This document shows positions 1 to 60,942 of a stretch of 60,942 nucleotides of DNA, piece after piece. The position numbers were made by a program, and so were the translations under genes. Positions within the stretch are counted from its first letter, which is position 1; every line of letters begins with the position of its first letter. This DNA comes from Promethearchaeota archaeon (lineage in GTDB: Archaea; Asgardarchaeota; Lokiarchaeia; Sigyniarchaeales; SOKP01), in assembly GCA_048938895.1 (NCBI GenBank), contig JBHLLU010000023.1, positions 2,147 to 63,088 of the forward strand. The letters run 5' to 3'. The notes beneath the pieces were generated by a model. The model was not told the DNA's origin, did not search any database, and saw only the letters and a program-made list of their open reading frames with translations.

Positions 1-888
1 AAGCGAAACAGAACTCCGAGATCATCATGAAATAGAATTCCAAAAAGACTGTCATCATGATGAATTTTACAATGGAACACTCCTGCATCGAATGAAACTC
101 CATAGTAAGAGATATTATCTCTTAGCTCTACTCTTTCTGTTCCACCAGATTTATAAACTGCGACATGGTTCTGTTGAATATCGACTAAATTATCAACATT
201 AGAAGTTCCGCTTCCTACCGGTTCAATAACACTTAATGTAAGTCCTGTTGGATCCTGACCAACTATATCTTCTTCAAAATCGTAATGGTGCAATAGGGTT
301 AAATCTGGAGCAGTAATTTTTGGTTTATAAATATAGAACTCGATATCATCAACTCTGAAGTACCCATTCCCACCACCACTAAATGCTGAACACCATTGAA
401 TCCATTCTAGTCCTCCTGAACCACCATGCTCAAATGGATATGTATACCCGTCTCCAAATCTTACTCCATCTATTTCAAACATCCATCCTAAGGAAATATT
501 GAAATATACAACTACATCATACCACTGAGAATAATTATAATAGGTATATGTTGTCATGGGACTCCACCGTCCTATAATGCCATCATACCAGTCTAAGCGA
601 AACAGAACTCCGAGATCATCATGAAATAGAATTCCAAAAAGACTGTCATCATGATGAATTTTACAATGGAATATTCCTGCATCAAACGAAAACCCATAGT
701 AAGAGATGTTGTCTCTTAGTTCTACTCTTTCTGTTCCACCAGATTTATATACTGCGACATGGTTTTGTTGAGAATCTGCCAGATTGTCAATATTGGCAGT
801 CCCACTACCCACTGGCTCGATGACACTCAGAGTAACGCCTGAAGGATCTTGACCGACCGTGTCTCCTTCAAAATCATAAGAATGCAAA
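1..888. repeat. Intragenic tandem domain repeat, period 594 nt (198 codons)
   Basis: 1-77 is identical to 595-671 (aagcgaaacagaactccgag...acaatggaa); similarity continues with mostly synonymous differences to ~294/888. Confidence 0.9.
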
Positions 889-1043
889 AGACTTGTTATA
901 AAACCATTTGTTTTTGGAGATTCAATTTCTTTAGGTTCGATTTTACTGCCATCTTTTTCATTTAGTTGTGCAGAACTAAAACAACAAAAGCAAATAATAA
1001 ATGCAATTCCTAAAGTTATGTAGGTTTTTTTTAGATTATTCAA
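1..1043 (-). CDS. Secreted/surface protein with tandem ~198-aa beta-rich (LamG/concanavalin-like) repeats; runs off the window edge (3' partial)
   Basis: Not in the ORF track. TTG at 1043 after AGGTGA SD; open frame to base 1: MNNLKKTYITLGIAFIIAFCCFSS (signal/anchor), then LLHSYDFEGDTVGQDPSG...YFRVDDIEFY, repeated as LLHHYDFEEDIVGQDPTG. Confidence 0.8.
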   Translation of the reverse strand, partial: MNNLKKTYITLGIAFIICFCCFSSAQLNEKDGSKIEPKEIESPKTNGFITSLLHSYDFEGDTVGQDPSGVTLSVIEPVGSGTANIDNLADSQQNHVAVYKSGGTERVELRDNISYYGFSFDAGIFHCKIHHDDSLFGILFHDDLGVLFRLDWYDGIIGRWSPMTTYTYYNYSQWYDVVVYFNISLGWMFEIDGVRFGDGYTYPFEHGGSGGLEWIQWCSAFSGGGNGYFRVDDIEFYIYKPKITAPDLTLLHHYDFEEDIVGQDPTGLTLSVIEPVGSGTSNVDNLVDIQQNHVAVYKSGGTERVELRDNISYYGVSFDAGVFHCKIHHDDSLFGILFHDDLGVLFR

Positions 1044-1228
1044 TTTATTTCACCTAATTAGGTTTCATTTACATTTAAGAAATACATAAATTTAAACTCA
1101 TATAGACCAAATTTTTACAAAAACCAAACAATAGATTATTTTTAATGGTTTACTTATCATCTAAGTCTCTTTGTATTTATAAAGGGGTTTTTATGCTTAC
1201 TTTTTAAATATAAGAAGGTAGTATCTTT

Positions 1229-1729
1229 ATGGCTATAACCAAACCTGTTCATGATTCAAATATACCTTCTTATGAAGAAACTAAAGGAATAACATTTATT
1301 TGTCCTGTTTGTAAATCTGAGAAAGTATTACAATTTCCTAAATCTGTGATTGCTCAAGCGAAAGGCCTAACTACAATGTCTATAGCAAAAGGTTTGGTTT
1401 GCGGGCATCAGTTTCAAGCTTTTGTCGATAAGAATTATGTGGTTCGCGGGTATCAAAGAGTAGATTTCGAATTTGAAAAAAAATTACAGACCAAGGATTC
1501 TAAAGTAGAAGACAATGAACTTTTTGAAAATTTAACATTAGAAGGAAATTTCCTTGAGTATAATCCTAGTCAGAAATTGAATAATCACATCAAAAAAAGC
1601 CAAAATAATCAATTATCTTCAGAAGATAAAAAATTAACTCTAAAGGAAATTTACAATGAATTTTGGGAATTCATTGATGAGGATAATTCTGTATTTCAAA
1701 AATATATAAAAAATGATGTAAGAAGATAA
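1229..1729 (+). CDS. Zn-ribbon-containing hypothetical protein
   Basis: CPVC...CGH motif followed by FQAFVDKNYVVRGYQ; no function recognised. Confidence 0.6.
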   Translation: MAITKPVHDSNIPSYEETKGITFICPVCKSEKVLQFPKSVIAQAKGLTTMSIAKGLVCGHQFQAFVDKNYVVRGYQRVDFEFEKKLQTKDSKVEDNELFENLTLEGNFLEYNPSQKLNNHIKKSQNNQLSSEDKKLTLKEIYNEFWEFIDEDNSVFQKYIKNDVRR

Positions 1730-1737
1730 TAAAGATG

Positions 1738-1792
1738 TGGCAAGGGTGGGAATTCCCATAAAGCTCGAAAGGAACCTTATTTTTGAAACATG
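1738..1792 (-). repeat. Degenerate copy of the tRNA-Phe 3' end including the T-loop intron
   Basis: + strand tggcaagggtgggaattcccataaagctc...tttgaaacatg versus tRNA tggcaagagagggaattcccaaaaagctc...tttgaaccatg at 1917-1972. Confidence 0.8.
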
Positions 1793-1930
1793 CTTTGAAA
1801 GATAATAGAAAGGGATTTAAAACATCTAATAAGTATTTTGAAAGTGCTATAAATGATTTATGAATAAAATTAGAAAAATAATAGATTGTTGAAAGAAAAT
1901 AAATAAGCAGAGATTATGGCAAGAGAGGGA

Positions 1931-1961
1931 ATTCCCAAAAAGCTCTTAGGCGGGCTTTTCA
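1931..1961 (-). other. tRNA-Phe intron 4 (31 nt, T-loop, about position 59/60)
   Basis: Intron helix GAAAAGC/GCTTTTT, central helix TTCA/GGGA (one mismatch); removal restores the TTCAAAT T-loop. Confidence 0.8.
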
Positions 1962-1969
1962 TTTGAACC

Positions 1970-1999
1970 ATGTCGAAGACGGTTGAATCAATCGTCGTT
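1970..1999 (-). other. tRNA-Phe intron 3 (30 nt, T-stem, about position 51/52)
   Basis: Central helix ATCG/CGAC (one mismatch), intron helix GACG/CGTC; removal gives a perfect GAGGG/CCCTC T-stem. Confidence 0.8.
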
Positions 2000-2020
2000 C
2001 TCGATACCCAGATCTTCAGT

Positions 2021-2048
2021 TTCACCTTAATCGATCAATCCGATAAAT
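2021..2048 (-). other. tRNA-Phe intron 2 (28 nt, anticodon stem, about position 30/31)
   Basis: Central helix CACC/GGTG, bulges AGA and AAA, intron helix ATCG/CGAT. Confidence 0.85.
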
Positions 2049-2059
2049 CTGGTGCGTTC

Positions 2060-2100
2060 TTACCCATCAGTGGAAAAGCTCCAACGCTTTTTGCATGATA
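2060..2100 (-). other. tRNA-Phe intron 1 (41 nt, D-loop)
   Basis: Central helix GCCC/GGGT, bulges GGT and AAG, intron helix ATCA/TGAT. Confidence 0.85.
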
Positions 2101-2632
2101 CCGGGCTACGCCATCTTGCCATGCCAATGCTTTTTCTTATTTTTTTGATAAAAATAAAAATATTATCCCAAATAAGATACAAAATAAAGTTTAGAATCTC
2201 ATAAAAATATTTTTATCTTGAAAAATAGAATTATATAAGAAGGGATAAAATGAGTTAGTATATCTAATTAACAAACATATTGGTAAATAGGTGCTCTAAG
2301 AAGGGGTTATCCTTGATCTCAAGAATTTGGCTGGTCTTATACATCTCTAAATCCCTACCCAAAAATTTCATAAATTTTGAAAAAAAAAGAAGGTATTTTT
2401 TAAAATTATAATTCATACAACTTCATTTATATGTTTTCTTTTACGAAATTTAGAATGTCAGAAGAAATGTCAGAACCGTTCCACCATATTTGGATTATAG
2501 AAAAATCTGTTCCATAATATGTTTCATTGTAATTATTCAAAAATATATAATTATTTTGACAAATATATTTTATTACTCCTTTATCCACTTCTAATTCTTA
2601 TTGAGAGGGTAACGAAGGTCAAATTAATAGAA

Positions 2633-3313
2633 TTAGAGTAGAGTCAAGATTTCTGTGAATTTTTCAATTTTCAGTCCCTTCCAGTCTGCTTCAACGATAC
2701 GATATGGATCCATTTCACTTGGATCACGGATCATAACAGCATCCATTCCTAGCTTAGAAGCTCCTTCGAGTTCATTACTATCGCCATCTCCTAGGAAGAG
2801 ACATTCCGTTGGCTCAATTCTTAATTGTTGGCATGCTAATTTATATATTTGGGCGTCAGGTTTCTTCAAGCCTACTGAAGCGGAAAATATGGTAGCATCG
2901 AATAAATTAGCAAATTTCGTTTTTTTCCACAAACGAGGTACTTCGGTAGAGCAATTAGTTATTAATCCTATCTTATAGCCTAAACCTCTTAGACTTTTTA
3001 AAATATCAACAGCTCCATTTTTAGGGGTTAAAGCTCTACGTGTGTTTTCCTGTCTAACTTGTTCACATTTTGTAATGCTTTCAGCGCTGACGGGAACCTT
3101 TAATTGATTACAAATATGTTTTATACTATTCTCGGTGGTTTTATATATCCCAACTGCGCGTTCATAAGTTGTGGCACGCCAAATTTCTGAAAAATCTTCA
3201 TAAGGTAATTCGAGGGCTGAAGCCATATCGGATAATAATCTATTGTATCCTTGGACTGAATAGCTATCAACTAGAGTACCAAATAGATCAAAAATAATAG
3301 CTTGATATTTCAT
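2633..3313 (-). CDS. HAD-superfamily hydrolase
   Basis: FDLFGTL motif I, ITN, KPD, GDGDSNEL. Confidence 0.85.
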   Translation of the reverse strand: MKYQAIIFDLFGTLVDSYSVQGYNRLLSDMASALELPYEDFSEIWRATTYERAVGIYKTTENSIKHICNQLKVPVSAESITKCEQVRQENTRRALTPKNGAVDILKSLRGLGYKIGLITNCSTEVPRLWKKTKFANLFDATIFSASVGLKKPDAQIYKLACQQLRIEPTECLFLGDGDSNELEGASKLGMDAVMIRDPSEMDPYRIVEADWKGLKIEKFTEILTLL

Positions 3314-3336
3314 TAGACTAACTATTGTTTCTTAAT

Positions 3337-4362
3337 TTATTTCACGATGTTTATAACAGCCCTTCCTGGAAATTTACTTTTTCTTATTTCCTCAAATACT
3401 TCACTAATTTCTGAAAGATCTGCAGTTCTACCGACATGAGTTTTAACTTTGCCTTCTACTGCTAGTTGAACTAATTCACTCATATCCTCGACAGTACCCG
3501 TTAAGGAGCCGGTTATTTGTAAATTTCTCATTATTACGTCAAATGGAGTTAATGACATCGATCCCTCACTGAAAGGTGGTAGGCCAACCCCGATTAGTGT
3601 TCCCCCCACTTTAAGTATTTTTATTCCAAGATTGTAGGCTGCAATATTAGCAGCGAATACAATGCTTGCTTGAACGCCCCCCAACTTTTCTTGTACGAAC
3701 TTTCCAACCTCATCAGCATCTATTGCATGATCAGCACCTAATTTCTTGATAAACTCCAATCTTTCAGAACTTTTATCAACTCCAATAACTTTATATCCAA
3801 AACTTTTTGCTATTTGCACAGCATAATGACCAAGACCCCCAGCAGCTCCAATGACGGCAATATTTTTATCAGGAGATACCTTGAGACGCTCAAGTTTTTT
3901 AATTGCTCGATATGCTGTTAAACCCCCACATGCCAAAGAAACTTCATTATCACTTAATTCGTCTGGGATTTTTACCAAAGATTTAGCCCATACGGAAATA
4001 TATTCACTAAATATACCGAAAATGGGTTTTCTTTCTGGACAATACATAGATTCGCCAGAAAGGCAATATTCACAGGTTCCACACCAATATCCACCTGTAC
4101 CACCAAGACCCAATATGACTCGATCACCTACTTTTATATCAGATTCCGAGTCTGGACCGAATTCCTCGACTATTCCGATTCCTTCATGTCCCAAGGGACG
4201 TGGAGTCGGTAATTGCATCCATTCTCCCATCACAACATGTAAGTCTGTATGACAAACACCTGCAGTTGTAATTTTTATTAGAGCTTCCCCACGTTCGGGA
4301 GAGGGTTTAGGAACGTCTATGATACTTACTTTTCCAATTTCTTGAAGTATTGCAGCTCGCAT
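3337..4362 (-). CDS. Zn-dependent alcohol dehydrogenase (MDR family, AdhP-like)
   Basis: GVCHTD, GHEG, CGTCEYC...C structural Zn site, GAAGGLG. Confidence 0.9.
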   Translation of the reverse strand: MRAAILQEIGKVSIIDVPKPSPERGEALIKITTAGVCHTDLHVVMGEWMQLPTPRPLGHEGIGIVEEFGPDSESDIKVGDRVILGLGGTGGYWCGTCEYCLSGESMYCPERKPIFGIFSEYISVWAKSLVKIPDELSDNEVSLACGGLTAYRAIKKLERLKVSPDKNIAVIGAAGGLGHYAVQIAKSFGYKVIGVDKSSERLEFIKKLGADHAIDADEVGKFVQEKLGGVQASIVFAANIAAYNLGIKILKVGGTLIGVGLPPFSEGSMSLTPFDVIMRNLQITGSLTGTVEDMSELVQLAVEGKVKTHVGRTADLSEISEVFEEIRKSKFPGRAVINIVK

Positions 4363-4468
4363 TTTACTTTTCTCATCTTTAAAATTTATTTGTTAAATAA
4401 TTATTTGAATTTTATATTTTAAATAACTTTTTCAAAATATTGTGAAGGTCCCTTGTGGTTTCAAGATT

Positions 4469-5173
4469 TTATTTCTTTAAAATTTGTGTTCTTTTTTCAT
4501 TAGGTAATTTTTCACTGCTATATCTAAGAATTAAGCGAGGGAGTCTTTTTTTATTGGTCATTAAGTAATTGAAAATCGCATCAGGATCAAATTTTGAACA
4601 AGTTTTTAGTAACCAACCAATTCCTTTCTGAATATAGTCTTCAGTGTAATTAAGCATCTTTTCAACTAATTTATACACATAATCTTTGTTGAATTCTTTT
4701 CTTATCATTACAATTTTAAGCAGAATTACCATTGATGCTCTTCTAACCCATATGCTTTCAGATTCTGACCACTTTTCAATAGTTATTTCTGCTAATTGCT
4801 GATTATTTTTTTTCCCAAGAAATGGACCAATAACTCTAATACAAAAACTATCGCAAAAAGCCCATGTATCACAGAAATCAGATATATGTTGCTCAAATAG
4901 ATTCATTGTTGCTTGATTAAAATTAGTTTTAAAGCGATTAAGAAAAAAAATACCTGCGAATTTCTCTTCATTAACATTAGAGCAGACTAAATTCTTACAG
5001 ACGGTAAGAGCATCCTCATAACTACATTTATATTTCTTGTATATTGATCTAACGATTTTTTCTATATCAGAAAGCTTATGACCATATCCAAAAAAATTCG
5101 GATTATTAGAGTTAAGAATTCTATTTCTTCGAATAATTTGGTCTGGTTTTAATTTTGGATCAGTCTTTTTCAA
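4469..5173 (-). CDS. DNA alkylation repair protein (AlkD-like)
   Basis: DTWAFCD, W..SE..WVRR, YIQKGIGWLLK. Confidence 0.8.
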   Translation of the reverse strand: MKKTDPKLKPDQIIRRNRILNSNNPNFFGYGHKLSDIEKIVRSIYKKYKCSYEDALTVCKNLVCSNVNEEKFAGIFFLNRFKTNFNQATMNLFEQHISDFCDTWAFCDSFCIRVIGPFLGKKNNQQLAEITIEKWSESESIWVRRASMVILLKIVMIRKEFNKDYVYKLVEKMLNYTEDYIQKGIGWLLKTCSKFDPDAIFNYLMTNKKRLPRLILRYSSEKLPNEKRTQILKK

Positions 5174-5205
5174 TTCTTCAATTATTTCTTGGGTTATTAC
5201 CTTTG

Positions 5206-6342
5206 TTAGAGAAATTCTTCTAATCCCCTTTTTTGTTTTAATTCCTTACCTTTTTCCAAATATGGCTTTACTATTTTAATAATTTCTGAATCAAAGTTTT
5301 TTAATGTATGCAAATCACCTCTATTATAAACGTCCAAGATGGATTCTTCCAAGTTGTTTAAGTATAATCCTGCCCACATCATATTTTTATTGGATTTTCC
5401 TGTTTTTAAGGAGTTCACGTATTCTTTATTTAACAAAATTTCTGAAATCTTGTAATTCCATTTGCGGTAATCAGAGGGGATCCATCTTTTTACTCGAACA
5501 TTAAGATTATATTTTTCACATAGTTTCAATAGTTTTGAATGGAGTTTTCTTACATAATGGCTAGGAGGATGGATTTGACCTTTATAAAGTTCAATCAGTG
5601 GTTTAATAATTGGTTTAAATTTACTATTTCTTAATTTTTTTAAGAAATATTCAGCTTGAGAATCACGTAGAGTTAAACCGGGTGAAAACAAAATAAAGTC
5701 AGCACCAGCGTTCTTTGATTGCCTTATCACCTCTTCTATATTATAATCATCATCAGCAAGAAAGGGAATAATTGGCATAAAATACGTCCCGACCTGAATT
5801 TTGGATGCCTGTTTTTTAATCAATTTTAAGGCAGCTAATCTTTGAGAGGGAGGTGACGAGTAAGGTTCTAAAAAGCTAGCAATTTCTTCGTTTATAGTAC
5901 TTACTGAAAATCCTACTGTGCACCATGTGTCTTCAGCAATATTACTTAAAATATCAATATCTCGAGTAATTAGGTTTGATTTAGTTGCTATATTAATTGG
6001 AAATTTATGTTTTGCAATGACCTGTAATACCTTTCTCGTTTGTTCAATTTGTTCTTCAATTGGTTGATAAGAATCATTAACTCCTCCCGCAGCAATAATA
6101 TCTGGTAAGAGGGTACGGGCTCTGTTCAGTCTTAAATCTAGTTTTTTATCAAAATCTTTTTTAATGATGACTTCATTTTCAAAATCTTCCAAATAATATC
6201 TAGTGCTTCGAGCGTCACAATAAATACAAGCATGAGCGCATCCAGAATAGGCATTAAGAGTGTATCGTGACCAGAACCATGAATCAGGATATTTTAATTT
6301 GTTTAAAACTGATTTGAATTCTTTATACCTATATTTTACCAT
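5206..6342 (-). CDS. Radical SAM protein, SplB/Rv2578c-like
   Basis: NAYSGCAHACIYCDA, DSYQPIE, TKS, LEP. Confidence 0.85.
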   Translation of the reverse strand: MVKYRYKEFKSVLNKLKYPDSWFWSRYTLNAYSGCAHACIYCDARSTRYYLEDFENEVIIKKDFDKKLDLRLNRARTLLPDIIAAGGVNDSYQPIEEQIEQTRKVLQVIAKHKFPINIATKSNLITRDIDILSNIAEDTWCTVGFSVSTINEEIASFLEPYSSPPSQRLAALKLIKKQASKIQVGTYFMPIIPFLADDDYNIEEVIRQSKNAGADFILFSPGLTLRDSQAEYFLKKLRNSKFKPIIKPLIELYKGQIHPPSHYVRKLHSKLLKLCEKYNLNVRVKRWIPSDYRKWNYKISEILLNKEYVNSLKTGKSNKNMMWAGLYLNNLEESILDVYNRGDLHTLKNFDSEIIKIVKPYLEKGKELKQKRGLEEFL

Positions 6343-6710
6343 GCTAGCAAAAGATTTTTTATGTTCTTATTATTAAATATCAAATCTTTACTGTTTTACA
6401 AAAAGTAAACCAGTTTAGTTATTTAATTTAACTGATAAAAATTGCACGTTTTCATTATAAAGTTAATAATTTAGATTATTGATATCTATCAGTATAAGTC
6501 AGAAAAATGGGAAAAAACGCCAGTAAAATTAAAAAGTGATCTAATATGGAAATGGAAAAAAATTTTGGCCGGCGTTTTTTCACATATAATATACAACTAT
6601 GTAAATTTATTTCTTTGGGTTTTAATACATAAATAAAGGCTTAAAAAAAAGATCGTGAAACCATTCTTTCACGAAATTATGCATTCTTGATCCCTTTAAA
6701 GAGAAGTAAA

Positions 6711-6782
6711 TGCGTCGCCCGGGAATCGAACCCGGGTCACTGGCTTGGAAGGCCAGAATCCTAACCCCTAGACTAGCGACGC
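6711..6782 (-). tRNA. tRNA-Gly(TCC), intronless
   Basis: GCGTCGC acceptor stem, CTGGC-CTTCCAA-GCCAG anticodon arm, CCGGG-TTCGATT-CCCGG T arm. Confidence 0.95.
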
Positions 6783-6808
6783 TTATAATGATAAAAAAAC
6801 ATCATTTC

Positions 6809-7504
6809 TTATAACTTTAGTGAAATTTTATTGTTTAACTCATAGTAGGTGATAATTTTATTTGTAACTATCCAAGCATCCAGTGGATAATGAGAAATTG
6901 AAATTATCTTTTTTGAAAGCGCAAGGATATCATCTGAGAAGTTACCTTTCTGAAATCCGCCTATAATTGCAACTGTATCTTTAGAAGCATCATTTAAGAA
7001 TATCTCATTATAATCAATTACTAATTCTCCTTTATGTGAAAAAAGAATAATATCTGGATTATTAAACGTACTAATTAAATCTTGTAAATTACTCTTTACT
7101 TCTGATATTAACTGATTTCCATTAATACCAATATTACTGTCGATCAAGAGCTTAGCCATTAATCCTTTGAACCTATTATAATTTCTAGCTATTCTTATAT
7201 CTGGATTGAACTCGAAAATTTTATTATTTATTGTATGCAAGTATATCCTAATATAACCGCATTTATTGAGAGGGGAACCCAATGCATTTAGTAAACACAA
7301 ATGAGAAATATCAGGACGTCCTCTTTTTTCCCTATTTTCCAAATTTTTCATCGCACTATGATGAAGGGCATTATCCAATAATTGAGAGGAATAAATATGT
7401 TCTGACAAATTTTTCCTAACCGCAGAATATTTTCTTATTTCTTTAGGGACTAATTCTATCCCACATTCTACAAAAATAATAAACAATGGCATAAAATAAT
7501 TCAC
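6809..7504 (-). CDS. nep1: SSU rRNA pseudouridine N1-methyltransferase Nep1/Emg1
   Basis: KRGRPDISHLCLL..LGSPLN, RNYNRFKGLM, IGGFQKG. Confidence 0.9.
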   Translation of the reverse strand: MNYFMPLFIIFVECGIELVPKEIRKYSAVRKNLSEHIYSSQLLDNALHHSAMKNLENREKRGRPDISHLCLLNALGSPLNKCGYIRIYLHTINNKIFEFNPDIRIARNYNRFKGLMAKLLIDSNIGINGNQLISEVKSNLQDLISTFNNPDIILFSHKGELVIDYNEIFLNDASKDTVAIIGGFQKGNFSDDILALSKKIISISHYPLDAWIVTNKIITYYELNNKISLKL

Positions 7505-7510
7505 TCGATA

Positions 7511-7831
7511 CTAAGTTTTAATAAAATATCTTGTTGTATTATTGCATTCAAAACAAGTTAAGGAAATATGAGATCCCCTTTTTTTATGTGAGTGAAGTCT
7601 TACTCTATAATTCACCCCAGGATATAAAAATTTTTTACATTTTCTGCATATTCGTTTTTTCCATCTATCGGGAATCTTAATTTTAGCTCTCTGAGCATAA
7701 CGTCTGGCTAAGTAAATATATCGATTTGCTAGTATATTATTACTATTAAATATTTCGTCAGCTCTCTGAAATAGGAAAATCATCCTATTATAGGCAATTT
7801 TTTTTATTATTGATTTACTAATTTTTGACAT
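7511..7831 (-). CDS. rnp4: RNase P protein component 4 (Rpp21)
   Basis: IAYNRM..LF, RY..LA, KRICRKC..FLYPG, TCFECN. Confidence 0.9.
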   Translation of the reverse strand: MSKISKSIIKKIAYNRMIFLFQRADEIFNSNNILANRYIYLARRYAQRAKIKIPDRWKKRICRKCKKFLYPGVNYRVRLHSHKKRGSHISLTCFECNNTTRYFIKT

Positions 7832-7855
7832 TTATTATCTATAAAATTGTTAATT

Positions 7856-8134
7856 TTATCTAACAGGATTTAAGGAGAGTATGAAAATTTTGCCTCTTAC
7901 ATCTAATAAATATGAATTTGTTAATTTTGAGACCCTCGCTGCTATTTCTTTAATATTTGATTTTGACGCAATTGTTTTTAATGCCTTGATTTTAATTACT
8001 TTATATCTTTTTAGTAATTTTGTAACATGTAGAATAAACTCTTCAGTTATTCCCTGCTTTCCCAATATACAATGTGGTTTTAATAATAAGGCTTTTTTAA
8101 ATTCTCTTTGATAATCCATTGTCTTAGAACTCAA
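7856..8134 (-). CDS. yhbY: YhbY/CRM-domain RNA-binding protein
   Basis: KP...LGKQGITE, VIKIK, VRGK..IL; adjacent to rnp4 and rps19e. Confidence 0.8.
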   Translation of the reverse strand: MSSKTMDYQREFKKALLLKPHCILGKQGITEEFILHVTKLLKRYKVIKIKALKTIASKSNIKEIAARVSKLTNSYLLDVRGKIFILSLNPVR

Positions 8135-8212
8135 GAATACAAAAATTTTTAATTTATTATAGCTTTAAGAACGTATTATATATTATAAAGAAATATTGAA
8201 TTAAAGATTAAC

Positions 8213-8638
8213 ATGTCTATATATGTCGTTCAACCAGAAAAACTCATTGAAGTAATTGCAGAAAAATTAAAGGAATTTCCTGAAATTTCACCTCCAAAAG
8301 GTTCTGAATTTTGGAAGACAGCATTTTTTAAAGAATTAGCCCCTAGTGATTCAGAAAACTTCTGGTATATTCGTTGTGCTTCATTGCTTAGAAAAGTAAG
8401 AAAATTTGGACCTATTGGTGTCAACAAGTTAAGAAAATTATATGGTGGAAGAAATAGAAGAAGTCAAGGGTTACATCATTCTGCCAGAGGAAGTGGAAAA
8501 ATTATAAGAGTAGCACTTCAACAATTAGAAAATGCTAAACTAATTGAAATAAAAGAAAAGAAAGGAAGAGTTCTGTCATCTGAGGGTACAAGTTTATTGG
8601 AAAGATCGGCATATGGAATTTTGAGAAGTAAAGAATAA
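8213..8638 (+). CDS. rps19e: Ribosomal protein eS19
   Basis: WYIRCASLLRK, GPIGVNKLRKLYGG, GSGKIIRVALQQLE. Confidence 0.95.
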   Translation: MSIYVVQPEKLIEVIAEKLKEFPEISPPKGSEFWKTAFFKELAPSDSENFWYIRCASLLRKVRKFGPIGVNKLRKLYGGRNRRSQGLHHSARGSGKIIRVALQQLENAKLIEIKEKKGRVLSSEGTSLLERSAYGILRSKE

Positions 8639-8674
8639 AAAAAAAAGTATAATATATTTGTTTGGGGGTTTAAA

Positions 8675-9016
8675 TTGAGCAACGACGACGAATTGGAAAA
8701 TATAAGAAGAAGAAAATTAGAAGAATTAAGACAACAAGCAGCACATCAACAAATCGCAGAAGCTCAACAACAAGAATTTGAAGAGAAGAAATATCTAATA
8801 ATGAGAAAAATTTTAAGCGTTGAAGGAAGACAAAGATTAGAAAATATAAGAATTGTCAAACCACAATTTGCTGAGCAAATAGAAATACAACTAATTCAAT
8901 TATATCAAAGCGGTAAGTTGAGAGGGGCCACCCCTTTACCTGATAAAGCATTTAAAAAGCTCCTAGAGCAAATATCAACATTGGAAAGGAAGAAGGAATT
9001 TAATATAAAAAAATAA
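8675..9016 (+). CDS. PDCD5-like DNA-binding protein
   Basis: DDELENIRRRKLEEL, RQRLENIRIVKPQFAEQIE; conserved position after rps19e. Confidence 0.9.
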   Translation: MSNDDELENIRRRKLEELRQQAAHQQIAEAQQQEFEEKKYLIMRKILSVEGRQRLENIRIVKPQFAEQIEIQLIQLYQSGKLRGATPLPDKAFKKLLEQISTLERKKEFNIKK

Positions 9017-9037
9017 TAATTGTAAAAGGTTCTTAAA

Positions 9038-9199
9038 ATGGCTCGTAATAAGGATTTACCATCAAAACTACGTAGAGCAAAAAAATTGAAGCAGAATAAA
9101 TCTGTTCCTAATTGGGTAATTCAGAAAACTGGAGGAAAAGTTAGAACTAGTCCATATTCGCGGAGATCATGGAGAAATACACGATTAAAAAGAGATTAA
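9038..9199 (+). CDS. rpl39e: Ribosomal protein eL39 (53 aa, missing from the ORF track)
   Basis: [53 protein letters not shown]; syntenic position. Confidence 0.95.
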
Positions 9200-9227
9200 A
9201 ATTTAAAAATATAAGATTTGAAAGAAA

Positions 9228-9677
9228 ATGGCAAAAAAGGAAAAAGAAATTAGTTTAGATGATTTGGAAGAGGAATTAACAGATACAGAAGAGGAATTAG
9301 AGGAAGAAGAAATAGAAGAGATTGAAGAATTTGATTTAGAGGAAATATCAGAAGAAGATGAAGTAAGTGAAATTTTTGAAGAAGAAATAGAAGAATTTGA
9401 GGAAGAAGAAGCACCGAAAGAAGAAGAAATTATTGATGAAAGGATTTATATTATTCCCCTAGCAAAGGCAAGAAAAGGACCAAGAAATAAATGGGCTAAA
9501 AAATCAATTTATTTTCTAAGAGAATTTATGGACCGTCATTTTAAACCTGAATCTTTGGTTATTTCTCAGGAGGTTAACGAAAAAATTTGGGAGAGAGGAA
9601 TTCAAAAACCTCCACGAAAATTAAAAGTTAGAGTTACCAAAAACATTGATGGTTTATGTGTTGTATATCTCGCATAA
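9228..9677 (+). CDS. rpl31e: Ribosomal protein eL31 with a long acidic N-terminal extension
   Basis: ERIYIIPL, VNEKIWERGIQKPPRKLKVRV. Confidence 0.95.
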   Translation: MAKKEKEISLDDLEEELTDTEEELEEEEIEEIEEFDLEEISEEDEVSEIFEEEIEEFEEEEAPKEEEIIDERIYIIPLAKARKGPRNKWAKKSIYFLREFMDRHFKPESLVISQEVNEKIWERGIQKPPRKLKVRVTKNIDGLCVVYLA

Positions 9678-9762
9678 TTTCTTTAAATTATTGACTTTAA
9701 GTATTTTTTCTTGTTTTAAACCCAAATTTTTTGATGAACGAAAAAATTTAGCAATGTAAAGG

Positions 9763-10443
9763 ATGACAATATTAAGATCGCAAATTTTTGGCCGAAGTTT
9801 AATTGGAGTATATCTTAATGCTAATAATTCATACGTACTTTATCCCCCTAAATTATTAAAACCACCATTAAAGAAGTTTACAAATACATTTTCAGAGCCT
9901 TTTTATCCGTTAACAATTAATAATTCCAGTTTGTTAGGTGTCTATATAGCTTCAAACAAGTATGGTATAATAGTTCCCCATATTATAAAGGACGATGAAT
10001 TAGAAAAACTAAAAAAACTTTTAGATGAAGGTAATTTTTCTTCTCAAATTTGCGTACTTAAATCGATCGATAATGCATTTGGGAATTTAATTCTATGCAA
10101 TGATAGAGGTGCCATTATTAGTTCTTTTTTAAGTGATTACAGAGAGGATATAGAAAATACCTTGAATGTGGAGACTGTAGTATATGAATTTGCCAATAAT
10201 TATCTCCCTGGTTCTATCTCATTAGTTAATAATCATGGTTGTGTAGTTCATCCTCTTTCAAAAGATGATGAAATCGAATATATCACATCTATTTTGAAGG
10301 TTGATGAAGTTGATGTTTCTACAGTTAATCGTGGTATACCTTATTTGGGATCTGGCGCAATTGTAAATGATAATAGTGGAATCTTTGGCAATGATTCCAC
10401 TGGACCAGAACTCCAGAGGATTACTAGTGTATTACAATTGTAG
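9763..10443 (+). CDS. eif6: Translation initiation factor 6 (aIF6)
   Basis: GNLILCND, STVNRG.PYLGSG..VND, STGPEL. Confidence 0.95.
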   Translation: MTILRSQIFGRSLIGVYLNANNSYVLYPPKLLKPPLKKFTNTFSEPFYPLTINNSSLLGVYIASNKYGIIVPHIIKDDELEKLKKLLDEGNFSSQICVLKSIDNAFGNLILCNDRGAIISSFLSDYREDIENTLNVETVVYEFANNYLPGSISLVNNHGCVVHPLSKDDEIEYITSILKVDEVDVSTVNRGIPYLGSGAIVNDNSGIFGNDSTGPELQRITSVLQL

Positions 10444-10585
10444 ACAATTAAAGCTTTAAGCTAGTGGGAATAATTAGTGTTTTAAAATTGTAAATAAATA
10501 ATAGGTCTTACTAAAAACCAAAATTTAATATTTTTTGAAATATTATCCTTTTTTAAAAGCTTTGATTCAATGGATCTAAAAGGCA

Positions 10586-10813
10586 ATGTCAGAGATTAAA
10601 ATTTATAGAATAATTGGCAATTACGTAAAAAAACACAAGAAGTACTTATTCCGTAAAGAAGTTCGGGCTTTAAAAGAGGAAGATGCTCTTGAAACAGTTT
10701 TAAGCCAAATTACATCTATTGGAATTTTAAGACGTCAAATTAATATTCAAGAAGTTAAGGAAATTACATTTGAAGAATCTCAAGACTACCTCATTAGGGA
10801 ATTATCAGGATAG
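10586..10813 (+). CDS. rpl18a: Ribosomal protein eL20 (LX/L18ae)
   Basis: KIYRIIG, FRKEVRALKEEDALE, RRQINI; position between eif6 and pfdA. Confidence 0.85.
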   Translation: MSEIKIYRIIGNYVKKHKKYLFRKEVRALKEEDALETVLSQITSIGILRRQINIQEVKEITFEESQDYLIRELSG

Positions 10814-10841
10814 TAAAAAAGTTATAAGGATTTGATAAATT

Positions 10842-11258
10842 TTGGAATCTACTCAAGAATATCAAGAACAATTACAAATATTTAGAGTATTAAAAGAACA
10901 AAGAGATTTCTACCAAGGACAATTAGAAATACTTGATGTGTCTCGAGCAAATATTGTGAATACAAAATTAACTATTGAGAACATTAAGGAAGGAGTAAAA
11001 GTAAACGACGAGATTTTAGTACCGATTGGAGGAATGGCAAATATAAAGGCCTCAATTAAAGATCCTGAGAAGATTTTGCTTGCAGTAACTCAAGACGTTA
11101 TAATTGAAAAAGATTTGGATGGAGCTATTGAACTTCTTGATAAAAGAATTAAACAACATGATAAAGAAATTCAATTTGTAGGAACTCAATTGCATAGCAT
11201 TGATCGTAATTTGCAAAAAACAACTCAACTCATTCAAAGAAGTTATCTTCAAAAATAG
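10842..11258 (+). CDS. pfdA: Prefoldin alpha subunit
   Basis: EILVPIGG, IIEKDLDGAI, flanking coiled coils; synteny. Confidence 0.9.
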   Translation: MESTQEYQEQLQIFRVLKEQRDFYQGQLEILDVSRANIVNTKLTIENIKEGVKVNDEILVPIGGMANIKASIKDPEKILLAVTQDVIIEKDLDGAIELLDKRIKQHDKEIQFVGTQLHSIDRNLQKTTQLIQRSYLQK

Positions 11259-11311
11259 GACTAAGTATTATTATAAGTCTATTGATAATGCTAATTTTTG
11301 TGGAGATATAA

Positions 11312-12223
11312 ATGTTAGAGAAATTAAAAAATGTATTTTCAACTTTTATAAAGAAAACTTTAACTATTGATAAGATCGATGATGCTATAGATAATTTAAG
11401 AATACTTCTCATCAGTAATGATGTAGCTATCGATACTGCTGATGCCATCTGTAATAATATTATCGAATCGTTCAAAGGACAACAGATTAATAGACTAACA
11501 TCAATTAAAAAATCATTATTTGATACTTTGAAAGAAACTATCATAAAAATATTGACACCTGAAAGGGAAATTGATTTAATTAAAGAAATAAAAACAAAGA
11601 ACTCGCGTGGTTTACCATTTGTAATAGTATTTTTTGGGATAAATGGAACTGGAAAAACTACAACAATTGCTAAAATAGCTAAATTTTTAAAAGAAAATAG
11701 TATCAGTTCTGTGGCAGCAGCTTCAGATACATTTCGAGCAGGAGCCATAGAACAACTATCTAAGCATATGAACAATGTTGGTATAAAAGTTATAAAACAT
11801 GGATATAAATCTGATCCTGCTTCAGTTGCTTATGATGCTATTGAACATGCTAAAGCTAAAAAAATCGATGTCGTTTTAATAGATACCTCTGGAAGACAAA
11901 CAACAAACAAAAATTTAATGCTTGAAATGGAAAAAATTTGTAGAATTACAAAACCAGATCTCAAAATTTTCATTGGAGACAGTCTTGCAGGGAATGATGT
12001 TTTATATCAAGCTAGAGAATTTGATAAACAAGTTGGTATCGATGCAAATATATTAACTAAACTAGATGCTGATGCTAAAGGTGGTGCTGCGCTGTCTATT
12101 GCTTATGAAACAAAAAAACCAATTCTAGCTGTTGGATCAGGTCAGTCTTATGAAGACTTAGAAGCTTTTAATAGAGAGTGGTTTATATCAAATATACTCG
12201 AAATTAATTGGAAAGAAGATTAG
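11312..12223 (+). CDS. ftsY: SRP receptor FtsY
   Basis: GINGTGKTTTIAK, DTFRAGA, DTSGR, TKLDADAKGG. Confidence 0.95.
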   Translation: MLEKLKNVFSTFIKKTLTIDKIDDAIDNLRILLISNDVAIDTADAICNNIIESFKGQQINRLTSIKKSLFDTLKETIIKILTPEREIDLIKEIKTKNSRGLPFVIVFFGINGTGKTTTIAKIAKFLKENSISSVAAASDTFRAGAIEQLSKHMNNVGIKVIKHGYKSDPASVAYDAIEHAKAKKIDVVLIDTSGRQTTNKNLMLEMEKICRITKPDLKIFIGDSLAGNDVLYQAREFDKQVGIDANILTKLDADAKGGAALSIAYETKKPILAVGSGQSYEDLEAFNREWFISNILEINWKED

Positions 12224-12272
12224 AAACAAATATAGTAGATAAGTTAAAAAAGCTTTTTTCCTTTTTTTTAAT

Positions 12273-12515
12273 GTGTCAAATTACCCAAAATATGAAAAGT
12301 ATTCTAAGGTAGATCAGAAGAAGAAACCTGGAATTTATGAAAGATTATCTCTTTTCTATCAAAATTCGAAAAGAATTTTAAAAATTGCTAACAAACCAAG
12401 TAAAAAAGATTATTTTTTGGTCTTTAAAATTTGTGGAATCGGTATCCTAGTTTTAGGAGCTATTTCATTTGTGATACAGCTTATATTCTCAGTAACATTA
12501 CCTCTTAATCCTTAA
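12273..12515 (+). CDS. secE: Protein translocase subunit SecE/Sec61-gamma
   Basis: RILKIANKPSKKDY followed by a single TM helix; follows ftsY. Confidence 0.85.
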   Translation: MSNYPKYEKYSKVDQKKKPGIYERLSLFYQNSKRILKIANKPSKKDYFLVFKICGIGILVLGAISFVIQLIFSVTLPLNP

Positions 12516-12547
12516 AACTAAAATTAAAAAAAAGATATGTATAACTC

Positions 12548-13769
12548 TTAATAATAATAGACAACTAAATTTTCAGGAATCGATAATTCTTCTTCTTTGT
12601 TTTTACATGCAATAAACTTTATTTTCATGTTTAAAGTAAGTGATAGAAGTCTTTTCGTTAGAATTCCATCAATAATTAAGTATTGTGTATCCTTAAAAGC
12701 TCTAATTTTTTCAAAAATTTCATTTACAGGCATTTCGAATAATTTTTCAAGACTTTTAGTAAAACCAATACTATATCCAGATTGAATATTATTTATGGCT
12801 TCGATAATTACTGATTCGTCTTTGATTTTTGCTTTCTTTAGGTATTTTTGAAGTGTGGTTTCTTTAGTATCCAATTTTTTTCCTTTTGAACTCTCTGGTT
12901 TTATATCTTTTAAATCTTTTAGACTTCTTTTATTTTGTAGAGCCTTGATCATTTGCTTTCTTGTTAATTCTTCAACCTCATACCCATCAGGAGCCCTTGC
13001 AACAAAGTCTAGTTTTATAAGCTGCATTAATTCATTTAAAATAATGGTACCCCCACGATCACCATCAAGAAAACACGTCACAGTCTTTTTCTTTTTCGTT
13101 AAATTAATAACTGATTTGGGGATTTGAGTACCTTGAACTGCAATTGAGTTTTTAATACCAATTCGCAGTAAATTTAAAACATCAGCTCGTCCTTCTACAA
13201 TAATGAGATCGGGATTCTTCTCTACTTCTGGACCTGCAGGTAGATTACCAGGCCCCCAAGATATGATTTCTCCAAGTTTTATATCCTTATCTATCTTTTC
13301 TTCAATTTCACTCTGTTCTAATGATTTCTGATCCCATTGCTTTAGAAGTTCAGCAGCTCTTTCTATAATTTTCTTACGTTTTGTTTCACGCACATCTCGA
13401 ATTTCGATGAGAGAAATTTCTGCTTCGCATGGACCAACTCGGGAAACAGTTTCAACAGTCGCCGCCAATAGTGCGGTCTCCTTTCGTGTTAGAGAGGAAG
13501 GAATTTTGATAATCCCTTCTGAAATACCCTCTTTAGAAATATTTTCTACTTCAATCCTTCCAATTCGTCCAGATTTTTGTAGATCTCTCAAATCCAAATC
13601 TAAAAGAAGACCTTCAGTATAGCCGATTTGCCGAAAAGGCTATTGAATTCTATCTTTGGCCGAAAATGGCGCCGACTATGTCGCTTTTTTCAACTACACC
13701 CTTAATTGTGAATTTAACTTCTATAATATATTTAGTTGTGAACTCATTTTGATCTGTAATCTTGATCAC
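12548..13769 (-). CDS. dnaG: Archaeal DnaG (exosome-associated TOPRIM protein), spliced: exon 1 13769-13656, exon 2 13618-12548, 394 aa
   Basis: Exon 1 (GTG, after AGGAAG) MIKITDQNEFTTKYIIEVKFTIKGVVEKSDIVGAIFGQ joins TEGLLLDLDLRDLQKSGRIGRIEV; TOPRIM IIVEGRADV and DGDRGG. The ORF track shows only the exon-2 part. Confidence 0.9.
13619..13655 (-). other. 37-nt BHB/BHL-type intron in dnaG mRNA
   Basis: AGATAGAATTCAATAGCCTTTTCGGCAAATCGGCTAT; central helix GGCC/GGCT, 5' bulge AAA, intron helix GAT/ATC, exon helix ATTTTC/GAAGGT; contains in-frame TAG. Confidence 0.85.
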
Positions 13770-14047
13770 TTCCTTTCTGTTAATTAAATAAATTTCTAAT
13801 ATAAACTCAAATTTTATTTTATCTTAGGATTTAAATAATAGCTTGAATAATTTTGATTTTTATGAATCTATTTCTATATGAACTTTTTTTCTGTGATTAT
13901 AAACTTATAAGCATCATAATTGATGATTATAATTAATTTAATTAAATCAAGAATATATTTTTTGTCAATTTTTAAATTGATTGATTAGTTTTTTATGTCA
14001 TATTTGTTTTTGTAATATAATTCGAAAAAAGTATGATTTAATGCCAA

Positions 14048-15064
14048 ATGGAAAAAATTATTGTATTAGGAGGAAAAGGAGGAGTTGGTAAAAGCACCAT
14101 TAGTGCCGCTACTGCTGTAACTTTATCAGATCTCCTTCCAGATAAAAAAATATTACTAATATCTTTTGATATGGCACATAATCTTTCAGATTTATTTAAT
14201 TCTGAAATAGGAAATAAATTAACACCTTTAACAGAAAATCTCTGGGCAATCGAGCCTGATCCTAATATAAATGCAAAAAAATACACAGATAATCTAATAA
14301 TTAAGATGAAATCATTAATGAAGGAAATGCCTATTATTGGTTTGATTCCCCAATTAGATACTTTTATAGATACAACTTTTACTGCGGATTCCATCCCTCT
14401 GGCACTTAAGAACGCGATGTTTTTTCAGGAAATTCTGGATGCAGAAAATGAGCAATCTATGCAATTTGATATAATTATTGCTGATTTTCCCCCCACTGGA
14501 AATATGGTAGCCTTATTCGAGATTCCTGAGGATCAAGTTAAGGTTGTATTGAAATATTCCCTGAATTTTTACAATTCTATTAAGGAGGCGGTTAGAGAAT
14601 TCTCTAAATTGTTTCGTAAATTAATTAAACCATTTAATGATTCTAAGAAACGAAAAGAACTGGGAAAGGAGATCTTTCAAATGTTAGAAGAACTAGAAAA
14701 ACGAGGTGAGAGAATAACAGAATTAATTCATACGATCGGGTCTTTGAGACTTGTTACCATAGCGGAAAAACCAAGTTTTGAAGAAATAAAAAGAGCACGG
14801 GATTTAACAAAGAAATATATTAAACTTGATGGCATTCACATTAACTTGATAACTCCTCAATCCAAGAAATGTGATTTTTGCAATAATATCCGGTCAATTC
14901 AGCTTAGTTATGTCGAAGAAATAAAAAAGGAATTTGAAAATTTAAAGATCTGGGAATCAAATAGATTAGAACAAGAACCATTTGGAGTAAATGGATTAAA
15001 AAATTTAGCTTATGAAATTTATGGAAATTCTACTCCTGAAGAAATATTAAAACCAAATATGTAA
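14048..15064 (+). CDS. ArsA/Get3-family ATPase
   Basis: GGKGGVGKST, SFDMAHNLSD, DFPPTG, CDFC motif. Confidence 0.85.
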   Translation: MEKIIVLGGKGGVGKSTISAATAVTLSDLLPDKKILLISFDMAHNLSDLFNSEIGNKLTPLTENLWAIEPDPNINAKKYTDNLIIKMKSLMKEMPIIGLIPQLDTFIDTTFTADSIPLALKNAMFFQEILDAENEQSMQFDIIIADFPPTGNMVALFEIPEDQVKVVLKYSLNFYNSIKEAVREFSKLFRKLIKPFNDSKKRKELGKEIFQMLEELEKRGERITELIHTIGSLRLVTIAEKPSFEEIKRARDLTKKYIKLDGIHINLITPQSKKCDFCNNIRSIQLSYVEEIKKEFENLKIWESNRLEQEPFGVNGLKNLAYEIYGNSTPEEILKPNM

Positions 15065-15102
15065 ATAATAAAAAAATTTTAAGTTTTAAAATACAACAAT
15101 AT

Positions 15103-16371
15103 TTAGGTTCCTTCTTCATAACCATGGATGTAATTATATTGTTCCTTTGTTAAAGTATCAATCTCAACACCCATGGATTTAAGCTTTAAAAAACCAACTT
15201 TATCATCTATGTCAGTGGGAACTTCAATTATTCCCGGTTTCAAAGAGTTCTTATTTCTGACTATGAACTCAGACATCAGGGATTGAAGAGCAAAAGACAT
15301 ATCCATAACCTCACTCGGGTGCCCCTCAGATAAAACAAGGTTGGCTAATCTCCCTTTAGCAAGTAGATAGACTCTTTTGCCATTAGGAAGGATCAGTTCT
15401 TCAACATTAGAACGAATAGGATTTATCTCCTTTGAGTATTCGTATAATTCTTTTGTTGGAATTTCAATGTCAAAATGCCCAAGATTGCCTAAAATGACTC
15501 CATCCTTTAAACTATTGAACATCACTTTCGTTGGGGCAATTACGTGTTTGCACCCTGTAGCTGTCAGAATTATATCTGCATTTGGTAATGTTTCAGCAAT
15601 CGGCATTACATTAAAACCCGCGAATTTAGCCTGAAGTGCTTTTATTGGATCTACTTCGGTTATAGTAACATAAGCACCTAGTCCACGTGCTCTTAGTGCC
15701 ATCCCACTACTACAATGCCCATAACCTGCAATGACAACATTTTTTCCTGCAAAAAGAACATGCATTCCATAAATTGCGGATACAATGCCTTGTCCTGTGC
15801 CTAATTCGTTATCAAATTGATTTTTACATCTAGCATCATTGACGGGGAATAAAGGTACTTTCAAAACTCCTTTTTTCTCCATTGCTCTAAATCTCTTGAC
15901 ACCTGTGGTGGTTTCTTCTTGACATGCAATAATAGTACCTGATTTTATTAGAACTTCAAATTCTTGATGAGCTGTAACTATCATATCAGCCCCATCATCA
16001 ATTAGAATATTTGGGTTAGCTTTTAGGCATTGTCTTATGCACCAATAAAATTCTTCATCTGTATTACCATGCCAAGCGAATACATTGATCCCTTCTTGCA
16101 CTAATGCTGCAGCTACATCATCTTGAGTTGATAATGGATTACTACCGCATAGATATACTTCTGCTCCTCCTGCTTTAAGAGTTCTAGCTAAAATCCCTGT
16201 TTCTTTTGTTATGTGTAAACATCCAGCAATAGTTATACCTGTTAATGGCTTTTCTTTTTTAAATCTTTCACGAATAGTTTTAGCTGTTACAGGCATTTTA
16301 CTTTCAGCTAAGTATAATGCTTTTTTTCCTTTCTCTGCTAAACTCTCATCTGCTACTTTATGATTTACCAT
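15103..16371 (-). CDS. ahcY: S-adenosyl/inosyl-homocysteine hydrolase
   Basis: CLHITKET, SNPLSTQDD, EETTTG, FDN, GHPSEVMDMSFA. Confidence 0.95.
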   Translation of the reverse strand: MVNHKVADESLAEKGKKALYLAESKMPVTAKTIRERFKKEKPLTGITIAGCLHITKETGILARTLKAGGAEVYLCGSNPLSTQDDVAAALVQEGINVFAWHGNTDEEFYWCIRQCLKANPNILIDDGADMIVTAHQEFEVLIKSGTIIACQEETTTGVKRFRAMEKKGVLKVPLFPVNDARCKNQFDNELGTGQGIVSAIYGMHVLFAGKNVVIAGYGHCSSGMALRARGLGAYVTITEVDPIKALQAKFAGFNVMPIAETLPNADIILTATGCKHVIAPTKVMFNSLKDGVILGNLGHFDIEIPTKELYEYSKEINPIRSNVEELILPNGKRVYLLAKGRLANLVLSEGHPSEVMDMSFALQSLMSEFIVRNKNSLKPGIIEVPTDIDDKVGFLKLKSMGVEIDTLTKEQYNYIHGYEEGT

Positions 16372-16508
16372 TTAATTTCACTTTTTAATTTATATTAATA
16401 ATAATTTTAATTAACTAATAAAATTATTTTTGGTCAAAAGCTATAATTTTTATTAAAAAGCCAACATATAATTAATATTGATGGGAAAAACTAAAAAAGT
16501 GTTATTAT

Positions 16509-17480
16509 ATGAGTACTAACAAAAATCAGTTAGAATCACAAGATCTTATAAAAAATTTAATAGGAAGCACCAAATTTAACATTTCAAAACATTCGCGTAG
16601 TATTGGAGTCTCTAGACAAACATATCAAAACAAACTTGATGGTCTGAGAAAAAAAAAAATAATTAGCAATTTTACAATAAACATTAATCCAAATATTTTA
16701 CCCAATAATCTAAAATATGTAATGATTGAAATTAAAACCAACCCAAAAGAACCTGTATTGGTAAATAAGTTATTGAAAATCCCCCAATTAAGAATGTTGG
16801 ATGGGATTATTGGAGAATTTTCTTTATTTGCTTTATTCATCTTTAAATCCCCCCAAGAATATTATAATATTTTGAATACAATCGATAGAATAATGTCAAA
16901 ATCATATTTTAAGAAATATCAAATTATCGAAACTATCAAAGTGTTTAAAACAAATGGCATTAGTTTGGATAAGTTTAACAGTGAAAACATTAGTTTGAAC
17001 ATCGAATTAGATGATATTGATTTTAATATCTTAACTATATTAAGAGATGGTCAAGGACTTAAACCAATATCTACGTATGAAATTAGAGAATTTTTCAATG
17101 AAAAACTTGATATAGAATTATCACAATCTACTATTCATAATAGAATTAAAAGATTAGAAAAGAATGGTGTGATTTTGAATTATGCCGTTAATTTTTCTCC
17201 ACCTAAGATTGGATTTAAGGGAAAGTACTTACTTCGGATTAAGCCAAAAGATCCTTCAAAATATAGAGATATCGCTCTTAAGTTGGAAAAAAGTAGAAAC
17301 ATTACTGATTTATTTAGAATAGGGGAACAATATGGTCTATTTGCTATAGTTAGAGTAAAAGAAATTGAAGATTATGCCAAATTTATTAGAGATTTATATA
17401 GTTCCGTAGAAATAGAAGATACTTATACAAATTTTGTATTAGATGAGTTAATTGTTTTTACAAATTTTATAATTTCTTAA
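16509..17480 (+). CDS. Tandem (double) Lrp/AsnC transcriptional regulator
   Basis: Two HTH+RAM units (GVSRQTYQNKL; LSQSTIHNRIKRLEKNGVI). Confidence 0.8.
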   Translation: MSTNKNQLESQDLIKNLIGSTKFNISKHSRSIGVSRQTYQNKLDGLRKKKIISNFTININPNILPNNLKYVMIEIKTNPKEPVLVNKLLKIPQLRMLDGIIGEFSLFALFIFKSPQEYYNILNTIDRIMSKSYFKKYQIIETIKVFKTNGISLDKFNSENISLNIELDDIDFNILTILRDGQGLKPISTYEIREFFNEKLDIELSQSTIHNRIKRLEKNGVILNYAVNFSPPKIGFKGKYLLRIKPKDPSKYRDIALKLEKSRNITDLFRIGEQYGLFAIVRVKEIEDYAKFIRDLYSSVEIEDTYTNFVLDELIVFTNFIIS

Positions 17481-17598
17481 CAAGAATACATTTCCTTTTT
17501 GGATCTATACAAATCAGATTTTACTAAATAATTAATAATTTTGGGTTATTAGAGAACTTAAGATGATCAAAAATAATCCATTGAATTAATCTCTCTTA

Positions 17599-19692
17599 TT
17601 GAAAAGAATGAGCAATTTTTTTGAGCTTTTAGAAAATAGAATTGGTTTTTCAAGAATAGGACGGATGAATTTATCAAAAGATAAAAAATTCTTTATCAGA
17701 ACTCCGAATGTTATTATTCCAATCAAAAATGTATTAATGAAACAATTTAATTTTATACAAGAATTTGAAGATCATGATTTATTCATTATATCTAAAGAGA
17801 TTTTTCTTAAAATTGGCTTTTTAAGAGAAAAATTTAGGGATACTGGTTTTATTTTTCATCATCCAGGTACATTGGAAAAATTTGAAAGTATCCTTTTAAA
17901 GAATTTAGATATTTTTTCAGAGGATAATGTTCTATCAATCATACCATTCAATATACCTACTACTGCTATGGGGCGAGAATTTGCAAAGAGAGAAATAGAA
18001 TCTTATATTAGTAATGCAGCAAAGATATTGGAAACTCATCGTAGTATTAACTTTGGTTTAACAATTAGACTCTTCGATTATTCAGAATTATTAGACTTAT
18101 ATTTACCAATTATAAAAGCAAATGAAAATATAAGAGTTTTAAATCTACATGGAATTTTTGATAACTTTAACAATTTTAGGAATATTGTCAACATAATTTT
18201 AAATTTAAAAAGCAAATTGGACAATAATCTTGTTTTAATGGCTTCTGGGAGAATTCTTCCAAAATTTTACCCGATTCTGGTGTATTTAGGAGTAGATTTA
18301 ATTGATTCTACATTTTTATTATATTTATCAGCAGAAAGTTTCTATGATACAATTGAATATTTATTGCCAATTTATAAAGTTAAATACTTCCCCTGTTCTT
18401 GCGTTGCATGTAAAGGAAATTTAAAAAATTTGTGTGATGTTAAACATTCCATAGATAAAATAGATTTACTTTGTTTACATAATCTAATTTCCGCTAATAA
18501 TTATATGATGAAGGTAAAACAATATCTTCGATTTGAGGATTACCGTGCATTTGTTGAGAAATCGTCTTTAGATGATACAAATATAATATCAACATTGAAA
18601 ATCTTAGATAGAGATTATTTCGATTTTGTAAGATATGATACACCAATTACTCAAAAGGATAAGAAAATAAAATGTTTAGGCCCTTCATCTTATGATCGTC
18701 CTGATTTTAGAGAATTTAGGGAGAGAACTGTGAATATATTTAAGCCAGAAGAATGGACCACTTTAATCATTCTACTTCCATGTTCTGCAAAAAAGCCCTA
18801 CTCTACTTCGAAATCACATAAATTATTTCACAACTCAATAAGAAAATTTCCAGAGTTTCCAAATTTTCAAGAAATAATTATTACTTCTCCTCTTGGAGCT
18901 ATTCCAAGGCAGCTAGAAAATCTATATCCAGTAAATTCATATGATATCTCTGTTACTGGAAATTGGGATGAGGAGGAGAAAAAAATTACCTCGAAGATGC
19001 TATTAGATCTTTTAAATAAGTATGATAAATCAATTCCAATTATTTCTCATCTTGAAGGAGAGTCGCTTGATATAGCAAAAAAGATTACATCTAGTTTAAC
19101 AAATAATTTCTTTATCTCAGTTGTTAATGAAAATCCAACTTCAAATGAATCCCTTACCATGCTTGAAAAATTAATACAAGAACATAAAAATGATTATAAA
19201 CCTAAGAAATGTTTATCAAAGGACAATTATTTATCAAAATCTTGGATTCGTAAATTAATTTATATATTAGATTATCAATTCGGAACTGGTTCAGGAATTA
19301 AGATAATTAAAAATGATTTAAAGTTAAAAAAAGCTAAAGCCAACCAACAAATTAATTTAATAGATATAAATACAAAGGAAAATCTAGGTTCGTTTATAAC
19401 CTCAACGGGTCAGATTAGTTTGAGCATTACCGGAATGAATCGTCTAGATCAAATACCATTTTCAATAGATTCAAATTTGATAGTATTTGATGGAAAAAGC
19501 ATTCGAGGGAATAATTTATTTCGAGCAGGTATTTTAGGTTATAGCTTGAATTTAATCCCAGAAAGTTATGTTAGAATTATTGATAAAGATAGAATTAATA
19601 TAATTGGGGTTGGAAAACTAATCGTTGGAACAAATTTTATAAAAAATTCTAAAACTGGAAGAATTGTTGAAATATATGAAAAAAAAAAATAG
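17599..19692 (+). CDS. arcS: Archaeosine synthase subunit alpha (TgtA2)
   Basis: TGT-like N-terminus, CSCVAC...H, LLPCSAKKPYSTSKSH, TSPLGAIPRQLE..YP...YDI.VTG.W, C-terminal PUA-like region. Confidence 0.85.
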   Translation: MKRMSNFFELLENRIGFSRIGRMNLSKDKKFFIRTPNVIIPIKNVLMKQFNFIQEFEDHDLFIISKEIFLKIGFLREKFRDTGFIFHHPGTLEKFESILLKNLDIFSEDNVLSIIPFNIPTTAMGREFAKREIESYISNAAKILETHRSINFGLTIRLFDYSELLDLYLPIIKANENIRVLNLHGIFDNFNNFRNIVNIILNLKSKLDNNLVLMASGRILPKFYPILVYLGVDLIDSTFLLYLSAESFYDTIEYLLPIYKVKYFPCSCVACKGNLKNLCDVKHSIDKIDLLCLHNLISANNYMMKVKQYLRFEDYRAFVEKSSLDDTNIISTLKILDRDYFDFVRYDTPITQKDKKIKCLGPSSYDRPDFREFRERTVNIFKPEEWTTLIILLPCSAKKPYSTSKSHKLFHNSIRKFPEFPNFQEIIITSPLGAIPRQLENLYPVNSYDISVTGNWDEEEKKITSKMLLDLLNKYDKSIPIISHLEGESLDIAKKITSSLTNNFFISVVNENPTSNESLTMLEKLIQEHKNDYKPKKCLSKDNYLSKSWIRKLIYILDYQFGTGSGIKIIKNDLKLKKAKANQQINLIDINTKENLGSFITSTGQISLSITGMNRLDQIPFSIDSNLIVFDGKSIRGNNLFRAGILGYSLNLIPESYVRIIDKDRINIIGVGKLIVGTNFIKNSKTGRIVEIYEKKK

Positions 19693-20776
19693 CATCATAA
19701 ATCAGGAATCTTTTTTTGTAGAGCGGATTAAATATTTAAGGCAAAAAGCTTTGAATAAAAGGAAAAGCTTAAGTGCGGTGTTATTAGAACAACCAGTAAG
19801 TTTTTGGATAAAAAGCGATAGGCTAATCAATGAAATAGGAAAAGAATTTACTATTATTCTAAGGACGAAAGGTTGCAATTGGGCTCTTGGGGAATCTGGT
19901 GGATGTACTATGTGTGGATATATACAAGATGCGAATATTGGAGGCATCAGTCAAGAACAAGTTATAAAGCAATTTGATTATGCATTTAATAACAAAATTA
20001 AAGAAATCATAGATGATGAAGAAAATTTTATTCTGAAGATTTTTAATTCTGGGAGTTTTTTTGATGATGAGGAGATATCTAATGATGCTAGGAGACATAT
20101 CTATGAAAAAATTGAAGAAATTGAAAATATTAAGGAGTTTGTGGTAGAAAGTAGAATAGAATACATAAATTCTGGTAAATTAAGGGAATTAAAAGAAAGC
20201 CTTAAAAAAAAATACATAGAAATTGGGATTGGAGTTGAAACTGTTAATGATTATATTCGAAATTATTATATTAATAAAGGTACATCATTTAATGATTTTA
20301 GAACTGTATTAAATCAATGTAAGGAAAGCCAGATTGGAGTAAAATCATATATTTTATTAAAACCACCCTTTCTTAATGAACAGGCAGCCATTGATGATTG
20401 TATTAATTCGGTAAATACTTTGATAAATTTAGGTGTCAATACAATTTCAATTAATCCATTAAATATTCAAAAAGGCACATTAGTTGAAAATCTATATCTA
20501 CAGAATAGATACAGGCCCCCATGGTACTATTCCCTCTTTAAAGTCTTTAAAAAATCACTAACGGAGGAGAATTTAAAAGGGGTACGTATCCTATCAGATC
20601 CTTCTGGAGCATCTACAAAAAGAGGTATCCATAACTGCTTAAAAAGAGAATGTGAGACATCATCATTAAATATGCTTAGAAAGTTTACCCTTTCTCAAGA
20701 TCTTAACGTTCTAGATCAGACAGAATATGAGTGTGAATGTAAGAGACAATATCAATTTGAAAAACTCTTTCATTGA
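19664..20776 (+). CDS. Archaeosine synthase radical SAM subunit (RaSEA)
   Basis: LRTKGCNW.....GCTMCG, KIFNSGSF, VESR, LLKPPFL, YRPPW; adjacent to arcS. Confidence 0.85.
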   Translation: MLKYMKKKNSIINQESFFVERIKYLRQKALNKRKSLSAVLLEQPVSFWIKSDRLINEIGKEFTIILRTKGCNWALGESGGCTMCGYIQDANIGGISQEQVIKQFDYAFNNKIKEIIDDEENFILKIFNSGSFFDDEEISNDARRHIYEKIEEIENIKEFVVESRIEYINSGKLRELKESLKKKYIEIGIGVETVNDYIRNYYINKGTSFNDFRTVLNQCKESQIGVKSYILLKPPFLNEQAAIDDCINSVNTLINLGVNTISINPLNIQKGTLVENLYLQNRYRPPWYYSLFKVFKKSLTEENLKGVRILSDPSGASTKRGIHNCLKRECETSSLNMLRKFTLSQDLNVLDQTEYECECKRQYQFEKLFH

Positions 20777-20956
20777 TCTTTTTGTTAATTTGCTCTGTGA
20801 TCTTAGTTGTTCATTTTATATGTTGTATAGGTTTGACGAAAAAAGAGAATTATATTAATAAGGGATTAATTGCCATTTTTGTAAGAAAAACCATTATGTT
20901 TAAATATTAGCCACCATCTTTTATTTTAATTTTTAACCCCCAAATAAGGGAATCTC

Positions 20957-21208
20957 GTGAAAAAGAACTGGGTTAAATTAAATCTATTCTATATTGGAAA
21001 ATCTAAAAAACATCAAATTTTTAGAGCAAAACAGTGGAATAGAAATCTTGAAAAAGTGTTTAGACAACCAGTTTATAACGAAAAATACGAAAAAATTGGA
21101 TATATCAAGGACATATTCGGTCCGATTGACTTTCCTTTTATTTCAATTAAAGCCTTACCTGACCAACATTTTGATACAAATCTAAAGGTTTATACCAAAC
21201 TAACCTAG
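20957..21208 (+). CDS. gar1: H/ACA RNP protein Gar1
   Basis: KIGYIKDIFGP..FP.ISIK; typical position upstream of tfb. Confidence 0.8.
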   Translation: MKKNWVKLNLFYIGKSKKHQIFRAKQWNRNLEKVFRQPVYNEKYEKIGYIKDIFGPIDFPFISIKALPDQHFDTNLKVYTKLT

Positions 21209-21264
21209 TTTATAATAAGTTTTTATGCTTAAACGGATAAATCTAATTAAAGAAGGTGTAATTT

Positions 21265-22233
21265 ATTTCAAATTGGAGAGACCTTAAACAAGAGTTTGAT
21301 GAAATTTTAAGTTTACAAACTAATTTGTGCTCAGAATGTGGGAATGCAATCTTTTTTGATGAAAATAGAGGATTATTGGTTTGTGAAGAATGTGGATTAG
21401 TACATTCTGAAAACCATATAGATCGAGGTCCAGAATGGAGAGCATTTGATGCAGATCAGAAAAAGAAGAGAACAAGAACTGGAGCACCTATGACATATAT
21501 GATACATGATAAGGGTCTTAGTACAATGATAGATTGGAAAAATCGAGATATCTTTGGTAAGGAGATACCTGCTAAATTGCGAGGTCAAATATATCGTCTT
21601 CGTAAGTGGCAAAGCCGAATCAGAGTATCTGATGCGACTGAGAGGAATCTTACCTTTGCACTAAGCGAACTTGATAGGATGGCCTCTAATTTAGATCTTC
21701 AAAAAAATTTGAGGGAATGTGCTGCAAAAATCTACCGTGATGCAGTTGAGGCTCATCTTATTCGCGGAAGAAGCATAGAAGGTGTAGCTGCTGCTAGTTT
21801 ATACGCTGCATGTAGAATGTTTAAAGTACCGCGCACATTAAATGAGATAGCAGAAGTTGCTCGAGTAGATAAAAAAGAAATCAGTAGATCGTTCAGGTTT
21901 ATTTCAAATGAATTAGTGTTAAACCTTAATCCGACAAAACCAATGGATTTTCTTACTAGATTTATTTCTGAATTAGGTCTAACAGCTAGATGTCAAAAAA
22001 TGGCAAAAAGTATTATTAGAATGGCAGAAAGCAGAGGTTTAACTTCAGGAAGAGGCCCTACAGGAGTATGTGCAGCTGCAATTTATGCTTCAAGTATTTT
22101 AACAAATGAGCGTAGAACTCAAAGAAGTATCGCAAAGGTTAGTTGCGTTACAGAAGTCACCGTTCGAAACCGCTTTAGTGAACTAGTAGAAAATCTGAAT
22201 CTTGGTATCTCTCTAAAGCGAAATCATAAGTAA
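21265..22233 (+). CDS. tfb: Transcription initiation factor IIB; probable ATT start at 21265 (ORF track uses TTG 21325)
   Basis: CSECG...CEECG Zn ribbon, GPEWRAF, HDKGLST, RGRSIEG, two cyclin folds; AGGTG SD before ATT. Confidence 0.95.
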
Positions 22234-22409
22234 GGTGGTTATAATTCTTTGATTTATAAGGAATCTTATTATGAGTCGAAGGGTAAGATCATTGGGATGA
22301 TTTTATAAAAAAATGGAGGTATCATCTTCATAATATAACATTTAATGACTTAATTTTATTATTTTTATCCTATCGGTTTGATAATAGTTATAGATTAGGT
22401 GTTATAGAA

Positions 22410-22745
22410 TTGGGAGATATACTAAATCAAAATGAAGTTAATTATTTCTTATACAGGGTTGAAAAGAATTTTCCAAATTTTGTAGCTGGAATTATAACAG
22501 ATTCTCATGGGTTCCCTGTGGCATCAAAGATTTCTAAAAAGTTATGGATTCTCGAAAATACTTTAGCCTTATCTGCTATTACTAAGAATAGAGACTTTAT
22601 TGAAGATTCTAAATTAGTTCAAATTAAAAAGGATTTAGATAAGTCGAAAAACTATAGACTGTTAGTTTTACTTGAGAAATCAAAGGATTACAAAAGTGGA
22701 TTAAAGTCTTTAAAAACTTTAATTAAATCACAGGACCTTTTCTAA
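22410..22745 (+). CDS. Roadblock/profilin-like small protein
   Basis: FVAGIITDSHGFPVAS resembles the roadblock/MglB N-terminal strands. Confidence 0.55.
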   Translation: MGDILNQNEVNYFLYRVEKNFPNFVAGIITDSHGFPVASKISKKLWILENTLALSAITKNRDFIEDSKLVQIKKDLDKSKNYRLLVLLEKSKDYKSGLKSLKTLIKSQDLF

Positions 22746-22953
22746 AAAATAATAATAGAAGATACAAGGATGTAGTATTTTTTATAGCGAACCGTAGAAA
22801 AACAATCAGTTAACTTAAATTTTTAAAGAAATAATTTCTTTTAATACTAAAGTAGATAAGTGCTAAAAATATAAAGTTAAGTTTAAATAACTAGTTTTAT
22901 AATTTAAAAACGACTGTTGATTAAAGATATAATCGTAATAGGTTGACCTGTGA

Positions 22954-23424
22954 TTGAGTTATTCCGAAGATGAGAGGAAATTGAAACAAATTCTAAACAC
23001 AATTATAAATAGTACTCCAGGATTAAAATACGCGATAATTACTGATGATACAGGTATTACTATTATGAGTCAATCTAAATTTAATTTCTCTGAAAATGAT
23101 AGCACCCCAGTCGAGAAAATCGGTGCCATTGGAGGTGCGGTTTTTTTTGCAGGTGAAGAACAAGGACATATTCTGGGATATGGAAATATTACTCTACAAA
23201 TTACTGAATACTTTGAGGGAATGATATTTTCAATGAAAGTTGGTAAAGGAGTATTATGTATAAGTACTGATAAAAGAGTTCAAATTGGATTCATTATTGC
23301 TATGATGAAGAAGTGGGCTCCAAAAATTACAACTATCCTAAATCGCTATTTAAAAGATGATCAAGGAGAATTGAGTAAGGAAATTAAAGAATTATTTGGA
23401 ACTGATACTGTAGGTTTGCTTTAA
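22954..23424 (+). CDS. Roadblock/LC7 domain protein
   Basis: PGLKYAIITDDTGITI, KIGAIGGA, ITEYFEG, GVLCIST, QIGFI. Confidence 0.75.
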   Translation: MSYSEDERKLKQILNTIINSTPGLKYAIITDDTGITIMSQSKFNFSENDSTPVEKIGAIGGAVFFAGEEQGHILGYGNITLQITEYFEGMIFSMKVGKGVLCISTDKRVQIGFIIAMMKKWAPKITTILNRYLKDDQGELSKEIKELFGTDTVGLL

Positions 23425-23451
23425 CATATTTATTCAAGATGGTGAGTTGGT

Positions 23452-23946
23452 ATCCATTTAGTTTTAACATATTTTAACCAAGTATTAGGTCCGAGTGTTT
23501 TATTATCTTATCCCGATGAAAAGTTGGAAAAGGATCTAATATCAAAACTAAAAAAGTTTTTTGATTTAGAAATTGATGAACCCTTTTTTGAAATAGTTCT
23601 AATAACAAAGAAAAAAAAAATTATTAATTTTCACTTTGAAATCCCCTCTGAATGGGCACGTGGTAAAAAAGAATTGGCAATGCTTTCTCTAATAATGAAA
23701 ATGGAATACACGAGTGAAAATTTTTATACATTCCTAGTAGATGCGTCATACAAAATATTAAAAACTAACAGAGTGTATAAGGCATTCTACAAAAATAATG
23801 AATTCTATGATAATGATATAGAAATTGATTTGAACTATGAACTTATAAGAAAAATTCTTTTTGAAAGTGTATCGAGTTTTATTTTGCGAATAGAAGATAA
23901 AATTAAAGGAATAAATAAAAAAAAGCCATTCCCTTTCTCTCCGTAA
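23452..23946 (+). CDS. uDENN/longin-like protein; probable ATC start at 23452 (ORF track starts at 23524)
   Basis: In-frame extension IHLVLTYFNQVLGPSVLLSYP (F-x4-GP longin strand) and FEIPSEWARG; GGTGA SD upstream, in-frame TGA at 23443. Confidence 0.6.
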   Translation: MHLVLTYFNQVLGPSVLLSYPDEKLEKDLISKLKKFFDLEIDEPFFEIVLITKKKKIINFHFEIPSEWARGKKELAMLSLIMKMEYTSENFYTFLVDASYKILKTNRVYKAFYKNNEFYDNDIEIDLNYELIRKILFESVSSFILRIEDKIKGINKKKPFPFSP

Positions 23947-23947
23947 T

Positions 23948-23962
23948 GAAAATCTTTATAAT
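23948..23962 (+). promoter_or_regulatory. BRE/TATA-like promoter upstream of the putative ncRNA
   Basis: GAAAA followed by TTTATAAT about 25-30 nt before the GC-richer structured tract. Confidence 0.35.
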
Positions 23963-23984
23963 TTTATTATAATATTATATTCAT

Positions 23985-24290
23985 GGGAGAATAATGATGA
24001 AACAAACCGCGTTTCCGAGGACACATAGGATTAAAAAATGAATATGTAGTGCAAAATAACGCGTAAATTCGGAGTTAATTAATCAGTTACAATCCTGTAC
24101 AAATGGGCTCTTTGTCTAGCAAAGGTGATTACCAGAGCGATGAGGCATGAGTCAGTACGCAGGAGACATGATTATGATCCCATTAGCGCATAGAGATTCT
24201 TGCCTGACACGAGAGAACATATTTGATTTTAAAGGAATATCCCTGAAATGAGAATATAGTGTTAGTGTTTATAGGCGAAATCTATGCCAT
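23985..24290 (+). ncRNA. Unidentified structured non-coding RNA candidate
   Basis: No ORF; GC-enriched over flanks; several complementary segments (CGCGTT/AACGCG, TCCGAG/TTCGGA, ATAGGATT/AATCCTGT, AATGGG/CCCATT, AGGCA/TGCCT); ATGATGA and CTGA boxes. Confidence 0.45.
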
Positions 24291-24307
24291 TTTATAAATA
24301 CTAAAAA

Positions 24308-25066
24308 CTATTGTTCAAGATTTTTAATTAATGAGAGTAGATCCTCATATGATCCTAATAACCTTTTAATATCTACATTATTTAATCCTTCAGAAGGAGT
24401 TCCTTCAAAAACCAGCTTTCCATCATTTATTACCAACATTTTATTTGCCCAATTTTCAACAAAGAATAGATTATGAGTCGTGTAAAGTATAGTTATCCTA
24501 TATTCTTTCCTTAATTTCTCAAGGATTTTTAGATGGTTATAAATTGAAGCAAAATCAAGGTTAGCAAAAGGTTCATCCAATATTAAGAGTTTTGGTTTCA
24601 TTACTAGTACTCCTGCTAATGCAGCTCTCTTTTTTTGACCCCATGAAAGGTTAAATGGAGAATAATCTTTATAATCTTCCAAATCAACTGCTTTTAATGC
24701 CCATTTAACCCTTTCCTTAACTTCATGATTACTCAGTTTCAAATTCCTTGCCCCAAAACTAACATCTTCTTCAATTGTTGGAGCAAAAAGTTGATCATCA
24801 GGATTTTGGAACAAAAAACCAATTGATTGTCTTAGTTCCCATAATTCTTGCTTATTCCTAGTAACAGGATTATTAAAAATCTTTATTGAACCTGATTCAG
24901 GTTTAAGCAAGCCGACTAATAATCTCAATAATGTTGTTTTGCCTGACCCATTATTCCCAGTTAATGCATATATTAAGTGTTCTTCAATATTAAAAGAGAG
25001 ATTATTAATTTTAAATCCATTATTATAGCTGAAACTTAATTTATCTACTTCTACGGCAAAATTAAT
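24308..25066 (-). CDS. cbiO: ECF Co/Ni transporter ATPase; probable ATT start at 25066
   Basis: Upstream in-frame extension holds Walker A GNNGSGKTT; FQNPDDQLF, LSWGQKKR, LILDEP. Confidence 0.9.
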   Translation of the reverse strand: MNFAVEVDKLSFSYNNGFKINNLSFNIEEHLIYALTGNNGSGKTTLLRLLVGLLKPESGSIKIFNNPVTRNKQELWELRQSIGFLFQNPDDQLFAPTIEEDVSFGARNLKLSNHEVKERVKWALKAVDLEDYKDYSPFNLSWGQKKRAALAGVLVMKPKLLILDEPFANLDFASIYNHLKILEKLRKEYRITILYTTHNLFFVENWANKMLVINDGKLVFEGTPSEGLNNVDIKRLLGSYEDLLSLIKNLEQ

Positions 25067-25854
25067 TCAAATACACCTTGATAAAATGATTGTAAATCTA
25101 TAATAAAAATCATAAAAACTAGCAGAAGACTAAAAAATGTTAAAATCCCAATATCTATTATTCGAAACCGTTTAGGCTCAAATGTTATTTTTCCTGAAAA
25201 TCCGCGCATTTTCAAGCTCTCATATAATTTTTCACTTCTTTCCATATTTGAAATAATACTCTTCCCCATGATAAAGGCATGAGTTTTTAGTCTTTGGAAA
25301 TACTTGGATATATTTTTACCTCGCATTTCTTGGGCTTCAAGTATTTTTTTATTTGAACTTGTTAGGATAGGTATATAATGTAACATTATTATTAATGAAC
25401 CAATAAAAATAGACGGGATTCTTAATTTTGTTAGAGCTACTATAAATTCTGAATAAGTTAGCGTCGAAAAAAAAGACATAAATATAAATAATGCCCCAAA
25501 AACTCTGAAAAATATTAAAGATGCAAGAATTAATCCTTCTTTAAATATAATGATCCTTAATCCGATATTGAATTGATATAAAATCGTATCTCCCACATAT
25601 AAGGGAATGAATATTGTTAGCAAAAGTACAATGGGAATTACTAGTTTTAATCTCGACAAGATTTCTAATATCTTTAATCTAAATATTAAAACATTGACGA
25701 GAATAACTAATAAAATTGAAAAAATCAGATAGATGTCACCTATTATCATAAAAGGTATGACACATATAAATGGTAAAATCAATCTTGTCAAAGGATGAAC
25801 CTTTCCAAGATATCTATTTTCATTTTCAAGCCTAAACGGTAAAGTTGTCTTCAA
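25051..25854 (-). CDS. cbiQ: ECF transporter T component
   Basis: HPLTRL, AQEMRG, ERSEKLYESLKMRGF. Confidence 0.85.
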   Translation of the reverse strand: MKTTLPFRLENENRYLGKVHPLTRLILPFICVIPFMIIGDIYLIFSILLVILVNVLIFRLKILEILSRLKLVIPIVLLLTIFIPLYVGDTILYQFNIGLRIIIFKEGLILASLIFFRVFGALFIFMSFFSTLTYSEFIVALTKLRIPSIFIGSLIIMLHYIPILTSSNKKILEAQEMRGKNISKYFQRLKTHAFIMGKSIISNMERSEKLYESLKMRGFSGKITFEPKRFRIIDIGILTFFSLLLVFMIFIIDLQSFYQGVFELILP

Positions 25855-25882
25855 AATTTAATCGCTAAAAGTTCTATTTATG

Positions 25883-25954
25883 TTTTCATACTTTTTTATG
25901 AAATTAGTAACATTTTTAACTTTTCATACTTTTTTATGAAATCAGTAACATTTT
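25883..25954. promoter_or_regulatory. Tandem 34-nt direct repeat with internal palindrome in the cbiQO/cbiM divergent promoter (candidate metal-regulator operator)
   Basis: TTTTCATACTTTTTTATGAAAT(T/C)AGTAACATTTT at 25883 and 25921; each copy holds TTTCATA-N6-TATGAAA. Confidence 0.6.
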
Positions 25955-25996
25955 CAATATGACACCCTAAAAAAAATTATCTTTTAATGATTAAAA

Positions 25997-26995
25997 ATGC
26001 ACATTCCAGACGGTTTATTAAATCCTGTAGCCATTATAATCCTATGGGCCATTGTTGTCGTAATGATGATCTTTGGGTATGTTAAGATAGGAAGGATTTT
26101 CGAAAAAGAAGATTCAGAGAAAATAATTCCATATATTGGAGTACTAGCCGCAGTAATCTTTGCTTTTCAATTTGTGAACTATCCGGTTCCTGGAGGGACT
26201 TCTGGACATTTAATTGGGGGGACATTAATAGCTGTTATATTAGGCCCATGGGCTTCTGTCATAATCCTCTTTTTGGTTTTAGTTGTACAGAGTTTATTTG
26301 GTGATGGGGGAATCCTTGCTTTAGGTGCTAATGCTTTTAATATGGGAATAATAGGTGGTTTTTTTGGATTTTACATTGTTGTCTTTATTGTAAAAATATT
26401 AAATAAAACTTCGATTAGAAAAGAATTGAAACTGACAATTGCCACTGCAGTAGGTGCTTATTTTTCTATAGTATTAGCTTCTTTTGTTTGTGCTCTCGAA
26501 ATTAGCTTCTCTGGAGCGATTCCGTTAGAAGTAGCAATTCCTGCGATGGTATATTGGCATCTATTAATTGGTATAGGTGAAGCTATCATCTCGGCCTTAA
26601 TAATATTCTATATTTATAAAGTAAAGCCAGATATTATTACCACAGAATCATTCATGATGAATAAAATTATACTGATCAAAATAAGTAAGTATAAGAGACC
26701 TCTTATTTCAATTCTTTCTGTAATTGGCACACTGATACTAATGATTGCAATTGGTTTTACTATTGGGATACTTTCTACTGATCCAGATGGATTGGAGCGT
26801 GTATTAATTGACCAAAATGGTGAATCATGGTTAGAGAGCCTAACATCTCCATGGATCCCTCTTTTCAGTTGGATGAATGATTATGGGGCAGCAATATTAG
26901 GTGTAATTTTCTCTATTCTTGTAATTTCCTTAGCTTTTTATTTAATTATTAGGAAAAAAAAAAGGAATAGATCTGTGGATTTGGTTATTCACTGA
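25997..26995 (+). CDS. cbiM: ECF Co/Ni substrate component CbiM/NikM fused to a PDGLE (NikN) domain
   Basis: MHIPDG, GTSGH, GDGG..ALGAN, PDGLE. Confidence 0.9.
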   Translation: MHIPDGLLNPVAIIILWAIVVVMMIFGYVKIGRIFEKEDSEKIIPYIGVLAAVIFAFQFVNYPVPGGTSGHLIGGTLIAVILGPWASVIILFLVLVVQSLFGDGGILALGANAFNMGIIGGFFGFYIVVFIVKILNKTSIRKELKLTIATAVGAYFSIVLASFVCALEISFSGAIPLEVAIPAMVYWHLLIGIGEAIISALIIFYIYKVKPDIITTESFMMNKIILIKISKYKRPLISILSVIGTLILMIAIGFTIGILSTDPDGLERVLIDQNGESWLESLTSPWIPLFSWMNDYGAAILGVIFSILVISLAFYLIIRKKKRNRSVDLVIH

Positions 26996-27011
26996 ATAAC
27001 TAATTTTAGGA

Positions 27012-27653
27012 ATGATTAACTTCTTTATACATAATAAAATTTATTGTGACTACTCCCAAATGAGGATTGTATTTTTTATTAAATCAGCTTCAGTCTATTT
27101 GAAAAATTTTTCGATTAAAGATATACCGGGTTCTTCTGGTAGATTGGATGTAATTTCAAGGTGTATTTTAGCAGCTCTATTGAGGAAAGATAGGTTTGAA
27201 ACGAAAGTTAAAATATGGGTCTTTTTAGATAACTATGAGACATTAATTTTTGATCCAGAATCATTTAATTATGATAATTTCCCAAAAAATGAAATTAAAT
27301 TTACAGGTCATTTAGTCGATATATTATTAAAAAGAAATACAGATATCGAAAAAAATCCCCTTCAATTTGTTCAAATAGCGAATGTGAGTATATTGAAGTC
27401 AATAAATGAATTCATGCAAATGGGTTTCACTCCGTATGTCTTAAAAGAGGAAGGTTTCGACTTTTTTGCTCATAAAGATGATATTAACAAAAGGAGCAAT
27501 TTACTATTCATAATTGGTAGTCAAAAAGATGATTTCTTAGATTCTGAAGAATTATTAAAATTAAATATTCCAACACTAAGTATTGGGAATCAATCCTATT
27601 TAGCTTCCTCTGTAATAAGATTATTGAAATTAACTCTCATAGAACTACAATAA
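27012..27653 (+). CDS. trmY: tRNA pseudouridine54 N1-methyltransferase (start may be ATG 27060)
   Basis: DIPGSSGRLDVISRC, LKEEG, SPOUT-type C-terminus. Confidence 0.8.
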   Translation: MINFFIHNKIYCDYSQMRIVFFIKSASVYLKNFSIKDIPGSSGRLDVISRCILAALLRKDRFETKVKIWVFLDNYETLIFDPESFNYDNFPKNEIKFTGHLVDILLKRNTDIEKNPLQFVQIANVSILKSINEFMQMGFTPYVLKEEGFDFFAHKDDINKRSNLLFIIGSQKDDFLDSEELLKLNIPTLSIGNQSYLASSVIRLLKLTLIELQ

Positions 27654-27721
27654 ATTTTTTATTAGAATGATATTTTAAAATTATTAATCTAAGTGATGAG
27701 ATTTAAGGATATTGAAAGGAA

Positions 27722-28453
27722 TTGAATAACCTAAAAGATACTAAAAAAAGAGCTCGACAAAGAGAAATTTCCCTTAGGTATACTGAACGTCCAGTAGCTT
27801 TTTTTATTAAACATAATTTTACTCCTAATAAGATTTCTTTCATCGGTTTCATTTGTTTAGCAAGTGCTTCATTGCTAATTGCTATTTTTGGATTATATTT
27901 TTCTATATGGCTTTCTTGGATTATCCCTTGTATTATGGGTATAGGTGGTGCTATGGATTTATTTGATGGAGAAGTCGCGAGAAGAACAGATAAAGAAACA
28001 CAATCTGGTGCTTTCCTGGATTCAAATTTAGACAGACTTTCTGATGCTATATTAATTTTAGGTTTAATTTATGGTGGTTTATTAGATTATTTGTTAGGAT
28101 ACATTTTTTTATTTTTAGTAATTATGATTTCTTATACACGTTCACGAGCTGAAATTGAGGGCGTTAATATGAAAGGAATTGGTTTTATGGAACGTGCAGA
28201 ACGAATTCTATTTCTAATTTTTACTCTAATTGGCGAATTAATATTTTATTTCGTTACATCCCTCGCTTTTGGGGAACCTATAACAATTCTAGTCCCTTTT
28301 ATCACAAGAATATCAGTCACCCCAATTTTCTTTATAAGTATAATAATATTTGCTTTTACACTTCTTTATACTACTCTCCAAAGATTAATTCATACTTTCA
28401 AAACTTTAAGAAATCTGAATCAAAATACTAGAGATGTTTTACAAAATTCATAA
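27722..28453 (+). CDS. CDP-alcohol phosphatidyltransferase (archaetidylinositol-phosphate synthase-like)
   Basis: DLFDGEVARR, GAFLDSNLDRLSD, SYTRSRAE, GFMERAER. Confidence 0.9.
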   Translation: MNNLKDTKKRARQREISLRYTERPVAFFIKHNFTPNKISFIGFICLASASLLIAIFGLYFSIWLSWIIPCIMGIGGAMDLFDGEVARRTDKETQSGAFLDSNLDRLSDAILILGLIYGGLLDYLLGYIFLFLVIMISYTRSRAEIEGVNMKGIGFMERAERILFLIFTLIGELIFYFVTSLAFGEPITILVPFITRISVTPIFFISIIIFAFTLLYTTLQRLIHTFKTLRNLNQNTRDVLQNS

Positions 28454-28582
28454 AAGAATTTCTTATATTGCCTTATTTTCGAAAATTATTATTGGTAAGG
28501 ATAAATTTTTTAAGTTTTATTCATTTCAAATCTAAAAGAAACAAGATATTGTATTAATTAAAATAAAAACAAGCTGATTTTT

Positions 28583-28855
28583 ATTCCCAAGAAAAGAAAA
28601 AGCGGTGGAAAGAGCGGAAGTAGTAAGGGACAGGATTACAAGGTTCAATGCTATAAATGTGGTCGATTTGTGGCTCGTAGTAAGGCTAAAGCAGTCACTA
28701 GAAGAACATCTTTAGTTGATGGTAGAATGTACACTGAACTAAAAAAGGCAGGTACAATAATACAATCATCCTCTACAACGAAATACTATTGTATAAGTTG
28801 TGCTATTCACAGTCACCAGATTAGTCAACGAGATAAAAACTTAAGAAAAATATAG
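28583..28855 (+). CDS. rps26e: Ribosomal protein eS26; ATT start (ORF track truncated at 28670)
   Basis: (M)PKKRKSGGKSGSSKG...VQCYKCGRFVARSKA...YCISCAIHS. Confidence 0.9.
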   Translation: MPKKRKSGGKSGSSKGQDYKVQCYKCGRFVARSKAKAVTRRTSLVDGRMYTELKKAGTIIQSSSTTKYYCISCAIHSHQISQRDKNLRKI

Positions 28856-28893
28856 TATTCTCATTTATTTTTTTGAATGTATAATATTGTATA

Positions 28894-30885
28894 TTATAAA
28901 TTTAATTGCTTAAAAAAAGATGGGAGAGTATAATTTATTTTAACCTGATTTTGTTGGGTAACCTCAACAATAGCACGAATTAAATAATCATTTTTTAAGT
29001 CTTCATCAGGTTCATATATTTTTACTTTTGCTGTTGGCTTGATCTTAAGAGTATAATTCTCTGCGATCCCAATCACTTTTTCAGTTGTCTTTAAATTGAT
29101 ACCTAATAATCCTAATTCGTAATGGGAGACTATAAATAAGATTTGGTTTTCATTAGTAGTATCCTTTTCAAAATGGACAACTTCAAGATGATCTTCTTTT
29201 AATTCCTTAGGCAGATTAGAGAACGGGATTACTTTCTTCTTCCCTGTAATATAAGGGAAAGGAGTGTAAAATAAAAGATTAAAACTTGAGATCTTTTTGA
29301 TTTCCTCGTTGTACTTTTCTACATCTTTAATTGAATAAGCTTTATCTAACAATAAATCTAATTTATCTATCATATCTTCTGCAGAATAACCCGCTAATAC
29401 TGTTGCAATATATGCCCTCTTTAATTTTTCAATTAAAATCTCACTCTTCAACGTCAGTTTATAATCAATAGAGATTTCTAATGCCTGATTGTATAAATTT
29501 GCAGCAATTTGTGAGTGACCCAGTGCTAAGAAATAATCACCAAGTTCGCTAAATACAATAATAGCATCAAGAAAATTATCATCAAGATTTATAGTTGAAA
29601 CTTCTTCCATTATTAACATTGCCGTTTCCCTATCTTTACCTTGAATATAAAGAGCAATAGCTTTTCCTATAAGACATTTTAATTTTAGACGATCATCTTC
29701 ATATATTTCAGCTAATTCCTCAGTAAAATTATATTGCAGAATAGCATTTTCATATAAGCCATGGAAAATGTAAATCAAAGCCTTAATATAATTGAGTGTT
29801 AAACATGTTTTGTAATTGTGGATTATTGTTGAAAATAACGCGGCTCGATCGAGAGAGCTAATTGCTGTATTTATTCTCCCAAGCGATACCAGGATATACG
29901 CTCGTAAAAATTCCATTTTACTGATTTCTGAACATATTAATTGCTCAACAACCTCATAATCTTTTATTTTAGTTAATTGTCCCGAAGCAACTTGAAGCAG
30001 TGATATTAAAAATTCATTTCCCTTTTTCAGAAGTTTTACAGCTTCTTTAGATTCGCTTCTAACTATAGCATCTCTTGATCTGTTTACATATTCTCGAGAA
30101 ATTTTTAAATTTTCTAGGAATTTTGTAATACCTACTACTCTCTCCTCCTCACTTTTGGGGAGATTTTGATTAGAGATATATTTTTCAGCAATATTTATTT
30201 CCTCTAAATATCGTGAAGCACCTATTTCAAATTTCATACCTGCATCCGGATTCTCTAATTCAATGTCTTGAGATAGAATTGAATCCTCAGTAACAGTTAT
30301 TGCTTTTTCAATTAACCAGGTTATTTTTTGTTCAGCGGGATAACTTTTGGAACGTTCAATCATGTAAGACAATGTATAATTTAAACTTCTTTTCCAGATA
30401 TCTTTGAAATATTTTCTCAATTGAGAGTTAGAGGTTGTTCTTTGTGTTTTTAATAGAAAACTTGAGAGAGATAAGATATTTATTTTACCTTTATAAAGTA
30501 AGCTTGTATTTTTAACAAGTTTAAAATCATCTGTTACTAAATGAACAACATTGGAATCTTCTTTTTCTAACAAATTCTTTGCGAGAAAAATTAAGGAAAG
30601 GTCTGGATCCTGGGCAGGAAATCTAATATTGTACTGAATAAGATCTATTTTAATATCATTAATTTCTACTGGTAGTACTTCTTCCACATGTAAAATTTGC
30701 TTTAATTTATCTCTATAAGTATGTGGTGCTTTTACTTCTTCAAATACCACATCAGAAATATAATATTCATAACCCAGTTCTTTCGCTACTTTTTCTAAAT
30801 TTCCTAGTATATTACGCGCTCTAATTTGAAGCATACAAATAAAGAAATTAGCATCAAAAACTAAGTATTCTTTTTTTTCAGGCAT
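28894..30885 (-). CDS. PIN-domain plus TPR-repeat protein
   Basis: LVFDANF, VFEEV, DPDLSL, LVTDD (PIN acidic residues); TPR-like helices e.g. LGDYFLALGHSQIAANLYNQALEI. Confidence 0.7.
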   Translation of the reverse strand: MPEKKEYLVFDANFFICMLQIRARNILGNLEKVAKELGYEYYISDVVFEEVKAPHTYRDKLKQILHVEEVLPVEINDIKIDLIQYNIRFPAQDPDLSLIFLAKNLLEKEDSNVVHLVTDDFKLVKNTSLLYKGKINILSLSSFLLKTQRTTSNSQLRKYFKDIWKRSLNYTLSYMIERSKSYPAEQKITWLIEKAITVTEDSILSQDIELENPDAGMKFEIGASRYLEEINIAEKYISNQNLPKSEEERVVGITKFLENLKISREYVNRSRDAIVRSESKEAVKLLKKGNEFLISLLQVASGQLTKIKDYEVVEQLICSEISKMEFLRAYILVSLGRINTAISSLDRAALFSTIIHNYKTCLTLNYIKALIYIFHGLYENAILQYNFTEELAEIYEDDRLKLKCLIGKAIALYIQGKDRETAMLIMEEVSTINLDDNFLDAIIVFSELGDYFLALGHSQIAANLYNQALEISIDYKLTLKSEILIEKLKRAYIATVLAGYSAEDMIDKLDLLLDKAYSIKDVEKYNEEIKKISSFNLLFYTPFPYITGKKKVIPFSNLPKELKEDHLEVVHFEKDTTNENQILFIVSHYELGLLGINLKTTEKVIGIAENYTLKIKPTAKVKIYEPDEDLKNDYLIRAIVEVTQQNQVKINYTLPSFFKQLNL

Positions 30886-30986
30886 TGATGTTTGAATGTT
30901 TCTTAAAAATCTTAATTAAATATATATTAAATATTAAAATATTATAATCTTTTTTTACTTGAATATTAAAACTAGATTAGATTCCA

Positions 30987-31511
30987 TTGAATTGTGATTA
31001 TGTCATGAGAATAATTGATGTAATAGGCTTTTCTGGCTCAGGAAAGACTCAATTTATCATGAGTGCGATTAAAAATATTAAAAGGAAGTTGAGATGTAAT
31101 ATTACAGTACTTAAAAATGTTAAACATCATGATATTGATGAAAAAGGAAAGGATTCCTATAATTTTACAATATCTGGTGCTAATTATTCGATCATTCAAA
31201 ATCTAAATAATGATATGGCCATATTTTTAAAAGCAGAAAAGATTGAACTTAATAAATTAATCAAATGGCTTAGTCAAGGGCCCTATAAAATTGATATCGT
31301 GATTACTGAAGGTTTTAGAAATTTACATAATCCTACAGTCCTTTGTGTAAGTGATATTGATGAAATCAAAGCACAAATGACAGAAAATGTAAAAATGATT
31401 TCTGGAATCATTAGCACTAAAAATATTGTAGAAGAAATTCCTTATAATGTGCCTATTATTAATATAGAGGAAAATTTTGAGAAATTTTTAGAGATTTTTA
31501 ATATCCCATAA
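30987..31511 (+). CDS. mobB: Molybdopterin-guanine dinucleotide biosynthesis protein B
   Basis: GFSGSGKT, DEKGKDS, DIVITEGF. Confidence 0.85.
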   Translation: MNCDYVMRIIDVIGFSGSGKTQFIMSAIKNIKRKLRCNITVLKNVKHHDIDEKGKDSYNFTISGANYSIIQNLNNDMAIFLKAEKIELNKLIKWLSQGPYKIDIVITEGFRNLHNPTVLCVSDIDEIKAQMTENVKMISGIISTKNIVEEIPYNVPIINIEENFEKFLEIFNIP

Positions 31512-31513
31512 GA

Positions 31514-33436
31514 TTATTCGAATTTTTTCCAAAAAGGGGCAATCTTTTGACAAACAAATTTAAAATCTTTTACAATTTGCTCATCATTATGATTTAAAAT
31601 AAAGAATTCACTTAGTTTCTCATATACTTCGATTTCATTGTAAGTTTTATATTCATTTTTAATATCTAAGAAGAATCTGTTTAAGGGGATAATGATCTCG
31701 TTAACTAACCATTCTTCGAAAAAGGGTTGATCTGAGAAGGATTGAATGTTATATGTTATCATAATTTGAATTAATTCCTCATCGGTGTAAAAATTTTCCT
31801 CTGAGATTGTTACGTTGTATTTCCCCATTTCTTTCTGGAGTTTTTCTTTGTTTAAACTAATAATATAATCAGGCCAAACATCGTCAGAATAGTTAATATC
31901 TTGAAAAACAAATAATTCTAATACTCTCAAAGCGATATTTTTGCCAATATAACGACTCCTTGGGTCAATAAAATTAGGTGAAGCTTCATCTGGATTTGAT
32001 CTTAGAAAAATTTTATCTATTAAGACATATAGAATCCTACATATATGATCAACTAATTTATCAAATGAGAAAGGTATATTTTCGGGATTTTCAGAAAGAA
32101 TATTATTTTCTTTGTTTAATTTGATGGAAAAATCGGTATTAAAACTCTTTAAAAATGTTTTAAAAAAACCGTAATTCAACTCTGATATATTTTTTTTAAA
32201 CAATCTATAAAAAAAAAGATCTATATTTTCTATGTTCGATAATGTAGAGAAGTAATTAAGAAATTCTTTAATATTGTTAATTGAATTAGCAGTGATTGCG
32301 TCCTCTACTTTTTTATTATAGTTATTTAGATAAGATTTAAATTTTTCTGGTAAGAATAGTAAATCTCCAACTTCTAAGGCTTCTAAACCACTCCCAAAAT
32401 AATATTTCATATAGAGAAAGAATAAATTAAGTTGAGATTTTGGAGATGGGAGGTTATTTGCTTGAAAAGTTGAATAAAGTGTTGATTTCTTATCGAGATA
32501 ATCAAAAAATTTGAGCAGTGAATTCTTCTTATTTTCGTTATATTCATCTAAATTGGCTAGAAATCCTTTTTTAATTATATCTTTTTTGGAAAAGACGGAA
32601 TCTTCTACTCTAGAACCAACAAAATTGAAGAAATCTAAGAGAGGAGAAAAACTCTGCAATAAAATGCATTTCTTGTAGAAATAATAAAGTAAATCAACAA
32701 GTTTCTCCTTGGCATTTGGATATTCATCTAAAGCTATATTATATAATTCTTCCCTTCCTTCTAATAGGGGTTGGTAGTAAATTTCTGGAATGCCATTGAA
32801 ACGTCTTAGGAAATAATATAAGACCATATCGTAATATGATTGAAAGATTTTATCTTTACTATCTTTTATAATAATCATGAAATCAATAGTTTCGCCAGAT
32901 TCTCCTTTCTTTACCTTAACGCTATCTAGTAAAATTAGGATTTTTTCTTGAATTGTTCTTCTAACCACAATTCCTAAGATTCTAATAATGAAATATAAAT
33001 AACCAGTTGGAAACGTAAATCCATTAAAAAAACCACCATCAAAATCTTCAGAAGTTTTGACGAAAAAGTCTGATTCTTCTATAGATAGTAAATAATTGTA
33101 TTCTAATGATAGTATTTTCTCAGAAATCTTCTCTTTGATAACTAATTTTAAAGAATTTTTACTAAATCCAAAGAAATACTGTAGAAAATAGCTAAAGAAA
33201 TTGTGAAAATTTTCATAAAAGAAAGTTGTAAAAGTCTTTTTAATAATTCTTGTTTGATTTTTCTCATTAAACTCATTCCATTTTAATCTGATTTCGTCTT
33301 GAAAATTATTAAAATCTTTTTTTTTCCTTTCTAAAATTTCAAAAAACAAATTAGTTTCGAAATCTAGCCTAAAATCCTTCCCCTTAATTCTATCTTTCAA
33401 AAACACTAAAATATTACTTAGATCTTTATTTACCAA
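31514..33436 (-). CDS. Hypothetical helical protein (640 aa)
   Basis: Long ORF; no family recognised. Confidence 0.6.
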   Translation of the reverse strand: MVNKDLSNILVFLKDRIKGKDFRLDFETNLFFEILERKKKDFNNFQDEIRLKWNEFNEKNQTRIIKKTFTTFFYENFHNFFSYFLQYFFGFSKNSLKLVIKEKISEKILSLEYNYLLSIEESDFFVKTSEDFDGGFFNGFTFPTGYLYFIIRILGIVVRRTIQEKILILLDSVKVKKGESGETIDFMIIIKDSKDKIFQSYYDMVLYYFLRRFNGIPEIYYQPLLEGREELYNIALDEYPNAKEKLVDLLYYFYKKCILLQSFSPLLDFFNFVGSRVEDSVFSKKDIIKKGFLANLDEYNENKKNSLLKFFDYLDKKSTLYSTFQANNLPSPKSQLNLFFLYMKYYFGSGLEALEVGDLLFLPEKFKSYLNNYNKKVEDAITANSINNIKEFLNYFSTLSNIENIDLFFYRLFKKNISELNYGFFKTFLKSFNTDFSIKLNKENNILSENPENIPFSFDKLVDHICRILYVLIDKIFLRSNPDEASPNFIDPRSRYIGKNIALRVLELFVFQDINYSDDVWPDYIISLNKEKLQKEMGKYNVTISEENFYTDEELIQIMITYNIQSFSDQPFFEEWLVNEIIIPLNRFFLDIKNEYKTYNEIEVYEKLSEFFILNHNDEQIVKDFKFVCQKIAPFWKKFE

Positions 33437-33596
33437 ATTAAATCAATTATGCCAATTATGTATCCAATCTTAATTTATATTCGAGGCTATGCAACCCTAA
33501 AAAGTCAAAGCTAATTATAATTAAAATAAAAATAAAGAAATAAAAATATTCGTTCATCAATAAAATTGTGATAAGATAAGCATATTTTACTATAAT

Positions 33597-34625
33597 TTAA
33601 AAAATTTTGGTTATCTCATCAGTTTCAGAGTAAAATAATGGATTTAGTTTTCCATCAGTCTCTTTAATTCTTAATCCCTCCTTTCTTTTGACGAAAAAAC
33701 CAATCTTTTCTGCATTAATATTATTTTTTCTTAATAAATCGATTAAATCATCGCTAAAATTGTCATTTATTGCAATTAATAATGAACCAGAGGAAATTGT
33801 ACCTAATGGATCTAGACCATAAATTTTACTCAATTCTAATGGTTCATTGAGAATTTTAATCTTGGATCTATCCACAATTAATCCTGTATTTGACGCTATA
33901 GACATTTCAGCAAGACCTGTAGCAAGTCCACCTTCAGTAGGATCATGAAATGACTTAATATTAAACTCTTTATTAGCTAGCGTGGCTTCTCTAAATACAC
34001 CTATTCCTGGATCGTAAAGGTAGTTCTTACATATCTCAATAAATTCTTTTGTAAATCCTTTCTCCATCAGTTCTTTTTCTTTTTCGCGCCCAATTATTGA
34101 AGTTCCTTCAATAAAAATACCTTTAGTAAGGATTAATGCATCTCCGGGTTCTGCACCTGAAGTTAAGACAAGTTTTTCTTTTGGTACTTCTCCCAATAAA
34201 GATCCTATTACAAGAGGGTTATCAATTTTTGGTGTTATCTCTGTGTGCCCTCCTATTACCGTAATTCCCATAGATTTACATGTGTCATGAATATCTTTAA
34301 ATATTTTCTCAATTAAACTCTCTGTGGTAGTTTTTTGAGATAATAGAATTGTTGCTTGAAACCATTTAGGTATTGCCCCAGCACAAACCACATCATTTAC
34401 GTTAACATGTACAACATAGTATCCAATTTGATCAGTGGCAAATGTAATGGGATCGGTTTTTGCAACTAAATAATTCTTTCCGGGAATATCTATAATAGCA
34501 GCATCTTCTCCAATTTTGGATCCTAAAATTACTCTCTTATCGTTGATTTCTAAATTTGAAAGCAAATTGGCTAAAAAATCATGTTTTAGCTTCCCAAGAG
34601 TAAATTTTTTGTCATTTCTTTTCAT
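33597..34625 (-). CDS. AIR-synthase-related (HypE/PurM-like) protein
   Basis: GEDAA, TDPITFA, NDV, GGHTE, HDPTEGG. Confidence 0.85.
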   Translation of the reverse strand: MKRNDKKFTLGKLKHDFLANLLSNLEINDKRVILGSKIGEDAAIIDIPGKNYLVAKTDPITFATDQIGYYVVHVNVNDVVCAGAIPKWFQATILLSQKTTTESLIEKIFKDIHDTCKSMGITVIGGHTEITPKIDNPLVIGSLLGEVPKEKLVLTSGAEPGDALILTKGIFIEGTSIIGREKEKELMEKGFTKEFIEICKNYLYDPGIGVFREATLANKEFNIKSFHDPTEGGLATGLAEMSIASNTGLIVDRSKIKILNEPLELSKIYGLDPLGTISSGSLLIAINDNFSDDLIDLLRKNNINAEKIGFFVKRKEGLRIKETDGKLNPLFYSETDEITKIF

Positions 34626-34977
34626 GTATAAATCAATAAGAGAAGATAAATATTTAAATTTTGGAGATGTATTTTGAAACTATCTATAAGTCTAAGGTAC
34701 TTAAGGAATACAAGATTTGATAATTGAATGAATAAAAACAAAATTAAGTTCATTTACTTTAAAGTTTTTTACCCAAATAGATATTTACACATAAAGAGAA
34801 AAAGATATAGCTAAATATTTGAATAAGAAAAATTTTATTTGGATAATTTTGAATAATTTTAATTTAAGATTTATTCTACACTAAAATTTAAAAGTAAATT
34901 CCATCTTTATCATATTAAATCACATTTTATTCAATAATAATTAATAGAAAAAGTTAAGAAACAAGAGTCTGGAAATA

Positions 34978-35538
34978 ATGGGATTTGGTAAAACGTTTGC
35001 ATTAAGTTTAGTTGCTTTTATTGGCTTAAATTTTATTTTTTCAATTCTCTATTTAGCATTAGGACCTGGATTTGATGAATTACTTAACAGATTCGACCCT
35101 GACTCTGGTGATTACGCACCATTAATGATTATTTATTATCTTTTTGGCTCCATTGTCAGTGCTCCATATATTAATTTAAATTGGGCTATTACTCAACCTC
35201 TTTTCAATGATATGGCTGATTTTTTAATATTGGGTCTTGGATTTATAGCAGCACCGTTAATAGCGGGAATCCTTGCAGGAAAATTTGCTGAAAGTAAACT
35301 TCAAGGTTTCGCTGGATGGTTGTTAACTTCAGTTGTCAGCACAGTCGCCGTGATTATAGGTATTTTTTTAAGTCCCACCTTTGAAACAGAATTAGCTACA
35401 ACATATGGACCATATCTGTCAATAATTCCCCCCATCGACTTCGAAGTACTCATGATTTCAATTATTATAAGTTGTGTTATTAATGTAGTTTTCTATGGCT
35501 TTTTTGCCTTATTAGTAGCGAAAACTGAGTACTATTGA
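34978..35538 (+). CDS. Multi-pass membrane protein of unknown function
   Basis: 4-5 hydrophobic helices. Confidence 0.65.
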   Translation: MGFGKTFALSLVAFIGLNFIFSILYLALGPGFDELLNRFDPDSGDYAPLMIIYYLFGSIVSAPYINLNWAITQPLFNDMADFLILGLGFIAAPLIAGILAGKFAESKLQGFAGWLLTSVVSTVAVIIGIFLSPTFETELATTYGPYLSIIPPIDFEVLMISIIISCVINVVFYGFFALLVAKTEYY

Positions 35539-35725
35539 ATTAAAATAAAATTATCTTTACTTTTCTCTTTTTCTTGTATATGCAATTAATATTTAGATAT
35601 TAATTGTAGAACCTAAAATGAACAAAATTGCTTCTTTAATAACATTTTAATTGAATTTACAATTAGTCTAATCATTGAAAATTTCGTAAGAGAAAAAACT
35701 ATATACTGAATTAGGAGAAAATGAA

Positions 35726-37180
35726 ATGGCAAGACCAAGTCCTCTAGAAGTTTATGCATTATTAGATAAAAGCAACTGTAAAGATTGTGGATATGATACA
35801 TGTATGGCGTTTGCAACAGATATTCTGGAAAGAAAAGTCAAGGTTCAAGATTGCTCACATATAATGAAAGACCCTAAACAAGCAAAGAATCGAAGTAAAC
35901 TAATAGAATTAATAACACCTCCTCAAAAACCCGTAACTATAGGTGTTGGGGACAGAATTGCTACGATCGGAGGTGAAGAAGTTCTTATGAGACATCAATT
36001 AACTTTTTATAATCAGACAGCAATTTTTATAGAAATAGCTGATGATGATGGTGATATAGAGGAAACAATTAAATATCTTGTAGATCTAAAAATAGAACGG
36101 ATCGGCGATGTTTTGACTTTAGATGGGGTAGCTTTGAGAAATGTGTCTGATGATAAAGAACAATTCAAACTAGCTGCGAGTAAAATAGCGGATCTCTCAA
36201 ACCTTCCAATAATATTATGTACTTTTAACGTAGAAACACTATTATATGCGGCAGAAGCAATAAAGCATAAAAAGCCATTGTTATATGCTGCCACAAAAGA
36301 ATCCTGGGAAGAAATTGGAAAATTTGCAGTAAAAAACAATTTACCAGTAGCTATCTATTCAAATGATTTAGATGAATTAATGTCGTTAAGTGCTACATTA
36401 CAGAAATTAGGAGTAAATGAAATAGTTCTTGATGCAGGTACGTTTTTTGGTCCTGGAAATCTCTCCGCGACCTATGATAAAATTATGCAATTAAGAACTG
36501 CTGCCATTGATAAAGGAGATGTCAATTCAGCATGGCCCGTCATGGGTGTTCCATCTGTTTATTGGAATCAGGTAAAAATTGGAAATGATAAAAAACTTTG
36601 GGAACACCAGTTTCAAGAAATAATTATGGGTGCAATTATGGAATCTATAGATACTAATTTAATAGTGTTGCATACTGGTCAAAAAAAGGAAGAAATATGG
36701 GCACTTTTAGCTCTTATGACATTACGGCAGAGCATATTTTCTGATCCTAGAATATATCCTGCAGTTGATGCAGGTATTTATAAAATTGGAGAACCAGATG
36801 ATATGGCACCAATCTTTGTTACAAGTAATTATCGAATGACTAAAATTCCTGTTGAACAAGATTTACAAGGTGCTAACTTGAATTGCTGGCTATTAGTGGT
36901 TGATACAGAGGGGATAGGAATAGAAAGTGCAGTTGCTGGTGGTCAGTTTAGTGCTGGAGGAATAGCTGAAGCAGTTAAGGAATTTAAAGTTTTTGATCAA
37001 GTTAAACATCGAGTTCTTGTACTCCCTGGAATGGCTGCTAGATTAAGTGGGGCACTAGAAGATGAAGCTGATGCTTTTGTCGTTGTTGGTCCTCGTGATA
37101 GTTCAGGTATTCCTAAATTTATGGATACACAATGGAAACCCGAAGAATTCATGAAAGAATATGAATCCTGGGAGAAATAA
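35726..37180 (+). CDS. cdhE: Corrinoid Fe-S protein large subunit (ACDS gamma)
   Basis: NCKDCGYDTCMAFA...C, IGGEEVLMRH, IFSDPR, VVGPRDSSGIP. Confidence 0.9.
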   Translation: MARPSPLEVYALLDKSNCKDCGYDTCMAFATDILERKVKVQDCSHIMKDPKQAKNRSKLIELITPPQKPVTIGVGDRIATIGGEEVLMRHQLTFYNQTAIFIEIADDDGDIEETIKYLVDLKIERIGDVLTLDGVALRNVSDDKEQFKLAASKIADLSNLPIILCTFNVETLLYAAEAIKHKKPLLYAATKESWEEIGKFAVKNNLPVAIYSNDLDELMSLSATLQKLGVNEIVLDAGTFFGPGNLSATYDKIMQLRTAAIDKGDVNSAWPVMGVPSVYWNQVKIGNDKKLWEHQFQEIIMGAIMESIDTNLIVLHTGQKKEEIWALLALMTLRQSIFSDPRIYPAVDAGIYKIGEPDDMAPIFVTSNYRMTKIPVEQDLQGANLNCWLLVVDTEGIGIESAVAGGQFSAGGIAEAVKEFKVFDQVKHRVLVLPGMAARLSGALEDEADAFVVVGPRDSSGIPKFMDTQWKPEEFMKEYESWEK

Positions 37181-37217
37181 GATTTTTCTTATTTTTTTAT
37201 CTTTTTTTATTTTAGGT

Positions 37218-37901
37218 TTAGTTTTCTGGATGGAACTTATATAAAGCTGAATATATGATTTCAATAGAAATATCTTTAGCTTTCCTTACAATTAGTGTTT
37301 TTTTTTGATGTGCTCTAGCTTCTTCCAGTTGGTGTTTTGTATGAAATCCAGTAAGTACTCCGATAAAAGAACAATCTAGTTCTTTTGCAAGCATAGCATC
37401 TTTAGGATGATCACCTATGATTATAAATTTATAATTAGGGTATGTTTCAAATAAGTATTGTATTAAGCTTGGGTCCAACTTACTCCTTACATATTTGGAT
37501 TCCCCTAAAATGAAATCAAAAAATTTATCAATTTCCAAATATTCGACGATTTTAATAGCAATATTTTGCTTTTTCGAAGTGATCACTCCTAAGGTAAAAT
37601 CTTGAGCTTTCAATTTTTTTAGTGTATTTTTTACTCCTGATAATAACCTTGATTGATAGATTCCTTTATTAGCATAGTACTCTCGAAATGCATGTGCTAG
37701 TTCTGATGGATTTATATCAGTAAATCTGGTGAACATTTCATTTAAAGGAAGCCCGATCATTCTTTGGATTCTAGTTTTATTAACTTCAGGGAGACCAAAT
37801 TTTCTCAAAGCATAATTGAATGAATTAACAATTCCTTTTCTGTTATTTATCAGGGTATAATCTAAATCAAAACTGATAAGCACATTTTCATTTTTAATCA
37901 T
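37218..37901 (-). CDS. HAD phosphatase (phosphoglycolate phosphatase-like)
   Basis: FDLDYTL, TSK, IGDHPKD. Confidence 0.8.
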   Translation of the reverse strand: MIKNENVLISFDLDYTLINNRKGIVNSFNYALRKFGLPEVNKTRIQRMIGLPLNEMFTRFTDINPSELAHAFREYYANKGIYQSRLLSGVKNTLKKLKAQDFTLGVITSKKQNIAIKIVEYLEIDKFFDFILGESKYVRSKLDPSLIQYLFETYPNYKFIIIGDHPKDAMLAKELDCSFIGVLTGFHTKHQLEEARAHQKKTLIVRKAKDISIEIIYSALYKFHPEN

Positions 37902-38046
37902 AAAAGGTTCTGAAATTACTTATGTTAATTGGTATAATAAAATGATAAATAAAAAAAAAATTATTTTTAGATTATATAAATTGTGAGGAGAGGGGCCCCA
38001 AATATCGCCATGCATTAAATTTCTTCCCAATGATTTAATGGGATAA

Positions 38047-39699
38047 TTAAGTAATCTTAAATCCCTTGAATAATTTTAAGAGAAACATGATTTCTTCAGA
38101 ACTTTCAATTATTCTTCTCAAAGGAAATGGAAAATCATTTATTTCTACTTGTATACCTTTTGATACTTCTTCAATCATAATTTTTATGATTTTTTTATAT
38201 TTTTCAATGGTAGAACCCGTATATTCAATCTCAGATATTATTTTCCAGGCTTTATCTAATTTCCCATTTAAGATGCATGAAATTGAGGCTAATACATAAC
38301 TGAGAACAATATGAGAGTATCTAACCTCTTTCAAATTTGCAGCTCGATAGTAATAACGATAGACATTATTAACCATTTCATGTAATAAAAAATCTTTTGC
38401 GGTATCAAGCTGTTCATAAAACTTAATACTTTCTAAAATAAGGGTTGCTGCTGTATAAAATTGTTTATTTTTTAATCCTTCTTCGGCAATTTTATTCAAT
38501 CCTCGAATAATTTGATTAAAGATCCCGAATCTATTGAACTCTAAATGTCCTTCTATAGCTACATCATATGCATTTAAGTAGCTCTCTGTGGAGTCATTTA
38601 TGCTCCCAACCTTCCAGAAATTATCTCCAGCTTTTACAAAATGTTTATAAGCCATTTCTAAGTTATCTATTTCCTTAAAAACATTTGCGCTATCAAAAAA
38701 ATTCACCGCAGCTTGGTTATAATCTTTGCTTTTTTCTGAAAAATTACCAGCTAACAAAAAACAGGAAGCACATTCAATTAAATTGTTTTCTATTTCCTGA
38801 TAACATAATCCTGCTCCACGATAATATCGTGTAATTTTATGATAATTTTCTTCTGTTTTCTCAAGTTTTTCTGCCAAATCAATATATGCTCCTGCTTCTT
38901 TTTTAGAAAAATTGATATATTGATCTTCTTCAGAAATAATTTTATAAAGGTTTTTTAATATCTGATATATTTGAGCTAAGGCTAGGCTTTCATTGTTATC
39001 TTCCAAACAGGTTGCTAAATTTGAGAAAAATTCTATTCCTTCCAAAATTGATTCTTGAGATTGATTATAATCATCAATTTCCTCATAGCAAGTAGCAATT
39101 TGTTGATAAGAAAAAGATAGCATATCATAAAAATGATGATTCTTCGATATTTTGATTACCTTCTCATAATACTTTATTGCATTTTCAAAATCAGAAATTT
39201 TCCAATATAATTCTGCAATATTTTGATAATTCTGGGCAAGTTTACGAGTTTCATCAAACTTTTTTAAAAGAGTACTCTCTTGTTTCAAGAATTTAATACT
39301 ATTAAGAATATTTTTCTTTTCAGAAAGGGAGTCGTTAAATTTCTCCAAGAAGATTTCAGCAATCCTAAGATATAATTCAGCAACTTCATGTAACTTCGCT
39401 TGTAATTTATAATCAATAATTTGCTTTCTATAAAATTCTATAATTTGGTTATATAAATCACCTGTTTCTGAATAATCCAAATCTTCAATCATTACAACAA
39501 CAGAATAGAGAAATTCTCCCGCTTCAAAAAATTCTCCTGATTCAGCTATTTCATTTGAGAAATTAAGTGAGGTTAAGATAAGTCTTTTTATAGATTTATC
39601 ACGTTCGTTTGGATCATTGATACTTCTAATTTTCAACTCTGAGGCTCGTATTTTCTCTAAAAAATCAGAATAATCAATGAATTCTTCCTCATCAATAAT
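38047..39699 (-). CDS. TPR/alpha-SNAP-like helical repeat protein; probable ATT start near 39699
   Basis: Repeats such as AELYWKISDFENAIKYYEK and AYKHFVKAGDNF; GAGGAG SD precedes in-frame ATT ATT. Confidence 0.7.
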   Translation of the reverse strand: MIDEEEFIDYSDFLEKIRASELKIRSINDPNERDKSIKRLILTSLNFSNEIAESGEFFEAGEFLYSVVVMIEDLDYSETGDLYNQIIEFYRKQIIDYKLQAKLHEVAELYLRIAEIFLEKFNDSLSEKKNILNSIKFLKQESTLLKKFDETRKLAQNYQNIAELYWKISDFENAIKYYEKVIKISKNHHFYDMLSFSYQQIATCYEEIDDYNQSQESILEGIEFFSNLATCLEDNNESLALAQIYQILKNLYKIISEEDQYINFSKKEAGAYIDLAEKLEKTEENYHKITRYYRGAGLCYQEIENNLIECASCFLLAGNFSEKSKDYNQAAVNFFDSANVFKEIDNLEMAYKHFVKAGDNFWKVGSINDSTESYLNAYDVAIEGHLEFNRFGIFNQIIRGLNKIAEEGLKNKQFYTAATLILESIKFYEQLDTAKDFLLHEMVNNVYRYYYRAANLKEVRYSHIVLSYVLASISCILNGKLDKAWKIISEIEYTGSTIEKYKKIIKIMIEEVSKGIQVEINDFPFPLRRIIESSEEIMFLLKLFKGFKIT

Positions 39700-39904
39700 T
39701 GTATATTCTCCTCAGAAAGCAATAACAACTATGTAAAGAAATGGATTAATCCATAAAAAATTTAGTGATTTTTATCTTTACTGAAAATTCTTGTATAAAC
39801 GAGCATTATTAAATTTAAAGGGAACGTATTTTACTAAGGAGATAATATTAAATATGATCAAGATTATTATATAAATAATTACAAATTTTAGGTGTTTTTA
39901 AGAG

Positions 39905-40111
39905 ATGAAACAAATAAATGAATTGTTAGATACTGGTTTGTATGAAACCTTTAGCCCCGAAAGAACAATGACTGTAGCTGATTTGTTAGTTGAACTAAAT
40001 TTGGAAGGAAAATATTTTGGTATCCTTGTAAATAGTAAAAAAGCAACCCCTGATACAAAAATAGGACCATCTGACGAGGTTATTATACTTCCACACATCG
40101 CCGGTGGATAA
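39905..40111 (+). CDS. Ubiquitin-like sulfur carrier (SAMP/ThiS/MoaD)
   Basis: TVADLL, ILVN, DEVIILPHIAGG with C-terminal GG. Confidence 0.85.
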   Translation: MKQINELLDTGLYETFSPERTMTVADLLVELNLEGKYFGILVNSKKATPDTKIGPSDEVIILPHIAGG

Positions 40112-40172
40112 TAAAAAGGTAAAAATTCAATTTTTTTGATTTTCTCTTTTTTAATTTTATCTGTATATAATT

Positions 40173-41159
40173 CTATTTTAATTCAATCTTGAGTAAATCT
40201 TCAGCTAAAATAGTGTTAGGAAAGATCTCTTTTGCTTCTTCAAGGAGTTTTGTAGCATTTTCTTGATATCTAGAGGAGATATGAGTCAGAATGAGTTGTT
40301 TAGCATCCATTTTTTTAGCATCATTTGCAGCATCTAAAGATGTTGAATGTTTTTTTTCATGAGCAATGTCTGTTAATTCTTTAGCAAAAGTAGCTTCATG
40401 AATTATGATATCAGAGTCTTTTCCTAATTCAATAATTGATTCACCGGGTATCAAATCTCCTGTATAGGTAATTTTTCTCCCTGGTTTTTTTGGGCCAACA
40501 ATCCCTTCCTTTATTGGATCAACAATTTTTCCTTGGTATTCAATAATTTCGCCCTCCTGTAATTTTTTCCAGAGATGGCTTTCAGGTATTCCCATCAATT
40601 CTGCTTTTTCTGGATCAAATTTCCCAAATCTAGGTTTTTCAATGAATGCATAAGCGAATGTTATGACAGAATGTTCCACTAAAGCGTATTTTATTGAAAA
40701 ATATTTGGAATTGTGAATTATGCTTTCTTTAATTTTAATTATTTTTATAGGTTCCTCAGATTCTAATCCTTCAAATTCTATTAGTTCCTCGTTAATGTGA
40801 TCGATTTCAATAATTCTAATTGGATAATTTGCTTTCAATCCGAGGATTTTTCTATGTAAAAAGAGATAAAGAAAAAGATTCCTAGGCCCAAAGATTGTTA
40901 TTGGAGCTTTTCTTTCATTTAAACTTAAACGGAATAGAAATCCAGGTAATCCGATAATATGATCCCCATGAAAATGAGAGACAAGGATTAATAAAGGCTT
41001 GTTAAATTTCAATCCTGCTTCAGCAAAATTTCGTTGGAAATCTTCCCCACAGTCAAATAAGATAATTTTGTTTCTATATCTTATTGCGACTGAAGACAAA
41101 TTACGATCTCTAGTAGGAGTAGCTGCGGAACTTCCTAAAATATGCAATGTGAGTTCCAT
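40173..41159 (-). CDS. rnz: Ribonuclease Z
   Basis: FDCGE, SHFHGDH, HEATF, HST, LTHISSRY. Confidence 0.95.
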   Translation of the reverse strand: MELTLHILGSSAATPTRDRNLSSVAIRYRNKIILFDCGEDFQRNFAEAGLKFNKPLLILVSHFHGDHIIGLPGFLFRLSLNERKAPITIFGPRNLFLYLFLHRKILGLKANYPIRIIEIDHINEELIEFEGLESEEPIKIIKIKESIIHNSKYFSIKYALVEHSVITFAYAFIEKPRFGKFDPEKAELMGIPESHLWKKLQEGEIIEYQGKIVDPIKEGIVGPKKPGRKITYTGDLIPGESIIELGKDSDIIIHEATFAKELTDIAHEKKHSTSLDAANDAKKMDAKQLILTHISSRYQENATKLLEEAKEIFPNTILAEDLLKIELK

Positions 41160-41261
41160 AATAAGTTTAACATAGGAAAATATTTAAAATAAACTTCTCT
41201 TAGTCAATGTGATAAATAAAATACAAATTTTATAATTTTGAAAGGGATTTTTTTAATTTGC

Positions 41262-42578
41262 TTATTTTCTCTGTAATTTTTCTATTGTTAGTTTGTGTTC
41301 AATATTTTCTTTTTCTAAATCTGAAATAATTCCTTTAAGTTCTCTCAAACGTATTGATAGATGAGGGTCCTCTTGAATTTGAGTGGGTGTTTGTATAGAA
41401 GTATTGCTAATTTGATTTTGCAACTCATTTATTTTTTGATCTTTTATTTGGAGTTGGTTTTCTAGCTGCCTATATCGTTTCTTAATCTGAACAGCTTCAT
41501 TTTTTATAGTTTCAATTTCACCATCTTTTGTTTCTAATTGTTTCTGCAAGAAAATTGCCATTTCTCTTTGCATCTTTAATTTTCCCTCGGCATCTTTTTG
41601 AGATTCACCCTCAAGAGAGGGTTTACCAGATTTAAGTCTATTTATCTGTTCTTGGAGTGATTTTACCTCTAATTTTGATTTATTTAATTTATTCTGGAGA
41701 TCATCCTGCAGAGTTTTAATCACTCCGGAAGATGTAGAATCGCTTTGATCTAAATTCATAGTTATTTTCCCTTGTTTTAAAGTATTTAATTCACTTTTCA
41801 AGATTGTAATTTCATCATCTCTATTCTTAATTTCTGTTTTGAGTTTCTGAATTTCAGCAAAATCCTTCTTTTCTCCTTTTTTGCTCTTTTTATCATATTT
41901 TGAAAGTTTTTGTTTTAAATCAATTGTTTCTCGTTTAGATTTATTCAGTTGATTTTGAAGATCTTCAATCAAATTCTTGGTAATTGAATCTTTTCCCTTA
42001 TCCTGGGAAGTAGAACTTATTTCTTTAATTTTTTGATTTAAATCATTGATTTCAGATTTATAAACTTCAATTATCTCGTCTTTTTCTATTATCTTTTGTT
42101 TGAATTCCACCAATTCTTTAAGTTGATGTTCTAAATTATTTATCATCGTCTTTTGCTTATTAACTTTATCCTGTAAATCTGCTACTAATGCATTAAGTGG
42201 GCGTTTTTCCCTAAAATCTTCCACTCGGATAACAGAAGTTTCCTTAATTGAGTTTTTTAATTTCTCGAATTCTTGTTGAAGTTGTGTATAGTCTTTTCTT
42301 AGCATTCCCATGCTATTCTTTAGATCTCGAATATATTTTTCTTTTTCTTCAAGTTCATAAGCAAATCTAGATTCTACAGCTTGGATTTTTTTACTTTTAG
42401 TATTTGCTCCTTCCTCTAGTTTTTTAATAGCTTCCAATTCCATAATACTATCTTCGCGTTGCTCGATTATATCTTCAAGTTGTTCAACTGTATTTTTTAA
42501 TTTACTAATTTCAAGATCTTTAGCCTTTAATTTTGATTCTAATTCTTTTATTTTATTTTGTAATGGATCTTCTGACAT
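41262..42578 (-). CDS. Long coiled-coil protein
   Basis: Heptad-rich K/E/L/Q sequence with internal repeats (DLQDKVNK, DLQNQLNKSK, DLQNKLNKSK). Confidence 0.7.
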   Translation of the reverse strand: MSEDPLQNKIKELESKLKAKDLEISKLKNTVEQLEDIIEQREDSIMELEAIKKLEEGANTKSKKIQAVESRFAYELEEKEKYIRDLKNSMGMLRKDYTQLQQEFEKLKNSIKETSVIRVEDFREKRPLNALVADLQDKVNKQKTMINNLEHQLKELVEFKQKIIEKDEIIEVYKSEINDLNQKIKEISSTSQDKGKDSITKNLIEDLQNQLNKSKRETIDLKQKLSKYDKKSKKGEKKDFAEIQKLKTEIKNRDDEITILKSELNTLKQGKITMNLDQSDSTSSGVIKTLQDDLQNKLNKSKLEVKSLQEQINRLKSGKPSLEGESQKDAEGKLKMQREMAIFLQKQLETKDGEIETIKNEAVQIKKRYRQLENQLQIKDQKINELQNQISNTSIQTPTQIQEDPHLSIRLRELKGIISDLEKENIEHKLTIEKLQRK

Positions 42579-42690
42579 TTCGGAGCATCAACTATTTCAT
42601 GGGAATTATTTTACTAATAAAATTATAGATTTTAAAATTTAACTCATAATATATTATAAAACTAATATAGTTCCCAAACAAATAAAATTT

Positions 42691-44604
42691 TTAATAAATC
42701 TCAAAGTCCTTTATGGAGAATGAATTAATTTTTTTCATAATAGGGTAAAGGCTGATAAAATTAAACAAGGTAAATATAGCAAATAACACAATAAAAATAG
42801 CAAATGGGACTATTAGTGGAGGTAAAAATACTCTTCCAAAAATTATAGTTGAATTTAGAATCATTCCTAGGCTTAAGCTTAATAAAAGTGAAGGTATGAT
42901 TACATAAAGGGACTCTAGGAATAGAATTCTTCTTAATGCCTTATTTCTCGATCCCAGTGCCCGCATTATTAAAAAATCTCTTGCTTTTTCCATTATACCA
43001 CTTTTTTGATAATTAAATAGAGATAATATTCCTAAAAACATCATAATAACGATTAAAAACATGGGATATGATGATAGATTTAAGAGAAAATCAATATTTG
43101 TCTTAAATACTTTTTCAAGTTGTATATGAGTAAAATTTGTTCCTAATTTGTTTTCTATATAATTTTCTAAATCAGATTTAATACTATCATAAGAATTTTT
43201 TTCTAATTTTAGCAGAACGAGATTGATTGTTTGAGAGGGTAATAATAACTTTTCTTGAAATGAACTTAGATCTATATAACCTGCATAACCGCTATAAAAA
43301 CTATCAATTATTACTCCAGTTATTTCAAATTCATGAGTTTCAATACCAATATTATTGATTCGCAAATTTTGTATTAAAGCTTTATCAAAATAATTAGTAG
43401 CTAAGCCATCTCCCACAATTATCTCATAATCAAGTGTGGTATAATTTCCTTCAATTTCAAAATTCTGAATTATCGTGCTGAAATTCAACCCAATAATAGG
43501 AAAGTTACCTGTTCTGTGTTTTCCATAGGTTACATAATCTCCATTAATGATGACAGTTTTACTCATTTCTTCAATGTCACAAAAATTTATCAATCTCTCA
43601 TCAACCATTTTGATAGTAGTAATATTATCTTTTATGTCGCTTATAAAGTCTCTGTTGAATAGATATTTCGTATCAGTAAAATTAATATCTGTCTGATTAA
43701 CAATAATTCTTGGATTTGAAAACATTTCATACATCCTCGAATAATTTTGGAGTACATCTTTATGCCCTATTCCTATGATGCTCTCACCTTGAGACTTACG
43801 AATCCATTCCTCTGATGATGACCTTAGCACGACTGTGCCTAAACCAAGTGTAAATATGATCAAACAAATTAAAGAAAATACTATAATGAATCTTCTAAAT
43901 TCACTTTTTCTTCTAATAGTATTAATTATTGATAGTTTAACATTAATTCCTAATGAAGAAAACCATTTTGGAATAAATTGCATTTTTTTAGAAGCATCAT
44001 AATTATAAGGAATATCTTTAGAGAACGATTTTACGATACTATCATTCCCAATCCTCCTTAAAGTATATCCAGGTATAATAAATATGCCAAAAATACAGGA
44101 AACAAATAGAATTAAAGTAAAGTATGTATCAATTTGAAAAATAATGGAAAAGTAGAAGGTGTTGATTATTAAACTAAATATTCCAAAGGAGAGTAGCCCA
44201 CACATTACACCGATAAAGAATCCTATAAAGAATATAATATAAATTTCGAGAAGGTAAAAACTATACAATTTTCGTGGCATTGTACCTAAAGCTTTCATAA
44301 TTCCAATATCTTTTTTTTTATGGATAATGAGAGTTGTTGAAATTGCAATTATTATGAAAATCGCTAAAATCATTAATAATATCTGGATTAATGATATATA
44401 TTGTTTATATACAGTACTTATACTTCCTGTAAAATAGTACTGGTTTGAAAAATCAGAAGGAAAAAATACGTTTAACCCTAAAGATGATGTAAAATTAAAT
44501 AAAAATATTGTAATTCCAACGACTAAAATAATAATTACTAAATAAGGAACTGTTTGACTCTTCTTTCGATAAAAATCTTTCAGAGCAAAATCGATAGACG
44601 ACAT
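42691..44604 (-). CDS. ABC transporter permease, FtsX/MacB type
   Basis: DIGIMKALG and DFLIMRALG FtsX motifs; multiple TM helices. Confidence 0.85.
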   Translation of the reverse strand: MSSIDFALKDFYRKKSQTVPYLVIIILVVGITIFLFNFTSSLGLNVFFPSDFSNQYYFTGSISTVYKQYISLIQILLMILAIFIIIAISTTLIIHKKKDIGIMKALGTMPRKLYSFYLLEIYIIFFIGFFIGVMCGLLSFGIFSLIINTFYFSIIFQIDTYFTLILFVSCIFGIFIIPGYTLRRIGNDSIVKSFSKDIPYNYDASKKMQFIPKWFSSLGINVKLSIINTIRRKSEFRRFIIVFSLICLIIFTLGLGTVVLRSSSEEWIRKSQGESIIGIGHKDVLQNYSRMYEMFSNPRIIVNQTDINFTDTKYLFNRDFISDIKDNITTIKMVDERLINFCDIEEMSKTVIINGDYVTYGKHRTGNFPIIGLNFSTIIQNFEIEGNYTTLDYEIIVGDGLATNYFDKALIQNLRINNIGIETHEFEITGVIIDSFYSGYAGYIDLSSFQEKLLLPSQTINLVLLKLEKNSYDSIKSDLENYIENKLGTNFTHIQLEKVFKTNIDFLLNLSSYPMFLIVIMMFLGILSLFNYQKSGIMEKARDFLIMRALGSRNKALRRILFLESLYVIIPSLLLSLSLGMILNSTIIFGRVFLPPLIVPFAIFIVLFAIFTLFNFISLYPIMKKINSFSIKDFEIY

Positions 44605-44635
44605 ATTAGATTTTAAACTTCATGATTTAGGTTGA

Positions 44636-45400
44636 TTATATTTTTTCTTCTAAGATCTTTCCACCATCAAATGAAATTATCCGGTCTGCTAAAGCAATTA
44701 GATCATCATCATGAGTAGCAATAATAATAGTTTTTTTGCTGGATTTTAAATCTTTAAAAAGCTTCTTAATAAATTGACTAGTTTTCTTATCTAAGTTAGC
44801 TGTTGGTTCATCAGCAAGTATTACTGGAGGATCATTTGCTAATGCTCTAGCGATAGAGACTCTTTGTTGTTCACCCGCAGATAATTGAAAGGGCAAATGT
44901 TCTCTTCTATCAGCTAGGTTCATAATTTTTAGCAGTTTTACAGCAGATGTTCTCTGATCTTCCAATTTCATTCCCGAGAGATTCATAGGAAACATTACAT
45001 TTTCTTCAGCTGTAAGAGTACTGATTAGATTATAATTCTGAAATATAAATCCTGAATTTATTAATCGAAATAAAGTAAGAGATTCCTGGTCCATATTTGA
45101 AATCGTTACTCCTTGATTATATACTATTCCTGAGTTTGGGGAATCTAAACCACCTAATAAATTTAATAAAGTTGTTTTTCCGGCTCCACTTGGGCCCGTA
45201 ATAACAATAAATTCACCTTCTTTTATTTCTAGTGACACATTATCAACAGCTTTAACAATAAAATCCCCGATTTCATAATTTTTAACCAGATCTTTGCAGT
45301 AAATTAGATAATCTTGATTTAAGGTTTTCTCTTCTAAAATTCCATTTTTCATTTCTTGAGTTTCTCCATAATTTTTTTCTTTCATTTCGAATTCATCCAT
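44636..45400 (-). CDS. ABC transporter ATPase, LolD/MacB type
   Basis: GPSGAGKTT, LSAGEQQR, ADEPTANLD, ATHD. Confidence 0.9.
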   Translation of the reverse strand: MDEFEMKEKNYGETQEMKNGILEEKTLNQDYLIYCKDLVKNYEIGDFIVKAVDNVSLEIKEGEFIVITGPSGAGKTTLLNLLGGLDSPNSGIVYNQGVTISNMDQESLTLFRLINSGFIFQNYNLISTLTAEENVMFPMNLSGMKLEDQRTSAVKLLKIMNLADRREHLPFQLSAGEQQRVSIARALANDPPVILADEPTANLDKKTSQFIKKLFKDLKSSKKTIIIATHDDDLIALADRIISFDGGKILEEKI

Positions 45401-45577
45401 ATCTACTTCAGGCTATAGCTTAAGTTATGTATCTACGAATATATAGACTGTCTTAACTAGAGTTTTGATAAAAATACAATTTTTTAAAATTTAAAGTAAT
45501 GAATTATTATTGTATTTTAAAAATTTATGTAAGATTTTAAAATAAATTTAAATATTAAAGTTTCATACATAAATACT

Positions 45578-45721
45578 TGAGGGAAATCGAGAAAATAAAA
45601 ATATCCCCTAATTTCCTAATTAAAATGGTAACTAAATTATTTTTAAAATCTTAAACTTCCTTTTTAAGATTTTAACTTTTTCTCGTCTCCCTCACTCTGA
45701 TTCTTAGAACTAAAGTTCTAA
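45578..45721. repeat. Nested inverted repeats upstream of the corrinoid protein gene
   Basis: TGAGGGAAATCGAGAAAA (45578) / TTTTCTCGTCTCCCTCA (45678-45694); 13-bp hairpin 45643-45675; palindrome TTAGAACT-AA-AGTTCTAA 45704-45721. Confidence 0.7.
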
Positions 45722-45829
45722 AAGAGAATATCCTTTAATTATCTCTTTATAAAAAAACTTTAAAGGATTATTTTAATTACCAATAATAATTTTATTTAGT
45801 AATTTTGATAATAAAAAGTGTAGATCTTA

Positions 45830-46462
45830 ATGGATTTTGAAAAATTGACTGAATTAATTATTGAACTTGAAGTCGATGACATTGCTGCTGCCGTAAAAGA
45901 AGCATTAGACGAAGAAAAAGATCCATTTGACGTGTTAAATGCCCTAACTAAAGGAATGGATGAAGTGGGGCGTCGTTATGAGGAAAAAGAATATTATTTA
46001 ACTGAACTTGTGCTAGCTGGTGAAACCATGAAAGAGGCATTCGAAGTCTTGCAACCCGCGTTAGCAGCAGCTGATACATCAATAGAGAAAGTAAAAATAA
46101 TCTTAGCAACTGTTAAAGGTGATAATCATGACATTGGAAAAAATATACTTGGTTCTTTGTTATTAAGTTCAGGATTTGAACTTCATGATTTAGGAATGGA
46201 TGTAGATGAGAATGCAATTGTTGAAAAGGTAAAAGAAACAGGAGCAGCAATCATAGCTTTAAGTTCATTGCTAACGATGACAGTTGAGCAGATTCAAGTG
46301 GTGCATGAGGCTTTAAAAGCAGCAGGTCTTAGGGATAAGGTAAAATTAATTGTGGGCGGTGCCCCTCTAAATGAAGAGCTAGCTAAAAAATTAGGCGCTG
46401 ATGATTTCGCTGACGATGCGGTAGAGGGAGTAAAACATATCAAAAAATTAGCAGGGCAATAA
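45830..46462 (+). CDS. Corrinoid (B12-binding) methyltransferase cognate protein
   Basis: Cap domain plus GDNHDIGKN, SSLLTMT, VGGAP. Confidence 0.9.
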   Translation: MDFEKLTELIIELEVDDIAAAVKEALDEEKDPFDVLNALTKGMDEVGRRYEEKEYYLTELVLAGETMKEAFEVLQPALAAADTSIEKVKIILATVKGDNHDIGKNILGSLLLSSGFELHDLGMDVDENAIVEKVKETGAAIIALSSLLTMTVEQIQVVHEALKAAGLRDKVKLIVGGAPLNEELAKKLGADDFADDAVEGVKHIKKLAGQ

Positions 46463-46695
46463 TATTTTTCAAAAATTTTTTTATAATAATTCCAACCATA
46501 TTTTTTTTAGATTATTTTGTTCCTTGATTTATAGGTTATAAGTGCTTTTTTTTAACTGTTTTATTTCTTTATTTTGTTTAGTGTTGAATTTGATTAAATT
46601 ATAATGAGAACATTTATACCCTTTTTTATTCGTTTATATCCCAAGAACCAATAAAATAAAAAAAAATTATATATGATTATATGGAGGATTAAATT

Positions 46696-46950
46696 TTGAC
46701 TGATAATGAAAGTGAAGTAATTAAGTATGATGAAGAGTTAGACACTAGAGGGCTATTCTGTCCTGAACCCCTATTTGAAGTAAGAAATTTAAGTGAAACT
46801 CTTGAAATTGGACAATGTTTTAAAGTTATAGCAGATGATCCTGCTGCAGAAGAAGATCTAAAGCGATGGGCCAAGAGAACTGAAACGAGATTAGTAGAAT
46901 TTCAAAAAGACGGTGATGATTTAATTTTTTATTTTCAGAAAGTAAAATAA
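46696..46950 (+). CDS. tusA: TusA/SirA sulfur carrier
   Basis: LDTRGLFCPEP, DDPAAEED. Confidence 0.9.
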   Translation: MTDNESEVIKYDEELDTRGLFCPEPLFEVRNLSETLEIGQCFKVIADDPAAEEDLKRWAKRTETRLVEFQKDGDDLIFYFQKVK

Positions 46951-46963
46951 GAGGATTACAGTT

Positions 46964-48157
46964 ATGAGTGTTTATTTAGATTACCAAGCGGCTAAACCAG
47001 TTGATTCAAGAGTTATTTCAGAGATGACGGTATATTTAAATCAGAAGTTCGCTAACCCGTCTTCTTTACATTGTCAAGGTGACGATGCGACAGATGCATT
47101 AACTGAATATCGACGCAAGATTGCAGATTTCATTAATGCTCCTGATCCTGAATCGATTATTTTTACTTCTGGTGCTACTGAGTCTAACAATTTAGCATTG
47201 ATTGGGGGTGCTATGAGATATAAGAAGAAGGGAAATCACATAATAATTTCAGAAATAGAGCATATTTCGATTTTAAACATTGCTAAATATCTGGAACGAG
47301 AGGGATTTCAAGTGAGTAGACTTCCTGTAGATCAATATGGAATTGTAAGAATAGAAAAATTAGAACGTTTAATTACAGATAAAACCATTCTGATTTCTAT
47401 TTCTACAGCAAGTAATGAGGTTGGATCTCTTCAACCAATTAAAGAGATTAGTGAAATTGCTTCAAAACATAAAATTCTATTTCACACTGATGCTGTGGCA
47501 AGCGAGAGCACAGTTCCTATAGATGTACAAGAAATACCTGTGGACATGATGACAATTTCTTCAAATGATATATATGGTCCAAGAGGTATTGGCGCGTTAT
47601 ACTTAAAGAAAGGAGTTCGTGTGAACCCAATTATAATTGGGGGTGGTCAAGAGAGGGGTTTTCGATCAGGTTCTGAAAATATTCCAGGAATTGTGGGATT
47701 TGGAAAAGCAGCTGAAATAATGAAATCCGAAATACATGAAGAAGCAGCAAGATTAGAAAAATTAAGAGACAAACTGATTAAAGGTATATTGGAAACAATT
47801 CCAAAATCTCATTTGAATGGTCATCCAGAAAAGCGTCTTCCTCATAATGCTCATTTTAGATTTGATTATATTGAAGGTGAATCTCTGATCTTAAGTTTAA
47901 AAGATGAAATGATTGCTGCAGCAACAGGCTCAGCATGTTCATCAAAAACATTAGAAGCATCCCACACTTTGATTGCTATGGGTTTACTCCATGAAGAAGC
48001 GCATGGGTCACTTGTAATTACATTAGGAAGAGAAACTAAAGAACGGGATATAGATGAGTTATTAGAAAAATTACCTGGGATTGTAAAACGATTGAGGCTA
48101 TTATCCCCACTTACTCCTCCAGATTTAATTAAAAAATATAATGAGGTGAATGAATAA
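46964..48157 (+). CDS. iscS: IscS/NifS-family protein with the PLP lysine replaced by Asp
   Basis: YLDYQA, FTSGATESNN, SSNDIYGPRG (normally SxHKxYGPKG), TGSACSS. Confidence 0.9.
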   Translation: MSVYLDYQAAKPVDSRVISEMTVYLNQKFANPSSLHCQGDDATDALTEYRRKIADFINAPDPESIIFTSGATESNNLALIGGAMRYKKKGNHIIISEIEHISILNIAKYLEREGFQVSRLPVDQYGIVRIEKLERLITDKTILISISTASNEVGSLQPIKEISEIASKHKILFHTDAVASESTVPIDVQEIPVDMMTISSNDIYGPRGIGALYLKKGVRVNPIIIGGGQERGFRSGSENIPGIVGFGKAAEIMKSEIHEEAARLEKLRDKLIKGILETIPKSHLNGHPEKRLPHNAHFRFDYIEGESLILSLKDEMIAAATGSACSSKTLEASHTLIAMGLLHEEAHGSLVITLGRETKERDIDELLEKLPGIVKRLRLLSPLTPPDLIKKYNEVNE

Positions 48158-48962
48158 AATGAAATCGACTCAGTATTCAGAAAAGGTGTTAGATCACTTC
48201 CGTAATCCAAGAAATATGGGAGAAATCGAGGAAGCTGACGGGTTTGGACGTGTAGGTAATCCTGTATGCGGAGACTTAATGTTTATGTATATTAAAGTCG
48301 GTAAAAATGATAAAGATGAAGAAATTCTTGAAGATGTTAAATTTAAAACGTTTGGTTGTGGATCTGCTGTCGCTACATCTTCAATGATTACAGAAATGGC
48401 TAAAGGATTAACATTGGATGAAGCATATAAGATAACAAGACAGGACGTAGCTGATGAATTAGAAGGACTTCCACCTATTAAAATGCACTGCTCAAATCTA
48501 GCGGCAGATGCTCTAAAAGCAGCTATCGATAATTATAGATTAGGTACTGAACCAGAAGTTGAAGTAGAAACTGCTTGTAAATTAGAGATAAATGTTATTC
48601 TAGGATTTGAGGACTACTTGGGTAAAGGAACTTATAAAGAAATCCCCGAAGACCTTGAAGAAATTAGAGATAAGAGGGTTCTAATTGTAGATTCTGGTGA
48701 TGAATCCTTAGAACTTGCTATAAAACTCACTGATTACACAGGAAGAGTTATTGTGTCCACAACTTCTAAAGTCATCCCAGGAAGAGAGGCTATTGCTAAA
48801 AAGTTAAAACAATCGGATGTAAAAATTCTTCATCAATCTGAACTTGTTGAAGTGAAAGGACAACTAGATGAGGTAGAAAAAGTAATCATGCATGACTTCG
48901 ACGAGGATGAAAATTATGAGTTGTTTGTGGATGCTGTAGTATATTTGGATTATAGAGGTTAA
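48150..48962 (+). CDS. iscU: IscU/NifU scaffold fused to a degenerate thioredoxin-reductase NADPH-domain-like C-terminus
   Basis: YSEKVLDHF.NPRN, GNPVCGD, FGCGSA, KMHCSNL; C-terminal EDYLGKG...KRVLIVDSGDESLE...LFVDAVVY. Confidence 0.85.
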   Translation: MNKMKSTQYSEKVLDHFRNPRNMGEIEEADGFGRVGNPVCGDLMFMYIKVGKNDKDEEILEDVKFKTFGCGSAVATSSMITEMAKGLTLDEAYKITRQDVADELEGLPPIKMHCSNLAADALKAAIDNYRLGTEPEVEVETACKLEINVILGFEDYLGKGTYKEIPEDLEEIRDKRVLIVDSGDESLELAIKLTDYTGRVIVSTTSKVIPGREAIAKKLKQSDVKILHQSELVEVKGQLDEVEKVIMHDFDEDENYELFVDAVVYLDYRG

Positions 48963-48993
48963 ATTTAAAAGCTAAATTATTTTTAAATATTCT

Positions 48994-50127
48994 TTACTTT
49001 TTCATCGATTCTAAGATATAGTCAGCAATATAGTGAATTTCCTTGTTTGTTTGATTCTTGTAATTAACATACCTAAAATTAAAAACACACAGAGGACAGG
49101 AGGAAACTATTTCTTTTGTTTCTATTTTACTAAATAAATCTTTTCCAATATTAATACAAATACTACTATCAACCCCTCTTATCCCAGAACCTGCTCCGCA
49201 ACATGGTGCCTCTTTAGGATTCATTACTGTCTCTTTTATTACTAGACCACAGTTGTTTAAAAGTTCTCTAGGCTCAGTAAAAAGAGGACCATTTTTATAT
49301 TTTCTTCCAAGACGACAGGGATCATGGTATGTAATTGTTTTATTCAAATGGTTTAAAAAAATTTTACCTTCACGTTCTAATTCGTGAATAACATCAACAA
49401 TATGTTTCACATTTATCTTGTAATCATCAAAATATTTCCGATAGACTTTATCGAAGGCATATAAACAGCCCGCACATGTAACCACTATATTTTTTACTCC
49501 AATTCTCTTAAATAGATCAACATTTTCTTTAAAAGTCTTTTTGGCTGTATCAAGATCTCCTGCTGAATATATATATTCTCCACAGCAAGGTTCGTTCTCT
49601 AAAATCTTGAAATCGTACCCAGCAAGCTTTAATATTTCATAAGGTGCACTCGCACTTTCTTTTACCCGAAAAGATGACATACAGCCAAAAAAAAGTAAGG
49701 TATCAGAGTCGTCTTTTTCGAAAATTTCTTCATTTTTCAATTGCTCTGGCAACCAATCTAATCGTTCTTCTGGTTTTCCTCCAACAGAATTGTCTTGTTC
49801 AATAATTCCTCTTATAATCTTATTGTGTATTTCTAAAGGAGCTTTATTTCGCTCAACTAATTTAATTTTTGAAGAATGAATAATATCTGATATTGAAATA
49901 GATTGTTGACATGCTAAGTCACAAGCTGCACATAATGTACATGTATAAAGACCAAGGATTTCATCATCGTTTACATCATGATTGTTAAAAATCTTTTCAG
50001 CAATTTTTAACCTCCCATTTGGAGATTTAATCTCGTCTTTCGTGACTTTATAAGTGTCACAAACCTCTAAGCATGATTTACAATCCAAACATGATTGAAT
50101 CTCATCTAAAATGTCTTTATCATTCAT
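48994..50127 (-). CDS. Fe-S oxidoreductase with two 4Fe-4S motifs and CCG domains (HdrD/GlpC-like)
   Basis: CLDCKSCLEVC, CTLCAACDLAC, PCCG, CAGC, HDPC, CCGAG, SCPLC. Confidence 0.85.
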   Translation of the reverse strand: MNDKDILDEIQSCLDCKSCLEVCDTYKVTKDEIKSPNGRLKIAEKIFNNHDVNDDEILGLYTCTLCAACDLACQQSISISDIIHSSKIKLVERNKAPLEIHNKIIRGIIEQDNSVGGKPEERLDWLPEQLKNEEIFEKDDSDTLLFFGCMSSFRVKESASAPYEILKLAGYDFKILENEPCCGEYIYSAGDLDTAKKTFKENVDLFKRIGVKNIVVTCAGCLYAFDKVYRKYFDDYKINVKHIVDVIHELEREGKIFLNHLNKTITYHDPCRLGRKYKNGPLFTEPRELLNNCGLVIKETVMNPKEAPCCGAGSGIRGVDSSICINIGKDLFSKIETKEIVSSCPLCVFNFRYVNYKNQTNKEIHYIADYILESMKK

Positions 50128-50239
50128 GCGTTTAATCCCGTGGTTAATATTTGGTTATTTTTCAATGCACCTTAGAAAATTTAAATTATTATCATAGTTA
50201 AAGTTCATCGAAAAAAATAAAGTAAATACTTGATTAGAA

Positions 50240-50794
50240 TTGATTATGATGAAGAACTTAGTTTCAGATGCTACAAAAGAAGCTTATATAAAGCGTTTCG
50301 AAAAAATGCAGAAATATCAAAATATCCCTGAAGGAGACAATCTATATTTATCTAAAGTCACTGCTCTTTCTGAACAGATAGAGAATTTACATGTTAAAGC
50401 AACAATTGGGGATCTCGTAATAGAAAATGATGGTCCAAAAGATTTAGGAGGATCTGGAACGATTCCAGGACCAATGCCAATGCTTTTAGCAAGTATTGCT
50501 AATTGTTTAGAAATAACAGCTTTACTTTATTTATCAGTATCAAATTTAAAAATAAATACTCTAAATGTGAAAGTAGAAGCAAAGTATGATAAAAGAGCTT
50601 CTCTTGATCCAAAAAAAGAGCCATTCCCTGGTTTTTTTGACTTTAAGTACACTTGGTATATTAATACTGAGGAAAGTCTAAAAAAAATTGACAGAATTCT
50701 GCAAAAAGTCGAAGAAATATGTCCTGTTAAGGGGACATTCAATAAACATCACGAGTTTCACAGAGATATTCAATTGATCAAAGAAGGTTTATAG
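50240..50794 (+). CDS. OsmC/Ohr family protein
   Basis: DGPKDLGG, PMPMLLASIANC, ICPV. Confidence 0.8.
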   Translation: MIMMKNLVSDATKEAYIKRFEKMQKYQNIPEGDNLYLSKVTALSEQIENLHVKATIGDLVIENDGPKDLGGSGTIPGPMPMLLASIANCLEITALLYLSVSNLKINTLNVKVEAKYDKRASLDPKKEPFPGFFDFKYTWYINTEESLKKIDRILQKVEEICPVKGTFNKHHEFHRDIQLIKEGL

Positions 50795-50872
50795 ATCATA
50801 ATAAATAATTTTAAAGCTAGTGTTTTATTATCGAAAATAGGTAAAAATTATAATAAGCCATTAATGTAGGTA

Positions 50873-53263
50873 TTGAAAATGAAACGTGTTATAATAATTG
50901 GTGGAGTTGCTGGTGGTGCTTCAACAGCAGCGCGTTTAAGACGTTTAAAAGAAGATTTTGAAATTATAATGTTAGATAAAGGTCCATATGTGTCATTTGC
51001 AAATTGTGGCCTCCCTTATTATATTGGAAATATTATTAAGGATCGTGAATCCTTAGAATTGGTGACCCCAGAGAGATTTCTTGAAAGGTTTAATATCGAT
51101 GTTAGGGTACACAATGAAGTAATTTCGATTGATAAGGAGAAAAAGATAGTTGGAATCAGAGATCTCAAAAAAAATAAGGAATATTCTCTAGAATATGATT
51201 TTTTGGTCTTAGCCCCAGGTTCAAAACCACTCGTTCCACCCTTTAAAGGCCTTGAGAATGTCCCACATTTTACTGTGTGGACAATTCCAGATGCTGTAAA
51301 AATAAGGCAATATATTGAAGAAACACCTATAAAGAAGGCTGTAATAGTTGGAGGGGGATTTATTGGTTTAGAGATGGCAGAAAATTTAGTAGAGAAAGGC
51401 GTAAGGGTAAAAATTGTTGAAATGCTAGATCAAGTTATGCCTCCTATTGATAAGGAAATGGCGCAGTTTATTCATCAGGAATTGATTCTAAATGGAGTTT
51501 GTCTTGTCTTAGAAGACCCAGTTGATTCTTTTGGAAGAACGGAAGATGGTAATCCTTTTGTTAAAACTAAAAGTGGGCGAATAATCGAAACAGATTTAAT
51601 TATTTTAGCCATTGGGATTAGCCCTCAAAATGAACTAGCAAAAACCGCAGGTTTAGATTTATCGGAAACGGGTTATGTTGTTGTTAATAACAGAATGGAA
51701 ACATCTGATCCAAACATATATGCTGTAGGGGATGTAGTGCAAGTTCAGCATCTTCAAACTCAAAACCCAATTTCAATGGCTTTAGCAGGTCCAGCAAATA
51801 AACAAGGAAGAATAGCAGCAGATAATATTGCTGGAAGAAATTCAGAATATATGGGTGTTTTAGGTGCTTCAGTTGTTAAGATTTTTGATGTAACTGTCGC
51901 CACTGTAGGATTAACTGAAAAGCAATTGAAAAACCTAGAGATTAAATATGATAAGATCTACATCCATCCCAACAATCATGCTGGGTATTATCCAGGTGCT
52001 ACTCCCATGGCTTTCAAACTCATTTTTGAAGTTCCTTCCGGTAAAGTTTTGGGGGCTCAAATAGTTGGAGGGCAAGGAAGTGAAAAAAGGATTGATGTAT
52101 TATCAACAATCATAAAAATGGGAGGAGATGTCTATGATCTAGAGGAATTGGAATTAACTTATGCTCCACCCTATGGTTCAGCAAAAGATCCCGTTAACAT
52201 GGCTGGATTTGTGGCGGCAAATTATCTCAAACAAGACATGCCCATATGGCATTGGCACGATTATACTATTATTTCTGCTAATGGGGGTCTTCTATTAGAC
52301 GTCAGAACTAAAGAGGAATTTTCGGCAAGAACTATTGATGGTTCAGTAAATATACCAATTGAAGAATTGAGAAATCGATTGAATGAACTTTCAGTGGATA
52401 AACCAATTTATGTATATTGTGAAGTAGGTTATAGGAGTTATTTAGCACTAAGAATTCTTTTGCAAAGTGGATTTAAGGAAGTGTATGAGTTGACAGGAGG
52501 ATTCAAGATTTTTGAGATGGCAAACGCTACAACAGAAGAAATTATGGCTGCCTGCGGAGGATCGGAAATAGTAATTGAAGAATTTGTACATGAAAAAGCT
52601 ATTGAAAGTGATGATTATATTGAAGTTGATGCTTGTGGACTTTCATGTCCAGGACCACTAAATGCATTGATTAAAGGTCTTGAAGAATTGCCTGAAGACA
52701 AGAAATTGAAAGTCTATGCAACAGATCCCGGTTTTAAATCTAGTGTTGAAGCTTACTCTAAATTAAATGAAGCGATAAAATTACTATCTCTTAGGAAAGA
52801 AAAAGGGATGTTAGTAGCAACCTTAGAAAAAATTCAACCTATTGAAGTTGTGGCAGCGGTAAAAAAGAAAACCAGAAAAGAATTGCGTCCTCCTGACGCC
52901 CCTCCAGTATCAAATATCAGTGCGGACGAACTTTTTGAAAGGATTGGCACTGAAGATGAACCACCGCTAATGATTGATGTTCGAACTCCCCAGGAATATA
53001 AGGGACCCCAAGGTCATATTAAAAATGCGAAATTAATTCCTCTTGGAGAATTAATGAATAATCCAGATGCTATTAAGGATTATAAGGATGAGGAAATAGT
53101 AGCAATATGTCATTCTGGCTCTCGCTCTATGATGGCGGCTCAAATTCTAGCACGTACAGGATTTAAAGATATTCGAAATTTAACGGGAGGAATGATGATG
53201 TGGCACAGGAAAGGTTATCCAGCAGAACTGGAAAAAAAAGGGATGACAGAGACTTATTATTAA
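50873..53263 (+). CDS. CoA-disulfide/persulfide reductase with rhodanese-TusA-rhodanese tail (Npsr-like)
   Basis: GGVAGG, SFANCG, GGGFIG, YAPPY; YCEVGYRS, GLSCPGP, ICHSGSRS. Confidence 0.85.
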   Translation: MKMKRVIIIGGVAGGASTAARLRRLKEDFEIIMLDKGPYVSFANCGLPYYIGNIIKDRESLELVTPERFLERFNIDVRVHNEVISIDKEKKIVGIRDLKKNKEYSLEYDFLVLAPGSKPLVPPFKGLENVPHFTVWTIPDAVKIRQYIEETPIKKAVIVGGGFIGLEMAENLVEKGVRVKIVEMLDQVMPPIDKEMAQFIHQELILNGVCLVLEDPVDSFGRTEDGNPFVKTKSGRIIETDLIILAIGISPQNELAKTAGLDLSETGYVVVNNRMETSDPNIYAVGDVVQVQHLQTQNPISMALAGPANKQGRIAADNIAGRNSEYMGVLGASVVKIFDVTVATVGLTEKQLKNLEIKYDKIYIHPNNHAGYYPGATPMAFKLIFEVPSGKVLGAQIVGGQGSEKRIDVLSTIIKMGGDVYDLEELELTYAPPYGSAKDPVNMAGFVAANYLKQDMPIWHWHDYTIISANGGLLLDVRTKEEFSARTIDGSVNIPIEELRNRLNELSVDKPIYVYCEVGYRSYLALRILLQSGFKEVYELTGGFKIFEMANATTEEIMAACGGSEIVIEEFVHEKAIESDDYIEVDACGLSCPGPLNALIKGLEELPEDKKLKVYATDPGFKSSVEAYSKLNEAIKLLSLRKEKGMLVATLEKIQPIEVVAAVKKKTRKELRPPDAPPVSNISADELFERIGTEDEPPLMIDVRTPQEYKGPQGHIKNAKLIPLGELMNNPDAIKDYKDEEIVAICHSGSRSMMAAQILARTGFKDIRNLTGGMMMWHRKGYPAELEKKGMTETYY

Positions 53264-53364
53264 TTAATTCTTATTTAATTTTCTTAATAGTCCGAATCCT
53301 TTGCAAGGATAATCAACCAATGACTATCGTTTATTTATTGGTTTCATTTTTTTCGGTTTTAAAT

Positions 53365-53589
53365 TTAAATTTTAGGTTTTCCTGATAACAGAATTAATAT
53401 TATCATAAAGACCAATCCAAACAAAAAGCTTATAATTGCAGAGATTGTTCTGTCATATACTATATATGGTTCTGTTGATGATGGTGGTATTGATCAACTT
53501 GAAATTCCCCAATTGATTAGATAACCTCCAAGAATAAAGAAAAAACCCATTAATAATAGCATAAATCCTCGTAAAATGGGATTCCTAAT
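53365..53589 (-). pseudogene. Small two-TM membrane ORF with in-frame TGA (pseudogene or recoded gene)
   Basis: AGGAGGG SD, ATT start: (M)RNPILRGFMLLLMGFFFILGGYLINWGISS*SIPPSSTEPYIVYDRTISAIISFLFGLVFMIILILLSGKPKI; TGA at 53496-53494. Confidence 0.5.
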
Positions 53590-53771
53590 CTAATTTCCCT
53601 CCTTAAATTTTAATTATTTTATGCATTATTCACATCGTATTTCAATATTTTCCTCTGTTTCTGCTTTTCTTTAAATTATAAGTAAAAAAGTTAAAATTCA
53701 GCAGAAATAATTTAAACTCAAATACATTCATCTAAATCGAAATTTCCAATTACAAAAATGAGGTAAATAAT

Positions 53772-54362
53772 ATGAAAGAAACTCCAAAAAAATTATACAC
53801 TGCCTATGTTGGCGAGAGTCAGGCTAGGAACCGCTATACATTCTTTTCAAAAATAGCCAAAAAAGAAGGATATGCATTAATCTCTGAAATTTTCCTTGAA
53901 ACCGCAAGTCAAGAATTGCAGCATGGAACTTGGTTTTATAAAATGCTCCAAGACTTCAAAAAAGAGGAATCTTTTTATGGAATGAAAGTACTGCCTGATG
54001 CTGAATTTCCAACAACCTACGGAACTACCATTGAAAATCTAAAATCTGCAATAGCAGGTGAAAATATGGAGTGGCAAACACTTTATCCTGATATAGCTGA
54101 AACTGCTGAAAAAGAAGGGTACCAGGATGTTGCCAAAAGAGTAAAAGCAATTGTAAAAGCTGAGAAACACCATTCTGAGAGATATGGGAAGCTCTTAAAG
54201 TTAGTTGGTGATGATGCATTTTTCAAACGTGGAAAAAAGGTTGTTTGGGTATGTATGGAATGTGGTTATGAAGTAGAAATGGATGCTTTACCCAATTCTT
54301 GGGTATGTCCTAGCTGCGGACATAGCAGAACATACTTCAGAAAGAAATGTGAGGATTTCTAA
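53772..54362 (+). CDS. rbr: Rubrerythrin
   Basis: GESQARNRY, E..H, GE..E, EKHH, CMECG...CPSC. Confidence 0.9.
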   Translation: MKETPKKLYTAYVGESQARNRYTFFSKIAKKEGYALISEIFLETASQELQHGTWFYKMLQDFKKEESFYGMKVLPDAEFPTTYGTTIENLKSAIAGENMEWQTLYPDIAETAEKEGYQDVAKRVKAIVKAEKHHSERYGKLLKLVGDDAFFKRGKKVVWVCMECGYEVEMDALPNSWVCPSCGHSRTYFRKKCEDF

Positions 54363-54449
54363 AAAAGTTAGTCAATTTTTAAATTAAAATCAAAATTTTT
54401 AAAAATCAAAATAGATGATTTTAAAAACAACAGAAATAGAATCTGTGAA

Positions 54450-54848
54450 TTGAATATGAAACAAAAAGAAATTTATAAGTGTAATGTGTGTGGGAAAGTA
54501 ATTGAAATCCTTAACCCAGCTGCTAAAGATACTATTTGTTGTGGTCAGTCAATGGTTTTAATGGAAGCCCAGACGAAAGACTGGAAGCTAGAGAAACATG
54601 TTCCTAAGATTACAATTGATGGGAATAAGGTTACTGTAGATGTTGGAATATCTATGGGAACTCCACATCCTATGACAGCTGAACACTATATTATGTGGAT
54701 TGAGTTAATCTGCAAAGATAACTGTTATAAACGACAAATGTTAAGTCCTGGAATGGAACCCAAAGCAACTTTCGTAGTCGCGGATACAAGTGGGCTAAAG
54801 GCTCGGGAATATTGTAATCTCCATGGATTATGGATTTCAGAAAAATAA
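54450..54848 (+). CDS. dfx: Desulfoferrodoxin (2Fe superoxide reductase)
   Basis: CNVCG, CCG, EKHVP, HPM...HYI.WI, CNLHGLW. Confidence 0.9.
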   Translation: MNMKQKEIYKCNVCGKVIEILNPAAKDTICCGQSMVLMEAQTKDWKLEKHVPKITIDGNKVTVDVGISMGTPHPMTAEHYIMWIELICKDNCYKRQMLSPGMEPKATFVVADTSGLKAREYCNLHGLWISEK

Positions 54849-54989
54849 ACACTTTTTTTTTATTTTATTTAAATATTTTAAAATAATTTTAAGATGATTA
54901 AACGCAATTATTATTATTATTAAAATCAAAAATATCCTCTGTTCTGAAAATATTCTCTGTAATGAAAAATTAAGGCAGATGTTAACTAG

Positions 54990-55535
54990 ATGAGTATTAA
55001 AGCAATATTTCTTGATAGGGATGGAACATTAATTGAAGATAAAGATTATGCCTATAAAGTGGAAGATTTAGAAATCTTACCAGGAGTAATTGAAGGTCTC
55101 AAATTACTTCAAAAGAGATATATATTTATAATAGTAACTAATCAATCAGGAATCGGTAGAGGTTACTATACAACAGAGGATTTTCATAATTTTAATAATC
55201 ACTTAATTAAATTACTACATAAAGAAAATATAGAGGTAGTAAAAACTTTTTTTTGTCCTCATTTAAAAGAGGAAGATTGTGAATGTAGGAAACCAAAAAC
55301 TGGATTTATTGAGGAAATTGTTGTAGAATTTAATGTTAGCATTCAAGATTCTTGGATGATGGGTGATCATCCCTCTGATATAGAATTTGGAATTAATGCT
55401 GGTTGCAAAACTGTTTTTCTCACTACAGGACATGGTAACAGACATAAAGAGGAATTGGAATCCCTCGGAATTAGTCCAACGATGATCAGCGACAATTTTT
55501 TAGAAGCAGCAAAAAAAATTTTACAGTATGATTAA
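54990..55535 (+). CDS. gmhB: GmhB/HisB-type HAD phosphatase
   Basis: FLDRDGT, TNQSGIGRG, CPH....CECRKP, GD..SD. Confidence 0.8.
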   Translation: MSIKAIFLDRDGTLIEDKDYAYKVEDLEILPGVIEGLKLLQKRYIFIIVTNQSGIGRGYYTTEDFHNFNNHLIKLLHKENIEVVKTFFCPHLKEEDCECRKPKTGFIEEIVVEFNVSIQDSWMMGDHPSDIEFGINAGCKTVFLTTGHGNRHKEELESLGISPTMISDNFLEAAKKILQYD

Positions 55536-55616
55536 CTGAAATAAGCGATTATTATAAAAATCTACATTCTTTTTAGTCAAATATAAGATTGGTTAAGAAT
55601 ATATTTCAGGATATTA

Positions 55617-56105
55617 ATGTACTATCGAAAACTGAATAACGCTGCAATGTGGAAAAAGATCCAAAAATTGAGAGATCTTATCAAACTGGAAACTAATTTC
55701 AAGGAAAGAGTGTGTTGGAATTGCAGTAAAGATCTCAACATTTATGATTTCCTCAGTGATAATGTTGATTTTGCTCCAGAATATATCTTAAAATTATGGC
55801 AAAACCCAATGTTAGAGTTCCATTGCTGTGAATGTTTTAAAAATCTCAAAATTGATGAGCTACAGAAGATAGAGCAAGAATTACCTACGAGGGTATGTTT
55901 AAATTGTCATGCATTGATAGATATTTATAAATTTAGTAAATTTCATGACTATTTGAAAATCCATGAGCTAAAGAAATATTGGTTAGATCCCAAGTTTAAC
56001 ATCTTTTGCGATAACCTATGTCAGCGTAAATACTTTAAGGTTTATTACGACTTTTTAAGAAACCGAAAGTTGAAAAGGCAAAGGGAATTAACTAAAAATA
56101 CATAA
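55617..56105 (+). CDS. Cys-rich duplicated Zn-finger hypothetical protein
   Basis: RVCWNC..L.IY.F...CCEC and RVCLNC...IDIY.F...CDNLC. Confidence 0.6.
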   Translation: MYYRKLNNAAMWKKIQKLRDLIKLETNFKERVCWNCSKDLNIYDFLSDNVDFAPEYILKLWQNPMLEFHCCECFKNLKIDELQKIEQELPTRVCLNCHALIDIYKFSKFHDYLKIHELKKYWLDPKFNIFCDNLCQRKYFKVYYDFLRNRKLKRQRELTKNT

Positions 56106-56107
56106 GG

Positions 56108-57604
56108 CTATTCTGGGTGTTTTCGTTTGTATTCCAATCTTCTTTGTTCGTGTAGTTTGGCAACCTCTTTTTTCATCTCTGCTACAACTTTTCCAGTTAG
56201 TGGATAAAATTTTACCCACACAATTAAACCAATCAAACAAACTATTCCTGGTATAAGAGTCATACTCATATTAACACTTAAAGAAGCCAAGAAAATTCCC
56301 TTGGTAGCATCTAATCCATCTATAGCTTCTACGTATATTAACCCAAATGCTGTCATTAAGGCAGGTGGGATTGCTAAGGCTACACTAATCATAGGTTTAC
56401 TTAGTAATGGACCCACACCTGCATAGAGCCCTTCCCTTCTCTCCCCGGAAATTTTCCAATAATCAAAATCTATTGTATCTGCTCTCATTGGGTTATGTAA
56501 AATAAAGTCTCCTGCAAAACCAAGCATGAAAATTGAAATACCAATCGAAACAAGAATCCAGTTATTTGATAATCCGGCAAAAAAGCTTATAAAACTCCCT
56601 ATAGTAAGCATCGTTAAAGAATAAGTTATAGACGCTTTAGTTGAGATTTTAGCTGAAATTCTTAATATCAAGGGTATTGATATAATTAAAAAAATTACTG
56701 GTCCAATCCAAAAAATTATCATATTAATCCCTTCCATTTGTGCGAGAACCCAGGTTAAATAGAAAGGTAAACTCACCATAACCATATTGACTAAAAACAC
56801 AGAAACTCCATCATAAATCACATAAACTCTGAAAGAAGGATTTTTAAAGGCAAGTTTTATTGACTTTATTAAAGGTGTCTTCTCCCCAGGGATATGTTCA
56901 CTATGCTCAGGAACGTATTTTGATAAGATTAAATATGGAACCACTCCAAAAATGGCAATAACTATCACAAGTATTTGAAATTGAGCGATCGATTCCCTTG
57001 TTGGTTCAGCTAGAAATATAACAGGAATGATAAATCCTATTATAATCGCCGGTAAGTTAAAAACAGTACTTATCAATTGAATTTTTTCTCGTTCTCGTTG
57101 ATTTAATGTCATCTGGGGTAATAACGCAACATGAGCAATTAGAACCATAGTAAATAATGTATCATAAGCAATTTGGGTAATTAGATACCATGTAAAAAGC
57201 CAAACTTGAATTGTAAGATCATTTGGGTGTCCTCTCCATGCACCTGGTGGAAAAAACACTAAAGCAAAACATACACTAAATATCGGGGCTCCATATTTAA
57301 TATAAGGGATGTATCTTTGAACTTCTCCCTTCTTCTTGTTATAATATCGAGTATTACCAATCATATTCCCAAAAATGGGGTCGTTGATTAGATTCCAAAC
57401 AGCATACACAATCTGGGCTAGAATTATCCAAATATTTAATAATCCCATCCATCCATAATAAAACGCTTGGATTACACCCATAACTGCGCTATAGAAGGTA
57501 CCTGGCACATTAGCAAAACCATAGGATAATTTTTCTTTTAAGTGTACTCTCTCAAAAATGATTTCTTTTTGTTCTGTTTTTTCGCGCATTAAAATAATCC
57601 CCAA
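56108..57604 (-). CDS. MFS transporter, GPH/MelB type
   Basis: WNLINDPIFG, ADTIDFD, RREGLY; about 12 TM helices. Confidence 0.85.
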   Translation of the reverse strand: MGIILMREKTEQKEIIFERVHLKEKLSYGFANVPGTFYSAVMGVIQAFYYGWMGLLNIWIILAQIVYAVWNLINDPIFGNMIGNTRYYNKKKGEVQRYIPYIKYGAPIFSVCFALVFFPPGAWRGHPNDLTIQVWLFTWYLITQIAYDTLFTMVLIAHVALLPQMTLNQREREKIQLISTVFNLPAIIIGFIIPVIFLAEPTRESIAQFQILVIVIAIFGVVPYLILSKYVPEHSEHIPGEKTPLIKSIKLAFKNPSFRVYVIYDGVSVFLVNMVMVSLPFYLTWVLAQMEGINMIIFWIGPVIFLIISIPLILRISAKISTKASITYSLTMLTIGSFISFFAGLSNNWILVSIGISIFMLGFAGDFILHNPMRADTIDFDYWKISGERREGLYAGVGPLLSKPMISVALAIPPALMTAFGLIYVEAIDGLDATKGIFLASLSVNMSMTLIPGIVCLIGLIVWVKFYPLTGKVVAEMKKEVAKLHEQRRLEYKRKHPE

Positions 57605-57710
57605 TTTGTGAATTAAATTTTAATTTCTAAAAATAATTAAGATTTTTCAATCTTTTGAAAATAATCTAAAAAAAAATCTAAAATAAAAGAAAATAGATAT
57701 ACAAATTTGA

Positions 57711-58889
57711 TTAAATTCTTTTCTTCCCTAAGAAAGGCATTGCATGTTCATAATTTTTCATAACAAATCTAGAAATGACGATTCTCTGAATCTCACTTGT
57801 TCCCTCATAAATTTGATAAAGTTTTGCATCTCTAAATAATTTTTCAACAGGTTGAGTTCTTAGATAACCATAACCTCCGAAAATTTGAATAGCTTCAGTG
57901 GTAACGTTCATAGCTACATCTGATGCAAACGCTTTAGCTATCGCAGAACTCAGGTTGTTATCCATGCCTTGATCAGCTTCCCAAGCAGCTTTATAAGTTA
58001 ATAATCGTGCGGCTTCTATATCCTTATACATATTTGCTATTTTTTCTTGAATGACTTGGTAATTTCCAATTGGTCTACCAAAAGCCTCTCTTTTATTGGC
58101 ATAATCAATTGAATACTCCATAGCGGAGCGAGCACATCCAGTGGCAAATGCTCCTATTGCCGGACGTGTATGAGCAAAAGTTTGCATAGCTAAAACAAAT
58201 CCTCTTCCTGGTTTTGCAAGAATGTTTTCCTTGGGGATTCGAACATTTTTTAATCCCACTGATACTGTGTTGGATGCTCTTTGACCTAGTTTTGGAATAT
58301 GCTTACCTAATTTAACTCCCTCGTTTTTAGTATCTACTATAAATGCCGCAATCCCTTTATGCTTTTTTTCAGGGTCTATAGTTGCAAAAACGGTGATGTA
58401 ATCAGCAACACCACCATTAGTAATCCAAAATTTATTACCATTTAGAATAAACTCATCTCCATCTTGCTCCGCCTTACATTTCATTCCAGCTACATCAGAT
58501 CCCATCCCTGGCTCAGAAGTTGCAAAAGCTATTAGTTTAAATTCGTTAATTAATTCAGAGAGAATTCTTTGTTTTTGCTCTTCATTACCACCAATTAAGA
58601 TTGGTTCTGCTCCAAGATTGTTATCAAAAAGGGAAGTGGCAATACCAGGACATGCTGAAGACATTTCTTCAACAACAATGCAAGAATCCAATAATCCATA
58701 TCCTAGTCCACTATACTCTTTGGGTATCATTAAATTCAAAAGCTTCTCTTCCCACGCCTTTTTTATGACGGGCAAGGGAAATTCTTCAGACTCATCGTAT
58801 TTACTAGCAACAGGTAATACTTCATTAATAGCAAATTCTCTTGCCTTTTTTTGTAAAGCCTTTTGTTCCTCAGTTAACACAAAATCCAT
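57711..58889 (-). CDS. Acyl-CoA dehydrogenase
   Basis: SEPGMGSD, GNKFWITNG, QIFGGYGY, IYEGTSEIQR. Confidence 0.95.
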   Translation of the reverse strand: MDFVLTEEQKALQKKAREFAINEVLPVASKYDESEEFPLPVIKKAWEEKLLNLMIPKEYSGLGYGLLDSCIVVEEMSSACPGIATSLFDNNLGAEPILIGGNEEQKQRILSELINEFKLIAFATSEPGMGSDVAGMKCKAEQDGDEFILNGNKFWITNGGVADYITVFATIDPEKKHKGIAAFIVDTKNEGVKLGKHIPKLGQRASNTVSVGLKNVRIPKENILAKPGRGFVLAMQTFAHTRPAIGAFATGCARSAMEYSIDYANKREAFGRPIGNYQVIQEKIANMYKDIEAARLLTYKAAWEADQGMDNNLSSAIAKAFASDVAMNVTTEAIQIFGGYGYLRTQPVEKLFRDAKLYQIYEGTSEIQRIVISRFVMKNYEHAMPFLGKKRI

Positions 58890-58905
58890 TATTTTTTTCC
58901 TCCTC

Positions 58906-60155
58906 TTACTCCATTTTTTTAATAAGTTTATCTACGATCTCTTTAAAGTCTAACTCTTCTGGTTTTGGTACATATCGAATTTTGATTAGCTCGTCCATAA
59001 CGTCTATCTTAGTTTCTTTCATTATATCTGCAATTTCTTGAGCTGCTTGACCCGACCATCCGTATGAACCAAATGCTAAACCAATTTTATTCATTGGTTT
59101 CAACCCTCTTTGATATGATAAATATTCTGCTACTGTAGGATATAATCCATTGTTTAACGTTGGACTTCCAACTAATATGGCTTTTGCTTTCATTGCCTCT
59201 GTAATAACATCTGAATAATCTGCGGTAGTTAATTTAAACCTTTTTACAGGAATACCTCGATGATTGATTTGATTTGCTAAAGCTTTAGCAATCTTTTCAG
59301 TACTGCCCCACATAGTATCATACACAATTAGTACTGATTTCTCATCAATTTCTCCTTTACACCATTTAGTATATTTCTCAAGAATTTCTGGGATATGACT
59401 TCGCCAGCATACTCCATGAGAAGGGCATATTATATCAATGGGTAAGGAACCTACTTTTGGTAATGCTTTCGCAATTAACCCAGATAAATGCAATAAAATA
59501 TTAGCATAATATTTTTCGGCTTCTTGCATTATCTCACATAAATCATTCTCATCATCCCACCTTTTTGTGGTTGCTAAATGTTGCCCGAAAGCATCATTGG
59601 AAAATAAAACATTCTTTCCATTCTCATCAGTCATAAATGATACCATTGAATCTGGCCAATGTATCATAGGTATTGGAACAAAAGTAAATGATTTCCCATT
59701 TCCAATATCCAGTGTATCACCCTCTTTTACACCTCTAATTCGATTAAAGATATCATCACTTACCTCTTGGTGATAGTAGGCTTTTAACGTATCTATTCCT
59801 CTTTCTGAGGCAATCAATTGGCATGTATTAGGTAAATGATTAATAATTAATGGAAATGAGCCTGAATGATCAGGTTCAACATGGTTAGTAATGAAATAAT
59901 CAATTTCCTCTAAGGCACATACTTCTTGGATGTTTTTTAAAAAATATTCAAAATATGGTCGTTTAACAGTATCTATTAGTACCGTATTCTCTCCACTCTT
60001 CACGATATACGCATTGTAGCTTGCTCTAATCAACCGAAATGGCTAAAATAACTGAATTTTTTTTCATTTGAGCCCCTATGCGTACTATATCCGTGAAAAT
60101 TGCGAACCTCAAAATCGACATACCCTACAAAGTATACATCTTTCATTAATTCCAT
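58906..60155 (-). CDS. fprA: Flavodiiron protein, spliced: exon 1 60155-60068, exon 2 60020-58906, 400 aa
   Basis: Exon 1 MELMKDVYFVGYVDFEVRNFHGYSTHRGS joins SYNAYIVK...IDTVK; HVEPDHSG, HWPD, SNDAFG, PSHG, flavodoxin TMWGST and GSYGW. Confidence 0.9.
60021..60067 (-). other. 47-nt canonical BHB intron in fprA mRNA
   Basis: ATGAAAAAAAATTCAGTTATTTTAGCCATTTCGGTTGATTAGAGCAA; central helix GCTC/GAGC, bulges AAA and AAG, intron helix TGA/TTA, exon helices GG/CT and TACGCAT/ATGCGTA; contains in-frame TGA. Confidence 0.9.
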
Positions 60156-60307
60156 ATGTGTAATTTCAATTTCACCTTTTTTAAAGGATTTATAAGTTAT
60201 TTTTTAATAAATTAGCTGTCGTTAAAAATTTTGTATCTATCGACTATAAATAAAAACATTCACGCATCTATTTTATTATGATGGACTATCATAAAAAGTA
60301 ATATTTA

Positions 60308-60688
60308 TTAATCAGAAAGAAGAGCAAAGATTAAGATTAAATCATCACCGGCTAAATTAACCCGTTTTTCAATTGAATAGACCCTTTCATTTCCTTTGTA
60401 GAAAAAATAGCTAAAAAACCTGTTATCTATATAAGGGATGCTATCCGCGAAGAGAAAGTAATAGTTATCTCTTAAATCATCGATGTCAATCTCAAAGAAA
60501 TCTATAAACTCTTGTAAATGGGTTTCATTACTATCAAATACAGGGAGGTTTCTTTCGAAAATACGACAATACTTCTCTAGAAGAACGGCTAATTTCTTAA
60601 CTAGAATAGCTCTTTGAATCTGCTCACCACTTTCAAAAAGACTCTTTTTTAAGGCAAACACTATTGATGCTACTAATTCTACAGGCAT
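60308..60688 (-). CDS. Hypothetical protein
   Basis: 126-aa ATG ORF; no recognisable motif. Confidence 0.5.
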   Translation of the reverse strand: MPVELVASIVFALKKSLFESGEQIQRAILVKKLAVLLEKYCRIFERNLPVFDSNETHLQEFIDFFEIDIDDLRDNYYFLFADSIPYIDNRFFSYFFYKGNERVYSIEKRVNLAGDDLILIFALLSD

Positions 60689-60863
60689 TATGAAGAAAAA
60701 GTAAGTGAGAAAAATTTATAATATTTTAGGGTACTGTAAAAAAAACTATAAATATTTCAAAAGAACCTTAGCAAAAATAGAAAAAGATTTAATTTTATTC
60801 AATGAATTAGATTAAAATATAAAATAATACTAATAAAAAAAATATGTGAAGAATGGGTTATTA

Positions 60864-60942
60864 TTATTCAATTTTTTCGAACATATCTTTTCCTACTCCA
60901 CAAACAGGGCAAGTCCAATCATCTGGTAAATCTTCAAACTTG
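60864..60942 (-). CDS. Rubredoxin (or rubredoxin domain), 5' part outside the window
   Basis: KFEDLPDDWTCPVCGVGKDMFEKIE*. Confidence 0.9.
   Translation of the reverse strand, partial: KFEDLPDDWTCPVCGVGKDMFEKIE

What the first reader, a model, noticed from the sequence alone, without database searches (positions are those of the whole stretch)
13619..13655. Second BHB-type mRNA intron, splitting the conserved GAIFGQ|TEGLL motif of dnaG
Seen: 38 codons of DnaG N-terminus end in GAIFGQ, followed by AGA TAG. The conserved continuation TEGLL..LDLRDLQKSGRIGRI resumes 37 nt later in another frame. The fold has a central helix GGCC/GGCU, 5' bulge AAA, intron helix GAU/AUC, and a relaxed 3' bulge/loop (AUACU) closed by AUUUUC/GAAGGU. 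EndA-rule cuts give TTC GGC CAA|ACT GAA, restoring the motif exactly. The rest of the gene is intact, which argues against pseudogenisation. The intron can also fold alternatively (AUAGCC/GGCUAU), which would sequester the 3' splice site and could regulate splicing of an RNA-decay (exosome) subunit (inference).
Basis: partly seen in the sequence, partly recalled or inferred. Interest (0 to 1): 0.92.

Follow-up and report, generated by a model that had tools for sequence, protein, structure and literature searches.

The report
Spliced mini-intron inside archaeal dnaG
A 37-base insert that breaks the dnaG gene of an Asgard (Loki-type) archaeon has the shape of a tRNA-style splice site and recurs at the same codon in many relatives, so it is very probably an intron cut out of the mRNA, a kind known from only two other archaeal genes.

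Summary
On the minus strand, dnaG is split into a 38-codon exon 1 (13769..13656), a 37-nt insert (13655..13619) and a 356-codon exon 2 (13618..12548). The NCBIfam DnaG profile runs across the break without losing a position.

The insert fits a relaxed bulge-helix-bulge (BHB) intron. An insert of 29-43 nt sits at exactly this Q|T junction in 52 of 145 related genomes that have a DnaG match. The central 4-bp helix pairs in 52 of 52. Its one freely variable pair, the Gly wobble base, takes five pair types: C:G, U:G, A:U, G:C and G:U. Exon 1 stays under purifying selection (pN/pS 0.20).

The genome encodes two EndA paralogues and RtcB. Ribosomal bypass, pseudogene and assembly error do not fit.

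No RNA data could be obtained, so splicing itself is inferred. The proposed regulatory alternative fold has no comparative support.

Four more BHB-obeying insert sites turned up in relatives, one in dnaG and three in a thioredoxin-like gene. Seven literature searches found no report of such mRNA introns in Asgard archaea.

The parts
13656..13769 (-). dnaG exon 1: GTG start and 38 codons ending GAIFGQ
   Evidence: NCBIfam NF003108 profile positions 1-26 match residues 13-38. pN/pS is 0.20 and 0 of 51 intron-bearing copies carry a stop.
13619..13655 (-). 37-nt BHB-type intron (AGAUAG...GGCUAU) with an in-frame UAG at 13652..13650
   Evidence: An insert of 29-43 nt lies at the same junction in 52 loci; 48 of 52 are not a multiple of 3 and the other 4 carry in-frame stops.
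12548..13618 (-). dnaG exon 2: 356 codons from TEGLL (Toprim domain) plus the stop codon
   Evidence: NF003108, 358.6 bits; Toprim_4. This is the only dnaG locus in the genome.
13658..13661 (-). Central helix H, exon strand (GGCC: Gly codon plus C of the Gln codon)
   Evidence: Pairs with 13621..13624. All four pairs form in 52 of 52 loci. 100% of cells are paired in 45 distinct rows.
13621..13624 (-). Central helix H, intron strand (GGCU)
   Evidence: Pair 3 occurs as CG 28, AU 7, UG 6, GC 2, GU 2 among distinct rows.
13655..13657 (-). 5' bulge AAa; inferred cut between 13656 and 13655
   Evidence: The register follows from the DnaG profile junction. The bulge is 3 nt in all 52 loci.
13616..13620 (-). 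3' bulge au|A plus two unpaired bases (CU), a relaxed 5-nt loop; inferred cut between 13619 and 13618
   Evidence: The bulge reads aa|A in 47 of 52 relatives. The next base cannot pair with C13662, so the motif is relaxed.
13652..13654 (-). Intron helix h', 5' strand (GAU)
   Evidence: Pairs with 13625..13627 (AUC). 93.3% of cells are paired, and G026 shows GAC/GUC.
13625..13627 (-). Intron helix h', 3' strand (AUC)
13662..13667 (-). Exon-exon helix h, 5' strand (AUUUUC: Ile and Phe codons)
   Evidence: Pairs with 13610..13615 (GAAGGU). 89.3% of cells are paired. Both strands are constrained by coding, so this is weak evidence.
13610..13615 (-). Exon-exon helix h, 3' strand (GAAGGU: Glu and Gly codons)
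13630..13640 (-). Inner hairpin of the long-type intron (GCC-UUUUC-GGC)
   Evidence: Paired in all rows that have letters at these columns. Absent from the 29-32 nt forms.

Best explanation
The 37 nt at 13655..13619 (minus strand) are an archaeal bulge-helix-bulge intron inside the dnaG coding sequence of a Promethearchaeota (Asgard, Loki-type) genome.

Proposed mechanism. In the pre-mRNA, the last bases of exon 1 (GGCC) pair with the 3' end of the intron (GGCU) to form the 4-bp central helix. A 3-nt bulge (AA|a) holds the 5' splice site. A relaxed bulge (au|A, followed by CU) holds the 3' splice site. A short intron helix (GAU/AUC, plus a GCC/GGC hairpin) and an exon-exon helix (AUUUUC/GAAGGU) flank the motif.

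The genome's splicing endonuclease has two EndA paralogues, which suggests the broad-specificity (alpha-beta)2 type. It would cut two bases 3' of the central helix on each strand, and RtcB would join the exons. The result is ...UUC GGC CAA|ACU GAA..., which encodes full-length DnaG. Unspliced mRNA would terminate at UAG two codons into the intron.

Shown here: the anatomy, conservation of the site, covariation of the helix, selection on exon 1, and presence of the enzymes. Inferred: cleavage, ligation and their efficiency.
For: (1) Exact junction. The DnaG profile NF003108 runs 1-26 | 27-283 across the break.

(2) Recurrence. An insert of 29-43 nt lies at the identical Q|T junction in 52 of 79 junctions read. 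These are 52 of the 145 genomes with a DnaG match, out of 154 searched in the order: 15 of 54 in the own genus, 51 in the family, and 1 in another family. The insert is also present in 15 of 68 readable environmental contigs.

(3) It cannot be read through. 48 of 52 lengths are not multiples of 3 and the other 4 carry in-frame stops. All 52 have a stop within the first 3 intron codons.

(4) Covariation. The central helix pairs in 52 of 52. The combinations are GGCC/GGCU 28, GGUC/GGCU 9, GGGC/GCCU 5, GGAC/GUCU 5, GGAC/GUUU 2, GGGC/GUCU 2 and GGAC/GUUC 1. The tool count gives 94.5% of cells paired against 24.7-54.1% when partners are slid by 1-3 columns. The covariation score is 0.151, against a shuffled mean of 0.100, and 0 of 500 shuffles reach it. 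The varying pair is the Gly wobble base, which is the only exon position of the helix free to change.

(5) Exon 1 is still coding. pN/pS is 0.20 and 0 of 51 copies carry a stop. 30 of 52 copies have no ATG, GTG or TTG in the first 10 codons of exon 2.

(6) Machinery. Two EndA-domain genes are present (101.5 and 68.1 bits in Pfam; TIGR00324 110.1 and 82.6 bits against a cut-off of 59.6). RtcB scores 566.5 bits. Asgard EndA is reported as the (alpha-beta)2 type with the L1 loop that allows relaxed motifs (PMC5829648, passages read).

(7) The same cut rule restores the frame at four other insert sites found in relatives: dnaG SDI|VG and thioredoxin sites T1, T2 and T3. It also fits the tRNA-Met intron of this genome.

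(8) There is a single dnaG locus in the genome.
Against: No transcript evidence exists. No RNA run was listed, and no spliced-looking copy appeared among the environmental contigs.

The BHB fold is not the predicted minimum-energy fold in any of the 52 sequences. The median penalty is 3.7 kcal/mol, and 2.0 for the window's own copy. The own 76-nt stretch folds no better than shuffles (z = -0.99).

The 3' side is not canonical: the bulge is 5 nt instead of 3.

Three of the four central pairs, and the whole exon-exon helix, are fixed by coding constraints. Independent structural evidence therefore rests on one covarying pair plus h'.

Relatives are not independent samples.

The rule 'cut after the second bulge base' is recalled knowledge. 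The source paper was not held. I checked the rule only against one tRNA intron of this genome and against the other insert sites.
Confidence: 0.88

Rival explanations
1. Programmed ribosomal bypass (hop), as in phage T4 gene 60. The ribosome takes off at a codon before the insert and lands on a matching codon at its end, so no RNA splicing is needed.
For: In the window's copy, a GGC lies before the insert (13661..13659) and another near its end (13624..13622). A stop follows soon after the take-off site.
Against: After a landing on the insert's 3'-terminal Gly-like triplet, the next codon is a stop in 49 of 52 relatives (48 TAA, 1 TAG). In G026 and the short forms the exon Gly codon is GGG or GGA, and the insert offers no matching codon. 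In the window itself the product would read G-Y-T-E rather than the conserved G-Q-T-E. The complementary covariation between exon and insert is expected for an RNA helix, not for codon matching.
Confidence: 0.02
2. A broken or split gene that is never repaired. Exon 1 is dead or makes a separate 40-residue peptide, and exon 2 is translated on its own from an internal start.
For: A TTG at 13597 opens a 349-codon ORF. Splicing has not been observed.
Against: Exon 1 is under purifying selection in 51 insert-bearing copies (pN/pS 0.20, no stops). 30 of 52 copies have no start codon in the first 10 codons of exon 2. The insert's ends covary with the exon, which a dead insertion would not maintain. 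The break falls inside a conserved motif with no loss of profile positions. There is no second dnaG.
Confidence: 0.04
3. The insert is removed from the RNA, but by something other than EndA and RtcB, such as another nuclease-ligase pair or a self-processing RNA.
For: The 3' bulge is non-canonical and the BHB is not the minimum-energy fold. No enzyme assay exists for this lineage.
Against: The geometry fits the BHB: a 4-bp helix, a 3-nt 5' bulge, and cuts two bases 3' of the helix on both strands. That geometry repeats at five independent insert sites. At 29-43 nt the insert is far too short for a group I or group II intron. Rfam found only a tRNA in the window. EndA paralogues and RtcB are present.
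Confidence: 0.05
4. An assembly or sequencing artefact of this metagenome-assembled genome.
For: The genome is a 174-contig assembly with 7.5% estimated contamination.
Against: Related but different inserts (42 distinct sequences) sit at the same site in 52 separately assembled genomes and 15 environmental contigs.
Confidence: 0.01

Closest known systems
cbf5 pre-mRNA intron of Crenarchaeota (Desulfurococcales, Sulfolobales)
   Same: [quoted passage not shown] It shows a patchy gain-and-loss distribution, and its hosts have hetero-oligomeric EndA (PMC2738675, passages read). The dnaG insert is 29-43 nt, relaxed on its 3' side, and needs at least 8 changes on the gene tree.
   Different: The gene differs (dnaG, not cbf5), and cbf5 in this genome is uninterrupted. 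The phylum differs (Asgard/Promethearchaeota rather than Thermoproteota). Splicing is not yet shown experimentally here. In relatives, a second insertion site lies 21 nt upstream in the same gene.
HVO_1309 mRNA intron of Haloferax volcanii
   Same: It is an mRNA cleaved by the archaeal splicing endonuclease at a BHB. A 2023 review counts it and cbf5 as the 'at least two archaeal genes' spliced this way (PMC10485636, passages read).
   Different: The host is a euryarchaeon with a homodimeric EndA. I read only the review passages on this case, not the primary report.
BHB introns of Asgard tRNA genes
   Same: The motif and the presumed enzymes are the same. Asgard tRNA genes are reported as heavily interrupted (PMC11291895 passages; preprint 10.64898/2026.10.13.758758, abstract and one passage). 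ARAGORN calls introns in 17 of the 34 tRNA genes of this genome. Its tRNA-Met intron shows the same aa|A 3' bulge.
   Different: The host RNA here is an mRNA, so there is no tRNA body to position the enzyme, and the exon strands of the motif must also encode protein. The preprint has 0 occurrences of 'mRNA' and of 'dnaG'.
HAC1/XBP1 unconventional mRNA splicing in eukaryotes
   Same: An mRNA intron is removed by a protein endonuclease at small stem-loop sites, the exons are joined by a tRNA ligase (RtcB in metazoa), and the reading frame changes as a result. This comparison is recalled knowledge; RtcB's role in XBP-1 splicing is mentioned in the PMC8718801 abstract listing.
   Different: The nuclease is IRE1, not EndA/TSEN. 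That splicing is a regulated stress switch, and nothing here indicates regulation.

Membership tests
Archaeal BHB intron (EndA substrate) | A 4-bp central helix between the exon-intron borders | tested here: met
   GGCC/GGCU in the window. All 4 pairs form in 52 of 52 loci, with 5 pair types at pair 3.
Archaeal BHB intron (EndA substrate) | Two 3-nt bulges on opposite strands flanking the helix | tested here: inconclusive
   The 5' bulge is exactly 3 nt in 52 of 52. On the 3' side the 3-nt bulge is followed by 2 more unpaired bases, giving a 5-nt loop, so the motif is relaxed rather than strict. Relaxed forms are accepted substrates of (alpha-beta)2 EndA according to PMC5829648.
Archaeal BHB intron (EndA substrate) | Cuts at symmetric positions in the bulges give a functional mature RNA | tested here: met
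   Cuts two bases 3' of the helix on each strand give CAA|ACU. This is exactly the junction required by the DnaG profile and by intron-less relatives. The cut rule itself is recalled. It is consistent with the tRNA-Met intron and with four other sites.
Archaeal BHB intron (EndA substrate) | Flanking helices h and h' | tested here: met
   h' (3 bp) has 93.3% of cells paired, with one compensatory case. h (6 pairs) has 89.3% paired but is constrained by coding. The short forms have 5-9 bp hairpins.
Archaeal BHB intron (EndA substrate) | Host encodes the splicing endonuclease and an RtcB-type ligase | tested here: met
   Two EndA paralogues of 202 and 200 aa. RtcB scores 566.5 bits. The heterotetramer architecture is inferred from the two genes and from PMC5829648.
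Archaeal BHB intron (EndA substrate) | Spliced RNA, and a circular or linear excised intron, exist in vivo | not testable with these tools
   No RNA run was listed.
Programmed translational bypass (gene 60 type) | Matching take-off and landing codons that give the conserved protein | tested here: not met
   The codon after the only candidate landing site is a stop in 49 of 52. Several forms have no matching codon at all.
Pseudogene | Relaxed selection, with further lesions accumulating | tested here: not met
   pN/pS is 0.20 in exon 1, with 0 of 51 copies carrying a stop. Exon 2 is open and matches DnaG over positions 27-283 and 313-417.
Group I or group II self-splicing intron | A ribozyme core of hundreds of bases | tested here: not met
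   The insert is 29-43 nt. Rfam at gathering threshold finds only one tRNA in the window.

The most novel reading that the evidence does not exclude
Loki-type Asgard archaea (this Promethearchaeia family) carry a small but dynamic population of endonuclease-spliced introns inside protein-coding genes. These introns are gained and lost repeatedly and can sit at several sites in one gene. So far there are two sites in dnaG and three in a thioredoxin-like gene, and one genome holds two introns in that gene. The closest prokaryotic relatives of eukaryotes would then routinely rely on protein-enzyme mRNA splicing to express essential genes. New introns may arise locally, for example by duplication of a palindromic exon segment such as GGCC or CAUG, which pairs with its own copy.
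Probability: 0.55. Interest if true: 0.9.

Novelty: new member of a known kind. Interest (0 to 1): 0.8.

Why it matters
Endonuclease-spliced introns in archaeal mRNAs are known from very few genes. A 2023 review counts two, cbf5 and HVO_1309 (PMC10485636).

This case adds an essential, conserved gene. dnaG encodes a Toprim protein that the literature describes as an RNA-binding subunit of the archaeal exosome (PMC7667871, abstract listing).

It also places the phenomenon in Asgard archaea, the lineage closest to eukaryotes, where tRNA genes are already known to be unusually intron-rich.

The 52 natural variants amount to a ready-made mutational series for the substrate rules of the Asgard endonuclease on a non-tRNA substrate.

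There is a practical consequence. Gene callers will report these genes as truncated or as pseudogenes, so marker-gene sets and completeness estimates for these genomes can be affected.

If the wider reading holds, it makes questions about intron gain, intron loss and splicing before the spliceosome directly testable in living relatives of the eukaryotic ancestor.

Tried and rejected
RNA evidence. The look-up of sequencing runs (kind rna) listed no holder for 12548-13800. None was listed, which is not the same as none existing.

Spliced copies in the environment. I read the junction in 68 of 80 metagenome contigs. All insert-free copies look like ordinary intron-less alleles on genomic contigs, and none is a near-identical spliced twin of an insert-bearing allele.

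Repeated or mobile element. An nhmmer profile of the long-type inserts, run against the whole genome, finds only the dnaG copy (E = 1.2e-6; next best 3.4).

Thermodynamics. The BHB is not the MFE in 0 of 52 sequences, so folding energy was rejected as evidence either way.

Alternative regulatory helix AUAGCC/GGCUAU. It is not conserved beyond GCC/GGC.

Other split genes in the window. Five adjacent same-strand ORF pairs checked with Pfam are all distinct genes. The synteny comparison with G002, G004 and G049 found only the dnaG insert as a frame-breaking indel in coding DNA.

Wider screen. In about 794 kb of pairwise alignment, two genes carry frame-breaking short inserts, dnaG and a thioredoxin-like gene. 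The other indels are intergenic or in-frame.

Other checks.
- cbf5 of this genome is uninterrupted.
- Rfam around 45200-46000 found nothing.
- The Marck and Grosjean 2003 paper (PMC1370505) is not held.
- Supplementary files were not consulted. The supplements of the Asgard tRNA-intron papers might list interrupted protein genes that I could not see.

Claim of 'not in print'. It rests on seven paper runs and on the passages read. It holds only for the library that these tools search.
Full report
WHAT IS THERE.

The gene lies on the minus strand. A GTG at 13769 opens 38 codons that end GAIFGQ (CAA = 13658..13656). Next come AGA and a TAG stop (13652..13650). After 37 nt, and in another frame, TEGLLLDLDLRDLQKSGRIGRI... 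starts at 13618 and runs 356 codons to the stop at 12548.

NCBIfam's DnaG model NF003108 matches exon 1 residues 13-38 to profile positions 1-26. It matches exon 2 residues 1-256 to positions 27-283 at 358.6 bits (cut-off 300). Pfam finds the Toprim domain in exon 2. The insert therefore interrupts the gene without removing a single profile position.

The genome is 4.65 Mb in 174 contigs. It has only this one dnaG locus. Record titles of close relatives name them Promethearchaeota or Promethearchaeia MAGs, that is, Loki-type Asgard archaea.

THE SAME INSERT IN RELATIVES.

I searched exon 2 against 154 genomes of the order, and 145 had a match (genus level; first look). I fetched the junction region of every hit whose open frame stopped at the start of the match, plus a set of others. 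I could read 79 junctions, with these results:

- 52 carry an insert exactly between the Gln and Thr codons.
- 4 carry an insert 21 nt upstream instead.
- 23 are uninterrupted.

The 52 comprise 15 of 54 genomes in the own genus, 36 genomes in other genera of the family, and one genome (G026) of another family. The remaining genomes of the order have open frames of about 390 aa or more upstream of the match. I take those as uninterrupted, but I did not read each one.

Insert lengths run from 29 to 43 nt (17 are 37 nt), and there are 42 distinct sequences. 48 of 52 are not multiples of three, and the other four contain in-frame stops. Every one of the 52 places a stop within the first three codons of the insert.

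Fifteen of 68 readable environmental contigs carry the insert as well. An assembly artefact is thus excluded.

STRUCTURE AND COVARIATION.

With the junction fixed by the protein, the four exon bases before the last two (GGNC) always pair with the four insert bases before its last two. The combinations are GGCC/GGCU 28, GGUC/GGCU 9, GGGC/GCCU 5, GGAC/GUCU 5, GGAC/GUUU 2, GGGC/GUCU 2 and GGAC/GUUC 1. All four pairs form in 52 of 52.

On the exon side, only the Gly wobble base is free to vary without changing the protein. That is exactly the position that varies, and the insert follows it.

I counted the four helices I named on the MAFFT alignment A1. The results are:

- 94.5% of cells are paired, against 24.7-54.1% when the partners are slid by 1-3 columns.
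- 13 cells show changes on both sides; the shuffled mean is 2.6, and 0 of 500 shuffles reach 13.
- The covariation score is 0.151, against a shuffled mean of 0.100, and 0 of 500 shuffles reach it.
- The central helix is paired in 100% of cells, h' in 93.3%, and h in 89.3%.

The exon-exon helix h is made of Ile-Phe and Glu-Gly codons. Its conservation is therefore not independent evidence. Relatives also share ancestry, so the shuffle figures overstate significance. The slid controls and the five pair types at one position are the sturdier evidence.

The architecture, in 5' to 3' order, is:

- exon helix
- 4-bp helix
- 3-nt bulge (AA|a)
- intron helix, then loop, then intron helix
- 4-bp helix
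- bulge (aa|A; au|A in the window)
- exon helix

This is the bulge-helix-bulge motif as described in PMC5829648: two 3-nt bulges separated by a 4-bp helix at the intron-exon boundary. One departure exists. Two extra unpaired bases follow the 3' bulge, so the motif is relaxed.

The short forms (29-32 nt, in several other genera and G026) are simple hairpins. The long forms of the own genus add a GCC/GGC inner hairpin.

THE CUT RULE.

From recalled knowledge, EndA cuts after the second base of each bulge. The 2003 source paper was not held. Applied here, the rule gives ...GGC CAA|ACU GAA..., which is the junction that the profile and the intron-less relatives require.

The tRNA-Met intron of this same genome fits the same geometry and has the same aa|A 3' bulge. 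The rule also restores the reading frame at four further insert sites that I found in relatives (below).

RIVALS.

Bypass. After the only possible landing codon, 49 of 52 inserts read a stop triplet (48 TAA, 1 TAG). Several forms have no matching codon at all.

Pseudogene or split gene. Exon 1 has pN/pS 0.20, and 0 of 51 copies carry a stop. 30 of 52 copies offer no start codon in the first ten codons of exon 2. There is no second dnaG.

Self-splicing intron. The insert is far too short, and Rfam finds only a tRNA in the window.

Mobile repeat. The insert sequence is unique in the genome.

WEAK POINTS.

No RNA run was listed, so splicing is inferred. The BHB is not the predicted minimum-energy fold in any of the 52 sequences; the median penalty is 3.7 kcal/mol. 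The window's own stretch folds no better than shuffles. This is a real caveat, although a motif with two bulges that is read by a protein need not be the MFE.

MACHINERY.

The genome encodes two EndA-domain proteins of 202 and 200 aa. One is closest to chains of crenarchaeal heterotetrameric enzymes by my recollection of entries 3P1Z and 3AJV (E = 7e-35). The other is more divergent. RtcB is also present. PMC5829648 reports that Asgard archaea have the (alpha-beta)2 EndA with the L1 loop associated with broad substrate range (passages read).

The alternative helix AUAGCC/GGCUAU is real in the window and is part of the MFE. Across relatives, only the GCC/GGC core persists, and that core also serves the inner hairpin. 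The outer pairs are mostly unpaired, covariation does not exceed shuffles, and the short introns lack the helix entirely. I find no support for a conserved switch.

EVOLUTION.

I built a DnaG tree of 78 rows from exon 2 only (quick IQ-TREE, LG+G4). On it the Q|T insert needs at least 8 changes, of which at least 5 are forced by well-supported branches. The shuffled mean is 23.1. For example, two intron-less genomes nest inside the window's own insert-bearing clade. The pattern of repeated gain or loss resembles that described for cbf5 (PMC2738675).

BEYOND THE FINDING.

Second dnaG site. Four genomes (G053, G107, G101, G145) and three environmental contigs carry a different 30-31 nt insert 21 nt upstream, between SDI and VGAIFGQ. 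Its central helix is AGAU/GUUU, GUCU or AUCU, fully paired in 4 of 7.

Pairwise screen. I screened about 0.8 Mb of three relatives against this genome for frame-breaking short indels. Only dnaG and a thioredoxin-like gene came up.

Thioredoxin-like gene. The gene is intact in this genome (C51:40644-40997). In relatives it carries inserts at three different sites:

- T1, before WCGPC: CUG/CAG, or CCG/CGG in other genera.
- T2, after WCGPCK: CAUG/CAUG, or CUUG/CAAG in G093.
- T3, PLGE|RFG: GGCG/CGCU.

G093 carries T1 and T2 together. All of these inserts obey the same register.

The dnaG intron is therefore one member of a recurrent, though apparently sparse, class in this family.

LITERATURE.

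cbf5 of Crenarchaeota is the classic archaeal mRNA intron (PMC2738675). [quoted passage not shown] Recent Asgard work describes heavily interrupted tRNA genes (PMC11291895 and preprint 10.64898/2026.10.13.758758). The preprint has no occurrence of 'mRNA' or 'dnaG'.

Seven full-text searches found no report of BHB introns in Asgard protein-coding genes. This holds only for the held library, and supplements were closed.

VERDICT.

The interpretation as a BHB mRNA intron is supported (confidence 0.88). The regulatory alternative fold is unsupported. This is a new member of a known kind, and it is of high interest because of its lineage, the essential gene it interrupts, and the natural series of covarying variants.

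Noticed in passing
L041 (G053), L046 (G107), L047 (G101), L052 (G145); metagenome loci L213, L220, L230: A second BHB-type insert site in dnaG lies 21 nt upstream of the window's site. A 30-31 nt insert sits between SDI and VGAIFGQ. Its central helix is AGAU with GUUU, GUCU or AUCU, fully paired in 4 of 7 copies. The 30-nt forms carry in-frame stops. These genomes lack the Q|T insert.
   Followed up: partly
G000:C51:40644-40997 (own copy, intact); relatives L300, L310-L325 and G002:C1 near 288.6 kb: A thioredoxin-like gene (118 aa, WCGPC) carries short frame-breaking inserts at three different sites in relatives. T1 lies before WCGPC (30-32 nt, 8 loci). T2 lies after WCGPCK (30-32 nt, 6 loci). 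T3 lies at PLGE|RFG (25 nt, 3 loci). All obey the BHB register, and T1 and T2 show compensatory changes. G093 has T1 and T2 together.
   Followed up: partly
L317 (G089:C174:4182-4817): A thioredoxin paralogue has TGA at the first Cys position of the CGPC motif (W-TGA-G-P-C) in an otherwise open frame. It may be a selenocysteine codon.
   Followed up: no
window 10422-10477 (+): The window has about 50 nt that G002, G004 and G049 all lack, at the 3' end of the gene 9760-10443. The extra DNA repeats the gene's last codons (two near-identical copies of about 18 nt) and contains a palindromic AAGCTT-type hairpin. The protein end is the same with or without it, so this is a duplication rather than a needed intron.
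   Followed up: partly
window 6711-6782 (-), tRNA-Gly(UCC): G002 and G049 have a 21-nt insert inside the orthologous tRNA-Gly gene that the window lacks. This is a presence/absence polymorphism of a tRNA intron between close relatives.
   Followed up: no
whole genome G000: ARAGORN finds only 34 tRNA genes and calls introns in 17 of them. Some calls are clearly wrong (2807-nt and 771-nt 'introns'). This suggests many multiply interrupted tRNA genes that standard tools miss.
   Followed up: no
window 13619-13661; L014, L016: The 3' end of the long-type intron (A/UUCGGCUAA) resembles the end of exon 1 (UUCGGCCAA). G020 and G015 carry this segment twice in tandem. GGCC and CAUG (thioredoxin site T2) are palindromes, so a local duplication would pair with its source. 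This hints at how such introns might arise.
   Followed up: no
G129 (C40 and C91): One genome bin holds two dnaG copies, one uninterrupted and one with the Q|T insert. This could be strain mixture in the bin or a true duplicate.
   Followed up: no
window 17590-19689 (+): A 700-aa archaeosine-tRNA transglycosylase-like ORF matches the Pfam TGT domain only from profile position 210 onward. Its first 194 residues remain unmatched.
   Followed up: no

Follow-up and report, generated by a model that had tools for sequence, protein, structure and literature searches.

Two interrupted genes in the window

The window, by which we denote the whole analysed stretch of 60,942 nucleotides, belongs to a Promethearchaeota (Asgard) MAG (4.65-Mb assembly, 174 contigs, estimated contamination 7.5%; G000 in the following) and carries on its minus strand two protein-coding genes, dnaG and fprA, which are interrupted by insertions of 37 and 47 nt, respectively (Table 1). 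The translated exons match the DnaG profile NF003108 and the flavorubredoxin/FprA profile NF008887. Exon 1 and exon 2 are contiguous in the intron-less orthologues of dnaG and in 24 of 24 orthologous loci viewed for fprA, and for both genes the junction obtained by the predicted removal corresponds to the intron-less orthologue sequence, nucleotide-exact in length and in frame. The dnaG gene has one match in G000.

Table 1. Predicted features of the interrupted dnaG and fprA genes (positions in the window).
Feature	Position	Strand	Remarks
dnaG exon 1	13656..13769	-	ends ...GCC AUU UUC GGC CAA; translation matches NF003108 positions 1-26
dnaG GTG start	13767-13769	-	inferred
dnaG intron	13619..13655	-	37 nt, relaxed BHB; boundaries fixed by 71 loci without gap there
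dnaG central 4-bp helix	13658..13661 / 13621-13624	-	exon strand GGCC / intron strand GGCU
dnaG copy of motif	13631..13649	-	AATTCA 13644-13649 and TAGCCTTTTCGG 13631-13642
dnaG exon 2	12548..13618	-	includes stop codon; begins ACU GAA GGU; ORF 12548-13597 matches NF003108 positions 35-283
fprA exon 1	60068..60155	-	ATG 60153-60155; ends ...GGG GCU CAA, phase 1; matches NF008887 positions 4-33
fprA intron	60021..60067	-	47 nt, canonical hBHBh'; boundary best fitting intron-less orthologue
fprA central helix	60070-60073 / 60023-60026	-	GCUC / GAGC, 4/4 pairs
fprA copy of motif	60034..60058	-	AATTCA 60053-60058 and TAGCCATTTCGG 60034-60045, forming distal hairpin
fprA outer exon-exon helix	60007..60085	-	GUACGCAU 60078-60085 pairs with AUGCGUAU 60007-60014; in MFE fold
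fprA exon 2	58906..60020	-	includes stop codon; begins GC UAC AAU; ORF 58906-60033 matches NF008887 positions 33-382

Archaeal bulge-helix-bulge (BHB) introns are substrates of the splicing endonuclease EndA and contain two 3-nt bulges on opposite strands with a 4-bp helix between them, the cuts being placed inside the bulges. The full form, hBHBh', has helices flanking both sides, while relaxed forms are devoid of one of them. The dnaG intron shows the bulges AA|A (5') and AU|A (3'), an inner helix of 3 bp and an outer 5-bp helix (UUUUC/GAAGG), and its TAGCCTTTTCGG segment folds as a distal GCC-UUUUC-GGC hairpin. Its BHB is classed as relaxed because two unpaired bases follow the 3' bulge before the outer helix, and it is not the thermodynamic optimum (BHB enforced, -16.1 kcal/mol; MFE, -20.9 kcal/mol; central-pair probability ~0 in a 101-nt context). 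The fprA intron has the bulges AA|A (5') and AA|G (3'), an inner helix of 3 bp and an outer helix in which a 2x2 internal loop separates 2 bp from another 8 bp; here the fold with the BHB enforced reaches -26.7 kcal/mol compared with -27.6 kcal/mol for the MFE fold, and the central-pair probability is 0.26.

The splicing genes, the classification of which had been proposed by an earlier sequence-only reading of this DNA, are present in G000: it encodes two EndA paralogues (202 and 200 aa, 30% identical, PF01974 and PF02778 in each) and one RtcB (566 bits). Aligned with the residues that we take to be catalytic, only the first EndA paralogue presumably keeps the catalytic His. ARAGORN called 34 tRNAs in G000, 17 of them with introns, two calls (771 and 2807 nt) being surely false; within the window, a tRNA was the sole match of an Rfam search.

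Both insertions are, we infer, removed in vivo. Pairing would take place between four bases of the exon, shortly upstream of the 5' splice site, and four bases of the intron, shortly upstream of the 3' site, by which each cut would be placed inside a 3-nt bulge; a two-subunit EndA would cut after the second bulge base on both sides, and RtcB would join the exons to yield GS|SYNAY in FprA and GQ|TEGLL in DnaG, the latter junction being the same in intron-less orthologues. Skipping of 37 or 47 nt at the ribosome, by translational bypassing or programmed frameshifting with the insertion kept in the RNA, would in principle restore the frames as well. However, what is conserved is a BHB whose pairs covary and which lies exactly at the junctions, i.e., an EndA substrate, and ten insertions of 30–85 nt, described below, behave alike without common take-off or landing codons, which renders such skipping very improbable.

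Distribution and turnover of introns in the genus

Mapping of presence and absence on a phylogeny, likewise proposed beforehand, was performed for the dnaG intron. The site shows no gap in 71 of 106 usable dnaG loci and contains 29–43 nt at the same position in the other 35; as these loci overlap in genomes, they reduce to 90 distinct alleles. The intron is found in 31 of these, and no basal lineage of the main clade is without it. At least 10 intron changes including repeated losses are needed on the dnaG tree, and none of 500 shuffles was equally clustered. All four central pairs are formed in 30 of 30 distinct intron-bearing alleles, in six strand combinations (e.g., GGAC/GUCU and GGGC/GCCU) and with some compensatory changes. 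Orthologous introns differ at 3 of 37 positions between species with 89%-identical DnaG, and a covariance model of orthologous dnaG introns assigns 54.2 bits to the dnaG intron of G000. Judged by these alleles, the dnaG intron is old in this Promethearchaeota group, being vertically inherited with many precise losses and held by covariation with the paired Gly codon.

The places corresponding to fprA in the genus contain open frames of 403–428 aa in 40 of 42 cases compared with 378 aa in G000, the other two being truncated matches, and the intron is not present in the 40 informative orthologues. Exactly 47 nt are missing from fprA in contigs of two other studies and in another contig from what is probably the source sample, the intron-less relatives being ~92% identical in DNA; the intron is covered by one contig of 2740 nt, which shows 2 differences. 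In the intron-less relatives, the exon strings for the outer and the central helix are mostly present already. The fprA intron represents a recent gain confined to its lineage, at a site at which the helix-forming exon strings largely pre-existed.

The sequence-only reading had taken two introns in 61 kb as a hint of many genome-wide, and more were found in the part of the genome compared. Alignment of G000 with 2.3 Mb of the congener G002 revealed eight further introns, four in each genome, all with BHB folds and unique sequences. The further hosts in G000 are rpoA1, rpoN, cdhD and a PurM-like gene (four introns); those in G002 are trx, a LOR-like gene and a thiolase-like gene with two introns, and two of the introns flank a 16-nt micro-exon. 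Overall, at least six genes in about half of G000 are interrupted, and five introns reside in four genes of the congener. Five introns are restricted to G000 and four to G002 within the 2.3 Mb, the polarity being checked against outgroups for fprA only and partly for rpoA1. The ten introns measure 30–85 nt, seven of them 30–31 nt, and all ten combine three or more of the four central pairs with an inner helix of 3 bp or longer, which is achieved by 1.08% of random position pairs, with the boundary taken as the best fit to the intron-less orthologue for nine of the ten and, for dnaG, the row of which has no reference, from its orthologues.

These introns were found among 32 ORF-breaking indels flagged by blastn gap parsing and classed by reading the alignments. 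Nine rows correspond to nine mRNA introns, one row holding both thiolase introns; one each is a tRNA intron, an unexplained 28-nt insert and a run of N, and 20 lie at gene ends, are intergenic or represent in-frame N-terminal length differences. The comparison undercounts introns that are common to both genomes, in-frame and stop-free, or within ~25 codons of gene ends. The blastn approach was chosen after tblastn of congener ORFs had recovered, over the first 400 kb, the fprA intron alone and had missed the PurM-like one. A reference-free scan of G000 for a 4-bp central helix fusing two frames yielded 1,361,923 candidates, 6,740 of them with both 3-bp flanking helices, and was dropped because same-strand neighbouring genes pass its test. 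For a 65-nt insert in rpoA1 of genome G043, no two-intron solution yielding the conserved peptide was found within the thresholds.

Assembly or sequencing errors, or decaying pseudogenes from which nothing is spliced, might be suspected in a MAG with this contamination estimate and number of contigs. Several observations already contradict this reading, to which we give hardly any credence: the fprA insertion is also present in an independent contig, which differs at 2 positions over 1919 nt; the dnaG insertion lies at one exact site in the 30 distinct alleles, which stem from many assemblies and show compensatory changes; a BHB is present at every insertion despite the low chance rate given above; the exons of the interrupted genes remain open and conserved; and single-copy essential genes (rpoA1, rpoN, dnaG) are among the hosts. 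Since rpoA1, rpoN, cdhD and the PurM-like gene, like dnaG, are each single-copy yet interrupted, splicing would be needed. The mRNA introns of the genus appear as a population of short, mostly 30-nt introns, each unique in sequence, that are gained and lost.

The shared motif and the origin of the introns

Both introns have a 5' bulge AAA and contain the hexamer AATTCA followed by TAGCCWTTTCGG, found exactly where the sequence-only reading had placed them. TAGCCWTTTCGG occurs twice in the window (Table 1) and in none of 100 shuffles; alone it has four sites in the whole 4.65-Mb assembly, in which AATTCA upstream of the 12-mer is found nowhere else than in these two introns. The accompanying statement, which confines the difference to the 4-nt pairing strand, does not hold, as the lengths differ by 10 nt and just the 6-mer and 11 of the 12 core bases are common, the two introns being alignable over 18 bases only. 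This likeness is not trivial: it is equalled by 514 of 39,966 random genomic 47-mers and by 199 of 20,000 shuffles, and 20 of 2000 shuffles score as well as fprA against all dnaG introns. Across 54 genomes of the genus the 12-mer has 44 matches compared with 21 for the reversed control, the other matches lying in ordinary coding sequence (30 loci viewed). The motif is present in two of the ten mRNA introns found, and GCCWTTTCGG has 7 genome sites, all of them outside the 17 intron-bearing tRNA calls of ARAGORN.

The same reading had regarded the two introns as members of a candidate mobile family. BHB introns in mRNAs of an Asgard archaeon, the existence of more of them and their turnover were supported, while a sequence family with a shared core or mobility element was not. 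Were the two introns copies of one mobile BHB intron, AATTCA...TAGCCWTTTCGG would represent a protein-binding or mobility signal, the pairing strand would be retuned at each site, and spreading would proceed by reverse splicing or another transposition at the RNA or DNA level. Such mobility would agree with the 6-mer and 11/12-mer occurring in the same order (shuffle p ~0.01), with an architecture common to both introns and not seen in the other eight (short inner helix, A-rich internal loop, distal 3-bp GC hairpin with WUUUC loop), with the fprA core GCCATTTCGG being the one most frequent among the dnaG introns of other species, and with the recent gain of the fprA intron in the only genome with AATTCA in its dnaG intron. 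Nevertheless, we consider it unlikely, as the profile and covariance scores are at the level of noise: a covariance model derived from other species' dnaG introns and run on the window with filters off assigns 8.5 bits to the fprA intron (E=3.4, rank 15 of 26), and nhmmer with these introns places it genome-wide at rank 12 (E=20, 7.9 bits). Among 45 pairwise intron scores, which are approximate together with the motif counts where they involve the LOR-like intron and two G002 introns (boundaries mis-set, the latter by 1–3 bases), the dnaG-fprA pair is top with 21 by just 1 point, followed by 20, 19 and 18. The fprA gain is recent, yet the alignment with the dnaG intron is confined to the 18 bases. 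No second copy of any of the six G000 introns was found in the genome, blastn-short returning chance matches of 12–19 nt, and a third copy of the putative element exists neither in the genome nor in an intron context in the genus. With 37 and 47 nt the introns have no room for any coding sequence, be it a homing endonuclease or a reverse transcriptase, and a transposed copy would have to change three of four pairing bases before splicing is possible. Furthermore, the hairpin is kept in orthologous dnaG introns but AATTCA is not (AAGTCA in the two nearest relatives, L094 and L002); AATTCA in the dnaG intron is a change specific to G000. Most probably the shared motif reflects a resemblance, by chance or convergence, of two GC hairpins in AT-rich introns and is not a family signature. 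We favour, with a probability of about 0.78, the view that the dnaG and fprA insertions are archaeal BHB pre-mRNA introns with separate histories, the motif being no mark of a family.

The sequences also hint at how such introns could originate. The dnaG hairpin GCC-WUUUC-GGC and the ...UCGGCUAA tail look, read by eye, like degenerate copies of the end of dnaG exon 1 (Table 1), and because of this resemblance a local duplication is suggested to have given rise to the dnaG intron. Four of the ten introns have central tetramers that are near-palindromic and accompanied by direct repeats (GGCCAA/GGCUAA, ACGUAA/GCGUAU, UCGUAA/GCGUAA, AUAUAG/GUAUAA), and GAATTC is found in four of eight introns compared with 0.13 expected, a post hoc count with some boundaries 1–3 bases off. 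Together with the 30-nt size class and the exon-like dnaG tail, these features hint at de novo gain. A tentative and still doubtful extension is that Promethearchaeota hold a living population of endonuclease-spliced introns in protein genes, essential ones included, which arise de novo at proto-splice sites by one DNA-level process. This process would insert a ~23-nt hairpin beside a copy of the six upstream bases; when the copied tetramer is self-complementary, the transcript would fold at once into a BHB and would be spliced exactly. If true, a route by which introns are gained would be open to observation in the prokaryotes most closely related to eukaryotes.

Comparison with known systems

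One Asgard genus contains BHB introns in at least nine genes over two genomes, the hosts including the DnaG primase, two RNA polymerase subunits and an acetyl-CoA synthase subunit, and shows presence/absence between species, micro-exons and at least one very recent gain. In Asgard MAGs, gene callers will truncate or split intron-bearing genes, the enzymes of tRNA splicing would have many mRNA clients in these organisms, and close genomes differing by single introns make the arrival of archaeal introns directly testable. A link to spliceosomal introns is not shown by these findings.

In eukaryotes, HAC1/XBP1 mRNAs are spliced in that IRE1 cuts paired stem-loops and a tRNA-type ligase (RtcB in animals) joins the exons, a regulated process of a single gene. 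What is alike is that a short frame-shifting intron is removed from an mRNA without a spliceosome, by an endonuclease and then a tRNA-type ligase; endonuclease and RNA motif differ, and no relationship is implied.

Transposing tRNA introns of Thermoproteales, forming sequence families across host genes, were reportedly described by Fujishima et al. in 2010. Such recurrent families of similar sequence, as far as that account extends, differ from the dnaG and fprA introns, for which nhmmer, covariance, pairwise and copy searches gave no such signal, while the recent lineage-specific appearance at a new site, a trait of mobile families, is shared by the fprA intron. In Asgard archaea, according to a preprint, tRNA genes are heavily interrupted by BHB introns with repeated gains, almost no cross-gene sequence families and no identified arrival route; mRNA is not mentioned in its text, in which the single 'protein-coding' refers to neighbouring genes (bioRxiv 10.64898/2026.10.13.758758). 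Asgard EndA is reported as an (alpha-beta)2-type enzyme with an L1 insert (PMC5829648). The introns reported here share the motif and presumably the enzymes with these tRNA introns; they differ in residing in mRNA, where the reading frame enforces nucleotide precision.

A literature search, with subscription journals mostly outside its coverage, did not turn up any article that describes protein-coding genes of Asgard archaea with BHB introns, and in the literature found, archaeal mRNA BHB introns are essentially represented by cbf5 of Crenarchaeota alone. This pre-mRNA intron was reportedly described by Watanabe et al. in 2002. It is a BHB intron in a protein gene, cut out by the tRNA splicing endonuclease, and, in a later study, is presented as ancestral to its clade with secondary precise losses in some lineages (Yokobori et al., 2009; PMC2738675). 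The dnaG intron follows the same pattern, i.e., clade-ancestral and then precisely lost. While cbf5 is one gene in Desulfurococcales and Sulfolobales, the Asgard case comprises at least nine genes, RNA polymerase subunits, a micro-exon and a recent gain.

Interruption of dnaG and fprA by candidate bulge-helix-bulge introns

In this Asgard genus, protein-coding genes appear to carry a population of short introns of the endonuclease type, each unique in sequence, that are presumably spliced and are still being gained and lost; the inserts in dnaG and fprA belong to it. That both sites split genes, as the sequence-only reading had observed, is confirmed by boundaries fixed with orthologues and by profile matches: at the first site the match to the DnaG profile NF003108 is divided between an upstream piece (positions 1-26) and the ORF at 12548-13597 (positions 35-283), and at the second the match to the flavorubredoxin/FprA profile NF008887 between an upstream piece (4-33) and the ORF at 58906-60033 (33-382).

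Both inserts are probable bulge-helix-bulge (BHB) introns. In fprA the intron strand GAGC is paired with the exon strand GCUC in the central helix, the splice sites lie between bases two and three of 3-nt bulges (AA|A, AA|G), the exons pair with each other over 8 bp to close the structure, and the fold with the motif enforced lies at most 0.9 kcal/mol off the optimum. The central helix of dnaG pairs GGCC with GGCU, flanked by the bulges AA|A and AU|A. Since its BHB motif differs from the minimum-energy fold and 2 extra bases are unpaired ahead of the outer helix, the predicted dnaG structure would be carried by comparison among alleles and not by energy: all four central pairs are kept in 30/30 distinct intron-bearing alleles with six strand combinations, and in some of them changes in the exon Gly codon are matched in the intron (GGAC/GUCU, GGGC/GCCU). 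At least three of four central pairs together with an inner helix of 3-11 bp were found in all ten mRNA introns described here, a combination present at 1.08% of random position pairs; for nine of the ten the boundary was the best fit to the intron-less orthologue, while that of dnaG was set by a separate orthologue comparison.

Two paralogues of the splicing-endonuclease subunit, 202 and 200 aa long and 30% identical, are encoded in the assembly that holds the window (G000), and each has PF02778 and PF01974. The assembly also encodes one RtcB. The two subunit genes are consistent with the (alpha-beta)2 type reported for the Asgard splicing endonuclease in PMC5829648.

The motif shared by the dnaG and fprA introns

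On the minus strand both introns carry AATTCA ahead of a 12-mer core (TAGCCTTTTCGG at 13631-13642 in dnaG, TAGCCATTTCGG at 60034-60045 in fprA). This two-part motif occurs at these 2 sites only in the whole G000 assembly (4.65 Mb in 174 contigs, 31% G+C, 98.7% complete) and had zero matches in the shuffled window that served as control. The sequence-only reading had taken it as the mark of a mobile family. A common origin of both introns would agree with their local alignment score, which is reached in ~1% of trials with shuffles or random genomic 47-mers, and with an architecture that is absent from the other eight introns. However, a profile of 21 dnaG introns from other species, which recovers the G000 dnaG intron at E = 7e-6, places the fprA intron at rank 12 with E = 20 only, and a covariance model of BHB and hairpin gives 54.2 bits for dnaG but 8.5 bits for fprA, which ranks 15th out of 26 in the window (61 kb). 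The dnaG-fprA pair scores 21, the highest of 45 intron pairs, but unrelated pairs reach 20, 19, and 18, and no second copy of any intron was found in the genome. The 12-mer has 44 matches in the genus vs 21 for a reversed control, with nothing but ordinary coding sequence at the 30 loci viewed, and AATTCA reads AAGTCA in the dnaG introns of the two nearest relatives. Moreover, orthologous dnaG introns differ at 3/37 positions between species with 89%-identical DnaG; a fprA copy gained much later than this divergence should nearly match its source, which it does not. With these low scores, missing copies, and a hexamer that is not kept, the shared element and the mobile family are not supported, and we regard a common origin as improbable.

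Further introns in G000 and its congeners

The reading of dnaG and fprA as two members of a population of unique introns extends to other genes. The congener G002 (2,338,180 nt fetched, ~78% DNA identity) was aligned with G000 (HSPs of 300 nt or more cover 1.57 + 0.74 Mb) and screened for indels, 11 nt or longer, by which a frame open in one genome is broken in the other. Nine mRNA introns were found among 32 flagged events, which together with dnaG gives ten (table), so that the earlier expectation of many introns genome-wide was right in kind. Thioredoxin, LOR-like, and thiolase-like are labels from reading translations, not from family searches. Introns are unevenly spread, as the first 1.57 Mb hold all nine polymorphic ones and the next 0.74 Mb hold none; by a rough estimate there are ~6 per half genome, with introns common to both species uncounted. 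Since rpoA1, rpoN, cdhD, and the PurM-like gene are each single-copy in this nearly complete assembly, splicing of their transcripts is presumably essential to the cell.

Locations of the mRNA introns in G000 (window or contig C) and in G002
Gene	Location	Length	Strand	Occurrence	Basis or remark
dnaG	window 13619-13655	37 nt	minus		sequence read against uninterrupted orthologues
fprA	window 60021-60067	47 nt	minus	G000 only, vs G002	sequence read against uninterrupted orthologues
PurM/ThiL-like	C101:4435-4464	30 nt		G000 only, vs G002	
cdhD	C117:20988-21017	30 nt		G000 only, vs G002	
rpoA1	C159:9088-9172	85 nt		G000 only, vs G002	
rpoN	C21:3087-3117	31 nt		G000 only, vs G002	
thioredoxin		30 nt		G002 only, vs G000	directly ahead of WCGPC
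LOR-like		30 nt		G002 only, vs G000	
thiolase-like	G002:C3 ~76486-76568 (locus L236 16486-16568)	34 + 31 nt		G002 only; neither in G000 (start of contig C141)	flanking a 16-nt micro-exon

Within the genus, the GHFGH|IELA codons of rpoA1 are a hot spot for introns (G000 and fetched loci L312-L318). A 30-nt intron directly follows the His codon in G017, G045, and G069, the 85-nt intron lies 4 nt further downstream in G000 and G022, and in G062 both positions are occupied with a 4-nt micro-exon between them; introns are absent in 2/8 fetched genomes, and in most of the genus the frame is open at intron-less length. The exon directly upstream, CATTTCGGGCAT, is close to the dnaG exon and the core motif.

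Several features of the introns were noticed post hoc: GAATTC occurs in 4/8 introns tested (0.13 expected), AATTC in 5/8, mostly at or in the hairpin loop, and 7/10 are 30-31 nt long. In 4/10 introns the central-helix exon tetramer is nearly self-complementary, so that exon 1 and the intron end in six bases that are near-direct repeats of each other (e.g., ACGTAA/GCGTAT, TCGTAA/GCGTAA), a pattern that resembles target-site or tandem duplication.

A tRNA gene of G002 (C6, ~112.6-112.7 kb) has an extra ~29-nt intron that G000 (C33:7756-7812) lacks, hence tRNA introns are polymorphic between both genomes, too. ARAGORN called introns in 17/34 G000 tRNAs, some calls being spurious, and an intron-less tRNA-Gly(UCC) at 6711-6782 (minus strand) is the sole Rfam or ARAGORN match in the window. 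A 28-nt insert at G002:C2:148496-148551 (…GGGC[ATAATCAAGGCACGAGATGCTCGCAACCTTT]GAAATCC…; G000 counterpart C88:57061-57087) lies in conserved sequence where no reading frame is convincing; it may interrupt a non-coding RNA as an intron. A coding-region interruption at G000 C49:5939-6074 was rejected as an intron, as its run of N is a scaffolding gap.

Histories of the introns and comparison with known systems

The fprA intron was gained recently, as argued by its absence from the genus orthologues and from a ~92%-identical contig (over 548 nt). An orthologue is present at E <= 1e-150 in 41 of the 54 genomes of the genus; outside G000, 40/42 fprA places have open frames of 403-428 aa, vs 378 in G000, the remaining two are truncated matches, and the site is contiguous in 24/24 loci viewed. 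Among contigs from public DNA runs, the insert is present in one from the likely source sample, while exactly 47 nt are missing from related contigs of this sample and of two further studies, with 18 bases in place of 65 or 67 in place of 114. The site itself was predisposed to an intron: intron-less relatives already hold the central-helix exon strings and most of the outer helix, as exemplified by locus L256 (...ACGCATCGGGGCTCA... and ...AATGCATAT).

For dnaG, 106 of 110 loci from relatives were usable, of which 71 have no gap and 35 carry an insert of 29-43 nt at the exact site (31/90 alleles after removal of duplicates). In the gene tree, all branches that split off early in the main clade are intron-bearing, and the tree requires at least 10 changes, 5 of them forced by well-supported branches; the simplest reading is a single ancient gain with numerous precise losses afterwards. 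Most intron alleles have the distal hairpin core GCCATTTCGGC and a tail ...TCGGCTAA, both similar to the exon end GCC ATT TTC GGC CAA (in locus L011, exon GCCATATTCGGCCAA, intron GCCAATTCGGCTAA then TTCGGCTAA), and we infer that they may be the trace of a local duplication. The nearest DnaG loci among named records are from MAGs labelled Promethearchaeota or Promethearchaeia, which are Asgard archaea. Some DnaG contigs inside the genus are titled Hodarchaeota, Odinarchaeota, Thorarchaeota, or Hermodarchaeota, and one Nanopelagicaceae bacterium (L097, L108, L109, L119, L124-L126, L130, L131, L137, L138, L143, L167, L172); these titles are inconsistent labels or reflect mixed bins.

We found no paper on such mRNA introns in Asgard protein-coding genes in the literature searched. 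The pattern of gain and loss in dnaG is like that of the cbf5 intron of Crenarchaeota, for which an old gain and precise losses are described in PMC2738675. For the tRNA genes of Asgard archaea, a preprint of 2026 (bioRxiv 10.64898/2026.10.13.758758) arrives at conclusions that run parallel to those for the mRNA introns described here: introns gained repeatedly, with almost no sequence families and no route identified by which they arrived.

What the first reader, a model, noticed from the sequence alone, without database searches (positions are those of the whole stretch)
60021..60067. Canonical bulge-helix-bulge intron inside the fprA protein-coding gene
Seen: the FprA N-terminus (VYFVGYVDFEVRNFHGYSTHRGS) and the rest of the protein (SYNAY...) are separated by 47 nt that shift the frame and carry a TGA. 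The junction folds as a textbook BHB: 4-bp helix GCUC/GAGC, two 3-nt bulges (AAA, AAG), an intron helix, and exon-exon pairing (UACGCAU/AUGCGUA). Cutting after the 2nd nucleotide of each bulge, the EndA rule, gives AGG GGC TCA A|GC TAC AAT = RGSSYN. This matches the flavodiiron RG(S/T)(S/T)YN motif and yields a normal 400-aa protein. Established: EndA-type splicing of an archaeal mRNA is best documented for cbf5 in crenarchaeal lineages. Inference: this Asgard lineage splices ordinary metabolic mRNAs with its tRNA-splicing machinery, which gene callers would miss as N-terminal truncations. I cannot check whether this has been reported.
Basis: partly seen in the sequence, partly recalled or inferred. 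Interest (0 to 1): 0.95.

Follow-up and report, generated by a model that had tools for sequence, protein, structure and literature searches.

The report
tRNA-type intron inside fprA gene
A 47-base insert that breaks an oxygen/nitric-oxide detoxifying gene of an Asgard archaeon has the shape of a tRNA-type (bulge-helix-bulge) intron, and similar introns sit in at least two or three other protein genes of this genus, so these cells most likely splice ordinary messenger RNAs with their tRNA-splicing enzymes.

Summary
On the minus strand, 47 nt (60067..60021) split an flavodiiron (FprA) gene. Cutting by the EndA rule restores a 400-codon frame that reads exactly what 16 of 16 and 53 of 53 intron-less orthologues read. 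The insert is real DNA: contigs from two runs of one study carry it. It scores as a strict hBHBh' motif, which nulls reach in 0.17-0.55% of trials. The flanking exons form the strongest palindrome in the gene, built from rare synonymous codons (0 of 5000 resamplings, 0 of 53 orthologues reach it).

The same genome holds two textbook BHB introns in other protein genes: 26 nt in a methylmalonyl-CoA-mutase B12-binding subunit and 30 nt in a PurM-like gene. The first is shared at the same site by 7 of 39 loci in the genus, and 7 of its 15 pairs show compensatory changes. A fourth insert (31 nt, relaxed motif) is shared by three species, and its gene is under strong purifying selection.

Two EndA paralogues and RtcB are encoded. 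No RNA data exist, so splicing itself is inferred. I found no report of protein-gene BHB introns in Asgard archaea in seven literature searches. Verdict: very likely a functional mRNA intron (0.85), a new member of a known, very rare kind.

The parts
60068..60155 (-). fprA exon 1: 29 codons plus 1 nt (MELMKD...HRGS + A of the split Ser codon)
   Evidence: The orthologues carry the same N-terminus continuous with the rest of the protein.
60021..60067 (-). 47-nt intron: shifts the frame and carries the TGA (60032..60030) that ends the exon-1 frame and a TAG that closes the exon-2 frame
   Evidence: Absent from 16 of 16 and 53 of 53 orthologous loci. Present in contigs of runs X1 and X2. No second copy in the own genome or in the 53 other genomes of the genus.
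58906..60020 (-). fprA exon 2: GC of the split Ser codon, 370 codons and the stop; metallo-beta-lactamase-like and flavodoxin domains
   Evidence: PF19583, PF00258; NF008887 profile positions 34-382 of 396.
60070..60073 (-). 5' strand of the central 4-bp helix H (GCUC, exon 1)
   Evidence: pairs with 60023..60026.
60023..60026 (-). 3' strand of the central helix H (GAGC, intron)
60067..60069 (-). 5' bulge AAA; predicted cut between 60068 and 60067
   Evidence: offset 0. The cut-after-second-bulge-nucleotide rule is as described in the preprint read.
60020..60022 (-). 3' bulge AAG; predicted cut between 60021 and 60020
60064..60066 (-). h' (intron helix) 5' strand UGA; pairs with UUA at 60027..60029 (U-A, G-U, A-U)
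   Evidence: h' = 3.
60074..60097 (-). exon-1 side of the outer helices: GG (60075..60074), UACGCAU (60084..60078), UUCACGG (60097..60091)
   Evidence: Built from rare codons.
59999..60019 (-). exon-2 side of the outer helices: CU (60019..60018), AUGCGUA (60014..60008), UCGUGAA (60005..59999)
   Evidence: the strongest 30+30-nt self-complementarity of the whole CDS is centred on the junction.

Best explanation
The 47 nt are an archaeal bulge-helix-bulge intron in the coding sequence of a flavodiiron protein gene.

Inferred mechanism: the pre-mRNA folds so that about 17 exon-exon base pairs bring the two junctions together. The last exon-1 nucleotides pair with the 3' end of the intron to form the 4-bp helix flanked by two 3-nt bulges. 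[quoted passage not shown] RtcB joins the exons, and probably circularises the 47-mer. The mature mRNA then encodes a normal 400-residue FprA.

The intron is a recent, species-level gain. The exon sequence around it has been reshaped by synonymous changes to hold the motif.

Shown: the motif, the exact restoration of the conserved frame, the presence of the insert in DNA contigs of two runs, the unusual exon complementarity, the enzymes' genes, and conserved, covarying sister introns in other protein genes of the genus. Inferred: cleavage, ligation and translation of the spliced product.
For: (1) Motif: strict hBHBh' at the one offset that restores the frame. Nulls reach it in 0.17-0.55% of trials.

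(2) Product: 400 codons, no stop. The junction reads as in 16 of 16 same-genus loci and 53 of 53 archaeal loci; the two sets overlap.

(3) Exon co-adaptation: the 30+30-nt exon-exon duplex is -20.1 kcal/mol, against a mean of -6.7 (minimum -14.2) in 53 intron-less orthologues, 0 of 53 as low. 0 of 5000 synonymous resamplings reach it. The five best of 1143 positions in the CDS are 84-88, with the junction at 88, and GC3 is 0.52 there against 0.24 for the gene. 25 of 19974 random CDS positions in the genome reach it.

(4) The same hallmark holds in sister introns. The mutase-subunit gene gives -15.7 to -24.9 (n = 7 with intron) against a mean of -10.8 (n = 43 without). The PurM-like gene gives -19.1 and -18.7 against a mean of -9.4 (n = 28).

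(5) Sister introns: C105 (26 nt) and C101 (30 nt) have a free MFE equal to the exact BHB. The 26/28-nt intron is at one site in 7 of 39 genus loci. There, 98.1% of cells pair, 7 of 15 pairs have changes on both sides, 0 of 500 shuffles reach this, and slid controls pair at 12-54%.

(6) The gene is alive: dN/dS against the nearest orthologues is 0.041-0.049, against a median of 0.050 for 176 other pairs.

(7) Machinery: two tRNA_int_endo paralogues and one RtcB. Asgard EndA is reported as (alpha-beta)2 with the broad-specificity L1 loop (PMC5829648, passages).

(8) Intron-rich background: aragorn finds only 17 uninterrupted tRNA genes.

(9) Not an assembly artefact: contigs of X1 (0 differences) and X2 (1 difference, no gap) span the insert.
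Against: There is no transcript evidence of any kind.

The fprA motif is the weakest of the three canonical ones. h is only 2 bp before a 2x3 internal loop, h' is 3 weak pairs, and the BHB-enforced fold is 5.9 kcal/mol above the free MFE.

The intron occurs in one species only, so it has no covariation of its own. With saturated dS (above 1.5 to the nearest relative), the low dN/dS cannot exclude a very recent inactivation.

A 3-nt direct repeat (CAA) at both ends also fits a DNA-level insertion with target duplication.

The genome-wide scan shows no excess of in-frame BHB joins over decoy frames (19351 against 18940 and 19472; at exon-exon energy of -20 or lower, 7 against 2 and 9), so mRNA introns are few.

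X1 and X2 are from one study and may include the source sample.
Confidence: 0.85

Rival explanations
1. A recent 47-bp insertion has inactivated fprA (a young pseudogene), and the BHB-like fold is coincidental.
For: The insert is unique to this genome. It is flanked by a 3-nt direct repeat. The motif is marginal in energy. No RNA data exist. With saturated dS, a very young pseudogene would look intact.
Against: It requires three coincidences. First, a strict hBHBh' at the frame-restoring offset (0.17-0.55%). Second, insertion at the centre of the strongest palindrome of the gene (5 of 1143 positions; 25 of 19974 genome-wide). Third, that palindrome being built from rare synonymous codons that none of 53 orthologues or 5000 resamplings combine. 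The same exon signature accompanies conserved introns in two other genes. The insert matches nothing else in the genome or the genus, so no mobile element is in view.
Confidence: 0.09
2. The insert is translated. A -1 ribosomal frameshift in the short overlap of the two open frames (around CAU UUC GGU UGA) would yield FprA with about 16 extra residues inside the conserved RGSSYN region.
For: The exon-1 frame stays open to the TGA at 60032..60030, and the exon-2 frame is open from just after the TAG inside the insert, so the two overlap for about 4 codons that contain a U-rich stretch.
Against: There is no canonical X XXY YYZ heptamer. No orthologue has extra residues there (0 of 53). This reading does not explain the BHB or the exon-exon helices.
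Confidence: 0.02
4. Assembly or binning artefact: the 47 nt are not in the organism's DNA.
For: The window comes from a metagenome-assembled genome with 7.5% estimated contamination.
Against: Independently built contigs of two runs carry the insert with 0 and 1 differences over 1001 and 819 bases (records 1 and 13). Contigs of relatives in X1 and X5 lack exactly 47 nt (114-67 and 65-18), as expected for other species.
Confidence: 0.01

Closest known systems
BHB intron in the cbf5 (pseudouridine synthase) pre-mRNA of Desulfurococcales and Sulfolobales (Watanabe et al. 2002; Yokobori et al. 2009, PMC2738675, passages read)
   Same: A short intron inside a protein-coding sequence, with a bulge-helix-bulge at the exon-intron boundaries. 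The hosts have heteromeric broad-specificity EndA. Distribution among related species is patchy (gain and loss).
   Different: A different phylum (Asgard / Promethearchaeota, not Crenarchaeota) and different genes: metabolic enzymes, not an RNA-modification enzyme. At least three to four genes per genome are affected, rather than one. cbf5 itself is uninterrupted here (one 342-aa frame). cbf5 splicing was shown by experiment; here it is inferred.
[quoted passage not shown]
   Same: The same motif definition, the same presumed enzymes, repeated lineage-specific gains, introns sitting where the exon can supply half of the motif, and an unknown source of the intron sequence.
   Different: The host is an mRNA, so the exon half of the motif has to be written in synonymous codons, and the splice must keep the reading frame. 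That preprint does not use the word mRNA and uses 'protein-coding' only for neighbouring genes.
BHB intron in the 5' UTR of HVO_1309 mRNA of Haloferax volcanii (PMC7714728, passages read)
   Same: An EndA substrate in an mRNA, confirmed there in vivo and in vitro.
   Different: That intron lies in the untranslated leader, so it does not interrupt a reading frame.
Ire1/RtcB unconventional splicing of HAC1/XBP1 mRNA in eukaryotes
   Same: Non-spliceosomal, protein-enzyme splicing of an mRNA. A short frame-shifting intron is cut at stem-loop sites and joined by a tRNA ligase.
   Different: The endonuclease is Ire1, not the tRNA endonuclease. Splicing there is regulated by stress, and no evidence of regulation exists here.

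Membership tests
archaeal bulge-helix-bulge (hBHBh') intron | Central helix of 4 Watson-Crick or G-U pairs between the 4 exon nucleotides before the 5' bulge and intron nucleotides before the 3' bulge | tested here: met
   GCUC/GAGC, 4 of 4 pairs.
archaeal bulge-helix-bulge (hBHBh') intron | Two 3-nt bulges on opposite strands, each 3' of its strand of the central helix | tested here: met
   AAA and AAG.
archaeal bulge-helix-bulge (hBHBh') intron | Flanking helices h (exon-exon) and h' (intron) of at least 2 contiguous pairs | tested here: met
   h = 2, followed after an internal loop by 7-8 and 7 more pairs; h' = 3. Weak compared with C105 (5 and 5) and C101 (11 and 6).
archaeal bulge-helix-bulge (hBHBh') intron | Cutting after the second bulge nucleotide on each strand yields the functional mature RNA | tested here: met
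   400-codon frame without a stop; the junction is identical to 53 of 53 orthologues.
archaeal bulge-helix-bulge (hBHBh') intron | Host encodes the splicing endonuclease and an RNA ligase | tested here: met
   Two PF01974 matches (101.5 and 68.1 bits) and one PF01139 match (566.5 bits).
archaeal bulge-helix-bulge (hBHBh') intron | The motif is the thermodynamically favoured local fold | tested here: not met
   The BHB-enforced fold is 5.9 kcal/mol above the MFE. This is not a formal requirement of the family. It is met by the sister introns C105 and C101.
archaeal bulge-helix-bulge (hBHBh') intron | Structure kept by compensatory changes among homologous introns | tested here: inconclusive
   The fprA intron has no homologue. 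The test is met for the mutase-subunit intron. For fprA, the only substitute is the excess of exon complementarity.
archaeal bulge-helix-bulge (hBHBh') intron | Intron is excised and exons are ligated in vivo or in vitro | not testable with these tools
   No RNA run holds the locus.

The most novel reading that the evidence does not exclude
In this Lokiarchaeial genus, splicing of protein-coding mRNAs by the tRNA endonuclease and RtcB is a normal, evolving part of gene expression. Introns of 26-47 nt are gained and lost in ordinary metabolic genes, persist for long periods under purifying selection, and recruit synonymous sites of the host gene to build their own splice structure. Asgard archaea, the closest known relatives of eukaryotes, would then already have interrupted protein genes and an enzymatic mRNA-splicing route of the HAC1/XBP1 type. 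MAG gene calls in these lineages would systematically truncate or split such genes.
Probability: 0.8. Interest if true: 0.85.

Novelty: new member of a known kind. Interest (0 to 1): 0.8.

Why it matters
The passages I read name one confirmed BHB intron inside an archaeal coding sequence, that of cbf5 (PMC7714728; PMC2738675). Here the same mechanism appears in Asgard archaea, in three to four unrelated metabolic genes of one genome. Comparative proof of function (conservation, covariation, purifying selection) exists for the sister introns.

Three things follow. It gives a concrete system for studying how protein-gene introns arise and how host exons adapt to them. It bears on ideas about intron and mRNA-splicing origins near the eukaryotic stem. 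It is also a practical warning that gene callers will report such genes as truncated, split or pseudogenes.

The exon-complementarity signature found here could be used as a motif-independent detector.

Tried and rejected
RNA evidence: the look-up of sequencing runs listed no RNA holder, so expression and splicing could not be examined.

Source of the intron: blastn-short against the own genome and a 69-nt query against the 54 genomes of the genus gave only short A/T-rich chance matches.

Genome-wide scan for strict hBHBh' joins of open frames: 1,087,800 motif candidates, and 19,351 frame-joining ones against 18,940 and 19,472 in decoy frames. The scan has no statistical power in this 31% G+C genome, and helix length alone was useless.

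Paralogue split-HSP scan: 45 junction clusters. Nearly all were in-frame domain insertions or adjacent genes that are fused in paralogues (HdrA/MvhD-like and others). Only the C123 gene was a true interruption.

Candidates rejected on inspection: C33:121351 (HdrA-like, in-frame TGA where paralogues have Cys, probably selenocysteine); C44, C71, C140 and C49 (adjacent genes with their own start codons). Also rejected: C125:77567, C102:35857, C140:57299 and C11:12380 (in-frame 'introns' without stops, i.e. ordinary coding sequence).

Rfam found nothing relevant at 59800-60400 (one manA-II match at 22.9 bits against a gathering score of 100).

Supplementary files of the papers were not opened; the supplements of the 2026 preprint might list interrupted non-tRNA genes that I could not see.

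The AIRS-like intron was not searched across the whole genus, and no tree of intron presence was built. The patchy distribution rests on identity ranks only.
Full report
WHAT IS THERE. The gene lies on the minus strand. From the ATG at 60155, an open frame reads the conserved flavodiiron N-terminus down to ...HGYSTHRGS. It then runs into foreign sequence and stops at a TGA (60032..60030). The rest of the protein (SYNAY...) is open in another frame from 60020 to the stop at 58906-58908. Exactly 47 nt lie between them (60067..60021).

Pfam finds the ODP/metallo-beta-lactamase and flavodoxin domains in exon 2. NCBIfam aligns exon 2 to positions 34-382 of the 396-position flavorubredoxin model, so about 30 N-terminal residues are missing from it. 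Exon 1 supplies 29 residues.

A rubredoxin-like ORF end lies upstream and an acyl-CoA dehydrogenase lies downstream.

IS THE INSERT REAL AND SPECIFIC? Two independently built contigs carry the insert. A 2740-nt contig of run X1 is identical. A 1314-nt contig of run X2 (another sample of the same study) has one difference and no gap. Contigs of related organisms in X1 and X5 lack exactly 47 nt (114-67 and 65-18). X1 may be the source sample, so this excludes an assembler artefact rather than giving independent populations.

All 16 same-genus orthologous loci (78-89% identical) read straight through ...HRGSSYNAY..., or with N, K or T variants. So do all 53 archaeal loci with a readable junction from a species-level genome collection, whose titles name Promethearchaeota and other Asgard MAGs. 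The two sets overlap.

The 47-mer has no second copy in the 4.65-Mb genome and no relative in the other 53 genomes of the genus.

THE MOTIF. I coded the published rule: a 4-bp central helix, two 3-nt bulges, flanking helices of at least 2 pairs, and a cut after the second bulge nucleotide. The definition was read in section 4.8 of bioRxiv 10.64898/2026.10.13.758758.

The insert scores 4/2/3, i.e. strict hBHBh', at offset 0 and at no other offset from -4 to +4. That offset lies within the four equivalent placements allowed by the CAA repeat. Joining there gives 400 codons and no stop.

Strict hBHBh' within +/-3 nt arises by chance as follows:
- 109 of 20000 dinucleotide shuffles of the insert
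- 33 of 20000 mononucleotide shuffles
- 4 of 1113 relocations within the gene
- 77 of 19985 random genomic 47-mers placed at the site

The weak points are these. h is only two pairs before a 2x3 loop, and h' is three weak pairs. The free MFE prefers a slipped register by 5.9 kcal/mol.

THE EXONS CARRY A SIGNATURE OF SELECTION FOR THE FOLD. A register-free measure, the best duplex between the last 30 nt of exon 1 and the first 30 nt of exon 2, gives -20.1 kcal/mol here. In 53 intron-less orthologues the mean is -6.7, the sd 2.6 and the minimum -14.2, so 0 of 53 are as low.

I kept the protein sequence and redrew synonymous codons from this genome's usage. The mean was -6.4 and the minimum -16.5, and 0 of 5000 draws reached -20.1. 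The helices are written in rare codons: ACG 8%, GCG 9%, GGC 7%, AGC 7%, GTG 13%, ATC 15%, CAC 19%. GC3 of the 21 flanking codons is 0.52, against 0.24 for the gene.

Sliding the same measure along the spliced CDS, the five strongest of 1143 positions are 84-88, and the junction is at 88. Of 19974 random CDS positions in the genome, 25 reach -20.1.

A recent random insertion does not predict this pattern. An intron that needs exon pairing does, whether the palindrome came before the gain (a permissive site) or after it (adaptation).

GENE INTEGRITY. dN/dS of the joined gene against its nearest orthologues is 0.041-0.049. The median of 176 other orthologue pairs of similar dN is 0.050. dS is saturated (above 1.5), so this shows the lineage has been under purifying selection for almost all of its history. 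It cannot exclude a very young lesion.

MACHINERY AND BACKGROUND. The genome encodes two tRNA_int_endo paralogues with open frames of 209 and 202 aa and one RtcB. Asgard archaea are reported to have (alpha-beta)2 EndA with the L1 loop that confers broad substrate range (PMC5829648, passages).

aragorn finds only 17 uninterrupted tRNA genes in a genome that is 98.7% complete. With the intron option it makes 34 calls, some of them implausible. This fits the heavy tRNA-intron load described for some Asgard families (preprint abstract).

IS FPRA ALONE? NO. A brute-force scan produced 1,087,800 strict motifs of 14-200 nt. Of these, 19,351 join two otherwise closed frames. That is no excess over decoy frames (18,940 and 19,472), nor at strong exon-exon energy (7 against 2 and 9 at -20 or lower). 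Protein-gene introns are therefore few.

Ranking by exon-exon energy and reading the junctions exposed two textbook cases.

(a) Own contig C105, minus strand, 26 nt (5840..5815). This intron sits in the B12-binding subunit of a methylmalonyl-CoA-mutase-type enzyme (PF02310; TIGR00640 from position 14). It has h = 5 and h' = 5, and splicing restores KPGL-D-GHDRG, the cobalamin-binding motif.

(b) Own contig C101, plus strand, 30 nt (4435..4464). This intron is in frame but carries two stops. The host is a PurM/AIRS-superfamily gene (PF00586, PF02769). It has h = 11 and h' = 6, and splicing restores GFHV-T-RAALRDL.

In both cases the unconstrained MFE is the exact BHB. Requiring 'MFE equals BHB' leaves these 2 of 1301 in-frame candidates, against 1 of 1331 and 0 of 1387 in decoy frames.

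COMPARATIVE PROOF FOR THE SISTER INTRONS. Among 39 orthologous places in 38 of the 54 genomes of the genus, 7 carry the mutase-subunit intron at the same site: the own genome, G020, G011, G022, G049, G067 and G045. Six are 26 nt long and one is 28 nt. The other 32 places, and 11 loci of other genera, are uninterrupted.

The seven introns differ in sequence but keep the fold:
- 98.1% of 105 cells pair.
- 7 of 15 pairs have changes on both sides: all six pairs of h' and one pair of the central helix.
- 0 of 500 shuffles reach these values.
- Slid controls pair at 12-54%.

The nearest orthologues by identity (97%, 96% and 95%) lack the intron, while one at 94% has it. The distribution is therefore patchy.

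The PurM-like intron recurs at the same site in G024 (29 nt, h = 11, h' = 9) and is absent from 28 other loci.

In both genes, the carriers have far stronger exon-exon complementarity than non-carriers:
- Mutase subunit: -15.7 to -24.9 (n = 7) against a mean of -10.8 (n = 43; 4 of 43 reach -15.7).
- PurM-like: -19.1 and -18.7 against a mean of -9.4 (n = 28; 0 reach -18.7).

Kin are not independent, so these are descriptive values, not clean tests. This is the same hallmark seen at fprA.

A FOURTH, RELAXED CASE. A paralogue-guided, motif-free scan found one true interruption. It is a 31-nt frame-breaking insert in a gamma-carbonic-anhydrase-like gene (C123:71042-71072), between ...GHHA and MIHGP....

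G004 and G002 share it at the same site, and 19 more distant orthologues are continuous. Among the three carriers, dS is about 1.0 and dN/dS is 0.065-0.080 over 179 codons. The insert differs at only 4-10 of 31 positions. Its hairpin shows one compensatory change, and the exons again pair over 17 positions.

The gene is clearly alive, so the insert must be dealt with at the RNA level. The motif is not canonical, however. The best 4-bp register (UGCA/UGCA) predicts a 29-nt excision, which is out of frame. A 3-of-4 register gives the exact 31 nt. I leave its cleavage sites open.

WHAT IT IS LIKE, AND WHETHER IT IS KNOWN. The closest precedent is the cbf5 pre-mRNA intron of Crenarchaeota. A 2020 study states that this was the only BHB intron reported in an archaeal mRNA besides the 5'-UTR one it describes (PMC7714728). 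The 2009 paper notes that introns in other protein genes were predicted but unconfirmed (PMC2738675). cbf5 of this genome is uninterrupted.

Seven full-text searches combining bulge-helix-bulge/BHB, Asgard/Lokiarchae, mRNA, protein-coding, EndA and RtcB returned no report of protein-gene BHB introns in Asgard archaea. The 2026 Asgard tRNA-intron preprint does not mention mRNA. Subscription journals and supplements were not searchable.

VERDICT. I put 0.85 on the fprA insert being a functional BHB intron, and about 0.95 on this genus having such introns in protein genes at all.

It is a new member of a known but extremely rare kind. It is notable for the lineage, for the number and ordinariness of the host genes, and for the exon-level adaptation that can be read directly from synonymous sites.

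Noticed in passing
own genome C105:5815-5840 (minus strand); locus L098: A 26-nt textbook BHB intron (h = 5, h' = 5, free MFE equals the motif) in the B12-binding subunit of a methylmalonyl-CoA-mutase-type enzyme. It is shared at the same site by 7 of 39 genus loci and shows compensatory changes.
   Followed up: yes
own genome C101:4435-4464 (plus strand); locus L099: A 30-nt in-frame BHB intron carrying two stops (h = 11, h' = 6) in a PurM/AIRS-superfamily gene. A 29-nt orthologous intron is present in G024 (L145), and the intron is absent from 28 other loci.
   Followed up: yes
own genome C123:71042-71072 (plus strand); loci L103, L194-L196: A 31-nt frame-breaking insert in a gamma-carbonic-anhydrase-like gene, shared by three species whose gene copies show dN/dS of about 0.07 at dS of about 1. 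It has only a relaxed or ambiguous BHB, so the cleavage sites are unresolved.
   Followed up: partly
own genome C33: about 121351-121408 (plus strand): An HdrA-like gene with an in-frame TGA at a position where paralogues have Cys (…DCGI*VLAP…). This is probably a selenocysteine codon, not an intron.
   Followed up: no
own genome C161:4612-4685 (-), C163:54157-54184 (-), C68:8275-8320 (-), C51:39989-40075 (+): Strong BHB folds (BHB equal or close to the free MFE) that do not join coding frames. They are probably introns of tRNA or other non-coding RNA genes that aragorn misses.
   Followed up: no
own genome, whole: aragorn finds only 17 uninterrupted tRNA genes in a genome that is 98.7% complete. 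With the intron option it makes 34 calls, several with implausible introns (771 and 2807 nt). Most tRNA genes are probably interrupted at non-canonical sites.
   Followed up: partly
own genome C71, C115, C33, C73 (HdrA-like loci listed): HdrA-like and MvhD-like genes are separate adjacent genes at several loci but fused in paralogues (C88, C152). This mimics split genes in homology scans.
   Followed up: partly
window 60865-60942 (-), 60308-60688 (-), 57711-58889 (-): fprA is preceded by the C-terminus of a rubredoxin-like ORF (…CPVCGVGKDMFEKIE) and by a 126-aa ORF with no Pfam match. An acyl-CoA dehydrogenase gene starts 17 nt after the fprA stop.
   Followed up: no
own genome C5:24284-24625 (-): cbf5 (TruB_N), the classical host of an archaeal mRNA intron, is a single 342-aa open frame here.
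   Followed up: yes
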